DNA of 64,000 nt. Source: Haliotis rubra (taxonomy: Eukaryota). Made by a program: the position numbers and the translations under genes. This document shows, one piece after another, positions 1-64,000 of the stretch. Position 1 is the first letter of the stretch. Each line of letters starts with the position of its first letter. The DNA is taken from the NCBI RefSeq assembly GCF_003918875.1, contig NW_025767128.1, positions 868,001 through 932,000 of the forward strand, in the 5' to 3' direction. The notes under the pieces are model-generated. The model made no database searches, was not told the DNA's origin, and was given only the letters and a program-made list of their open reading frames with translations.

Positions 1-106
1 TTGCTAGATTTTCTGATGCTTCTTTCAGCTATTTCGTTCATCAGCTATCTGATCAGCTAGCTGATGAGCGAAATAGCTGAAAGAAGCGTCAGTAAAATCA
101 AGCAAC
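1..106. repeat. ~105-bp imperfect palindrome/hairpin, probably part of a non-autonomous DNA element
   Basis: ttgctagattttctgatgcttctttcagctatttcgttcatcagcta ... tagctgatgagcgaaatagctgaaagaagcgtcagtaaaatcaagcaa are reverse complements with few mismatches. Confidence 0.7.
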
Positions 107-834
107 AATCCCCACTTCCTGGTTTTCCAATGCCCAAAGAGCAAAATGCGAAACATCCTAATGTTCGTGTCGTAATTGTGACGTAATTATTGACTTTTAC
201 ATAACAAAAATGTGAAGCACAAATCTTCCCCATTCCATTACTACAGTTTGCTACATGAAAATGAAATCCATTGTGTTTTCGCAGAGCTGTGAACCCTATA
301 AAAATGCGTTTTGACAAAATTGACCAACTTTCTAAGGGCAATAAGTCCAACACTATTCAAGATATCGACATGCCTTGAAGCGTTTTAAGTAGTCCGAAGT
401 GTGGGCTTTAATACGATATATCGAACATGATTGTACTATATGCCGTTCTGGAGAAGAAGAATTTTAAACACAGGCACCATCAAAACGTGCGGAAATGTGA
501 AAAATCGTAAAGTATTTTGTCATATGAACGCATAGCAAAATTAGATACGTGAGCAAATTGTATTGCTTATCATCTATGATGTTATTGATAGTAACAGGAT
601 ATTGCATCATTGGTATTTGAAGACAACTGTCTAGACATAATGTCTGGTTTCTGTCAGTTTGTGAAATTTGGCAATCATTCAGTTCTTACTTGACAGTCAA
701 CATGCCGAAAAAAGGCAACAATGGTCGTCGTAGTCATGGTCAGGCTTTGATAGATGATCAGACTAAAGCTTTGCTTAATATATGGGCTGAGAGAAACATA
801 GAAGAACAACTTGATAATCCAAAAATCAACAAAC

Positions 835-1467
835 ATGCTAATCTTGGACAAGCAAGAAGTTGTCCTACTTATCCTTCTGGACCTCTCCGCGGCATTTGAT
901 ACCGTTGACCATGGTATTCTTCTCACCCGTCTTGAGCATACACTTGGAATAAAGGGTGTTCCTCTTCAGTGGATCGATTCATATCTCACTGGAAGGACAA
1001 TGCAAGTCAGCATCAACTGCAAGAAATCAGATCCTCAAGCCATGTCTTATGGGGTTCCACAGGGTTCTGTTCTGGGCCCTGTGTTGTTCTCACTTTACAT
1101 CATTCCACTGGGCAATATCATACGTCGGCACGGTCTGAAATTTCACGGATATGCTGATGATAATCAACTGTATATCAATGCAAAGCCGGACGATATCTGT
1201 CTGAAGCGAGACAGACTGGAAAGTTGTCTCAAAGACATCCGTTGGTGGATTTCATGTAATTTCCTCAAACTCAACGATGAGAAAACGGAATACATGGTCA
1301 TCGGCACCAGACAACAATTAACTAGGGTTACCCAGACGTTAATCACCATAGGAAACTCCACTGTACCACCATCAGACACTGTACGTAACCTCGGAGTAAT
1401 GTTCGACAAGACCTTGTCCTCAAAGACCCAAGCACTAGCGGTAGCCAGAACTGCAAACTTCCATGTA
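835..1467 (+). mobile_element. L2/CR1-group (Jockey superfamily) LINE reverse transcriptase fragment
   Basis: LLILLDLSAAFDTVDH, GVPQGSVLGP, YADDNQLY, NFLKLNDEKTE, VRNLGVMFD motifs. Truncated at ~1467, where the reverse-strand LINE begins. Confidence 0.9.
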
Positions 1468-2546
1468 AGTGTCAGAAGGGCTGTGCTCCCGGAGGAGAAC
1501 CCGGGCACTCTCCTGATCTGCTCCAAGAGATCAGGAGGTACCAAACCAAGGGCACCGAGAACAATGGGGAGCCTGACGACACTGTACTTGAGATGCAAGC
1601 GAGACATTTCAAAGGCGAGGTCAGCATATTTATCATGCTTTTCCTGAATCTTATCAATCACATTGGTGTCAAAAGGGACAGAAAATGGGCCTATTCCAGA
1701 GAAGTTTGAAAGCATCATTTTCCATGACGCCCTGGACATGTTCAGGGTCATACCATGGATGGACCTCGAAGTCAAGGCCATAGACATGGCAGAGACGGCA
1801 GTAAAAGCAACGAGCCATGCCATCATGTCGTTTAAAATATGATGTTTGTGCCAAGGAAGGGCATCCACTGACAAGGTGTTGGACAGTCTCTGTAAATTCA
1901 TTACATAGTCGACATTTCATATTGATATTTTCTTTAAGAATCACATTTAGGCGATTACAAGTGGGAAGTGCCTAGTCCTAAGCAGCAAAAACGAAGCCCC
2001 CAGTTTCACATTTAAGACCAGCCGACTTCATCCTGGCAAAGGAGTCGGTGGGATTGCTATTCTGTTCAAAACACTGCATGTACACACGATGCAATGGCTT
2101 CTCAGAAAGATTCTCCACAAAAGACCGACTCTGGGCAGACTTGGTGAAGGACTTCACCTGGTTTACTCCCATCACTGTACCATCCAGCAGTACATCGCCA
2201 TCAGCGAATGCAACCTCAAATTTCAGATGATATCCAACAACCTTGGCACGCTGAAAATAGCTGTGGAATTCCTTGCTTTCATCATGAGTCTTCATATGCA
2301 TCACCAGAGGATCATCCGATAAATAAATATGTGCAAAAGTACACACTAAAATTCTATCATGAAGAGCCTCCACATTAATCAAACCCCGACCTCCAGAACT
2401 GATTGGCATATATAAACGGTTGAGAGAGGAACGAGGGTGGTGGGCTCTGTTATCAGACATGATCCTTCTGGTCAGGCGGTCAAGACTCTGGATGTCTTGT
2501 TTTGTCCAATCAACCACTCCAAAGGAATAGGGGAGGACCTGAATCG
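1468..2546 (-). mobile_element. R4/Dong-like non-LTR retrotransposon fragment (copy 1)
   Basis: RLYMPISSGGRGL, CRLCNEFTETVQHLVSGC (CCHC), KRHD. About 95% similar to 2780-3640 by eye, with an ~85-bp internal deletion near 1684 and an in-frame stop. Confidence 0.85.
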
Positions 2547-3641
2547 ATTATTATTATTATGTTTTACAGATTAAAGATAGTATGCAGCAGAGAGGGTTCG
2601 GGTGATCCTGGCACAGTCAGGCTGGTAAGGCTCATCATCAGCTCAGGGCCCTCGCCCCTCTACACGCAGCCCAGACAGCGAATGGGACTTCTCCCAGGAA
2701 ACGCTGCCTAGTCGAACCCACCAAGAACTTTCCGGAGAATATGAAGGCTCCCCAACACTGCAGCCTTCTGCATTATCCAGAGTGTCAGAAGGGCTGTGCT
2801 CCCGGTGGAAAACCCGGGCACTCTCCTGATTTGCGCCAAGAGATCAGGAGGTACCAAACCAAGGGCACCGAGAACAATGGGGAGCCTGGCGACGGTGTAC
2901 TTGGGTTGCAAGCGAGACATTTCAAAGGCGAGGTCAGCATATTTATCATGCTTTTCCTGAATCTTGACAATCACATTGGTGTCAAAAGGGACAGAACATT
3001 CAATGATATAAATAAATTCATTGGCTTTATCAAAAAGGACAAGATCAGGTTTGTTGGCTGGAATTCTTCTGAGACTGTATATGGGCCTATTCCAGAGAAG
3101 TTTGAAAGCATCATTTTCCATGACGCCCTGGACATGTTCAGGGTCGTACCATGGATGGACCTCGGAGTCAAAGCCACAGGCATGTCGGAGACGGTAGTAA
3201 AAGCAACGAGCCATGCCATCATGTCGTTTAAAATATGATGTTTGTGCCAAGGAAGGGCATCCACTGACAAGGTGTTGGACAGTCTCCGTGAATTCATTGC
3301 AAAGTCGACATTTCATATTGATATTTTCTTTAAGAATCACATTTAGGCGATTGCGAGTTGGAAGTGACTGGTCCTGAGCAGCAAAAAGGAAGCCCCCAGT
3401 TTCACATTTAAGACCAGCCGACTTCATCCTGGCAAAGGAGTCGGTGGGATTGCTATTCTGTTCAACACACTGCATGTACACACGATGCAATGGCTTCTCA
3501 GAAAGATTCTCCACAAAAGACCGACTCTGGGCAGACTTGGTAAGGACTTCACCTGGTTTACTCCCATCACTGTACCGTCCAGCAGTACATCACCATCAAC
3601 AAAATCAACCTCAAATCTCAGATTCTGTCCAACAACCTTGT
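2547..3641 (-). mobile_element. R4/Dong-like non-LTR retrotransposon, 5'-truncated, with intact 3' end (copy 2)
   Basis: ORF 2708-3514 has a CCHC knuckle, RHD and NKPDLVLFDK...IECSVP...K..KY (restriction-like endonuclease). 3'UTR 2561-2707, then a (TAA)n tail at ~2548-2560. Confidence 0.88.
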
Positions 3642-4712
3642 ATTATTATCTATGAAGAGTTAAGTAGAGCTCTTACATACCTTGTTTTTGAGAGATCCGT
3701 TGACAGTGCAAAATAACAACACACACTCTTAAGAGATCTTACAGACAATGCAAGACAGCTATGAAAACAAGTGGAAAGGGAAGACATTTGTGTCGATATT
3801 ATGATGAACTGAACAGAATACTTGGCTCTCGTCCCATAACATCACCACTGAAGGTTGTTGAGAGTGTTCAGAGACAATAAGTTGATGACGACAGCTCCCG
3901 TGAAGATGAAGTAAACATCAGTCGTATTGCTAATTTATCTGATCATGATATGACAGAAACAGAAGATATCTTCGAAACTGAGCCAGATCAACGTCAGGAT
4001 GAACCAGAAAGGGATACTAACAGATCTGAGGAAAATGTTGTCAGTCAAACACTACAGCCCAAACAAAGTCAATTGGCTAAGAAGGGTTGCGATGTGAAAC
4101 ATGATGGCTACAAGAAGAGACCCCGAAAGTCACGTCTAGAGATAGCTCTGTCGTCTGTGATGGACAGTTTTACATCAAGTAATGAGAAAAAGGAAGAGAA
4201 GCTCTTGTCTTTAGAACACCGCAAACCTGATGTTGAAATGAAAAAAGATGGAAATGGGGAAAATGAGGTTAGAGTCAGAGGAGCGTCTTAAGAGAGAGGA
4301 GCGTGATCATCGTGATCATCAGTACATAGTCGCCAGCAACAGTAATTTTTACTTGCTTTCGTTCTCGTAAGGAGTGACATTTAGTTAATTATTGTTTTCA
4401 AGATATCTTTAGTGAGAAATCACTTATCGTGAAAATGTTCTTTAAAATGTTTTTTTTAGATTGTCATAGATTATTCTACAACCAGAGTTAAACTGTCACA
4501 TTTCATTTGGAAGTTATTCTGTTTAGTCCTCGATTTAAGTGTATGTGAATTGATTTAATTTTCCAATTAAAAGATTGTCAAACTACAAGGCTTTATTCAT
4601 TAGGCTGCAATCAAATGAATCAAACATGAAATGAATATAAGTATAAACAAAGAGACTTCTATAACATACAGCACAATTGTGCATTCAGCCATCAAGGAAA
4701 TCAATGAGAAAC

Positions 4713-5760
4713 TCAATGACCTGTAGTTGCAAGGTAGTTACAAATGGTATCTCTTATCGCCTTGGCTTTGTTGTCCGATATGTCACTATTGTCATTATCT
4801 TCAACAGCCATATCATCAACATGGTAACGCCATTCCTCTGGAAACTGTTCCTGTCTTAACTCACAAATAGTGTGCAAGACAATGCAAGCTGCAATAACTG
4901 TTGGGGCAAATTCTACATCAACATCCAATCGTTTTTGCAAACGACGCCACCTTCCTTTCAAACGTCCAAATGCACACTCAGTCGTCATCCTGGCTCTGCT
5001 CAGACGATAATTAAAGTTCTTTTGGGACTGCGCCAGGTTCCCTCTGTCTGGGTAATCCTTCATGAGCCAGACTTTCAGAGGATATGCAGGGTCCCCAATG
5101 AGCACAATAGCTAGGTACCTCAGCAAACCCGTTGTTGGTGTGGAGAGTCTTGCTCCATTGAGGGAACAGTCGTCCTGAAACTCCCCTGTGAAATAAATCA
5201 GAATTTGCAAACACTCTGGCATCGTGCACCCGTCCTGGCCATCCAACGCAAATGTCTGTAAAGATGTAACGATAGTCACATACCGCTTGCAGTATAAGGG
5301 AATACTATCCTTTCCGGTTGATGTAGTCTCCATGATCATGATGTGGTGCTATTATCGGAATATGTGAACCATCGATGGCTCCTCCACAGTTTGGGAATCC
5401 ACACATTTCCTTGTAACCCTGAATTACATTTTGTAGATTATCTCCAGTTGGAAATCTTGTGTACACAGGTGACAAGTGATCCGTTATTGCATTACAAACA
5501 TTGTGAACACACTCAAAAGGGTTGATTTTCCAAGACCAAAAAGGTTTGAAACCGTTCTGTACTCGGACGAGGTAGCAAGCCAATATATAACTGCTCCAAC
5601 CTGCTGCTTGATCTCAATAGGTTCACAGACTACGTAATTTTTGCCAAGATAAGGAGACAGCTGCTCACAGATGAAGTTGAAAGTGTCCTTTTTCATTCTA
5701 AAATTTTCAACCCACTGTGTATCATTAAAGGAATTCAAAACAATGTTCTGCCACCATAAT
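4713..5760 (-). pseudogene. PIF/Harbinger DDE transposase (HARBI1-like), degraded and 5'-truncated
   Basis: WWQNIVLNSFNDTQWVENFRMKKDTF, GFPNCGGAIDGSHIPI, YINRKG, HDARVF, LIGDPAYPL, FNYRLSRARMTTECAFGRLKGRWR spread across several frames. Confidence 0.9.
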
Positions 5761-5864
5761 TTTGACCCGTGATACATCGCCATTTCTGAAAATGATAACG
5801 TACAGTAACATGGTTTTATCTTTACAGCAATAAATGTCACCACTGTTGACATAACTCTGGAGTT

Positions 5865-5965
5865 CCCTTTGAACCCAACTGGGCTTTCGTAGATTCATGT
5901 GCTTTTCCATCGTAGTACGATGAAGCTAAACTTTGCAATTTCCATCCACTGGGGAATACATTCAC
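5865..5965 (+). pseudogene. Degenerate fucosidase exon-1 remnant
   Basis: FEPNWAFVDSCAFPS*YDEAKL..IHWG resembles [29 protein letters not shown]. Paralogous to 26303-26400. Confidence 0.7.
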
Positions 5966-6816
5966 TGTGAATATATATGATTGAACCTCTTCTTTGTTAA
6001 TAGTTATCCACTAAATGAGAATGCTCATCTCTGTTGCCCTTGTTTTAGCAAGGACTCTGCCTAATTCTGCAGGAGAATGTAATACTGTTAATTGTTTTCT
6101 GACTCATCAAGGTCTATTGCAGCCTTTAGCAGTTTATCGGCTATCTCTTATATCCAAGCAGTACAACACAATGAGGTATCCATCAATATCAACACCAAGG
6201 TAGCCTATTATATAGACTTCCTGACGAACCAATACCAACCAGAAAAAGATATTATAGCTGATGATACTATGATCTGTACTATTCGTAGTGACCATCATTC
6301 AATTTAACTCCATGATTGTTGTGGATGGTGCACTACGTTCATAGCGACAACTTGCGGATATTAGCAGCCAACAACCATTCACCCACTTCATCATGTTAGA
6401 CTGAGCTGCCTCAGTAAACTCACATAACATGGAACCTAAAAACTAAACCATATTTCGACAGGAGAAATGTTGGTAACTCCTCACAAGCAAGGTCTTCAGG
6501 TATCAAAATATATAGAGTAATGGGCAAGGATGTCATAGAGACATTTTATCGTGTGTCCTTCATAATGAACATCGTATCCTATGCAAAGTCAATATACAGA
6601 TCGCAGCATGACTTTAAAGTGCAACATACTTCATATACTTCTCTAATCAATGAGCTGGATACAAGATAGACAAATACCTCTGACACAAGACCAGATATCC
6701 TTACTGGAGGGTCAAGGTGACTCAATCAATCTAATCTGTTCGAGCATCATCGCCACTACAATACCTGAATCCGACAACCGCAAACAGCAGAAACCCTCAC
6801 AGGCAGTCACGGCAGC

Positions 6817-9800
6817 ATGGCTTCTCTCAAATTCCTAACTCCACTACTAATACTGTCAGTACTCACAGTACTGTCAGTATATGGCCAGTATCAGCCCACG
6901 TGGGAATCTCTGGATGCAAGACCACTTCCTGCATGGTATGACGATGCCAAATTTGGTATCTTCATCCACTGGGGAGTATTCTCGGTGCCAAGTCTTAGTT
7001 CAGAATGGTTCTGGTATCGCTGGGAAAAGCTAAAGGTACCAGAAGTTGTTGACTACATGAAGAAGAACTTCCGACCAGATTGGACGTATGCTGATTTTGC
7101 TCCAATGCTAACTGCAGAATTCTTTGATGCTGATGAGTGGGCTAGAATTTTGGAATCTTCAGGTGCCAAGTAGGTATAGTCTTCTTGTCTGAAAAGCAGC
7201 ACATGCATCTATCGATACAAAATATAGATATCTGTACATAAATTGGTTCATTGCCATGTATATATCTTAAAGTCATCCTTACTTGTCATCACTATTTGTA
7301 AACCTCATGGTAACGCTGGATAACTCTTCATACTCAAGCACTCAATTTCTCATTTTCTGATTTCTTTATGTCATCATCGTAAAATGTCTACAATTAGAGA
7401 ATAATAGATCTAGATGGCAATGTGGACGAAGTGCCTTGCCCAGGGACACAACACAGTATGAGACCCAGGCCACAAATGTTGGTGTCTCCACCGAGATTCG
7501 AACCCGGGCCTTTGGCGTTAGAGGCCAGCAAGCTAACCACTACACCACCGAAAGAAGCAAAAACTATGGCGATTTGTTTCCATTTGTGACATGTCATAAC
7601 ATATCCCCGTGCCTTTTTCTTTTATATTTTCATTTTTACGTAATCAGAAAACTATTATAAAAAGATTTCCTAAATAATATGTATGGTCGCCTATTTCCCG
7701 ATATCAGTGGCTTTCCGCTTGGTAACATGCCACAACAACGAATATACCTCCGTTTTCGAAGCTTCGTATGAATAACATGCGAGGCGAATCGTTTGATGGT
7801 GGGTATCGTTCGAAAGCTCTGAACATCAACAATATCACTGTACCCTTGCCGAGAGTATTTTCACAGTTGTAAGAAGTGATTTTATTGGTTTCTAATGACC
7901 CTTTTTCGCCACAGTCTGCTATAAGGATCGTGATTTGTCAAAATCAGACGCGTAACTTAAGGCAGCCAATCATATAACGGCAATGGATACCGTCCTCGTA
8001 AACGAAAACTTTTAGATTTGGACGAAAGTTTTGGGTAAAATAATGCTATTCTGAACATATTAAGCAAGAAATCGCTACCTATACGTAAATTATGGAACTT
8101 ATTGGACGTATCGTGCTAGGTTATGACCTGTGACAAAAATGCTTCATGCATATATTTTCGCATTAAACATCGTGTCCGAGCGTGAAGATGGAGGCGGCGA
8201 AAGCCAAGATGTCACTTGTCAGTGACTTGACTTACATTACATGATCGCACAAAAAGATGGAAATAGTAATTTTATATGTATGTTTGACAACTTTTATGAA
8301 TGCTATTGTTGATTTTATTCATTAGTTTATTCAATTTATTTAATGATTTCCTCGAAACATCGTTACTTTGCTCTTTGACAATGTTATTGTGGACCCGCTG
8401 CCGAAGCATGTGTCCGAGAATCGTTGTTTTCAATAGCATTGCGAAACATAGTTTATAATTTTAATTCTGCCGATAATATATGATCAACTGAAATTTAATA
8501 AGTGTTTTCAGACATTGTGAAATGTGATAGATTTAATATATGAATCATAAGTCAGGTAGCTCCTAAAATTATGTCTCATTTTGACGTGACTACTGCCTGG
8601 CCGATTAATCGGCCTCCGGTGTCTGGGGACTCAAAACGTTGTGGCCGATTATTCGGCCTGCGGTGTTGAATGGGTTAACTTCAGACAAAGCAATGGTGCC
8701 AGAGTTTAGTATAAAGAATTAATACGAAAATTAACAATGACTCCGATTTCACCATAGGTTACAGATGAACATCTCAATTGCATATAATGTACATCTTCAT
8801 AACGTCAAGAATATTACAGTGTTTATGCGCTGGGTGGAGCCGGCAAACCATTCATGATGTTGTTAAGCACTAATCGCTCACTCGGTATGATTTCCCAAGG
8901 TACACAGTTTTCGTGAGTAAACACTGCGAGGGTTTCTGTCACTGGCCGAGCAATGTGTCCTTCAGTTGGAATTCAATGGTTGCTGGGCCCAAAAGGAATA
9001 TAGTCGGTAATGAATGCTAAAATTACTTTCCTTTTTGATGGTTTGTCTGAATTATTTCAATCCCTGTGTGTATTTTTCCTTTGAACCTAATTTCAAAACC
9101 AACTGATTTAATTGCCAAAGGGAAGTATACAAGCTATGCACATACGACGATGTCAGCTATATAAGATATAGCTATAAAAATAGAAAGTCCAAAGTCCAAT
9201 GAATTGTCATTTTTTAACTCATAAATCAGTTGTGACACGAAACATTCTCCAGACCCTGACAAACACATTTTCCATTGTTTCAGCTGAATTGGCACAAGCA
9301 GTCCGCACCAAGACGGACTTAAGATTCGGTCTGTACCATGTGCTGTACGAGTGGTTCCACCCTCTCTATCTCCAGGACAAAGAGAACAATTTCACAACAA
9401 GGAGATTTGTTGATGTAATTTTCGGCCTATTGCTACACTCAATTTGTAAAAAGTGTATTGTAAACATTTTCATTTTAGAAAATGACAAATATCTGCCAGT
9501 GTAATTTGTCATAATATATAGCCAAATTTTGATACCAAATTGCATCACCCAGTGACTGAAAATTATAGCATTACAACAAAATGAAAATCAATATATATTC
9601 CTCGCATGGCAAGATTATTGCAATGTTTCCAAGTCAGTCTTACAATATAGATTTATGGTCAATCTTTTAAATAAATGGAAAGATGTTAGAATCAATTTGT
9701 TAAATGGCCGAAATATTTAGGTGTTCTGTATATTGCCTGAATGAATCACAATGTAAACATTGACTAAAGTTAAAATACTCTCTACTAAAAACCTGTTTAG

Positions 9801-12800
9801 TATATATTTTCAGCAATCTTATTTTCTAACATATTACATTTAGAAGTCAATATTTGAAGAGTGGTATATGTCATCGTCTTCTTCTAGGGAGAAGGTTTTC
9901 GTATTCGCGTGATCTTGTAATCCCAGTAGCATTATTATCCTCAGTATCACTTCAGTTCAAGATCATGCCTGAGCTGTATGAGATTGTGAACACCTTTGAG
10001 CCTGACCTTGTTTGGTCTGATGGAGATTGGGAGGCCCCAGACACTTACTGGGGATCCAGGGAGTTTCTGACATGGCTGTACAATGACAGGTTAGTGTCAA
10101 TAAGTTCTGTAAGGGTAAATTAGATTGGCCCCATTGTATAGAACCTTTACACAAATACTCAAACATAATGATCCTTATGTTCTTATTAAGAAAGCATTCA
10201 CGCACTTGCTAAACGATTGATGACTTTGTCACACGATCAACTCACCCTTCACAAGATTTATATACTTGTTACAGGATTCACGCACTTGTTACGAGATGCA
10301 ATAACGTGTTACCAAAATCCTTTACTTGTTACAAGATTTATTCTCTTGTCACTCACAAGCTCATGATCAGCATTGGCACATGTTCAACAAAGGTAGGAAA
10401 TATATGTGAGCACAATGTCCATGGACAGGAGTTACATGTCCTACAACACGTAAGTGTTCAAATCTCAAAAGGACGTCGTATTCATTCCAGCCCAATCAAG
10501 GATAAAGTGGTGACCAATGACCGGTGGGGTATAGGGTGCCTCTGTACCCACGGAGGTGTCTTTACTTGTGGAGACAGATACAATCCTGGTACGTGAATAA
10601 ACATAAATTCTGTTGGTAGGAAGATGTTACTGTATGAAGCAGAAATATTGCTTGCTGCTAAACGGCTCAAGCTGGACATGTCCTGGCTTTTCGACAAATG
10701 GGCATTGCTGCAGACGAGCTCTTACCTGCATCTTCACATGGCTAAACACAGCATTGCTGTTGGGTTGGTGTTCATCACACCACCAACTGCTGGTTTGCCA
10801 GCTCAAAACTCAGGCACGTTTTGAAAAATGTCGTGAAGCTATTTGCTATGGTTTAGCCTCTCATTCCCTCACCTTATTAGAAAGCAGCATTCCGAGTCAT
10901 ATCTGAATTAGAAAGAATAAGAAGGTGCAAATGTAGTTATACATGTACATTAAGTTACTGTCTTATAACCTTAGACCAACCTAACTGCAAGCCAAACTCT
11001 ATTAGCTCTCATTGTATACAGGTGATAATGCATTCTGATTTGGCTGATGTTGCAGGTGTTCTTCAGAAGCACAAGTGGGTGAATGCTATGACAATAGACA
11101 AGAGGTCATGGGGCTTCCGACGTAATGCTCCCCTATCAGACTACCTGACCATAGAGGAACTCATTGAAACTCTAGCTAAAACTGTCAGGTAAACCAGCTT
11201 CCACACCAATAATGGTTGCAGTATATGGATATTTCGTCCTTCTTATGAATTATGCGAGACAGAAATAGTTTTTGTCAACCATTGTCATGGGGCTGCTCAT
11301 AACTGATGATCTTGAGCGATCTTACAAACGATTGTCATTTTAAAATGTTCAGGAAACCACTATCTTGAAGAATCCTATATACCATTTCAGCATTGTCACA
11401 TAATTCCTGTTCTTGAAGCCGTTGTCTTCCATGAGAATTATGAGCAGTCAGCTTTATACATGTGGTAATATTTCAATACATGATGTATACATGCAGTTGT
11501 GGCAATATCTTGGAGACATAACATTAACCTTCCATGCTGTTCACGATCAAACAATCCTAAGTTGTCCTGATCATTGTCTCTTCTGTTCCAGTTGTAACGG
11601 TAATCTACTCATGAACATTGGACCAACTGCCTATGGTGTGGTCAGCCCCATATATGAGGAGAGGCTGAAGCAGATGGGCGAGTGGCTCAAGGTGAATGGT
11701 GAAGGCATCTATGAAACAAGACCCTGGACCTACCAGAATGAAACTGTGATTCCCGAAATATGGTAAGCATTTGCTGTATTCATTACACAACTTGGGGTAC
11801 AACCGAGCTTTCCACACTGATTTCAATATAAGGGTAACACTATTTTTCAGGGCATTATCATTTGTAGAAGCCCTAGGTCTTTCATTAACTGCCCGACGAA
11901 GGAGGGCAGTTGAAAAGACCGAGGTCTTCTGCAAATGATAATGCCCTGAAAAATAGCTTTACCGTTATTATAGCTAAAATGGATAGAATTTCTAATAAAA
12001 TAAGAATAAAACAACGGCATTGGTTTTGAAGCATTTACTGCTAACAGCAAACGACGGAGGTCACGAACACACTTTTTACAAATATGGAAACGTCATAGAA
12101 CAAAACAGACGACGTCACTATTGAGAGTGACGACATTCGACCTTGACCTTTGCCCATACTACCAGCCGCCATTTTTTTTTCAGTGCTCAATAACGTTAGA
12201 GTTCCCAGTCGATGTTATCATTGCTGTATGTTGTAATTTATGGTACAATTGTTATGGTTGGCACCGGCAAGAAAGTGCATATTTGGCACAGGTACATGTG
12301 ACGAATGTGAGTCAGAAATATGGTCAATAATGAACCCAAGTTCAAACGAGCCGTAGGTGATTGAACATCAACAGCTGAGCTACTTATGACGTCAACTAAC
12401 AACGGGCTTGATAATGGCCCGTCGTCAAGCATTTTGTGGGCATTATCAAGTTACAGTGGCCCGCTCATTTCTAATAACGTGCGGGCGTTTTAATGATAAT
12501 TCTATCCATTTTAGCTATAAAGAAAATTAAACGACAGCATTGTGGTCAGGTTATGATTCAGGTGATCAGAAATGATGTCCAATGTAGTACCTTATTTTTC
12601 ACTTGTAAAACATGTTTTGCTGTTTTGAATAACTGTATATGTTGTGACATATGCCATGGTTGCGAACACCAGGTATTCCTACTATTCATTCGTGATGCAT
12701 TTTCAGTGCTCATGATAGGGTCAGAATAGTACAATCAACAATGCACAGATGTCTTATGAGAATGGAAGGGGTCTTGTTGCTTTAGCTTCAATGTTGAACC

Positions 12801-13064
12801 ATGTTCAGGTACACCTCAAGGACAAATGGACAAGAAAAAGACATCTACGCAACCGTCATGAGCTGGCCCAACGTAGGGACCTTCCAGCTGATCCGACCTA
12901 TCCCTAATGCCAACTCTGTGGTCAGTCTACTGGGCTACTCTGGAACATTCAGCTACACAAAAGCTGCAGGTCAAGGCATCAACATCAACATTCCGGCCAT
13001 TCCTGCAAACGCTATGCCGTGCAAGTGGGCATGGGTGTTCAAGATCACCAATGTTCAAAACTAA
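6817..13064 (+). CDS. FUCA: Alpha-L-fucosidase (GH29), copy A1, 8 exons, ~460 aa, signal peptide
   Basis: Exons 6817-7169, 8900-9006, 9284-9414, 9956-10089, 10491-10588, 11056-11188, 11592-11762, 12809-13064. All GT-AG, total 1383 nt in frame. Motifs [40 protein letters not shown] at ~13225. Confidence 0.95.
7412..7551 (-). mobile_element. tRNA-derived CORE-type SINE fragment
   Basis: Minus strand has A box ggtgtagtggttagc, B box gggttcgaatctc, then gttgtgtccctgggcaaggcact (CORE-like). Confidence 0.7.
7560..8678. mobile_element. piggyBac-like non-autonomous element, right end only, in A1 intron 1
   Basis: Ends ...gaatGGG|TTAA, with subterminal repeated palindromes ggccgattaatcggcc / ggccgattattcggcc. 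The paralog A2 has an empty TTAA site (aatttaacttcag ~28697). Confidence 0.6.
11833..12520. mobile_element. Non-autonomous element with a long terminal hairpin plus inverted repeats (Crypton-like architecture)
   Basis: ~130-bp palindrome at 11833-11965. Inverted pair ttatagctaaaatggatagaatt (~11968) and aattctatccattttagctataa (~12498). Absent from A2 intron 7. Confidence 0.6.
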
Positions 13065-13923
13065 GCCTCATTAAATTTTCATACTTGGAGAGATTTAACA
13101 TAAGTACTTAGTACACGTTTGTTTGGGTTTTGTCTGTGTTTTTGTTTTGTCTTTAAAAAGAGGTTTAATGGTATTAACATATTGTATAAATACGTTCCCT
13201 TTCACCAAGGAACGTCTGTCTTGCAATAAATGATATATGTAACCTAATGTTGGCGATCTTTAGATTAAATGTTAGAGGTTAGCGAAATCATGGTTTAACT
13301 GTGATTCAGTTCTTCTATGGGGATCTGCAACAGCTTCTCTTTAGTGCCAAAAGTGAAGACGGAGACAAACGGTAAATTTCAGCATGCTATCACTGTTGGG
13401 AATTTCGAATGAGGAGTGACAATTGCACTGATTTACCTAAATACCTAATGATATATGGTTTCCATACGTAATTCCTAGGGCGAGAAGATCACATCTCTAA
13501 GACCGCTTTTGCCAAACCCTGAGCTGAGTTCAGTCCATGCCGTCTCTGAAGATCTCTTTTTAGGATTTACCAAACACAGTCAGTTACATTAAGGCCTGAA
13601 TGTGCCATGCTATATGGACTATTTATCACCGTTCTGTCCTGCACAATCCTGGGAGGGTGTACGGGATATGACTGTCTTGCAGGGTGTACTGTACACCGGC
13701 AAAACGGCCGAAACAAACGGCAAATTGTTGTCATCGTGTACATCTATATACTTTTGACCATTAATGCCACCATCGACACTGGCAACTTGATAAGTGCAAC
13801 ATAATGTTGTATTTGACTCGTGAAATTATTGCAGCTATGAACTGTTTTCACAAGGCGTAAAACGGCGAGTCTCAAAACATTAAATGATATGATGTTTTGT
13901 ACCATTGGCATAACATGTCACCT

Positions 13924-14181
13924 GTGAGTGAGTGAGTTGCCGCACTCAGCAATATTCCAGCTATATGGCGGCGGTCTGTAAATAATCGAGTCTGGACCGG
14001 ACAGTCCAGTGATCAACAGCATGAGCATCGATCTGCGCAATTGGGAACCGATGACATGTGTCAACCAAGTCAGCGAGCCTGACCACCCGCTCCGTTAGTC
14101 GCCTTTTACGACAAGCATAGTCGCCTTTTGTGGCAAGCATGGGTTGCTGAAGACCTATTCTACCCCGGATCTTCACGGGTC
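13924..14181 (-). mobile_element. Short interspersed repeat family 2 (acccgtgaagatc...gctggaatattgctgag), full copy
   Basis: Flanked by TSD catgtcacctgtg and absent at the paralogous site ~33620. Other copies at ~50158-50360, 19620-19750 and 54320-54490. Confidence 0.8.
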
Positions 14182-14304
14182 CATGTCACCTGTGTGCATT
14201 TATTGACCTCATCATTCACAAACAATTTCTAGTCTCCAGACGATATTTCAACAATTTTGTTAATGGATTATCTGCAAGCCAAGTATCAAATATGAGGACT
14301 AATG

Positions 14305-14790
14305 TTATCAATGGATGAGATGTCTGAAGCACTGAAATCTAAGACACATCTGCACCTTGTCGCCAATCCCTGTTTGAATTGTTCCACCTTCTACAGGACA
14401 AGGTCAGCCCACATCAAGGCCACATAACACATAGATCACAGAGAAAACAATCAAGATCTTGACCGACATTACAACAACATATCTGTAGTTGATAACTGTT
14501 GGGTCAGAGCTATGTCTCAACATCCATAATAAATGTTACCACTGTTGCAAACGCCACCCCTCTATCCCATACAGTTTTCCTGATCACCCGTGTAACTATT
14601 TGATCGAGTGCGTAACAAAACCAGGTACATTTAGAAGTTAGCTATCAACCCAACTGGGCACCTTTAGATTCCAGCCCGATTACGACATAACATGATGAAA
14701 TTTATCTGGGAATCTTCATCCCTTGTTCTCAGCACCAAGCTAGTTCTGACAGATTGTGTTGAGAACTGGGAAAGAAACATGCTAATTATA
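14305..14790 (+). pseudogene. Fucosidase ghost module (exon-3 remnant followed by exon-1 remnant)
   Basis: EMSEALKSKTHLHL...LQDK at ~14315-14405, then YQPNWAPLDSSPITT*HDEIYLGIFI at ~14643-14710. Confidence 0.75.
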
Positions 14791-15453
14791 TAGACTTAAG
14801 GAAGAACAACTACTACAGACAGGATTGGACAGATTTTACAAAAGTTTTAAAGAAGAATTTATTATTAACTAGTATTCCAACCATTCGCAGACAGACTTGT
14901 GAGTCTAACAAAGCTGAGAAATTATTTTGAAGACGTATGCACTGACTTTCGTATCAGCTTCAATCTTCATCTGGTGTGTATGGTTAAATGTTGAACTACT
15001 TGAACCCATACACCAGTCAACGCAGCCTTGAACGTACCTTGCAGATAGTAAGATCCCTCTAGCAGATATAACGCCGACGGCAAAAATCAATGACTGTCAC
15101 TAAAATTATGGAACGAAGGGGGAGACCATCAACAGCCTCAGCAAATCCTTTCATTGCAAAGGGAAGCAACTCTTAAAAATGGTTTTACAACATTTGCATA
15201 AAAAGAATGAAACTGATGAAACTATTATCATTTATTGTTACATACTACACACACGTATGCCACTTTACCTCTTCCAATGGGTACTTCTTTCTCCTGAAGT
15301 TTGCATAACATTGGCCGGAGATTAAGAGAGCTGAACGAATTTCTACTTTGCAGACTTCATGCTTTACTGAGAAGATCATAATTCTTAAGAATTTAAATTT
15401 CTTTGATATGATATAGAACAAACTTTATGGATCACAACTTTATTTATTCGTGA

Positions 15454-15495
15454 GTGCGACGTTTCGATACAGATTCTTGTACCGTTGTCAAGCAT
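15454..15495 (-). ncRNA. Minimal type-I hammerhead ribozyme variant (Penelope-like element remnant)
   Basis: Minus strand atgc-TTGACAA-c-ggtaca-agaatc-tgtatc-GAAAC-GTC-gcac: U3/A8 variant core, 6-bp stem II, palindromic ACGT stem III, short stem I. Confidence 0.55.
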
Positions 15496-15898
15496 AAATG
15501 GAACATGAAGAGGGGGGTATCTATCTCTATATATATATTTATATATATATATAGTGATTTCTGCAGGTGTATAAGCAATAAATATATAAAATAGAAGTGA
15601 CTAATTATCCTTGATACCAATTATGGTGACATAGCGAGAAACATGTCAAATTTCACCTTTCTTAGTTCAGCACTCTTAACGCAAATTAACGTGGAGACAA
15701 TCTTACGGCTCTTGTCAAATCAAGGTGAAAAAAACGGACATGGAAACATCCATTATCATCCAGCCGATCTTTAACCTTTAACATATGTCATTCGATGTAA
15801 TCAGCTGTGCTTGACTTCGTTTGTGTCTATAGAGAGATCGTGTTAAAGTGTCATCGCACTTGGCATAGGATCACAGACACATCCATCCTTCATCAATA

Positions 15899-18800
15899 AT
15901 GGACACAAAGACGGTCGTCCTGATATTCCTAGCTTTAACGACAGCAGATGGACGTTCAGCAAACAAGAAGCAGACTGAGATTCGCTACGACCCCACATGG
16001 GAGTCCCTAGATTCAAGGCCATTACCAACATGGTATGATGAAGCCAAAATTGGAGTCTTTGTGTCATGGGGAGTCTTTTCTGTACCAAGTTTTGGAAACG
16101 AGTGGTTTTGGGAAGGATGGCAAGGGGACAAAAATCCAAAATATGTTCAGTATATGCAGGACAACTATAAACCTGACTTCACCTATGCTGCCTTTGCAAG
16201 TGACTTCACGGCAGAGTTTTATGATGCTGAAGCTTGGGCTGAACTGTTTGCGGCTTCTGGAGCTAAGTATGTTGACATTTATTCACTGAGAACGTGTATG
16301 TTGTAATTGCAGCAGTAATTAATCTCTTAGTAGCGAGTGAGTGAGTATAGTTTTACGCCGCTTTTAGCAATATTCCAGCAATATCACGAAATGGCCTTTA
16401 CATATTGTACCCATGTAGGGAATAGAACCCAGGTATTCGGCGTGACGAGCGAACGCTTTGACCACTATGCTACCCCACCGCCAATAATCTCATAATAGCT
16501 TCATGGCAGCCCGAGTTAGTGGGTGACATGAGAGTGATGAGAGTGTACGTTATTTGGTGAGTGAATCGGCGAGTGAGTGTCTGCGTAACACACATCGACA
16601 TGGATATGTTTCTACAAAACCTTTGGATCAAAGGGCTAGGATGATTAAATCCTCACACAGAAAAAGATAAATGAACCTGCTTAAAAACGTTTATTCAGTA
16701 ATATGCAGAATATGTGTGATCAAAACACACCCAGTACATGCACATCGTGAGGCGATTCTAAGAAACGTTTGGCATTGAGTACAATGTGAATGTATCATTT
16801 CAGGTTGTCAAACAATCCCTAATGAAACATTCCTGGCAGTAATGATTAAAGGGGCAATGTGTTTCATATTTTAGCCATGACCTCTACTCAATACTCAATC
16901 ATGAATCACCCCATGTTCAGTCGTGTTTTTTCAGATACATTGTGTTTATAACTAAACATCATGGAGGGTTTTGTAACTGGGCGACTAATGTCAGTTTTAA
17001 CTGGAACTCAATGATGGTTGGTCCCAAGAGAGACCTTGTTGGTAATTATACGTTAAAACTTATTTCAACCTGAACAATATTTCATTGTTCAAAATTATTA
17101 ATTTTAGATTTTGTAATAGTTTAACTCGTTTAGGTTTTTATATCATCCTCTTCAGTTTTGTCGAAACAAAGTTTCGCAAATTTGAAATATTATTTTAATG
17201 TTATGAAGATAGTAATCGATTATTTTAAGAATTCAAAGAGAAGTAAATCAATTTGGCAAGGAAGCAGTGTAATTTGGTCATTTATTCTTCTGATATCAAC
17301 ATGAACAAAAACAAATTTATGCAAATATTTTTTTTATTTCAACGAAATATTATATTTTCAAATTTGATAATAGATGATCTGAAAACAAGTGTAAAATATG
17401 GGTCCTTGTGTTAATAAAAGGTGAGATGTCTCAAGCACTGAGATCAAAGACAGATCTGCGCCTTGGCCTGTATCACTCCCTGTTTGAGTGGTTCAACCCT
17501 CTGTATCTACAGGACAAGGCCAACAACTACACCACCACCAGGTTTGCTAAGGTCAGCTTTACTAAATTTATCACTGATGGATTATCGAGAATTGGACGTG
17601 AGTACCTAGGTTCGGGAGCTGGTTTTGAGTGCGAATGAAAGTGTAAGTTTGGTAGGTTAGTTCACTTCGACAGAGATGGTCTGTGTTTGTGTCCCGCCAT
17701 CCCATAGCCAGTGACGTAAACCCACACCCTTTCCTTCAGGAAAGGTAAAAGTTGCCTCTCCGAAGGACTGAAGTCAATACTAGACATCCTCAGCTGATAC
17801 TTACTGGGTTATATGGAGCTTTATACATCTAAGCAACTGATGTGGTCACCTGACCTGCTTCATTAATTAAGTTGTTAATGTTGTCTTGTTGAACCAACAG
17901 AACAGTAATCGTATTGATCGTGCAATGACATCATGTACCATAATAATCAAATAAATTTCAGGAAAAGACTATTCCTGAGCTGTATGAGCTTGTGAACACC
18001 TACAAGCCTGACATTGTCTGGTCTGATGGAGACTGGGAGGCAACAGATAACTACTGGGGGTCCAGGGAGTTTCTGGCCTGGCTCTACAATGACAGGTATA
18101 CGGTTGCGTTGTACCCTTTTACTTTGTGTCTTTGTTAGTCTGTCTCACAGTCCCTGAACCATATCATTTTCCCTACAGCCTAGCCCTCCCTGCAATGTTA
18201 AAGCCTTACATGAAACAAGTCTAGATTTCCTCAGGTTCTGAATCTCTGGCTTCTATGTCTTTGTGTAAATACACTAAAAACGGAAATCGGTGCACTCATG
18301 GCATATTTAGAAGGTAGAAAGGTTTCTCGTCATGACATTGACAGTATTTAACAAATGTATGTTCATTCAGTATGTTTATGGTAACTGCAACAGACCAGCA
18401 TTTGATACGTAAAATGCCCAAATAAACCACCACCTATAACAAGTACTTGTTGTACATGTACATACATTTATCTAGCTGCACAGTGTCAATGGATTTAACA
18501 ACAGAGACCTCTTTTGGTATCTTCCAAGAAATTAGGCAAGTGAATTTAAGAAGACCTGCTTGATCATAGAACGTCTGTCTGTTCTGTTGAAATTTTGCAA
18601 ATATGTCATTCATAGCTTATATAATATTTGGATTCTTGTATAGGCAGTGGTATTCACATATTCCAGCAAATGGCAAATGGGCTGGACTCAAGACAAGACT
18701 CCTCAACACAGCAACAAGCCCTAGCCATCTTGTACAAATCCATCTCTTAAATATATTCTCTTTGCAGCCCTGTGAAGGAGATAGTCGTCACCAATGACAG

Positions 18801-21800
18801 ATGGGGAGATGGAGACCATTGTGAACATGGAGGGTTCTTGACATGCCATGACAGGTACAATCCAGGTACGAAACATAGTGAGTGAGTTAGTAAGTATGTG
18901 TAGTGTCAACCTGATTTTAGTGATAACATGGTTGGGGGCATCGGAAATGGTTTAATACACTATACACATATGACGACTCGAAAACAGGTCTTCAGTTATT
19001 AGTGAACACTTAAACCTTAAGGCTACACTCCATCCTTCTCACTGTAGGAAACGATACAATTACGGTCAATCTCTTCCAATAATTACCTCACATGGAACTA
19101 ACACTGATCACATGAAATTAAACGTCAAAGATGAGAAATTGCCCCCGAAGACCCAGGTTCGATTCCCCACTTGGGTACAATGTGTGAAGCCCATTTCTGG
19201 TGTCCCCCGCCGTGATGTTGCTGGAATATTGCTAAAAGCGGCGTAACGCTAAACGCACTAACTGGGATTTGTAATTCAATATCAATTTATCAGTGTACGT
19301 AGATGGGGATCACTGAACTGATCAAAGAATTTACTATATTCGGAAAGTTAAAATATTTCATTGAAATATCTTAGGTTCAGAATATTGTGTGATCAGCGAT
19401 TATCAAATGAAGTTGTTGCACATGCATGAACAATAGGGCTGTGACAATCCAATTAAATGTTTTATATGTTAAAGGGGTACTTCAGCCAAGGAAGTGGGAG
19501 GATGCGATGACAATTGACAAGAAATCGTGGGGATTCCGTCGAGAGGCGGTTCTGGATGACTTTCTGACGATGGATGAGATTATAGCAGTGCTGGCTGAAA
19601 CTGTGAGGTAAGTAAACTGATTTGTTTGTTTCTTTCTTTCTTTCTTTTTAACGCTGCATTCAGCAATATTCCAGCTGTGTGGCGGCGGTCTGCAAATAAT
19701 CGACTCTGGACCAGACAATCCAGTAACCAACGATATGAGCATTGATCTACGGTAATATATATATGGCCTACATGAAACAAGAGGTTAATAATATGATCAA
19801 CGTCCTGTGCTTTTGATGGTATTTAGGCACGGAACCAAACAAGAAACACACCCGAAACAATATAGTGCTTCGTGCCTCCTTCCATAACCCATGTCACCGC
19901 TGTAGTGAAGTTGATGTAAAAGAGCTACACTGAACTAACGTGCATTTCCAGCAAGACATTTTAGCAGGAACTGCAGAGTAGCCCAAACATGGTTCATGAA
20001 TGGATTATTGTGTCGTGCAACCAGGATACAATATTTACTGGAATGAATACCTTATTCGGCAATATACCTGAATTCTTATTGTTACTTACCTTCCATTGTT
20101 TGGTGAAGATCTGAAGATTTCTGGTTGAACTTACTGTTTTAATTTTGAGTATCCGCTTGTGAGAGGAATCTCCATAGGCCTCAGGATAATAGTATGCCTT
20201 AGAGCTGGCAAATATCAACCTATGTACCTTTGTGAGGGATGTGACTCTGCACAATGAATTAGAAAGCTGTCCTACCTGTGACCTAACATGTATCATGATC
20301 ATACCAGTTACCAAATAGTGTTTCATGCTGTTACTCTCCTTTACAGCTGTGGAGGGAACTTGCTGATCAATGTGGGGCCAACCAAATATGGCATGATCAG
20401 TCCAATCTATGAAGAGAGACTGCGTCAGATGGGAGAATGGCTGAAGCTGAATGGAGAGGCTATCTACTCCTCCAAACCTTGGGTGGCCCAGAATGACACA
20501 GTCACACCAGGAGTTTGGTAGGTACTTTCTGTATTCCACACTTTGGGTGGCCCAGAATGACACAGTCACACCAGGAGTTTGGTAGGTACTTTGTATATTC
20601 CACACCTTGGGTGGCCCAGAACGACACAGTCACACCAGGAGTTTGGTAGGTACTTTGGCCCAGGGTAATACACCAAATCTCCTGTTGGTGGCATGGCGGT
20701 TTTCCAATAGGTATAGACATGTGGAAAACTAGGTTTGCTAGTCCTAGACATATGGACAAAATAGATTTCCTAGTCCTAGACATGTCGGGAAATCCTATTT
20801 TCATTTAGACATATGAGAATATAGGAAATATAGGATGCCACCACAAAGAGATTTGTCTCCAGACCAGGTCCAAGAAATCAGCGCCCTTCCTGGTGTGCTC
20901 CCGGCAGCCGCGGTCAAAAAGCAGATCGGTATCGGGTCCAAAGGCTCTACGACCTATGGCAAGAGCCCTCCAGCACAACTGTATTGCCCACTGCAGAACC
21001 GTCGACCGACACCCTCTTGCCCGCTAGGGAGGTAGCTCCCATCTAGGACTTCTACAACCGCCTGCAGAAGACCGAGGCCTGTGCCGAGCAAACCACGACT
21101 ATGTTGTTAGCTCGTGCGGAGGAAACCACGACTATGTTGGTGGACATCTTGTCTAGGCTGGACGACGACGACAACAAACTCCGCGAGGAAATAGAAAGCA
21201 TAGAGGAGGAACAAGAAAAGGCCCGTCTGGATATCCAGAAGGCGGGGCAGATGCTAGAATCGGCCCAAAAGTGTACTTACCTTTCGCTAGCCGCCGTTTT
21301 TGTCTGGTCAGTCGTCCACAAGACCTGGAAGCACTGCACACCGGCCAACACACAAGCCAATGAAAAGACAGCAACTCCCAAACCCGGGTGTTTTCGTATG
21401 TATGTTTGTATGTTGCTGGGTTTTTTTTGGACTAGATAGAAGCTATACCCGTTTGGTCTGCTTCATCTGACGAATCTCTACGGGTGTCTGTTCCTTCGAC
21501 TCTCTAGGGAATACCAACTCAACTTTTCGATCGTCTTTCCTTTCTGAAATGGGCGAGTAGCAGACTTTTTGCCAAGTCTACACAGTAATGGCCATCCCAC
21601 CAACCGTAGAGTTTCTATTGAACCGGCTTCTCGAGTCGTTTCTCCTATTTTGTAGCCATAGACCGGAATCGTTTCTCCAGTCGGCATAGAGCAGCAGCAA
21701 CAGTCTGTTCTTCCCTTCGTATTTGGCTACGGCAAACGTTTTGCACATGTAGCTTTCCTCTGGGACGTCTGCGAGGAGGCGTTTGTATCGCAGGCACCAG

Positions 21801-23309
21801 AGGAGGCAGTCATCGTCATAGAGGTTCTCAATCGCGATGTTTTCTGGAACCTCGAGTTGGAGTCGCTCCGGGGGTGTATAGTCTTTTTACGTTTCCAGAG
21901 AACGCATGTCTTGCTGGCAACGCAGTGGTCTATGGTGCCGCACTTGCAAGTAGAGTTGTCGGAATTTGCCTGCTGCAGGTCGAAATTGGTTTGGTGGGTA
22001 CAGGTAGACAAAATGGACTATTTTGCCGAAAACACATCAAATACAATTCAAATCGAGAGACTGTTGGGGGATCTGGTATCGCTCGTAGACGGTGTGTCCT
22101 GTTTGCTCCAAGATTTGTTTCTCTTTGTCGGACAGCAAGAGAGGGGGACACTTTCCTAGCAGGGTCTCGAAGACCTCTGCCATGTCGGAAGTTGTCTCTG
22201 TTTGTGTCTCGGGGTCTATTTTGGAGCTTCCCCGGATTTGCATAAATCTGGTTTGCGATATGTGGTACTTCTTCTTCGTGGTTAAAAATACATGGAAACG
22301 TGGACGTAGACTCACCACAGGCTTTTCTCCCATTGCTTTAACATTGGCTCCTCCTCTGTCGGTCTTTCTCCCACTTCCTATACTACTCACCAGGAGTTTG
22401 GTAGGTACTGTACATATTCCACTCCTTGGGTGGCACAGAATGACACAGTCACATCAGTATATATCACACCTTGGCTGGTCAGGAATGACAGTCACAGCAG
22501 GGGTTTGGCCTATAATAGCACAGGCATGAAAGGATTATGGTCGGTATTCTCTGTATGTGCTTTGGCTGGTAAAGAATGAAAGCCACACCGGGAGTTTCGC
22601 ACATACTTTAGATGTTCAAAACCTTGGCTAGCAAAGAGTCACACAGGCAGTACAAGAGTTTGCTAGGTTCTTCATGTGTATACTGCTGAGATTTCACATA
22701 ACTTGTCGATGACGGGTTCATGTGAACACAACCCCCTGCCTTTGTTATTTGTTTGGTGTTTATAATGGCAAATGTGGTGGAACAAATTACAAGGTGGGTG
22801 AAACTGGAGCAGATCATTCCTAATCAGCGTTTTCAGTTTGTTGTTGCATAAATTATGCTTGATTTTCATTTTCTGCCTGCTTTGTCAGCTTCTAAATGTG
22901 ATAAGGAGAAACTTTATGGATGAACAAATTCTTTATTCAGGTGAAGCCACGTTCTAAATGACGAACTTCTAAAGAAGCCACTCAAAGAAGTTAGCTTCTA
23001 AATGTCACAACTTTGGTCTCAGGTTGAGACAGATTGAGTGCTCTTTTATACTTCATTGTGTGATCTCTCTTCAGGTACACACAGAAAGGGGGGACGGTGT
23101 ACGCCATTGTGCTCAACTGGCCACAACCAGGTCAACTCATCCTTGGATCAGCTTTGCCAAAAACTGGAATGAAAGTCAGTCTCCTTGGCTACACTGAAGG
23201 CTCTTTCTCCTGGCAGAATGCTTCACCCAAAGGAATCAGCATCACAATCCCTCCCATCCCTGCCAACAAGATGCCATGTCAGTGGGCATGGGTCTTCGCA
23301 ATGATATAA
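15899..23309 (+). CDS. FUCA: Alpha-L-fucosidase (GH29), copy B1, 8 exons, ~458 aa, signal peptide
   Basis: Exons 15899-16266, 16935-17041, 17421-17551, 17962-18095, 18768-18865, 19475-19607, 20347-20517, 23075-23309. GT-AG, total 1377 nt in frame. Confidence 0.95.
16335..16482 (-). mobile_element. tRNA-derived SINE family 3 with (ACTC)n tail
   Basis: Minus strand ggcggtggggtagc..tagtgg...ggttctattccc...gctggaatattgctaaaagcggcgtaaaac..(actc)n. Related copies at ~18875-19035, 19145-19262, 36898-37042, 38015-38162, 45113-45270 and 55482-55605. Confidence 0.8.
20471..20660 (+). repeat. 64-bp minisatellite made of the B1 exon-7 3' end plus its 5' splice site
   Basis: Three copies of cc..ccttgggtggcccagaatgacacagtcacaccaggagtttg|gtaggtac, with donors after 20517, 20581 and 20645. 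Decayed copies continue at 22388-22670. Confidence 0.95.
20660..22387. mobile_element. Terminal fragment of a Polinton/Maverick (adintovirus-like) element in B1 intron 7
   Basis: GC-rich, intronless insert interrupting the minisatellite. Right end ...cccacttcctatACTACT reads 5'-AGTAGT on the minus strand, a typical Polinton terminus. Convergent decayed ORFs. No left terminus found. Confidence 0.55.
20835..21439 (+). pseudogene. Unknown ~200-aa protein of the inserted element (HTH-like N-terminus, coiled coil, hydrophobic helix)
   Basis: [30 protein letters not shown], then a frameshift to RLYDLWQ..., one stop, then an acidic heptad region and [14 protein letters not shown]. Confidence 0.45.
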
Positions 23310-26079
23310 ATGGTTCACAGCAGGATGGGTCTTTGCAAGGATATAAACATGTGGTTAATAACGGGATGTGTCTTCATTATGACACAAATGGTTGACAATT
23401 AAAGGGATGGGCCTGTAAAATGACATAAATTGCTGACAGGTAAACAGAAGACCTTTTCCATAACATAGTTGACATTGAGAAGTCCCATCAAAAATGAATT
23501 TGCTACTTGACTTACATTTTTGTATTACAAATAAAATGCATATACATGTACAGACATTATGACCAGAATTTCTATTCTTTATTCACAACTTCTTACACAT
23601 ATTAAATGTGTATCTCAGAAACATGTAAGAGCAAGGGTTATCTCCCTTGAATTGACATTATCTCCCTTGTCCAAGCCAGGACATAAATGGTCAACATTAA
23701 CACAAGTTATATATATATCGTTGATAATGGGATGGACCTACACAATGACACAAATGCTTGACAAACAATGAGATGATATACATGGTTGACAATTGAATCG
23801 TGGACATTTTCAATGACATAATTTGCTTACAAATATCTAACGTTGGAATTTTCCAAATAGAAAGGTTTGCTATTTAACTTAAATTCATGTGCTACAAATG
23901 TTGTTGTTCTCATAATAAAATGAATGCTACTTCGACTGCATATATGAACATTATAACCAATATTTTCTTGCTTGTTTATTTGTCCAACTTAATACATCTC
24001 TTAAATCTTAAGACACCTGACATGACAACACATGTGTTGTAAGAGTAAGGGTTATTTCCCTTTAAATGCATGCTTATAACTCACTGATTTATGGTAGATG
24101 GTGTTACATGATAACAACGCTAACTATGCATGATGAAAATGATGAATATTTTCAATATTTTGACACACATGAGAAGGAGAAATAAAATGAACCACACACA
24201 GTCTGATCCAGGGTCTGATGCCTTGCAGACATATTTTAATGAGAGAGGTTACCATTTCATCAAGGTTTGTAATGACACCACGAACAGCTATACGCCATTC
24301 TTGGCCTCATTGCAGACATACTCTGAGAGGTTACACCATCAACAAGGTGTGGGCTAACACCATGCTCTGCTACACATCTCACCCTCAAACACCATGCAGA
24401 CATACTCAAAAAGGTTACATCCGTGGTTAGGCTGCCACCATACTCTAAAGCACATGTAACCATTGCACACCTTGTAGACATATTCAAAGTGGTTAACACA
24501 ATGGGTCTTCGCAATGGCATAAATGGTCCACAACATGATGGGTCTTTGCAAGGACATTAATAGCTGACAACGGGATGTGCCTCCACAAAAACAATTGGTT
24601 GACAACGGGATGACCACGACAAAAATATCAATGACTGCCAAATTTAATCGGATGGACCTTTACAAGGGAATGGGATATCCTTAACAAAGACACACATTAT
24701 ATTTAATTTACACCTTTAATGTTACAAATCGAATGTTTCTGAAACTGAAATCAATGCTACCTTAAGAAAACATTATGATCTCTATATCTGGTTGGTTGGA
24801 GTGTCAACACATGTTCATGGATACATCACTGTTTATGATTTGCATGTTGGTTTAAAGTAATATACACATGAAATATTCAGAAACCTGATGTGATTACACT
24901 TCACATGGTGGTATAGTATGGTAGTTGCGTCTTAAGACTATTTGTGCCCAACTCAAATTAAATGGCAAATGAATGTGTTCTCTATTTGTGCCTCCCGGTG
25001 CTGGCATTTGTTTATCTGTGCAAGACTCTTCATGATTGTCCAAGCTCATTAATCATAACGAAGGCATGGGATGCAACTTGTTATGCTTATTAGCTTGTCT
25101 ACGTGGAGAATATCATAATTTATTCCTGAATCGAGGTGACTGTTTTTGTGCATTTATGGAGGTTTAAACGTAAAAAACCCTGTATACATACTGTGCACAT
25201 CCTACCAGCTTTACTTTAAAGTCTGCATTATGCTAAACCTCATATACCCCATAACCTCAAAAACATACTCAAATCTTATGAACTCATATCTCAATAATAA
25301 GGATTTGCAGACTTCATATTTTATCAATAACTTATACAATCAGGTCTTTGAATGGCATCTAGAAGTGATATACATAAGGAAGAGAGTTTTACTGATGTCA
25401 GTTTTTTTATTATGAGGAACACAACGTTTCGGAGCATAGCCTTACACCTTCATCTTTCTCTTACCTAACACATACAAGATATGTAGATAACGATATGAAA
25501 TCTGCGATATGATTCAGCGAATCACACCACAAGACCAACCGACGCTGTTATCAACCCTTCAGGGACTATTAATTCAGTAGAGGGAGTAGCCTAATTTTGG
25601 AAATTTGATTAACCAATCAAATGTCATGGTATTACACGAAGTGAGCTAATAACATGACGGAAAATTCCTACCTTGCAGAGTAATTAGAAACATGTCTGAA
25701 ATCAGATAACAGGATATAGTATCTGATAAAGTATGCAAAAATGCTTCGTACAACTATAAACCTAAGAAGACTTAGCTTTCAATAAAACCCCAAGGCATGA
25801 TCTGTACAATCATAAAGGACAGGAAATCGATATATGTTTCTGAATTTATTCATTCAACAGAACAGACTTTTATTACCAAAAATATAAATGAAGTTGCGAC
25901 TTCGACAATAGAGGAGAAAGTTGCAAGCGTTTATATTTGTACATGGTACTTAACTGTGTGTCAGGAAAAAACTTGCATAATCAGTCTGTCTGCAGTTGTA
26001 CATCACCACATGACGTAAAGTCAACATACACACCATCATAGCCTTGGAAAGATTACACAATATATCTAGAACTGATAAC

Positions 26080-27125
26080 GACCTAAATCAAAGAACCCTG
26101 GCCTGTACCACCCCCTGTCTGAATGGCTGCTTCGTCTGTGTCTACAGGACAAGTTCAGCCCGTTGTATGCCAACAATGCATATAGCACCATCATGATCTT
26201 GACCCGAGGTACATCGACATTTCTGAAAATTAAAACGTATAGTAACATGGCCATGTCTTTACAGCAATAAATGTCACCACTGTTAAAAATCTCAATAGGT
26301 CCCTATGAACCCAAATGGACTTTCCTAGATTCCTGTGCTTTTCCGTCGTGGTACGATGAAGCTGAACTGGTAATTTTCATTCAATGGAGAATATTCTAAG
26401 AACCAGTATATATAATTGATTCATTCATTTTAGGTAGTATACGTGTTTGGGTAACTCGGTCCATTTACACCTTGCCCTTGATAAAGTCCTAGATGTATTG
26501 TAAACTAAGAACCTTCACACGTGCATTGATGTAAGCCAGGAGTACATGTTGATCATCATTGGACAGTTGGAGAAAATAAAGGTCCAGTCAAGAGGTCAAT
26601 GTTGAGATCTTTAGGAGACTCTACCATTATCGAACGTTGAGATACATATTTCTGTCGACGCAGTAATTATTGAGTCACCATGACAAGCTGATTACAAACT
26701 TTATAATCAGCAGAAATGTCATTATTCATAAACCGCAAAGCTCAAGACGAGGTCTGCTTAAGTGAACCTCTTCTCTCCGCTTCTTAACATATTTTCCCTT
26801 AAAGGATCATGCCCATCTCCTTTGTTGCCTTTTCGTTTCAGTATGGATGTTACGGACATATACTGTTCATCCTTTTATGACTCAAAGTCTAACACCGCCG
26901 TTGGCAGTGTATCGGCTCTCTAATATTTCCCAGCAGTCCAAAATGATTAAGTTCCCATGAAAAATCAACACCCCCCTAAGGTTTGGTTTAGAGTGGCTCT
27001 GGAAAACAAAGAAAGTAACATATTATGTAGACTTCATGACGAACAAGCACAACCAGACATATGCAGTTTTTTGTTAAAGATGTTATAACTGACTAGATGA
27101 TGCAAACGCATGGTCGAAACTATGA
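26080..27125 (+). pseudogene. Fucosidase ghost module upstream of A2
   Basis: GLYHPLSEWLLRLCLQDK (~26100-26155), YEPKWTFLDSCAFPSWYDEAELVIFIQW (~26304-26390), GLEWLWKTKKVTYYVDFM...DANAWSKL (~26985-27122). Confidence 0.75.
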
Positions 27126-27241
27126 TTGCTACTATTCCAAGCGTTCATAGCGCCAACTCGCGGATATTAGCAGCCAGCAACCATTCACCCAGCCCTTCAT
27201 GTTAGACTGAGCTGCCTCAGTAACCTGTCCAAAATATATAG

Positions 27242-27605
27242 GTGAGGTGAGGTGAAATTGGGTTTAACGTCGTGCTTGAGAATATTTCGCTCATATGACG
27301 ACGTGCATGTGTGTGTGTATGTGTATGTGTATGTGCGGCTGCTTGTACTAGCCCAGACTTAAGCTGGTTTTATAATGCTAGCTCACTGAGATACCATGCC
27401 GCAGTAAAGCATGAATACCCCACTCAGACACAGTATACTGACTCCGAGCCGACCAGTCCTTGTTGTACCCATTAATGCCGAGCGCCAGGCAGGGACCAAC
27501 AAGTACCATATTTTAACGTCTTTTCGTATGACGCGGCCGGGGATCGAACCCGCGACCTTCCGCTCTCCGGGCGGACGCTCTAACCACTACACCACGGAGG
27601 CGGCC
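27242..27605 (-). mobile_element. tRNA-derived SINE (Meta-domain-like), full length, in the A2 promoter region
   Basis: A/B boxes, central gtcatacgaaaagacgttaaaatatggtacttgttggtccctgcctggcgctc, (CACCT)n tail, TSD tccaaaatatatag. Absent upstream of A1. Confidence 0.88.
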
Positions 27606-27861
27606 TCCAAAATATATAGAGTAATATGCAAGGATGTCAATATACAGATCGCAGCATGACTTTAAAGTGCAACATACTTCAGACACGTCTATTATCACTG
27701 AGCTGGATACAAGATAAACAAATACTCCTGACACAAGACCAGGTATCCTTACTGGAGGGTCAAGGTGATTCAGTCTATCTAATCTTTTCGAGCATCATCG
27801 CGACTACAATACCTGAATCGCACAACCACAAACAGAAACTCTCACAGGCAATCACTGCAAC

Positions 27862-30800
27862 ATGACTTCTCTCAAAATCCTAACTCCACTTCTAACACTG
27901 TCAGTACTTACAGTACTCTCAGTATATGGCCAGTATCAGCCCACGTGGGAATCTCTGGATGCAAGACCACTTCCTGCATGGTATGACGATGCCAAATTTG
28001 GTATCTTCATCCACTGGGGAGTATTCTCAGTGCCAAGTCTTGGTTCAGAATGGTTCTGGTACCTCTGGGAAAAGCGAAAGGTACCAGAAGTTGTTGACTA
28101 CATGAAGAAGAACTTCCGACCAGATTGGACGTATGCTGATTTTGCTCCAATGCTAACTGCAGAATTCTTCGATGCTGACGAGTGGGCTAGAATTTTGGAA
28201 TCTTCAGGTGCCAAGTAGGTATATTTTTCTTATTTGGAAAGCAGCACATACATCTATAAATCTGAAATAAAATGTATCTGCATAAATTGATCCACTGTGA
28301 CGTCATCCTTTCTTGTCATCATTGTTTGTACAGTTCATCGTACCTCTGAGTAACTCTTGATGCTAAAGCACTCAATATCTGGTTTTATATGTCATCATCG
28401 TAAAATGACTTCATTCAGAGATTAATAGATCTCTTTTTGGGGGAATATTCATCTTCCTGTCAATCGGAAAAGTCAAAACAGCGTTCCAACATGTAGATTG
28501 GTGATCGTTTCTGACAGACCAGGTTGTATGTGTGTATTGGTTCTTACCCAACAAAGATTGTACATCAGTTATAACAATTTTTGTGACTTGTTCCCGTAAT
28601 AATGTTTTGACCACTGTCACTGTAGGGAACGGTATCTGGACCATTGTTCATAGCAGATTTCAATAAATGCAAACTAGATTATATACCGTGAAGTAATTTA
28701 ACTTCAGCTAAAGCAATAGCACAGTTTGGAATGAAGAATTCACACGAAAATTAACAATGACTACGATTTCACCATAGTTTAAAGATGAACAATGCATTTA
28801 ATGTATATATTCATTAACTCCTAACATCAACAATATTACAGTGTGTGTGTGCTGAATGTTGATAGCAAATCATTTCTGATGCTGTAGTGAAAAGCAATAA
28901 TCACTCACTTTGTATGCTGTGACCTTCCTAGGTACACAGTGTTCGTGAGTAAACACTGCGAGGGTTTCTGTCACTGGCCGAGCAATGTGTCCTTCAGCTG
29001 GAACTCAATGGTTGCTGGGCCCAAAAGGAATATTGTTGGTAATGAACACTATTTAATGAATACGTCCACCTTCCATGGTTTGTCATCAGAATTATCTCAA
29101 TCCTTGTGTACGTTTTCCGATTGAACCAAATCTTAAAACCAACTGATTTAATTGCCAAAGGGAATTATACAAACTATACACATACGACGACAGCTGTATA
29201 AAAGTATGAAAATAGAAAGTCAAAAGTCCAATGAATGATTTTTAATACATAAATCAAGTGTCACACGAAAGAATCCAAACCCTGAGAAACATATTTCCTG
29301 TTGTTTCAGCTGAGTTGGCGCAAGCAGTCCGCACCAAGACGGACTTAAGGTTCGGTCTGTACCATGTGCTGTACGAGTGGTTCCACCCTCTCTATCTCCA
29401 GGACAAAGAGAACAATTTCACCACAAGGAGATTTGTTGACGTAATGTTTGGCCTATTGTTACAGTGAATGTCTAAAAAGACTGAAAATTTCACTAACCGT
29501 TTTGTAAACATTTTCATTTTACAAATTGACAAATGTTAGCCAAGGTAATTTGTCATAATAAAAAACAATTTTCATACCAAATTGTATCACCCAGTGACTA
29601 AAATGATAGAATTACAACAAAATGAAAATCAATGAAAATTCCTTGCATGATAAGTGTTTTGTAATATTTCTGAGTCACTCTTACTAGATTTAGGATCAAT
29701 CTTTTAGAAAATGGAAAGATGTTACAATCAATTTGTCAGATGACCGAAATATTTCGCTGTTCTGTATATTCTGTGAATGAGTCACAATTTAAACATTGAC
29801 TGAATCTTATGTACACTCTACTAAAATCTATTTAGTATTTATGTTCAGTATTTTTAAAATATATATTTAAAAGTCAATGTTTGAAGTGTGGTACGAGTTC
29901 GTCATCGTCTTCTTCTAAAGAGAAAGTTTTCGTATTCGAATTGTCATCCTACTACTTCCACTTGTAATCCCAGTAGTATTAGTATTCACATTATCACTGC
30001 AGTTCAAGATCATGCCTGAGCTGTATGAGATTGTGAACACCTTTGAGCCTGATCTTGTGTGGTCTGATGGAGATTGGGAGGCTCCAGACACCTACTGGGG
30101 ATCCAGGGAGTTTCTGGCCTGGCTCTACAATGACAGGTTAGTGTCAATACGTTCTGTATGGTGTAAATTAGATTGGCCCATTGTATATAACCTCTGGACA
30201 AACACTCTAACATAATGATCATTATGTTCTTATTTTCGGAAGAATTCACTCACTTGCTAAACGAGTCATGGATTCGTCACACGATCCACTCATCATTCAT
30301 AAGAATCATATACCTGTTACAAGATTCATGCACTTCTTAGGAGATTCAGTCACTTGTTACTAAACTGACATATATATAAGTCACAGACTTTCCTAATATG
30401 TTGCCAAAACACCACAGATATCGTGCCCAATTGCGAATTTGCCAGTCAAAGTCACAACACTTTTCAAATAATCCCAAAACACCAGGTGTGTACTTTCTTT
30501 TGTACGTCAGTATATATTCCTTTGTGTATTCCTATATTTATTAAAAGATTCATTCACTAGTCATTCCCAAGCTCATGGTCAGCATTGACAAATCCTCAGC
30601 AAAGGTTAGAAAGATATATAAGCACAACGTCAATTGACAAGAGTTGCATGTCCTACAATACCTAAGTGTTCAAATCTCAAAATGAAGTCGTATACATTCC
30701 AGCCCAATCAAGGAGAAAGTGGTGACCAATGACCGGTGGGGTATAGGGTGTAGCTGTACCCATGGGGGTGTCCACACTTGTGGAGACAGATACAATCCTG

Positions 30801-32699
30801 GTACGGAACAAATATATATTCCATTTGTAATAAATGTTATCGTATAAAGAAAGGTTTGTATGCAGTTGCTCAAAGCAAAGTAGGACATATACTGGCTATA
30901 CGATCGTGGTCTGTGCATAACCAAGTCTAGACCAAACGATCCACTGACTGACAGCTTGAGCTTTGACTTGTGCAGTTGGCATATGATGACTTGCACCAAC
31001 CAAGTAGGCATTGCTGAAGACCATTTCTAACCTGCATCTTCTAAGGGCTAAACAATTAGAATTGTTGTTGTGTTGGTGCTCATTAATTCACAAAATGCAG
31101 GATTCCCAGCTAAAATCGTAACATTTTGAAGAATGTCGTTATACAATTGTCACAACTGCAAGCCAAAGTCTACACACTCGCTCCTCATTTTGTACAGATG
31201 ATATATGTATTCTGCTTTGACTCTTCAGGTGTTCTGCAGAAGCACAAGTGGGTGAATGCCATGACAATAGACAAGAGGTCATGGGGCTTCCGACGTAATG
31301 CTCCCCTGTCAGACTACCTGACCATAGAGGAGCTCATCGAGACTCTAGCTAGAACCGTCAGGTACACCAATTTCCACACAAATAATGGCTGCCTTACATG
31401 TATATTGCATCCTTCTTATCTACTGTCTGAGACAGAAATAGCTTTTGTCAACCACTGTCATCAGGTTGATGACGATTCTACAAACGACTCTCACTTGAAA
31501 ATGTTCTGGAAACCACTATCTTGAAGAATCCTACAAACCATTGTTACACAATTCTTGTTCGCTCTCTTCCATGAGAGATAGGAGCAGTCAGCTTTATATA
31601 TGTGGTAATATTTCAATACATGATGTATACAAGCAGTTGTGTCAACATCTAGGAGACATGACATTAACCTTCCATACTGTTCACCATCAAATAACTCTAA
31701 GTGGTCCAAAGTGATGATCATCGTCTCCTCTGTTCCAGTTGTAACGGTAATCTACTCATGAACATTGGACCAACTGCCTATGGTGTAATCAGCCCCATCT
31801 TTGAGGAGAGGCTGAAGCAGATGGGCGAGTGGCTCAAGGTGAATGGTGAAGGTATATATGAAACAAGACCCTGGACCTACCAGAATGAAACTGTGATACC
31901 CGAAATATGGTAAGGATTTGTTGTGTCTACCTTTCACAACTTGGGGTGCAAATGAGCCTGCACTTCCCAAAAAGATTTCAAAAGAATGAAACGACTCCTG
32001 CTCAAAAGGATTGTGATTAGGGTTACACAAAAGCTTTCAAAATGTTTTAAGCTTAACATGTGGAGCAGATTTCCAAATTTAATGCATCAGGGACCAAGCG
32101 ATGTCCTATTCAGTTCCCCATTTGGACTTGCACTCTAGTTCTAGCCTTTGTTCAGGTGTACCATTGAATTTCAGTAGAGTGATATACAGGCATTATCCCG
32201 TATATATGTTTAGTTTATACACTTCCAGCCTACAGATATCTACATTTGTAACGTTTGAGCTACTATCAGACATGTTCTTTCTACGAACATTTCAATGAAT
32301 GTCATAAAACTCTTGCTCAAAATGTATATCATTCAAGCCCTAAGCCAAGCTTTCAAAATGTTCAATGATAGGTGTGTGGAGGACATTTCTGAAATTGCAA
32401 TTTAATTTAATTTAATTTAATATCAATGTTGAACCATGTTCAGGTACACCTCAAGGACAAATGGACAAGAAAAAGACATCTATGCAACCGTCATGAGCTG
32501 GCCCAACGTAGGGACCTTCCAGCTGACCCGACCTATCCCTAATGCCAACTCTGTGGTCAGTCTACTGGGCTACTCTGGGACATTCAGCTATACAAAAGCT
32601 GCAGGTCAAGGCATCAACATCAACATTCCGGCCATTCCTGCAAACGCTATGCCGTGCAAGTGGGCATGGGTGTTCAAGATCACCAATGTTCAAAACTAA
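27862..32699 (+). CDS. FUCA: Alpha-L-fucosidase (GH29), copy A2, 8 exons, ~460 aa
   Basis: Exons 27862-28214, 28932-29038, 29310-29440, 30003-30136, 30703-30800, 31229-31361, 31739-31909, 32444-32699. Same exon sizes as A1, in frame. Confidence 0.95.
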
Positions 32700-33744
32700 A
32701 CCTCATGAAATTTTCATACTTTGAGAGACTTAACATAAGTACCTAGTACACGTTTGTTTGTTTGTTTGTTTGTTTGTTTTTTCTGTGTTTTTTGTTCTTT
32801 TATCTGAAAAAGAGGTTTAATGGTGAATTAACATATTGTATAAATACCTTTCATTTCAACAAGGAACGTCTGTCTTGCAATAAATGATATATGTAACCTA
32901 ATGTTAGCGATCTTTTCTTCATTCTTTACATAAACTGTTAGAGGCTAGCGGGATTGTGGTTTAACTGTGATTCAAGAGCTTCTCTTTACTGCCAAAAGTG
33001 AAGACGGAGATACAAACGTTAAATTTCAGTATGCTACCATGGTTGGGTATTTCGAATGAGGAAGGACAATTGCACTGATTTACATGAATACCGAATGATA
33101 TATAGTTTCCATGTCGGTACCTTTGTGATTCTGCAAGGAGACTACTGAATTCTCTAGACGTAATTCCTAGGGAGAGAAGACCACAACTCTAAAACTGCTT
33201 TCCCCAAACACTGAGCTGAGTTCAGTCCATGCCGTCTCTGAAGTTCTCTTTTCAGGATGTACCGAATATTTTCAGTTACTTTAAGGCCTGTCTGTGCCAT
33301 GCTATAAAGACTATTTATCACCTTCGTGTCCTGTACAATCCTGGCTGCGTGTACCGGGATATGATTGTCTTGAAGGGTGTACTGTTCATCTGAAAAACGG
33401 CATAAGAAAAGCCAATTGCTGCCATCGCGTATATCTATGTACTTTTCCCCGAGTCATCTATTTAGATAAGTGCTACATAATGTTTACCAATGTTACCACT
33501 ATGAGTCATGATCCCTTGTTGTTGTATTTGCCTCCTGCAATTATTGCAACTTTTATTCACAAGGGGTAAAACGACGAGTCTCAAAACATTAAATGATATG
33601 TTTTTTACCATTGGTATCACATGTCACCCACCTGTGTATATTTATTGACCTCATCCTTCACAAACAATTTCTAGTCTCTAGACGATATATCAATAATTTG
33701 GTTACTGGATAATCTGCAAGCCAAGTGTCAAATATGAGGCCTAA

Positions 33745-34140
33745 AGTTATCAATGAATGAGATGTCTGCAGCACTGAAATCTAGGACACATCTGCACCTT
33801 GTCACGACTCCCTGTTTGAATAGTTCCACCTTCTGTATCTACAGGACAAGGTCAGTCCACATCAAGGCCACATCACATATAGACCACAGAGAAAACAATC
33901 CAGATCTTGACCGACATTGCACCAGTATATCTATACATGATAACTGTTGGGTCAGAGCTATGTCTCAACAGCAATACTAAATGTATGAACCCAAATGGGC
34001 GTCCTTAGATTCCAGCCCGATTATGGCATAACATGATGAAATTTATCTGGGAATCTTTATCCACTGGGGAGTGTTCTCTGCACCAAGCTAGTTCTGAGAG
34101 ATTGTGTTGAGAACTGGGATAGAAGCTAATTATATAGATT
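33745..34140 (+). pseudogene. Fucosidase ghost module upstream of B2
   Basis: EMSAALKSRTHLHL...YLQDK, then [34 protein letters not shown]. Paralog of 14305-14790. Confidence 0.78.
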
Positions 34141-35059
34141 TAAGGAAAAACAACTACTACAGACAGGATTGGATAGGTGTCGATTTTGCAAAAGATTTTA
34201 CAGCAAACCTTTCTCAGACAGCAAACTGAGAAATAATATTTTGAAGAAGTATCAGCTTCAATCTTCATCTGGTGTGGAAGGTTAATTGTTGAACTACTTG
34301 AACCCATGCGCCAGTTAACGCAGCCTTGAACGTACCTTGCAGATAGTAGGATCCCTCTCGCAGACATAACGCCAACGGCAAAAAACCAATGACTGTCACT
34401 GTCCCATAATCTTTTCAACTAAAATGTTCGGACGAAGTGGGAGACCATCAACAGCCTCAGAAAATCCTGATATTGCAAAGGGAAGCAACTCTTAAATCCG
34501 GTTTTGCAACTAATGAAACTATTAACATTTCTTGATACATACTACATACAGAAATGCCACCCTACCTCTTCCAATATTTACTCTTTCCTCCTTAATTTTA
34601 CATAACATTGGCCGGAGCAGTTCTTCCTGGCCCAACCTGATGGAATGACTGAATAGAATGACAGAAGATTAAGAAAGCTGAATGAATTTCTACTCTGCAG
34701 ACTTCATGCTTTACTGAGAAGATCATAATTCCTTAAGAATCGTAATTTGATATCACTAATTATCCATGATACCAATTATGGTGACATAGGGCCACATGTC
34801 AAATTTCACCTTTCTTAGTCCAGCAGTTTGACCGCAAATTAACGTGGAGAAAACCTCTCAGCTCTTGTCACATCAAGGTGAAAAAAACGCACATAGAAAC
34901 ATTAATAGTACATCCATTATCATCCAGCCTATCTTTAACCTTGAACATATGTCACGCGATGTAATCAGCTGTACTTGACTTCGTGGCCATAAAGAGATCG
35001 TGTTAAAATGCCATCACACTTTGCAGCAGGATCACAAACACATCTATCCCTCATCAACA

Positions 35060-38000
35060 ATGGACACAAAGACGGTCGTCCTGATATTCTTAGCTTTCAC
35101 GACAGCGGATGGACGTTCAGCAAACAAGAAGCAGACTGAGATTCGCTACGACCAGACTGAGATTCGCTACGACCCCACATGGGAGTCCCTAGATTCTAGG
35201 CCATTACCAACATGGTATGATGAAGCCAAAATTGGAGTCTTTGTGTCATGGGGAGTCTTTTCTGTACCAAGTTTTGGAAACGAGTGGTTTTGGGAACGAT
35301 GGCAAGGGGACAAAAATCCAATGTATGTGCAGTATATGCAGGACAACTATAAACCTGACTTCACCTATGCTGACTTCGCAAGAGACTTCACGGCAGAGTT
35401 CTACGATGCTGAAGCTTGGGCTGAACTGTTTGCTGCTTCTGGGGCTAAGTATGATTTTATTAATTCACTGAGAGATTGGATGTTGCAGTAAATCCCAGCT
35501 ATCCAGTGGATGCCTTCTGAGTGACCGAATAGCGCTTTGTTTTGACAACATATTAATTTTTTTTAAAACTGTGAAATAATTTTGTACATACCATTAAGGA
35601 ATTCTAAACTATTTCACCCACTGTAATTCACACGTAACATCCACAAATGGAGAACATGTTTCACCTAGGAACACATATGTCTTTAGTATTAACTGATAAT
35701 TCCCTGGACCCTGCCTGCTATCTCCTAAAAAAGACCAATGTCCAGGGCAATGCCATCGCCTCTTCCTTCACTCACTGTTGTGTCTTTCTGCGCCTATTGT
35801 TGTTTCTTCTTTCGTCCATTGTTGTCTCATGTCTGTGTATCTTGTGTCTTCGTATCTCCAGTGTTGTCCATTGCAATATACATGTTCATTGCATGTTATT
35901 GTCTTTACAACAACGAGTACGATACACCTGCTTACTGGACTACTGGGATAACTGATTCAACAAACAAAACGGGTGTATTTTACATGACGAATGATTATAT
36001 TAACTAAATTATATGTGATCATATATACATATGACCAAGAAGTATTTTTAAACCCTTTGCACACTGTCTCCTACATTATGAGTTGAAAATATAATTTGGG
36101 ATTCCCCAGTTCTCTTAATGAAAACACTAGTGTAGGCTGATGTCATAGTTCCATACGTTTGCCATGAATCCTATACGTCATCTCGGTTCATACTTTTTTT
36201 TCAGATACACTATCTTTATAACTAAACATTGTGGAGGGTTTTGCAACTGGCCAACTAACGTCAGTTTTAACTGGAACTCAATGATGGTTGGCCCCAAGAG
36301 AGATATTGTTGGTAATTATACATTAAGACTGATTCTAATCTCAAAACAATACTTGAGATTGTTCACAATAGATTTATTCTAGTTTCTAAATATGTCTTCA
36401 ACACGTTTTCCAATTCATAAAATACGATCTCCGATACTTTGCAAGAATAATATTACTCAGTTTGTCTTCTTTCCTTTCGTGCTTAGTTTGGAAAGCAGAA
36501 TGCAAAAACCTCGGTCAATTATGAACGGAAGCTGTGGACTTCAAGCTGCATGTTTTTGAAATTTCATTTTCTCTCATTTTCCATTCAAAATCAAGGTAAA
36601 GGTACTTGATGATGTGAATATATATTTTAAGTCGGTAATTGGTAACAAAAGTATTGAAATTAAATGAAATGCTATCAACAGGTGAGATGGCGCAAGCACT
36701 GAAGTCAAAAACAGATATTCACCTTGGCCTGTACCACTCTATGTACGAGTGGTTCCACCCTCTGTATCTACAGGACAAGGCCAACAACTTCACAACCACC
36801 AAGTTTGCTGAGGTCAGCGTTACTATATGTATCATTGAGGGTTTGTTGGTTGTGACAGTGCTTCTTGATGCTGGTTAGCTATATGGTGTTAGTATTGGCG
36901 AGTGATTGGCTTTATACCACTTGTGGTCTTTTCCAGCAATATCAGATCTACGCACATAAACGAGTGGTTGACGTATCAGACCTGAACCAAGGACTTTAGT
37001 ATGCAAAGCAAACACTTTAACAACTTGGCTACCTGCTGCCCACATGGTGATTTTGAGTGCTTCGGGAAATTGTAGGTGGACGGTGTGTGTTGATAATGGA
37101 TTGATTTATCAATCATTTTGGATGATGATGGTGTTTCTTGAGTTGGTTGCTGAAAGATGAGTTAACAGGATGAGTTTGTAGCTAAGCTCATTTAGTTTGT
37201 GAGTTTGGATACAAAATGTGAATTTCTTTTAAGTTTTAATCCACTATAATATTGCTAATTGTATAAAGCCATACTGGCTATTTGGGGAAAGTGTAGAAGG
37301 CTTGCCTCCCTAAAACACTGTAGTACATACGTGATATGTTCTGGACCAAACTGTTATGGATTAGTCGCAATGACAGTCATGGTGCATGTATCAGTTTCAC
37401 TATTTCCAAAGCGTATCAGGAGCTGCTCATTAAATCTATTCGTGTTACAATGTGTATTAATTTAAGACATCATGACGCATCAGAATGAAACCTCTTTCAG
37501 CAAAAGACTATTCCTGAGCTATACGAGCTTGTGAACACCTACAAACCCGACCTATTGTGGTCTGATGGTGACTGGATGGCCCCAGATACTTACTGGGGTT
37601 CCAAGGAGTTTTTAGCCTGGCTGTACAACGACAGGTATGTTTTCCTGAATTGGTAATACATCAACATTATGTGGCATTTTGTAAATACAGAAATAATGTC
37701 ATTTAAGGCAAAAACATGTCCCAAAAACAGAAGGTGTGTTCTTTATTCTGTTGTTAAAATAAAACGTCGAGCATTTTGAACTGCCATGGGTGACTGGATT
37801 TCAAGACAGTACTACCCCTCATGGCAATATGTGCTTGTTATTGTGTCCAATGGCAAAAACCTCAGTTTCCTTAATGTGTTCTTTGCAGCCCAGTGAAGGA
37901 CAATGTTATCGTCAACGACAGATGGGGGAAAGGGGACTCATGTCACCATGGGGGCTACTTGACGTGTACAGACAGGTACAATCCAGGTACTGAAGTAAAG

Positions 38001-41000
38001 TGTTATTAGACGGTGTGTGAGTTTGATTTTACACTCGTTTAGCAATGAATGAGAAAATACACTGGCGGGGACACAAGCACGGGGCTTCACCTGTTAAAAC
38101 CATGCATTGAATCTAACATAGTCCTTCAGTGTGATGAGGGATTAACCACTGGGCTACCCCTTCCTCTACACTTTTCCTCTTATATAGAGACATTTCACAT
38201 ACAAAGTGGAATTTTCCAAGGTTGACCTTAAATGGAACGTAATTGATGTACATTGAAAAGTCAAATTTTGAAATATAAAGAAGTTGATAGTCAAATCCCC
38301 AAAGTATCACTGTATATATATATTGTGATTTTCGTTGATAAATACACTAAAACATCTAAAGTTGAAACATTTTATCGAACGGCGTTAATGATTGTAAAAT
38401 GATGTCGGTTCACTGATGACCGACTCTGTGGTGTAGTGGTTAGAGCGTCTACCCGGAGAGCGTAAGTTCGCGGGTTCGATCCCCTGCCACGTCATACCAA
38501 ATACGTTAAAATATGGTACTTGTTGGTCCCAGCCTGGCGCTCGGCATTAATGGGTACAACAAGGACTGGTCGGCTGGGAGTCAGTATAATGAGTTGGGTA
38601 TTCATGCTAAACAGCGGCATGGTATGTCAGTGAGCTAGCACTATAAAACCAGCTTAAGTCTGGCCTAGTACAAGCAGCCACACATACAGACGCATGCACG
38701 TCGTCATATGAGCGAAATATTCTTAAGTACAACGTTAAACCCTATTTCACCTCACCCCACCTCCGGTTCCCTGATTATCAAAAGTATTGTGATTATGACT
38801 ACATGAACACTAAGAGTACAGCTGATTCTGAATGTTATAGGAGTACTTCAGCCAAGGAAGTGGGAGGGAGGATTAACAATTGACAAGAAATCGTGGGGAT
38901 TTCGTCGAGAGGCTGTCCTAGAAGATTATCTGACCATGGATGAGATTATAGCACGGCTGGTTCAAATAGTCAGGTGTGTACTTACATAAATATATACTGA
39001 GAGGCAACGAAAACGCAATTCCATTTTCAAAGGTTAACTTATTAACAAAGGAAAATTACAAAGCATATGATATGTATGTTAGCAAAGTCCAATCACAGTA
39101 GAGAATTTCTGACCAAACCAGTGTCCACTATCACCAGTTTCAACACATTTACACCTGACTGCCTGAGCAGACTGTCAGTACCTGGCAAATGTCTTGACAT
39201 GGAATGACACAAACGACAGATCAAATTATTCGGAACAGCGTTCCAGTGATTTTACAGTGCCTGCGTGAACTCAGCAACATTGCGGGGTGGAATCTGCTGA
39301 TGTTTCACACGCCTACCAAGTTCGTCCCACAGGTGCTGTATTGGATTCACGTCTGGTGACCTGGAGGGCCACTGCGTGACTTCCACAATGTTGTTGTTCC
39401 TAAGAAAATTCCGTGTCAGGATGGCTGTGTGTGGACGAGCATTGTCATGCTGAAAGACAAGTTGGTTACCTCTATGTTGTCTCAAGATAGGAAGAAGAAC
39501 TGGCTGGAGAACAGTCTCGACGTTACGCCGCGCCGTCAAGTTGCCTTCACAATAACAAGCTATGAAAGAAAATGAGCATTTATGTTGCCCCAAACCATTA
39601 CTCCTCCACCAAAACGACCTCTCTCAATAACACAGGGTCGCACAAAACGGTCACCTTGACGTCGATAAACACTTTGGCGTCCATCTGGGAAAGAGACCTT
39701 AAAGCGAGACTCATCGGGAAAAAACAACATTCCTCCAACCGACATTGACCAGGAAACTACCTGCTGCAGCGCATCGCTGTCGTTAAGTCGATGAAGATGA
39801 GTTAAGATCTGGCCTTGGTGTTGTTGGCAGTCTGTGTAGCTCTCTGGAATCGATCTCGGGGGTGTTGCACGACGATGTAGCAGTCCTGATGTGCCGTGGT
39901 CACATGTTGAATGCCAGGGCGTGACCGGTCCTCCGCCCTGCCAGTGACTTGGTAGCGCCTTATGAGCCGACTAACAGTTGATGGATGCACGTTAACATGT
40001 GGTGCGACATCGGTCTGGGAAATGCCAGCTCGCAGCATTCCAATGGTTGATGTCTCTGATCTAGCGTTAACCGTGTCATGGTTCATATTGGTGTCAATGT
40101 CAAATCAAACTGTGTTTTATAGGGGACAATCATGGACTGATTAAATGCAGTATCAAAATGCATGTCATGGCAGACTGACACTTAAAGCTGTGTTCTGGAG
40201 TTTGCTCATGACGTTGTGCACAGAGCCTTACCTGTCTTTACACACAATGACATTAGACCGTTATCATGCTAAGTTATGATTTTCATTAACTAATAACTTT
40301 ATTATTTCTTATGGGACTATTACACGATAGAAAATGCTGATTGCGTTTTCGTTGCTTCTCTGTATATATCAGTCATTGAGTGAGTTTGGGATAGGATTCT
40401 GATGTGGATGCAGCCCGGCACACTGATTACACGCAGGTAAGAGAACCAGCACCCTGTGCCCCGCATAAATATAAGCATCATAACAATTATAAACAATCTC
40501 AAATACCTCGGTAGTGGGTGAGGCTTATTTTTTCAAGGTTGATTTGTATCATTTCAGCTGTGGAGGGAACCTGGCAATCAATGTCAGTCCAACCAAATAT
40601 GGCATGATTAGTCCAATCTTTGAGGAGAGACTGCGACAGTTGGGAGACTGGCTGAAGGTGAATGGGGAGGCTATCTACTCCTCCACACCTTGGACGGTCC
40701 AGAATGACACAGTCACACCAGGAGTTTGGTAGGTACTTCATATATTCCACACCACTTCGTCAGGCCCCGAATGACACAACTACACTCGGATTTTGGTGTA
40801 GTGAATACATACAGTCATATTGTTTCTTGTAATTTTCACGGTGTCTTCTCTCTGCAGGTACACACAGAGAGCTGGGACGGTGTACGCCATTGTGCTCAAC
40901 TGGCCACAACCAGGTCAACTCATCCTTGGATCAGCTTTGCCAAAAACTGGAATGAAAGTCAGCCTCCTTGGCTACACTGAAGGCTCTTTCTCCTGGCAGA

Positions 41001-41092
41001 ATGCTTCACCAAAAGGAATCAGTATCACAATCCCTCCAATCCCTGTCAACCAGATGCCATGTCAGTGGGCATGGGTCTTCGCCCTGACATAA
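35060..41092 (+). CDS. FUCA: Alpha-L-fucosidase (GH29), copy B2, 8 exons, ~465 aa
   Basis: Exons 35060-35448, 36205-36311, 36682-36812, 37501-37634, 37889-37986, 38841-38973, 40558-40728, 40858-41092. Total 1398 nt in frame, with a 21-bp duplication encoding QTEIRYD twice. Confidence 0.95.
38419..38763 (+). mobile_element. tRNA-derived SINE (Meta-like), B2 intron 5
   Basis: Same family as 27242-27605. Near-perfect TSD cggttc(a/c)ctgat. Confidence 0.88.
38995..40364 (-). mobile_element. Tc1/mariner transposon, degraded, B2 intron 6
   Basis: TIRs tactgagaggcaacgaaaacgcaat / attgcgttttcgttgcttctctgta with TA target. HTH ([23 protein letters not shown]), [34 protein letters not shown]. Confidence 0.92.
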
Positions 41093-44000
41093 CGGTTGGC
41101 ATAAGTACAGTTTTTAGCATGGACATAACCATATGATTTATCATGGGGTGGGCCTTCATAATGTAAACATTAGTTGATAACGGGATGCCCCCTTCAAAAT
41201 GACATTAAATGATTGACAGCTGCATAGTGGACCTTTACAATAACATAACTGGATGGCAATGAGATGGCCAATTAATCGGATGAACCTTCCACATGAAATG
41301 CTTGATAATATGATTGTCCAAATAGAGATGTATGTCATTTAACTAACATTTTTGTATTACAAATAATCAATGTTCTCACAATAAACAGAATGTTGCTTTG
41401 ACTGCATATTTTTTCTGGATTATGACTGGATTTTTCCCAAACAAAATTCAACATCATACATAATATATTAAATCTTAAGAAATTTGTCATGGCAAAACAA
41501 AGCCTACTGGGGTAAGAGCAAAAAAATCTCCCTTGAAAAGTACATGGTGATAACTCAAGGATTTCGGGTAGATGTCACAAAAGGTAATGACAACGAGAAC
41601 AGCTATACGCCATCATTGCACACCTTGTAGACACGACCCAAAAGGTTCACCTCAGCAGCATGCTGTGAGCAAATGATGCCTTCATCTGATAGGAGACATT
41701 GGCTACACTTCACTTGGCTTCACTGAGTATAGCAAAGAAGACACAATGTATGAAAAAACGTTTATAATACTGTGACAAAGGTTTGTGCTTATGAGTTGTC
41801 AGCTATTCAAAAACTCATATGTCCAAAGTTTGGAATATTATACAAAATGTTAACGGAAAAGAAGCCTTTGGGGCCCCTCTAAGCGAAAGCCCATGTGTAG
41901 GAGTTGAGGAGCGTTCCCTCTTCGGTATATTACTAAATTGTTTGGATTCTCTCAAACCCCGGAACAAAATGCTGAACGAATTCCACCACTTCGTATTCGG
42001 ATTAGTCATGATTTACTGCACCTAAGTAGACCTCTTCCCAGGATTATCAATATAGACAAGTTCTTTTCTTTCATCCGTCACGATTTCCTCCGTTGGAACC
42101 TTTCTGGAAAATTCTTTAGCTAAGTGCTTTGAATGAGAATAATTTTTAAGTTTCCTGAAAGAAGCTCCTTGCAGTACAAGACAAATTGAATGGTCTATGA
42201 TAGCAATCAAATAATTTCATGGTCAAATCCATGCTTGCTGCTTAATGCTCCACACATGTTGGGTTTCTTTCCTAACATGAGCAGGTAAGCATTCATATTA
42301 GCATGTAACACATTGATATTCTCTGTGAATCTGACGTAGGTCCGGATATTTCACCAGTGTGCCACATGTGACCATTTTGAGGATGGGCTCTAACAATATG
42401 GAACTTGGCCGTTGGGCCAGTGGTAGGCGTTGCATTAGAGAACTGCCGTTATAATCACGATGCAGAGCTTCTACTGTCTTTTACATTTCGGTATCATGTG
42501 CAGCTAAAATCATAAAGGTAGTACTATTGAGCATCAGAATGTTTATCAAACATTTGTTTTGCAGTCTGTGTGAGATCAAATTAGACTGACTGGACTACAT
42601 CGGATTAGGGTATTGGGACTTTTGAGGGGTCTTGCCGCTGAAAAAGGTGACATTCATGCTAGCCTTCACGAGGCGGGATGTCTGAGAGGGCCTTGGCTGC
42701 GTATGTTGATTCTGATGGGCGAAGTGTTAAGCATGGGATTTGGTGCGGTGTTTCCTTGGCCTGCTTGTTTGTGGTTTTTGAGACAAGGTGGGCAGGATGA
42801 TCAATGAGGGAAGTGAAGCTGTCCTCCGATGTGACATGCCCTGTGGAGGTGAACGTGTCTACTTTTGCAGTGTCAACAGAGGGGTGGAAGGAGATTGATT
42901 CTTGATATCTTAGAGATTTCTTTGGTGAGTAGAGATAGAGGGAACCCTTCAGACTGTGCTTGTGAGTGTAGATCTTGTCACGGAAGGTCAAATATGATGT
43001 GTCAAAGCAACTGAAGGTGTCGATGGTACTGTCTATTGATTTTATGTATATGTTGCAGGATCGGCCCTTGTATAAAATAACAGCAGTTATTACGATCTGG
43101 GTTCGGTGACAGGAGGGAGAAATTACTTTCTCACGAGCACTGAAATCGTTAAAGTCAGGGAGGTAAACAGTTATGATGTCGTCACTGCACCAATAATGAT
43201 TACTGAGGATGGAACTTGAAATCTGCAAGTATAAGCTGCAAGTTTATGTACAAACTCTTTCATGGGACAAAATGTGAAATCTGCTCCTAATTAACCCAGG
43301 TTATCTGTGCGGGCTTCCGCGTTATTGCTTAGTCAAAACAAGGAAATGCACACAAGACAATAACCTTATTTTCAATGTAGAAGAAGTATTGTAGGTGCGC
43401 TTTGGGAGCAAATTCATTTCGAGACAGTACTCCCCAGCCATGTTTCCTGATTATACTGCGCGAGAGCGTCAGTGTAGGGCAAGCGCAACATATGGAGCGA
43501 GGCTTGTAACGGATCATTATTTTTCTATTTTATCACGTTTCCATTGAGTTGCAGTCACTTTTCTTTCGAAATAGTTACCAAGAATCAAGCTCTTTCTACG
43601 CACTGATATATCATACCGCTGAATATGCGTTGCCCATCAACAGACGTAATTCGCTAAAACAAAAATACGGTTGGACTCATTCAAGCCTTTCCCTCTAAAT
43701 GCATGCATCAGGTCCCAAAGCTGTATAAATGTTTTCACTCTTTTAAATCCTTCCAGTTGACAGTTTAGTTTTTCCTAACAAACGCTTTTAACAGGCGTCA
43801 GTCTATGAACAAATGTATGAATGAAATAGTTCGTCTTTTGTCGTGTGACTTTCATGTGGACAAAGCGAAAGGAAAGTGAAAGAGGGGTCATTCGCCTTAT
43901 TCCTTAAACAAAAGTAGGAAACCGTACATGGAGTGACATCCTCAGATAAGTTTCAGAGAGCTCGAAGCGCTCATACAGTCTCAATATTCCGTCATTTTCC

Positions 44001-47000
44001 TACACGCGTCAAGGAATACAAGTGGATTAAAGTAAGATTTATCTACAAAGTGAGGTTATAAAGTGCGTTTCTGATATGGTTTTCAGGAAAGAAAGTCAAT
44101 AACACACCTATAGAGCTTTCAACGAAATGCATGTATGATTGAGAAGTGTACACATCATGAAAATGATTAAAAGCTAATATCCTTAAACACTAAGCACCTG
44201 TCATGCCTGTTAAATGTTTTCGTTCAGGCCTACAAACCATGACATATTATTTTTTTATAAATAATATATCATTCCTCGTCCTGTTTTAGTTAACATTATT
44301 TTTCACAGAGAATCTACCTTGTCATGGTCAAAAGTATCAAAGTATTCACAACCTTTGACAACAGCAGAGTAACCAGTATTGCAGTGGTGTCCTGACTGAG
44401 AGTTAATATTCTTGGGATGCCAAACAACTCCTAAACCCACATCACCTCGAAAATTATCAACAAGGGATGAAACTAGTTTCGCCAACTTTACATACAACTG
44501 TTCATGGGTCCCTGTCATTGAATGGAAATGTGTCTTTGAATAATAAATCTAAACTACCAGTAGTTTATTACCTGTATGAGGTACTCTGATCTATGGAACA
44601 GGAACCAAAGGAAAGTCAAATAATAGGGAGAAGAACGAGAGTGAGTAAATTAGATTGGTTTAATCAATCACTTGGTGTCAGCACTGAATCTGAGCGGCTA
44701 TTCCTATGTTCCTAGGTGCACATGAGTGAAGCAATGACTTGCCTTTGCATGTGTTTGTGATAAGGGGTAAGCATATGTCATGACAAATACTAGTATGCTT
44801 ATGGCATATACAGAATTGTACAGTTGCATCAACATAATCGGCATAACTACAACTCGGATCCTAGCAGAGATTCCTTGTGATCAAAAGAGTTTTCGCTGCT
44901 TTTCATTAAGCTAGCAAGAGGTACAAGGATTATACCTATTAACCCACATGAACAGATGACAATATCATCCAGGATGATTTATGACTTTCAGGTTTGGCTA
45001 TGATAGAGCAATTACTCAGAGCTATTGAACATGTCCAAAGGTACATTGACATTAGTACTGTGACCCACTCATCATGGGACTGCTGTAAATGCAAGAAAAG
45101 GGAATAAAGAAGTGAGTGAGTAAATTTTATGCCACTTTTAGCAATATTCCTGGAATATCACAGCAGGGGATACAGAATTGGGCTTCACACATTGTAACCA
45201 TGTGGGGAATAAACCGGGTCTTCAGCTTGACAAGCGGACATTGTAATAATTAAGCTATCCCACCGGCCCGCAATTATAAACCTCCAGTGACATCACTCTA
45301 TTGTCTCACCAGATTCTCCTTTTAGTAAACCTCAACACACAGTTTTGCTAGCATTCTTCAAGAAATACCAGGCATTTTCTCCAAAACTGTCCAGGAATTT
45401 TCTGAGGAATCGCCCTTGACTTATTTTACTTGCACAAGTTTTGAAGATTGCTTTAACTTTGTCTTGATATCACTGAATTATTATTGAAAACTTCCAATGT
45501 ATTGTGCCGATGCCTGGTTTCGAACCTGTAACGCTTTGTTTACTAGCTTGGCGGCTTTATCCACTAGGCTACGGATCGCTGTGAAGAATGTGATTGTTTA
45601 TCAGTATCAGTATTTATCCTTCACATAAACAACAAATACAACATGTTCAATCACTTTATCCAGAAGCTTGCAACTTTTACACATGACATTATGTATATCC
45701 AAATCAGTTAGAATTGAAATTGGCCATATTACTGAGATTCATGTTGGCAGTCACAACATTGTACATATTTTCCAGGTTTCAAACTGTAAAACAAAGAATT
45801 ATCTGTTGATAATTTACTGAAATAAAATCAATATCAACCACTAAATAATAAAATCATTATTAATTAGTCACACATGACAAACTTTGATACACTCATATGA
45901 CCTCTGTATAAAGTCCATCTTTAACAAGAAACATATACTTTGTCATAGCAACAAAACATCAACATTTACAATTAATTTCTTGTAGCATATGTTTAATACC
46001 ATGATTTGTTACTGGAACACAAGGGTATTCCATATAATGATCATACTGACATACTTTAATTACACACATTCTATTCATATGTAAATTGAAATGGTAATTT
46101 TCAATATACACACAATATGCTTTAAACAAACCATCTCAATTTGAAAAGCACCAACACTGATCATAAGCAAACAAATTGTAGATACAAACGAGGCATCTGA
46201 TTAAATGCAATATTAGATCAAACATTTCTCTAAACATTCACAGGGTACTACAGATTAACAGACTACTCTTTAGCTACAAGGTGTACTGGAACCAAAAACA
46301 ACTGTTTCATTGAGCTATGTTCAGTATCTTTGTGTGGAACCACTTCTATATCACTCATGTCTTTCACAATTAAATCCTTTACTCCAAATGTTCCAGAAAA
46401 CTCAGACCCTTACCTACAGGTAGATATAACCTAACTTTAATAACAAAGAACAAGCTACCATATAACATCCACATGATCAACACTGGACATCAATGTAAAG
46501 AATATATATATTTGTACACATTTAAAACTTAGCAACCTGTTTAACCATTAACACATTTAACAAATCAGCACACACATGCTAAATTATTCAGAAATACAGA
46601 AAAACCATGTTAGTCAAGACATTGTCAATCCACAAACACTGAAGAAGTACAGTATGGAAAATCCACTTGAAACAGGGACACTATATCTTTTCAGTGATTG
46701 GAACAGATATTGTTATTTCCAACAATTTTGCTTGGCGAGGCACTGTCCAATTTAACAGGGTTTCACTGTATGAAAAAGACAATCTGTTTGTGTTAATTCT
46801 GTCCAGATAAATCAGTGGGTCAAATTCATCATGTTCTTATGATCATCACATTGGTACATCTCTAATAAGGCAAAGGTCTATGCATGCAGAGCTGAAATTG
46901 CACCATTTGAATGTAAGTCGCCTTAAAAGTGACAGTAGTAAGGCCACATTTGTTTTGTTTCTTGGTTTTCATATCTTCAGTTCCATGAGAACATTTTTTT

Positions 47001-48861
47001 AAAAGAACAGTAAAATAAACAAAACATCATGTGTGCATCATACACAGTATGCATCCATGTAGTTTAAGTGATAATGATCTTTTATAGTATTATTAATTCA
47101 TGCATATTAGCCTCAGTTACAAAATGTAACTATCATAAATTAAAGCAAATATACACCAACTCTTATGGTTTAACTGTAAGACAGCAAAGGTTTCTCTCCA
47201 CACATGATAGGCCCAGCTATTTATGATCTGTTACTGTCTGTATTGAAGCAGAATAAACTGATGGACAAAAGAGAGTATACACTTGAAAACTAAACCTTTT
47301 AAGAATACAAACATATATTTAAATGATGATTGGCTGAAAACCAATGCTGGAAAAGTTAACTGCAACATTCATACAGATACATCACCATCAAATAACCATT
47401 TCTTCCACAATCAAACAAGCTTGTATACTTTTTTGTATACTTTGCAATGGTTTTTCTTTGCCTTACACTTTAATTTTTAAACATAACGGTTTATAAGTGA
47501 CTGCAAGAATAGTCAAGCAACCACACACCTTCACAGTTCACAGATCGATGCTTTTCCTGAAAATTAAATGAGCACTTTCACTTCCAGCAGAAATGATTGT
47601 CCTGCAGGTTCCATGTTTATTTTTGAATGATGCTGATCTGGTACTAGTTGCATGTGTCTGCATAACAAGGATAGGTATCCTTTTGATATGATTGATGCTT
47701 ACACAGTATATGTCCACAGTTTCATTGTTTCTTGCTGTTTGTCTTTGAATATCACTTGCATCTATGACACTAAAACAATACTGTTGCAAAAGACACTTTC
47801 ATTGTAAACAAGTGCTCTCCTGTCAATAATACTTTTCCTGATATCTCAGTCTATGTGTTGAAGACTATTATACCATTGATTTCACTGTCTACCAAACATG
47901 GCAGGCAACCACTTCTGTTCAAAGACAATAATGGTTGTCTTTTAAACATCAATGTCACTGTCTGATCGATTCCAATACCTTTAGTTATCTTAATGTCAAT
48001 GTTTAGTGACCTGTCGAGACACAATACATTCTGTCAGCATATTCAATAATTGTCTGTCAAACATCAATGGCAAAGGACCAGACCAAACAACTTAAAATAA
48101 TTTCTGGTCAAAGTCAACATCTTCAAACGTTGTCACTCAAACATTGATGTCAGGTTCAGCAGAGGTCTGTCCAAACATCTTATAATCACTTCTAGTCAGT
48201 GTCAACATCTTTGATAGTTATCTGTCCAATATCAGTGTGAAAGTTGACCAATCTTTTGAGTGTGACCTTAAGCATAGATACCAATGTAGTGTATGGACAA
48301 CAAAGCACAGGCCTTAATAGGCGAGTGTTAGGTTAACTACAATATCTTGACCATTTGTCTTTCAGCACTGATGACAGAGACTGTTCTTTTATTAGAGAAA
48401 GGGGTTGGGGTCATATCAAGAAGAAATGCTACATGTTTTGAGGAGGCAATGATGTCAGTCCATCCTCAGATGACATATCACAGTGTAGTACAAAGACTAT
48501 GCACCCAAAAGATATTGGTAAGGATGATCTCTCAAACACTGATAGTAATGTCCATCCATAACTGTCTCTGTAGAATTATTGTCAAATGTGTCATGTCTAA
48601 GAGTGAGCACATTTGTCAAACGCAGTTATCAGTGGCTAGGTTAGAGTGTTTGTCAGAGATGCAGCCACTTGTCAAATACAGGCACATACTGAAGACACTG
48701 GCAAGTCATCAAGATGATGATTGGTTGACTGAAGGTTGTCTCTAGCATTACCAAATATCACTTGCAATAACATCACTAGTCTACACTTATGACAGAGGCA
48801 TTCTCATGTCAATGACATCCTATCTTCTCTGATACTGAGGTTACATGAGTGTGAGCTACTG

Positions 48862-51800
48862 TCAAACACTGGTTTCAATGGTGTCTTGTCTTTCAGCCTT
48901 CTTTGCTTTCAAAGCAGCACCAACTGAAGCTATGGTGAGGCCTCCACCTGTAACAGAATAAGACAAGATATTTATACAAAAACTGAAAAAACAAAAACAA
49001 CAAGTCCTTATTACCAATAACAAGTAAATTACCATATAGCCATTTTCCATCTTGTAGCAAATTGTTTTCAAACTTACTTTGGCGTGTATATATATATAAG
49101 GTGGTGATAACAGGTTATCTTAGGGGTCAAGGGACCAATGCTCCGTTGTTAGAGGTGCACGGGTGGAAATAACCCATTGCCCGATGCCCGAGTCCAGTGG
49201 GTTTTTTTCTGTTGGGCAAACAAATTTGTATATCACACTGTACCGGTGTCCAGTTGACTTTCCAATATTAATTATGTTGTTTATTTTAAAAAATCAACAA
49301 GAAAACGGCCGGTATAGTGGAAAAATTATCAGTGCAAGTGATTTTACATGTGCCACTGTACCGGAGTATACTTTTTAAAGTTATTTCCACCCCTGAGGTG
49401 CCATACCAGATAAGGTGGTCAGTCAGTGGCTCTCTTTAATATTTATCACAGTACCACAATGGATTGATGCTCGTTATATCAATCACTGATCCAGACTCTG
49501 TAACTATCAGGATATCTGTAACATAGCTGGGATGTTGCTTGAATAATGTAACACTAAACAACAAACACACCAGGACCAATAACATTGTTGGCAAAAGTGT
49601 ATGTTAACAGTATTCAGTAAAGATGACTGGATCATAAAGAATACATTTTGAGATATATGTGCATTGTGATCATTATCAGTGTTGTCTGGTCAGATTAAAC
49701 AAAAACATTGCTCAAAGCATAACAGATTTTACTTAACATAGAAAAGGGTCATTATTCAGTGAGGATTCTGGGATATCATAAGAAATACTTTTCTTCTTGA
49801 AATGAAAATGTGTGATACACAAATACACTATTCCGGAGCATCTTATGCAAATTATGGGAGTGAACGTGCAAACCAGGCATCCCCTCTTCAGGAATGCCAG
49901 GTGTCATTACAGATTTTTATTTATCCATTTACATGATTTTCACTACTGTATTTACTTTTACAAACAAAGGAACCGTTTCAGCGGAAGACGAGGGATTGTA
50001 TTGTACAATTTGCAAGGAGATATCACTGTGGACATAATTCAAGGTGGTTTGTTAGTTTCTTTCTTACATCACGCTACAGACACTCCCATGACAGCCTGTA
50101 CCTTGACCAAATGTGTGAAGCTGATTACTGTTGTCACATCTGTGATTCGTGGAAGTGACCCGTGAAGATCTGGGTTAGAATTGATCTTCAGCAACCCATG
50201 CTTGTCACCATGGTCAGGCTCACTGACTTTGTTGACACATGTCATCGTATCAAACTGATGCTCATGATGTTGATAACTGGATTGTCCTGACCCAATAATT
50301 TACAGCCCACTGCCATATAGCTGAAATATTGCTGAGTGCGGTGTTAAACAACAAACAAACTTTGCAGCAACACAACACCTAACACTACTTAACACACTTC
50401 TTACTCATATGAATGTTGTTGAGCTTGGTAAGGGCTAAGGCAGGAGTCCTGTGTGACCAGGCTGTTCCTCAGAGTTGACCATGGACGACTGTCTGCTGGC
50501 CAGTGTCCTCATGTAGTCTGGGCTGGACAGCAGGAGCTCCTGGATCTGGTACAGCTTGTGGCTGATGTCCTTGCCCAGGATGTAGTGGAATGCTGTGGCT
50601 AGGTAGGTGTCCTTGTCCAGGCCTCCTGTAGGGTTGGGCAGTGCCAGGTCAGGATGCGACTCTCTTCTGATGCGGATATTGTTACCTGAAGGTCAAATGG
50701 ATTTTGTATTATACTTCACTCAGCAACGTTCTGCGTTTAATATATTTTCACAAAATGGAAAATATATGTTTTTTTAGGTTTTGTCCAGAATATTTTACAG
50801 ATACAAAGCAGACAGTGGAAACATTTAGTGGCAGACTTCATGGGTACACTCTGCAGCTTGTTGTCACTGAAAACTACTGTCAAATAATCTTGGTGCAGGG
50901 AATAACCAAATTTTATTTCCATTTCTTGGATTTAAGTCTCAAAACTTTTAATATCTCGCAATAGATGTTACATCTTGACAGCCTGTAAATAAACAAACCA
51001 ATCACTAACAGCATGTCCAATGATCCATGGTTGCACGATGAGCCCAGTCACCAAGTCTCACCTCATCGACCACTACAGCAAGAACAGATTACTGAAAATC
51101 TATTCTTGATTGTAATTGAGTAGATTGCCTAGATACAATACATATGAACTTATACAAATGAATGATTCCTGTGAGTGAGTGACTTTCATACACAGTATCT
51201 CAGGGATATGTCGCTGAATATAACAATTTGGAATGCAGTTAGACAATATTTATCAAGTTGATCTACCCCAAAATATATTGTACTGACAAACCAAGTACAA
51301 TAATCACCATGATGCACGCATTTCAAAATCTCCTCAATCAGCAGATCCTGGCATAACTGAGGGATGCAACTCTGAACAACTGGGCTTGAAGTGAGTGGGA
51401 GAATGAGTAAATTGTGATTTAACACCCTCATTTTTTCAGCAATTACATCATGACATTACGGGGAGAGTTTAGCATGATATTCAAGTTTATTCCACTGACA
51501 GGGGGTTTCTGTGGTACAAGCAATTGCCATATATACTACCCATCAAACGTTTAGACTCGCTAGTGTAAATGTAGCTACTTACTTCAGTCAACTGTTCTAA
51601 ACTGGATATTGCAAAATTTTCTTTTCAGTTTAAAGGTACTGTTAATACATGAACTAATGCATTTTAAAACAAATTCATAACATTGAAAAGATTATTGTAT
51701 CATGACTTCAGTAAATGATGAAAATCAGTGAAAATTGGCGAATTCTTAACAAAATTTCACATTAAAAAACGCAGCTGTTCACATGAACGATATTTGCATA

Positions 51801-53121
51801 TGCTTTTAGCGAATTAATGCATGATCCTCATACAATTCATCTACATAAGTTTGCAGTTGGTTCCCCCATGTTAGTGGAGAAATTCATCTTCCAGTGTAAC
51901 CATATATATATATTACTGAAAGCCATTAAAAGCGCAATTGGTATTTGTTGTCCTGAAACTTACAAAAAGTTCTATTGAAGATTTTTTTCCTGCGATACAG
52001 AGGATGTAGGGTTTAAAAGGCTGTTATTCTGGACCATTTCGAGTTCGAGTCCCAGGCATTCCTCTCCACATGAACTTTGATACTTAAAACTGAACCTTTG
52101 ACATTTCTCGTAAAACACAACCACATTCATGAAACACGTTGTGCACATGCATTACACCTGCACCCAGGCCCATGTAAAGGACAAGGAATTGTGGAACTCA
52201 ATCACTTTGAGAAAATGCCACACTTGACACAAGACGAAAAGGAATCAGGTTATCGGTATATGGTCAGCCAAAAGGTGCTTCCAGATGTGATGATTGCCAG
52301 GCACTTTAATGTGCATCCATCCACTGTAAGACGGCTCAGACAACGTTTTTCGGGCTACCGGAAGTGTTGCTGATCGTCCGCGATGACCTTAATGCACCAC
52401 CTGTAATAACAGCTCGACAAAACCTTTTAATATCCGAGTTTCACACTTGCTGGAAATCGGTTCCAAACAACTGATGATTAGGCAAGGAGGACAATTGGAA
52501 CAAGTCAACGTCATTTCAGCGCCCAAATGGTGCAAGGACGCCTTGCCTTCAACATACGGTGTCGTCACCCGTACCGTGGTCAACCTTATTGCATCGCCAC
52601 AGACTTGACAGACAGCGATGGGCGGCAAATGGGGAACCAATCTTTGCCCAACAGGACATGGCCAGATGTCATTTTTTCAGATGAATCCAGGTTTAACTTA
52701 TCCTTTGCAGATGGACGTCAACAGATTTATCGACGTAAAGGAGAAAGACTTGCGCCAAACTGTGTCCTTGAACATGAGGAAATCGTTTTGGAGGGTGGTG
52801 TCATGATCAGACCACAGACCATCAGGGCTGCAGACCATCAACAGCTGTTCCTTAGTAATAATGTGTCTTTCAATGCCCCAAAGACTGCGAGCATGTCTTG
52901 CAGCGCACGATGGGCACATACGATATTGACTGCAAGTGACCCTCCCCTTTGTGTGATGTCGTTTGCTGCATCACTGATGTTGTTGCTGACTGGACATTTT
53001 CAGATGAAATTATTCACTGAATGTTCACCCAAAACATATCTGCCAGTTAGGTTTATATATGTTGAAATTAGTGTGAGTAAAGAAAGTATGAATGTCAAAT
53101 TGCATTTTTTAATGGCTTTCA

Positions 53122-53175
<54 letters not shown>

Positions 53176-55241
53176 CACATATAATGAGTGCTTAAGGTGA
53201 GTCTTAACTTTTGATGGGTGAGTATACATAACATTTTGAGGAAGTAACTTCTGTTACTCATTTCATTTATTTATGAACTATTTTATACATGCTTCGAAGT
53301 GTATTCAGTTCCATGCTTGATGTAATTTTCATCATTCTTTCACTCACCTGGTATTTTCATCTGTTTCTACATGTATGGAACAGCAGAGTCACACTCTGGA
53401 GAATCTACAAACTCATTGGCCTCAATGTGGTGCAGGTAGAATCTCCATAGGTAACACAACCTGAAACAATGTATAACATTCAGGGGCAGGTCTGAAAATG
53501 ATTAGCCTAACTGGCCAATAGAGTTATGCACATGAGAAAAAGATTTCGCAACACCTATGATTTTTAACCTTCCTTTGCTTATGTTAATGGTATTGAGACT
53601 GTAGAAATGTATAGATTGTTGCAATATTTGTTTCCATGTGTATACATTTTTCATTGACAAGAAATGGCAACTTAGTGACAATGTACAACTTCAAATATAT
53701 GGATCTACTAAACTAGAGGTGCCGCGAGCAATCCACTTGGTGTTTGGAAACTGTGCGCTATACGAGATGACTTTTTCATTATTATTAAACTGCCCACCAG
53801 AAAGCATTAACAAGGCCTAATATCAGGGATTGACTTGGGCCGCGATATCGCTTATCTCATGTAAGATTTTTTGTCTCATATCTTTTTCTGAGCCAGGTAT
53901 ATCCCCTGCCTATGCCGACCGCCTCCGTGGTGTAGTGGTTAGAGCGTCCGCCGGGAGAGCGGAAGGTCGTGGGTTCGATCCCCGACCGCGTCATACCAAA
54001 GACGTTAAAATATGGTACTTGTTGGTCACTGCCTGGCGCTCGGCATTAATGGGTACAACAAGGGACTGGTCGGCTCGGAAGTCAGTATAATGTGTTTGAG
54101 TGGGGTATTCATGCTTCACTGCGGTATGGTATCTCAGTGGGCTAGCACTATAAAACCAGCTTAAGTCTGGGCTGAGTACAAGCAGCCACACATACACATA
54201 CACGCCTGCACGTCGTCATATGGGCGAGAAATATTCTCAAGCACGACGTAAAACCCAATTTCACCTCACCTCACCTGCCTATGCCAAACCATATATGTTT
54301 CTGTTTCTTCCTTGACTAATGCTTGCAATTTCCACCAATATTCCCACTTATTTGAGAGTGATATGTAAATAGATCACACAATCCAGTGATTAGCATCATG
54401 AGAATTGATCTTCACAATGAGCTGAATTGGTCATCTCATTACAAGAAAACATGGGTTGCTGAAGACCACTTCTAACTGGGATCTTCATAGGGTTCTGTTG
54501 CAGAGCTAGCATATGGATTGACTACCTGGCTAACAGCTAATATCCTTCTTTGCGAAAATGGAAAGTCAATGGTCAGAAACAATACACAGAACATGAACAA
54601 GAGAAAAGAATGACACTCTTCAAGGTGATGCCTTACTTACTTTCCTTTGACTAATATGGAGACTTTATCCCGATTTGTGTAATTCCCTCCACTGCGTATA
54701 TGCTACCTTTCGGTACCGTCATCATGGTACCAAGTTTACATATCAGAGCAAACTCTTGCCTCGACATTTTTGAGGCCGGAACAGTTTTGAATATATGTCT
54801 TCCATTTTGATCATGCATTTTCACAGGGGAAATTCCACATAGGTCAAATAGCCAATATGTCCAAGGTTCACTGCCACAAATATGGCATTCCATACAAGAA
54901 TATCCAGCATGCACACAAACAACCTGCCCAGAGGAGGAGAAGAACACACGATCCCACAAGGGAGGAAGACATCGGAGGAAGAACACATGATACTGGAAGC
55001 TGCTTGGGAGTCAGGAATGAGATGGCCATGCACAGATTGGCCAACTGGAATGCTGTGTGTTGGGCGTCTTCCCATGTGTAGCACTTCCCCAAACGGACTC
55101 TGATGGTCCTTCACAACAATTCAGCTAGTTGTGTCAGTCAGGTTCAAGAAGGGGTCACGGTGGTTTTGATTGATGAAGAGTTCAATGTTGTGTCATTAAC
55201 TGGCCCATAGGAGTTGATAGCTCTGTCGTTGAGTTGGACAT
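48862..55241 (-). CDS. Popeye domain-containing protein (BVES/POPDC family, cAMP-binding); contains indels as given
   Basis: Exons ~55241-54641, 53460-53348, 50685-50405, 48947-48862. CYTWEDAQHTAFQLANLC (TM1), CMLDILVWNAIFVAVNLGHIGYL, YAVEGIT, LHHIEANEFVDSPE, YQ|VTI, FHYILGKDISHKLY, C-terminal ETSV. Several single-base frameshifts are needed. Confidence 0.85.
49158..49395. mobile_element. hAT-like MITE
   Basis: TIR ca(c)gggtggaaataa / ttatttccacccctg, with aggtg duplicated on the flanks. Confidence 0.65.
50158..50360 (+). mobile_element. Short interspersed repeat family 2 copy
   Basis: gacccgtgaagatctgggttagaa...gctgaaatattgctgagtgcggtgttaaac(aaac)n, homologous to 13924-14181. Confidence 0.75.
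51914..53125 (+). mobile_element. Tc1/mariner transposon, internally deleted, in a POPDC intron
   Basis: TIRs tactgaaagccattaaaagcgcaatt / aattgcattttttaatggctttcagta. IARHFNVHPSTVRRLRQR and WPDVIFSDESRFNL are present; the C-terminal D..E region is missing. Confidence 0.88.
53124..53174. repeat. (TA)n microsatellite at the Tc1 target site
   Basis: About 25 TA units directly after the right TIR. Confidence 0.95.
53917..54273 (+). mobile_element. tRNA-derived SINE (Meta-like), full length
   Basis: Same family as 27242-27605. 12-bp TSD cctgcctatgcc (53905-53916 / 54274-54285). Confidence 0.9.
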
Positions 55242-56880
55242 TGTTGTAGTTATATTGTTCCTGTATATCTCCACCTCATTTGGATCAATCTGAAAAAAAG
55301 AATAAAAACATATTTTTGTGATTTGAGTGAAGGCATTATCTGAAAAAGTTAGCCAGTGAGCATTGTTAACAACCCATCAGCAATTTTTGCAACTATTGGC
55401 AGGTGCTATATTTTTTTTGAATTTAAATCTGATGTGCTTGTAAGACTATACACATTTTGGCATAAACATCTTATTTTCTAGGGCGGTGGGAGTAGACCTA
55501 GTGAAGTTAAAGCGTTCGATCATGCACCCACAAATTCCTTTAAATGACTTGCTATTGATATTGCTGGAATAGCGACGTAAAGGCTAAACTCACTCACTCA
55601 CTCTTATTTGCCAACTCATAAAACCACATAACATCATCAAATAATCCTGAAGAAAAAAAATGCTGAAGAAAAGATTCCCACGGTCACCACCCATTTGTGG
55701 CAGAACTTCCAATTGTGAGACTCCCCAGTTATGAGACGGTGGAGGGAGGTAATTAACAAAGAAAACAGACCATACTCCCCTGTCTGAATTAGAGATGGAT
55801 TAACCCTAGCTATTTACTGATTTGCTATGTAAACGGAATGCTTTTGGAGTATTAGCTTAATGAAACTTTATAAGATAAGATTAAATTTAACATACTCGGG
55901 TAAATGTCCTTAAAAGTAAATGCTTTTGTGTAGGTAGCTTCATGATCATTTGAAGAGAAACTAATTTACCTACTCAGATTTTGCTCCAGATACTCTGAAA
56001 GTACCACTATAGTGGAGACGAGATTGACCAGGCCCACAACAGGGGCATTTGTAGCTGGGGCAGTTCGACTAATTTTATGAGATATATATTATCAAAATCG
56101 GTAAGAGATTTCACATGAGGCTTGAAAATGTTTCTCTGACTTGATACTTTATTAATGAGAACCCCAAGTTCTAATTGTTTTCAACAAAATAATTCCAGTT
56201 TAATTTTTTGGAAGCAGGTAATTTTTTATTTCCCTCGTCTGAAGCATGAAATTACGTTTTGTTTTTAAATCCCAGGCACCCTACAGTCACCCATTTCACA
56301 CAAAATGAACTGTAATCCACACTTTTTACCGGAAACATATTAGTGACTGGTCATATATATTTATAGGGAGGTGTGTTTGCTGGCTGGAACTGTAGTCATC
56401 ACATTGCTGACAAATAAATAATCTTGTTAATGATATGGTCTATTTTAAAATTTATTTTTACCTCAAGAGGGTGCCTCCGTTTCGCTTGATTCTTCTTCTT
56501 CATATTCAGTGGAAGATTGTCTTGCAAGATGTAAAAATCGGATCGTATTTGATACGGTCTAACATCCATTTCAGAAATGACATCAGGAACATCTTTTACT
56601 GCTTCAGAATCCACGGACACTGTTAAGTTGTGAGGTAAAATCAAATAGGGAAGCCATCAGCAACAGGCACTTATGACGTCATGTCACGTGATACCCCTCT
56701 GCTCATTAACTGTCAGGTGATGTTTCCGTAATAGGCGGAAATACGAAATTGCGTTTTGTTTTATTGCTATTTTACAAACGTTTTGTTCAAATTTAATCAC
56801 AGAATGTGACTTTTAGAATATCCTTTACAATATATCAAAGTGTTGTTTTCGTTCGTATTCTCCTTTAGAAATAACTCTGA

Positions 56881-59800
56881 AATAGGAACAATTACATGTA
56901 TTGTTAGTAATTGTTAGTAAACTTACCTCTGGATTATGGTAAGCCTTATTCCTGTGGATTCACAGGAGATACATACAGAAAATCAAAGACATTTTAACAC
57001 TAAGTCATAGCTATTCCTAATGGTATGCCTAATCTACCCTGAGTTATCTCCTTGATCCACTGACGTCCTTGTATTTGTCTCCTAGAACCCTTCATAATTT
57101 TTTTCTGAAAAACAACACATCAATGACATCTTCTAAGGATAAATTCATGGAGGACACAGGGTGGAACTACTCCCATAATCCAGAGGAGTAAGTTTACTAA
57201 CAAAACCTACATGTAATTGTTCCTAATTATAACGTAAAATTGATTCCTCTGGATTACGGTAGCCTGAATCCCAAGTAAGGAAGGAGGGTTACCCCTGGAA
57301 GATACTACCCTCTATACCACTAACTGAAGGGTCGATTACTCAACCTCCTAAGAATAACTATTGGCTTAGTCAGAGATAAATAATTTATCTCAGTTTGGTC
57401 AGTAGCAGTGAGGGAATACATTCCCAGAGATGGAGAGTCTTCTAACTTCCTATAGTTATGGTTGATATGATAGATACCATGATTATCCCTAATCCATTAT
57501 TAGTAGAGATTATATAATTCCTAACTCCTAAATCCGGATTATGCTTGCAGTTCCTATGAATATAATATGATTCTATTCGAGATCACGAATTGTGTCATTA
57601 AACCTAATATTCCTTAAACTTATGACGTCACTTCCGGTAATTATGACGTCACTTCCTGTTGATGACTTCACCTCCGGTTAACTATCATTGGACTATAATT
57701 GTGTTCAACTCAACCTTAGGTAACCACCTTGAGCTCATAATCATATTCTAACGTGAAGCCATGACCATAGCTCCAGAAGTTAGAACTCTGTCCATATTAT
57801 TATTGCTCGGTTAGGTGATATATATATCTAAATGTAAATTCTCTTACCATGTCAACTTGTCTTGCTACATGCTGGCCCTTGACCAGTATCCATCCATCAT
57901 CCTTCCGAGTGGACCCTCAGACAGTCCCAGGCACCATCTCTCACTGCGTCATCCTTCCTAAAAGATGTAGATCGCAGGTCAACACACTTGGACTTGGGTT
58001 GACTGATCAGGTTGTGCCACAACGGAAGACAACGTAGAGGTTTGTCCACCAATAGTTGCAGTAGGGTGGGAAACCAAGGTCTGGCAAGGCCACGCTGGTG
58101 CCACTAGATAAACTAGACAGTCGTGTTGTTGAATTTTTAAACAGAACCTCTGGAATTAGTTTGAACGGAAGAAACGCATAGGCTATCATCCTCCATGATA
58201 TGGATAGAGGTGTCGACTGCCCATGCCAATGGATCCGGTACTGGACTCACAAACGTTGGTATCCGAAAATTCCTGGAAGTCGCAAATAAATCTATGTTGG
58301 GGGATTTCCCCGCTTCTGTGTGCTATCAAATCGAAATGCCTCTTCCATTCGGTCAAGATCACTCTGTCCTGTTGAGATAATGAATCAGTAGAATATTCTT
58401 CCGACCTGGAATGTGCGCTCTGATTAAACAATTTATAGCGTCCACTGCGATACAGATCCTGAGTGATCCCGAAGGCTGTTGAGATTTGGTACCTCCCTGT
58501 TTGTTCATGTATGCCACTACCGTAGAATTGTCTGACACTAACATGAGACTCTTCCCGTACAAAGCAATTCCCAAACAGCGAATCTCTTTCAACAGTGCTA
58601 ACATCTACCGACAGTCTATATGCAGATTCACCTCTGACAGATTCCACACACCCTTGAGTTTGCCAAATGTCCATGTTGCACCCCAACCCGTGTTCGAGGC
58701 ATCCGAATAAAGTGTCAGATCCAGTAAACGAGGACGTAATGAAACTCCTGGCAAAACATTCACGTCCACCGTCCACCATAATATCTCCCTTCGGACATCT
58801 ATGAACAAACTGATGCAGTTGGCGTCTGTAACATATTGGTTATCTTGGTTGATATTTCCACCCAACGATCCTAGAGAAGTATAAATACAGCCTGCTCTTG
58901 GGTCCAAGATTGCTCCCAGAAACTTGATTCTCCAAGAACGGACCAGTTCTGACTTGGTAGGATGAACTATTGGACCAGATGTGTAAACATGTGGATTATA
59001 AAGTTGTTGTTTTACATGAGAACCGCTGTCACCACATTCCTAGCCAAGAAATCGTCCAGATAGCTGTGTATCGCAATCCTTCGTTGATGAAGAAAAGACA
59101 GAATCGGGAGAGTTATTTTCGTGAACAACCACGGCGCTAGAGATATCCCGAATGGCAGCATCCTGAACTGAAAACCTGCGACCGTTCACCTCAAATCTTA
59201 GGTATTTGCGAGATCTTGGATGAAGAGGGATATGAAGATATGCATCCTTTAGATAAAGGATACTTATAAACTTGGAATCCTGATGAATCAAGGTGCGTAG
59301 GTTTGCAATTGATTCCATCCTGAACTTTGGCGGTTTCCTCAAAATGGCGATTTCAACACTTTCAAGTCTATTATCATGCGCATTTCGTCCGAATCTTTCT
59401 TGTGGACTAGGAATACCGGTGAATAAAACCTGCATGTCTGATCCCCTGGAGGAAGTTCTATGATTGCCGTTTCTCGAGTAGCTGATGTATTGCTAAGTTT
59501 TTCCCCGCCAAACGCTGGCCTTGAAGACAAAACCGACGACCCTCAAGTCACTGGAGGCTGCTTGTGCCACGGAAGAATAAACCCCTGCTCACTACAGACA
59601 GGACCCACTCGTCTGATGTTATTAGCTTCCAATTGTCTAAGTATTGGGCTAATCTGCCCTTACTGGAGATTGTGTCACCGGACATACAAATTCAAATCCA
59701 ATATCATTTCGAGGGACGTTTCCAATTCGTAAGGGAAGAGAACGCTGAACTGTGAGACGTGAGTCAATATTTCTTGGAAGTTGATCTTGATCCACGAAAG

Positions 59801-60360
59801 ATCTACCTCTACCCTAGGTGAGGATGAGCCTCTAGTAACAGCCACATTTTGTAGGAGCGCGCTCTTGAATCTGAAGCCCGATCAAAGGCAGATCTCTGAA
59901 AAGAAGTTCTGACTACGACTTGATGAAGATGGAGCAGAACGAAACACTGGAACCTCTTCAGATCTAGTGTCAGCCCTTCCTCTATTTTGGAATAAAGAGC
60001 CGATGCCAAACGTTGATTCAAGTTCCTCGACGTCAAGGCATCTCTAGCTTCAATAGCCTGTTGACATTGTCCATTAAAGGTGTTATCCGATTCCAAAGGG
60101 CTGGTGCAATAGAAAATCCTTGAAACATCCGGTAAATTCCTCACTGAATCTAGCCGCTGTATCCGCTCAACAGCTGTAAGTCGTCCCAATATATTCACTT
60201 GAGTCGCCATCGCATCGGCTAAGGGACTGATACACTACATCCAGAAAGGAATGCGCTAACGCCACCTCTTGAGCAGTCATGGAAATCAAAGTGTCTTTCT
60301 TAACTCCAGTATAATCTTGAAACACCGGTGTGGCTCCCGGGGACGAAAGGACGCCTGAGG
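56881..60360 (-). mobile_element. DIRS-type (tyrosine-recombinase class) retrotransposon, 5'-truncated and degraded
   Basis: RT (FYSPVFLVHKK..RMIIDLK, LKDAYLHIP, YLDDFL), RNase H (LYSDASNTGWGA, SDNSTVVAYMNKQGGTKS, HIPGRKN), MT-like DLFA...AYAFLPF region, gag-like ORF 59809-60210. Inverted terminal and internal complementary segments at 56881-57270. Confidence 0.85.
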
Positions 60361-63300
60361 GAAAATTCCTTGCATGATAAGTGTTTTGTAATATTTCCGA
60401 GTCAGTCTTACTAGATTTAGGGTCAATCTTTTAGAAAATGGAAAGATGTTACAATCAATTTGTCAGATGACCAGAAATATTTCGCTGTTCTGTATATTCT
60501 GTGAATGAGTCACAATTTAAACATTGACTGAATCTTATGTACACCCTACTCAAATCTATTTAGTATTTATGTTCAGGAATTTTAATTTCTAAAATATATA
60601 TTTTAAAAGTCAATGTTTGAAGTGTGGTAGGGAGCTGAGTCATCGTCTTATTCTAAAGAAAGTTTTTCGTATTCGAATTGTCATCCTTCTACTTCCACTT
60701 GTAATCCCAGTAGTATTAGTATTCACATTGTCGCTGCAGTTCAAGATCATGCCTGAGCTGTATCGGATTGTGAACACCTTTGAGCCTGTGCTTGTTTGGT
60801 CTGATGGAGATTAGGAGGCTCCAGACACCTACTAGGGATCCAGGGAGTTTCTGACCTGGCTCTACAATGACAGGTTTGTGTCAATAAGTTCTGTATGGTG
60901 TAAAATTAGATTGGCCCATTGTATATAACCTCTGGACAAATATGCTCTTACATAATGATCATTATGTTCTTATTTTTCGGAAGCATTCACTCCGCTTGCT
61001 AAACGTGATTCATGGATTCGTCACACGGTCCACTCACCATTCACAACAATCATATACCCACTACAAGATTCATGCACTTCTTAGGAGATTCAGATACTTG
61101 TTACTAAACTGACATATATATAAGTCTGAGACTTTCTTAATATGTTGCCAAAACACCACAGATATCGTGCCCAATTGCGGGTACTGCCAGTCAACATCAC
61201 AACACACCCAAAACACCAGATGTGTACTTTCTTTTGTACGTCAGTTTATATTCCTTTGTGTATTCCTATATTTATTGAAGATTCATTTTCGCTAATCATT
61301 CCCAAGCTCATGGTCAGCATTGACAATCTTCAGCAAAGGTTGGAAGGATATATAAGCACAACGTCAATGGACAAGAGTTAAATGTCCTACAATACCTAAG
61401 TGTTGAAATCTCAAAATGAAGTCAGTATACATTCCAGCCAAATCAAAGGAAAAAGTGGTGACCAATGACCGGTGGGGGTATAGGGGTGTAGCTGTTACCA
61501 CACTTGTGGAGACGGACCTACAATCCTGGTACGTGAACAAATGTATTTTCAAATTTGTAATAAATGTTATCGTATAAAAGAAAGGTTTGTATGTGAGTTG
61601 CTCAAAGCAAAGTGGGACATATACTGGCTATACGATCGTGGTCTGTGCATAACCAAGTCTAGACCAAACGATCCACTAAGCTGGCAGCTTGAGGCTTTGA
61701 CGCTGCAGTTGGCATATGATGACGCTACCAACCAAGTAGGCATTGCTGAAGACCATTTCTAACCTGCATCTTCTAAGGGCTAAACAATCCAGAATTGTTG
61801 TTTGTGTTGGTCCTCATTAAATCAATCACAAAATGCAGAAATCCAGCTAAAAGAATCATAAACATTTTGAAGAATGTCGTGAAGCTATTTTATTTATTGT
61901 GATTTAGCATCACGTCCCTCACCCGGCCAAAGCAGCACCCAGTTCAAGAATCAAATCGAATTTCAGACAAAAGAAACCAGTTATACCATTGTCCTGACTG
62001 CAAGCCACGAAGTCTACACCTCTCTCCTCGTTGTGTACAGATGATATATGTATTCTGTATTTGACTCTTCGAGGCCTCGTTCTGGGTGAATGCCATGACG
62101 ATAGAACCAAAGAAGTCATGGGGCTTCCGACGTAATGCTTCCTTGTGAGACTACCTGACCATAGAGGAGCTCATCGAGACTCTATCTAGAACCAAATCAG
62201 GTACACCAATTTCCACACCAGTAATGGGTTGCTTACATGTATATTGCATCCTTCTTATCTACTGTCTGAGGAATAGTTTTGTATCAACCACTGTCATCAG
62301 GTTGATGACGATTCTACAAACGACTCTCACTTGAAAATGTTCTGGACACCACTACCTTGAAGAGATCCTACAAACCATTTGTTACACAATTCTTGTTCGC
62401 TCTCTTCCATGAGAGATATGAGCAGTCAGCTTTATACATGTGGTAATATTTCAATACATGATGTATACAAGCGGTTGTGTCATTAACCGTCCATACTGTT
62501 CACCATCAAAATAACCTAAATTGGTCCAGTGATGATCATCGTCTCCTCTGTTGTAACGGCAACCTATCATGAACGTTGGACCCACTGCCTATAAGTGTAA
62601 TCAGCCCCATCTTTGAAGAGGAGGCTGAAGCAGATGGAGTGAAAGTGGCTCAAGGTGAATGGTGAAGGTATCTATGAAACAAGGACCTTGGACCTACCAG
62701 GAATGAAACTGTGATACCAGAAATATGGTAAGAAAGCGTTTGTTGTAAAGCGATGTCTATTCAATTCCCATTTGGACTTGCACTCTAGTTCTAGCCTTTG
62801 TTCAGGTGTGCCATTGAATTTAAGTGAGTACTCTCAGGTTTCGCAAACTGTATAATTACTGAGTGATATTACGGACATTATCCCGTTTATATGTTTAGTT
62901 TATGCGCTTCCAGCCTACAGATGCTGAGCTACTATCAGACATGTTCTTTCTACGAAGATTTCAATGAATGTCATAAAACTCTTGCTCCAAAATGTATATC
63001 ATTTCAAGCCCTAAGTCAAACTTTCAAAATGTTCAATGATAGGCGTGTGGAGGACATTTCTGAAATTGCAATGAATATAATTTAATATCAATTTAATATC
63101 AATGTTGAACCATGTTCAGGTACACCTCTCAGGACAAATGGACAAAGAAAAAGACATCTATGCAACCGTCATGAGCTGGCCCAACGTAGGGACCTTCAAG
63201 CTGACACGCCCTACCCTAATGCCAGCTCTGGTGGTCCAGTCTACTGGGCTACTCTGGAACATTCAGCTACACAAAGCTGCAGGTCAAGGGGCATCAACAT

Positions 63301-63382
63301 CAACATTCCGGCCATTCCAGCAAACGCTATATGCCGTGCAAAGTGGGCATGGGTGTTCAAGATTACCAATGTTCAAAACTAA
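60361..63382 (+). pseudogene. FUCA: Alpha-L-fucosidase A-type partial copy (A3): intron 3 to exon 8
   Basis: Collinear with A2 from ~29634 onward. Two TGG-to-TAG stops in exon 4 (60740-60873), deletions in exons 5/6, a lost exon-7 acceptor and many indels. The 3' flank matches 32700-33320 up to the window end. Confidence 0.88.
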
Positions 63383-64000
63383 GGCCTCATGAAGAAGTTT
63401 CATGCTTGGAGAGACTTAACATAAGTTACCTAGTACACGTTTGTTTGTTTTATCCTGTGATTTTGTTCTTTTCTCTGAAAAGAGGTCTTATGGTGAATTA
63501 ACATATTGTATAAATACCCTTCGTTTCAACAAAGGAACGTCTGTCTTTGCAATAAATGATATATGTAACCTAATGTTAGCGATCTTTTCTTCATTCTTTA
63601 CATAAACTGTTAGAGGCTAGCGGAATCATTGTTTTAACTGTGATTCAAGAGCTTCTCTTTAGTGCCAAAAGTGAAGACGGAGATACAAACGTTAAATTTC
63701 AGTATGCTACCATGGTTGGGTAATTCAGAATGAGGAAGGACAATTGCACTGATGTACATGAATACCCCAATGATATATAGTTTCCATGTCGGTACCTTTG
63801 TGCGATTCTGCAAGGAGACTAATGAATTCTCTAGACGTAATTCCTAGGGAGAGAAGACCACATCTCTAAAACTGCTTTCCCCAAACACTGAGCTGAGTTC
63901 AGTCGATGCCATCTCTGAAGTTCTCTTTTCAGGATGTACCAAATATTTTCAGTTAATTTAAAGGCCTGGCTGTGCCATGCTATAAAGAATATTTATCACG

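What the first reader, a model, noticed from the sequence alone, without database searches (positions are those of the whole stretch)
6817..41092. Four intact GH29 fucosidases, each with a different altered active-site motif set
Seen: the normally conserved KHH(E/D)G motif reads SKHCEG in A1/A2, TKHHGG in B1 and TKHCGG in B2. The canonical KWExC motif reads KWVNA (A1/A2), KWEDA (B1) and KWEGG (B2). GLYHS becomes GLYHV in the A copies, and B2 has WSDGDWM and NVSP. The nucleophile Asp (WSDG) and the Asp of CxDRYNP are retained in all four. Established: the HH pair binds the fucose ring in GH29, and both the CxD Asp and the KWE Glu have been proposed as acid/base in human FUCA1. Inference: this is a secreted enzyme panel diversified for modified substrates such as sulfated fucose in algal fucoidan, or for transfucosylation or lectin-like roles.
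Basis: partly seen in the sequence, partly recalled or inferred. Interest (0 to 1): 0.8.

Follow-up and report, generated by a model that had tools for sequence, protein, structure and literature searches.

The report
Abalone fucosidase paralogs with remodelled sugar pocket
Four intact, selectively maintained copies of a fucose-cleaving enzyme gene in the blacklip abalone keep their catalytic residues but have replaced the histidines that normally grip the 2- and 4-hydroxyls of fucose, which makes them candidates for digesting modified (for example sulfated) algal fucose, though no activity has been measured.

Summary
The window is Haliotis rubra contig QXJH01000443.1. It holds four intact eight-exon GH29 genes (A1, B1, A2, B2), and my models are identical to RefSeq proteins.

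- A1 and A2 share one motif set, so there are three sets, not four.
- KWENA is as common as KWENC in molluscs.
- KWVNA also occurs in nine non-Haliotis gastropod proteins, eight of which keep both histidines.

On human FucA1 numbering:
- A copies: His134 (O2 ligand) to Cys, Ser179 to Val, Glu289 to Val.
- B1: His58 to Ser, Glu135 to Gly.
- B2: both His58 and His134 lost.
- The nucleophile Asp225, acid/base Asp276, His133, Tyr177, Arg259, Glu70/Trp71 and the C6 pocket are kept.

These states are fixed in A and B clades across up to four Haliotis species. dN/dS is 0.10 (A1/A2) and 0.25 (B1/B2). Similar replacements arose several times in other marine molluscs and are rare elsewhere.

The most likely reading is active retaining glycosidases with an altered -1 subsite. 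Sulfated fucose is only one candidate substrate. Expression is unproven. The scan has no earlier finding of this on other DNA.

The parts
6817..13064 (+). Gene A1, GH29 alpha-L-fucosidase-like, 460 aa. Exons 6817-7169, 8900-9006, 9284-9414, 9956-10089, 10491-10588, 11056-11188, 11592-11762, 12809-13064.
   Evidence: Splice model. Identical to P0388 = XP_046582108.1. Pfam PF01120 E=1.7e-126 and PF16757. Human FucA1 7pls E=1.8e-158.
15899..23309 (+). Gene B1, 458 aa. Exons 15899-16266, 16935-17041, 17421-17551, 17962-18095, 18768-18865, 19475-19607, 20347-20517, 23075-23309.
   Evidence: Identical to P0159, named alpha-L-fucosidase-like [Haliotis rubra]. Same gene call on contig QXJH01000443.1. 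Pfam.
27862..32699 (+). Gene A2, 460 aa. Exons 27862-28214, 28932-29038, 29310-29440, 30003-30136, 30703-30800, 31229-31361, 31739-31909, 32444-32699.
   Evidence: Identical to P0387 = XP_046582107.1. 97% amino-acid identity to A1.
35060..41092 (+). Gene B2, 465 aa. Exons 35060-35448, 36205-36311, 36682-36812, 37501-37634, 37889-37986, 38841-38973, 40558-40728, 40858-41092.
   Evidence: Identical to P0380 = XP_046582106.1. 7pls E=1.2e-171. AlphaFold model pLDDT 88.9, TM 0.90/0.96 and rmsd 1.6 A to 7pls_A.
8925..8927 (+). A1 Cys127 (TGC) at the position of human His134, the O2 ligand. The A2 equivalent is at 28957-28959.
   Evidence: Ligand role from Table 10 of PMC11796335.
9340..9342 (+). A1 Val173 (GLYHV) at the position of human Ser179. 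The A2 equivalent is at 29366-29368.
   Evidence: Tends to change together with position 134 across molluscs: 5 of 7 independent pairs, p=0.06.
11079..11081 (+). A1 Val283 (KWVNA) at the position of human Glu289, a structural residue and not the acid/base. The A2 equivalent is at 31252-31254.
   Evidence: PMC9548408.
16064..16066 (+). B1 Ser56 (FVSWG) at the position of human His58, the O4 ligand. The B2 equivalent, Ser63, is at 35246-35248.
16963..16965 (+). B1 Gly133 (KHHGG) at the position of human Glu135. The B2 equivalent, Gly140, is at 36233-36235.
36230..36232 (+). B2 Cys139 (TGT) at the position of human His134. B1 has CAT (His) here, two base changes away.
   Evidence: The same Cys is in H. 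asinina P0378, 92% identical to B2.
10019..10021 (+). Nucleophile Asp (human Asp225): A1 Asp219. Others: B1 18025-18027, A2 30066-30068, B2 37564-37566.
   Evidence: Invariant in all 249 proteins surveyed.
10573..10575 (+). Acid/base Asp (human Asp276): A1 Asp270. Others: B1 18850-18852, A2 30785-30787, B2 37971-37973.
   Evidence: PMC9548408.
60632..63379 (+). Fifth, A-type copy, a pseudogene. It has in-frame stops (WSDGD*E at 60797-60808) and frameshifts in the exon 7 and exon 8 equivalents. Exons 1-3 were not found.
33753..34211 (+). Relic GH29 exon-3-like and exon-1-like pieces with stops, upstream of B2. Similar relics lie at 14619-14864 (upstream of B1) and 26253-26411 (upstream of A2).

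Best explanation
Shown: the four genes belong to a Haliotis-specific, tandemly arrayed expansion of animal GH29 (class A) alpha-L-fucosidase genes that evolves by birth and death. The array also contains a pseudogene, relic exons and more copies 100-130 kb upstream. All four encode complete two-domain enzymes that keep the full retaining-glycosidase machinery. That machinery is the Asp nucleophile (human Asp225), the Asp acid/base (Asp276), Tyr177, Arg259, His133, Glu70/Trp71 and the hydrophobic pocket for the C6 methyl (Phe56, Trp223, Trp299). What has changed is the part of the -1 subsite that holds the sugar hydroxyls. The A copies replace the O2 ligand His134 with Cys, the neighbouring Ser179 with Val, and the structural Glu289 with Val. 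B1 replaces the O4 ligand His58 with Ser and Glu135 with Gly. B2 carries both the B changes and His134 to Cys. Inferred: these are still active exo-glycosidases acting on a 6-deoxy-L-hexose. Their pocket has been reshaped to accept fucose modified at O2 (A type), at O4 (B1 type) or at both (B2 type). Candidate modifications are sulfate, acetyl or methyl groups as found in algal fucans, or a closely related sugar. On this reading an algal grazer gains a panel of digestive or lysosomal enzymes with different specificities.
For: Intactness and identity to RefSeq models. Family and fold: Pfam, human FucA1 E=1e-158 to 1e-171, B2 model TM 0.90/0.96 to 7pls. Residue mapping: the alignment offset was checked against Asp225, His58 and Gly60, and ligand roles come from Table 10 of PMC11796335. 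Asp276 as acid/base and Glu289 as structural: PMC9548408. Purifying selection: dN/dS is 0.096 for A1/A2 and 0.25 for B1/B2, and no exon exceeds 0.42. Conservation across species: all 11 A-type rows of the tree, from four Haliotis species, have Cys134/Val179/Val289. All 16 B-type rows have Ser58/Gly135. B2's extra Cys is shared with H. asinina P0378. Catalytic residues are invariant in all 249 proteins surveyed. The replacements are rare outside Haliotis (non-His at 58 in 9 of 204, at 134 in 10 of 204). They recur in other marine molluscs: Aplysia, Mytilus, Patella, Littorina, Batillaria and a chiton. None was seen in the land and freshwater snail rows labelled in the tree set. There are at least 5 independent changes at position 58 and at least 9 at position 134. 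His to Cys and His to Ser each need two or more base changes. Precedents: divergence at the His58-equivalent led to GH29 alpha-L-glucosidases (PMC9774334); seven fucosidase paralogs are present in scallop hepatopancreas, with proposed specificity differences (PMC5159873); a sea-urchin enzyme releases 2-sulfo-fucose and no gene is named for it in the review read (ref. 89 of PMC11943901).
Against: No activity, substrate or tissue data exist for any of these proteins. Expression was not shown here. All run holders laid on B2 were DNA contigs. The one RNA-like run (X12, a congener) gave only very low depth confined to the bins holding exons 1-5, which could come from a paralog. The 2-OH contact usually matters for transition-state stabilisation, so His134 to Cys could simply lower activity. 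The A-type changes make the pocket more hydrophobic, which does not favour a sulfate. Glu289 to Gln abolishes activity in the human enzyme, although Val at this position coexists with both histidines in eight other gastropod proteins. The covariation tests did not reach significance (p=0.06 and 0.25). The protein survey is biased towards relatives of the Haliotis queries.
Confidence: 0.55

Rival explanations
1. They are ordinary alpha-L-fucosidases. The pocket substitutions are tolerated or compensated changes with little effect on which sugar is cleaved. The copies differ mainly in where, when or at what pH they work, or in the aglycone (+1) side.
For: All catalytic residues and most sugar ligands are kept. 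Cys and Ser can still hydrogen-bond. B1 and B2 differ most in the exon that encodes the acid/base loop, with 9 of 32 residues changed, and that loop faces the aglycone. GH29-A enzymes are generally relaxed in linkage specificity (my own knowledge of the family).
Against: The two His ligands are described as invariant in characterised alpha-L-fucosidases (PMC9774334). They are kept in about 95% of 204 non-Haliotis animal proteins. The replacements are fixed across species and recur in parallel with partner changes (Ser179, Glu135), which looks like a coordinated remodelling rather than drift.
Confidence: 0.27
2. They are non-catalytic, lectin-like fucose binders (pseudoenzymes), for example in gamete recognition or immunity, as proposed for sperm fucosidases of some invertebrates.
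For: Loss of one or two sugar ligands could cripple catalysis. Fucosidases are discussed in gamete interaction in molluscs and ascidians (PMC6718869).
Against: The nucleophile Asp, acid/base Asp, Tyr177 and Arg259 are invariant in all 45 Haliotis proteins, which a pure binder would not need. dN/dS is low, unlike the fast-evolving gamete-recognition proteins of abalone (my own knowledge). Losing hydroxyl ligands would weaken binding, not strengthen it.
Confidence: 0.1
3. One or more of the four (B2 above all) are young, unexpressed copies on the way to becoming pseudogenes, like the fifth copy in the window.
For: The array shows gene death: a pseudogene at 60632-63379 and relic exons. B1/B2 has the higher dN/dS, 0.25. 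No RNA holder was found.
Against: All reading frames and splice sites are intact. dN/dS is well below 1 in every exon. B2's unusual Cys is shared with an H. asinina protein that is 92% identical. Synonymous divergence of 0.15-0.29 between the pairs means long survival without a single disabling change.
Confidence: 0.05

Closest known systems
Human lysosomal alpha-L-fucosidase FucA1 (GH29 class A; PDB 7PLS/7PM4)
   Same: 56% identity over the full length, with the same two-domain architecture and fold. Same nucleophile Asp225 and acid/base Asp276. Same His133, Glu70/Trp71, Tyr177, Arg259 and C6 pocket.
   Different: His134 (O2) is Cys in A1, A2 and B2. His58 (O4) is Ser in B1 and B2. Glu135 is Gly in B1 and B2. 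Ser179 and Glu289 are Val in A1 and A2. The genes are tandemly amplified and lineage-specific, not single-copy housekeeping genes.
Mollusc digestive-gland alpha-L-fucosidases: the scallop hepatopancreas paralogs (PMC5159873) and the Pecten maximus enzyme active on fucoidan (Berteau 2002, cited there)
   Same: Expanded GH29 families in algal or plankton feeders. Paralogs have been proposed to differ in substrate binding. The canonical scallop proteins are about 61% identical to A1.
   Different: The scallop proteins sampled here keep both histidines. The abalone A and B clades form a separate Haliotis-only radiation. The specific loss of the O2 and O4 ligands was not found described in the papers searched.
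GH29 alpha-L-glucosidases ClAgl29A/B of Cecembia lonarensis (PDB 7XSF/7XSG)
   Same: These are GH29 members whose new sugar specificity was discovered through divergence at the His58/His34 position. They show that this position tunes which sugar is accepted.
   Different: They are bacterial and only about 25% identical. They carry Asp, not Ser, at that position, together with other changes (Asp139, Phe195). The abalone proteins keep the Glu70 equivalent, and the residue at the Phe195-equivalent position was not examined.
Partially purified 2-sulfo-alpha-L-fucose-releasing enzyme of the sea urchin Strongylocentrotus nudus (Sasaki et al. 1996, ref. 89 in PMC11943901)
   Same: An animal digestive activity that removes an O2-modified fucose. 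This is the kind of activity a pocket lacking the O2-binding His could have.
   Different: No sequence is given for that enzyme in the review read, so relatedness cannot be tested. The link is a hypothesis only.

Membership tests
Glycoside hydrolase family 29, class A (animal branch) | Alpha_L_fucos catalytic domain followed by the Fucosidase_C domain | tested here: met
   PF01120 E=1e-122 to 1e-127 and PF16757 E=1e-23 to 1e-26 in all four. The exons are colinear with the profile.
Glycoside hydrolase family 29, class A (animal branch) | (beta/alpha)8-like barrel plus C-terminal beta-sandwich fold | tested here: met
   B2 model pLDDT 88.9. Best match 7pls_A with TM 0.90/0.96 and rmsd 1.6 A. Only B2 was modelled.
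Glycoside hydrolase family 29, class A (animal branch) | Catalytic nucleophile Asp in WSDG (human Asp225) | tested here: met
   Asp219, 224, 219 and 231 in A1, B1, A2 and B2.
Glycoside hydrolase family 29, class A (animal branch) | Animal-type acid/base Asp on the acid/base loop (human Asp276) | tested here: met
   Asp270, 275, 270 and 282. Role from PMC9548408.
Alpha-L-fucosidase in the strict sense (EC 3.2.1.51) | The three fucose-binding histidines (human His58, His133, His134), reported invariant in characterised fucosidases | tested here: not met
   His58 is Ser in B1 and B2. His134 is Cys in A1, A2 and B2. His133 is kept in all. So they are filed as GH29 members, not as proven fucosidases.
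Alpha-L-fucosidase in the strict sense (EC 3.2.1.51) | Hydrophobic pocket for the C6 methyl group (human Phe56, Trp223, Trp299) | tested here: met
   Kept in all four. This argues that the substrate is still a 6-deoxy sugar.
Alpha-L-fucosidase in the strict sense (EC 3.2.1.51) | Hydrolysis of alpha-L-fucosides | not testable with these tools
   Needs an enzyme assay.
GH29 alpha-L-glucosidase (ClAgl29 type) | Asp at the His58/His34 position and Asp replacing the Glu70/Glu66 equivalent | tested here: not met
   Ser, not Asp, in B1 and B2. Glu70 equivalent kept. Features taken from PMC9774334.

The most novel reading that the evidence does not exclude
The A and B clades are animal-encoded 'modified-fucose' exo-glycosidases. 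A-type enzymes would remove O2-substituted fucose, B1-type O4-substituted fucose, and B2-type doubly substituted fucose (sulfated, acetylated or methylated), directly from algal fucans without prior trimming. The same solution would have evolved repeatedly in marine molluscs through paired changes: His134 with Ser179, and His58 with Glu135. That would give a gene identity to the fucoidan-degrading fucosidase activities reported from mollusc and sea-urchin digestive glands.
Probability: 0.2. Interest if true: 0.8.

Novelty: new variant of a known kind. Interest (0 to 1): 0.5.

Why it matters
Fucoidans are abundant, hard-to-degrade algal polysaccharides. In the bacterial literature read here, GH29 and GH95 are treated as exo-fucosidases that work alongside sulfatases, and invertebrate 'fucoidanase' and fucosidase activities are listed in the review without family assignment. 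A conserved, selected set of animal GH29 enzymes has lost exactly the ligands for the two hydroxyls that, to my knowledge, fucoidans most often modify. This gives concrete candidates that can be cloned. It also gives a simple structure-function test for how the GH29 -1 subsite can be retuned. If the paralogs turn out to be ordinary fucosidases, the case still shows that the 'invariant' histidines of GH29 are dispensable in animals.

Tried and rejected
(1) The whole-library search with exon 1 returned mostly exon-1-only fragments. Only about a dozen hits were full length, so the survey rests on three word searches and one cluster look-up.

(2) The run searches and read laying gave no clear RNA. 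X1, X4 and X8 cover introns and so are DNA. X12 gave only trace depth in the exon 1-5 bins. The expression question stays open.

(3) Per-exon dN/dS was computed to look for positive selection. No exon was above 0.42.

(4) Assembly or sequencing error as the source of the odd codons was rejected. The same residues occur in other Haliotis species, and each replacement needs two or more base changes.

(5) 'A copies lack the acid/base because KWE is KWV' was rejected. Asp276 is the acid/base, and KWV occurs in eight other gastropod proteins that keep both histidines.

(6) The idea that a single A-B unit was duplicated once was rejected. A1/A2 introns align (K2P about 0.17-0.2) but B1/B2 introns do not. 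B1/B2 dS ranges from 0.12 to 1.0 between exons, which points to a mosaic history with gene conversion.

(7) An Rfam scan of the high-copy element in B2 intron 5 found nothing.

(8) The covariation tests are suggestive only.

Full report
**What is there.** Pieces of the Pfam Alpha_L_fucos profile lie colinearly in short open frames, and tblastn shows four full sets of eight exons plus a partial fifth.

I built splice models from in-frame GT-AG pairs. All four genes share the same seven intron positions and phases (2,1,0,2,1,2,2) and have no internal stops:
- A1: 6817-13064, 460 aa
- B1: 15899-23309, 458 aa
- A2: 27862-32699, 460 aa
- B2: 35060-41092, 465 aa

A look-up of the B1 protein places the window on Haliotis rubra assembly GCA_003918875.1, contig QXJH01000443.1, at about 868001-932000. 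My four translations are identical to the RefSeq proteins P0388 (XP_046582108.1), P0159, P0387 (XP_046582107.1) and P0380 (XP_046582106.1). So 'four intact genes' is confirmed by an independent annotation.

Each protein has the catalytic and the C-terminal Pfam domains. Each aligns end to end with human FucA1 (7pls) at E=1e-158 to 1e-171. An AlphaFold model of B2 (pLDDT 88.9) superposes on 7pls_A with TM 0.90/0.96 and rmsd 1.6 A.

**Which residues changed.** The alignment to 7pls was anchored by checking that chain index plus 25 reproduces the published Asp225, His58 and Gly60. Ligand roles come from Table 10 of PMC11796335:
- His58 binds O4.
- His133 binds O4/O3.
- His134 binds O2.
- Glu70 and Trp71 bind O3/O2.
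- Tyr177 stacks on the sugar and bonds the nucleophile.
- Phe56, Trp223 and Trp299 form the C6 pocket.
- Arg259 supports the catalytic residues.
- Asp225 is the nucleophile and Asp276 the acid/base.

In the abalone genes:
- A1 and A2 have Cys127 for His134, Val173 for Ser179 and Val283 for Glu289.
- B1 has Ser56 for His58 and Gly133 for Glu135.
- B2 has Ser63, Gly140 and also Cys139 for His134, plus Met for Glu229, KWEGG and NVSP.
- Everything else in the list above is kept in all four.

A1 and A2 have the same set. The His58 loss in B1/B2 was overlooked. Glu289 is not a catalytic residue: in the human cryo-EM structure it lies 10.5 A from the nucleophile and props up the acid/base loop, while Asp276 is the acid/base (PMC9548408).

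**How unusual this is.** I gathered 249 animal GH29 proteins of 370-560 aa from one whole-library search, three word searches and one cluster look-up, and tabulated the aligned positions.
- Asp225, Arg259, Asp276 and His133 are invariant.
- After moving two unlabelled H. cracherodii rows into the Haliotis group, 204 non-Haliotis proteins remain. Among them position 58 is not His in 9 and position 134 is not His in 10.
- The last residue of KWExC is Ala in 90 and Cys in 108.
- Glu289 is Val in 9, all gastropods. Eight of these, from land, freshwater and sacoglossan snails, have both histidines; the ninth is Patella P0275.

So KWExA and KWV are not signs of an odd active site. The His replacements are rare.

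Outside Haliotis the His replacements occur in:
- Aplysia P0268 (KHCEG with GLYHV)
- a Mytilus clade (FITWG with KHCEG)
- Patella P0275 (KHGEG, GLYHC)
- Littorina P0326 (KHAEG, GMYHC)
- Batillaria P0182 (FITWG, KHHSG)
- a chiton, P0366 (FICWG, KHHGG)
- Mytilus californianus P0305 (FVNWG)
- P0363 (Nymphon) and P0368 (Halocaridina), both with FIVWG
- a few unnamed transcript-derived proteins

None was seen in the land and freshwater snail rows labelled in the tree set.

**Evolutionary setting.** A tree of 130 proteins gives a Haliotis-only clade of 37 rows (support 94). It was built with FastTree, then with IQ-TREE quick after masking the trait residues.
- The A type forms an 11-row clade from four species on a long stem (0.32). 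Every row has Cys134, Val179 and Val289.
- The B type is a 16-row clade (support 100) nested inside a grade of Haliotis proteins with the canonical motif set. Every row has Ser58 and Gly135.
- B2 sits with H. asinina P0378 (92% identical), the only other B protein with Cys134. That change therefore predates the split of the two species and is independent of the A-type change.

On the masked tree the minimum number of changes is 5 at position 58, 9 at 134, 7 at 179, 3 at 135 and 6 at 289. Position 179 changes together with 134 in 5 of 7 independent pairs and never in the opposite direction (p=0.06). Position 135 changes together with 58 in 3 of 5 (p=0.25). Both results are suggestive, not significant.

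**Selection.** Nei-Gojobori estimates give dN/dS 0.096 for A1/A2 (dS 0.155), 0.25 for B1/B2 (dS 0.29) and about 0.1 between A and B. No exon exceeds 0.42. His to Cys (CAT to TGT/TGC) and His to Ser (CAC to TCA) each need at least two base changes.

**The array.** The four genes are part of a larger array that gains and loses copies.
- An A-type pseudogene lies at 60632-63379.
- Relic exon pieces with stops lie upstream of B1, A2 and B2.
- At least three more B-type genes lie 100-130 kb upstream on the same contig.
- At least 16 GH29 proteins of H. rubra appeared in the searches.
- A1/A2 introns still align (K2P about 0.17-0.2) but B1/B2 introns do not.
- B1/B2 dS ranges from 0.12 (exons 1 and 8) to 0.84-1.0 (exons 4 and 5).
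- Exon 4 of B1 is 84-86% identical to the A copies, against 58-69% for other exons.

The last three points indicate gene conversion and a mosaic history.

**Expression.** This could not be settled. Both run searches listed no holder on record as RNA. When reads were laid on B2, runs X1, X4 and X8 covered introns and so are DNA. The RNA-like run X12, from a congener, gave trace depth (0.9-3.2) only in the bins that hold exons 1-5. It gave none in the intron-only bins apart from a high-copy repeat, and none on exons 7-8. That is a weak hint of a B-type transcript and may come from a paralog.

**Interpretation.** Three facts argue for working enzymes rather than binders or decaying copies: every catalytic residue and the C6 pocket are strictly retained, selection is purifying, and the states are fixed across species. 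The changed residues are precisely the ligands of O2 and O4. From my own knowledge, those are the hydroxyls that algal fucans most often sulfate or acetylate.

There are precedents. Divergence at the His58 equivalent led to the discovery of GH29 alpha-L-glucosidases (PMC9774334). Scallop hepatopancreas contains seven GH29 paralogs thought to differ in substrate binding (PMC5159873). A sea-urchin enzyme releasing 2-sulfo-fucose has been partly purified, and no gene is named for it in the review read (ref. 89 in PMC11943901).

I therefore favour active retaining exo-glycosidases with a retuned -1 subsite (confidence 0.55). The nature of the modification is open. Cys plus Val makes the O2 corner more hydrophobic, which fits methyl, acetyl or deoxy at least as well as sulfate. 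Ser plus Gly at the O4 corner makes room and could bond a sulfate.

The rivals are plain fucosidases with tolerated changes (0.27), non-catalytic binders (0.10) and silent decaying copies (0.05).

**Comparison with what is known, and novelty.** The genes are already annotated as 'alpha-L-fucosidase-like', and expansion of GH29 in molluscs is published. I did not find the conserved loss of the O2- and O4-binding histidines in animal GH29 clades, or its recurrence across marine molluscs, in the papers searched. I rate it a new variant of a known kind, of moderate interest.

**Limits.** The protein survey is biased towards relatives of the queries. The trees are quick searches and are unrooted. 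'Secreted' rests only on reading the N-terminal leaders by eye. Distances inside the pocket could not be measured from the model.

Noticed in passing
window 60632-63379 (+): A-type GH29 pseudogene. It has stop codons in the nucleophile exon (WSDGD*E, 60797-60808) and elsewhere, and frameshifts in the exon 7 and exon 8 equivalents. No exons 1-3 were found. It lies near the end of the contig.
   Followed up: partly
window 14619-14864, 26253-26411, 33753-34211 (+): Degenerate GH29 exon-1-like pieces (and, at 33753-33856, exon-3-like pieces) with in-frame stops. Each lies about 1-1.5 kb upstream of the first exon of B1, A2 and B2. They look like remnants of dead copies in the array.
   Followed up: partly
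window 20471-20657 (+): A 64-bp tandem repeat (2.9 copies, 95% matches) that copies the last codons of B1 exon 7 together with its GT donor site. The period is not a multiple of three, so use of the second or third donor would shift the frame.
   Followed up: partly
window about 20660-22400 (B1 intron 7): B1 intron 7 is 2.56 kb, against 129 bp in B2. It holds a G+C-rich insert with open frames, for example 21047-21436.
   Followed up: no
window 38300-38900 (B2 intron 5): An element present at depth 1e5-1e6 in every run that was laid, with many internal joints and loose ends reading GGTTCGATCCCCG. It is probably a very high-copy, tRNA-derived SINE-like repeat of Haliotis. It has no Rfam match.
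   Followed up: partly
window 17962-18095 (B1 exon 4) and all exons of B1/B2: Mosaic history. B1 exon 4 is 84-86% identical in nucleotides to the A copies, against 58-69% for other exons. B1/B2 synonymous divergence runs from 0.12-0.13 (exons 1 and 8) to 0.84-1.0 (exons 4 and 5), and their introns do not align. This points to gene conversion among array members.
   Followed up: partly
window 35060-35448 (B2 exon 1): B2 carries a 7-residue tandem duplication (QTEIRYD twice) just after the hydrophobic leader, which B1 lacks.
   Followed up: no
L002 and L003 (same contig, record positions about 740166-772000): At least three further B-type GH29 genes (P0158 with a split-off C-terminal piece, P0160, and another of 458 aa) lie 100-130 kb upstream of the window. 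The array therefore spans roughly 190 kb.
   Followed up: partly
proteins P0268, P0275, P0326, P0291, P0343, P0328, P0182, P0366: Across molluscs, replacing the O2-binding His with Cys, Ala or Gly tends to come with Ser179 to Val, Cys or Ala. Replacing the O4-binding His with Ser, Thr or Cys tends to come with Glu135 to Gly or Ser. These look like recurrent paired changes, though the tests were not significant.
   Followed up: partly
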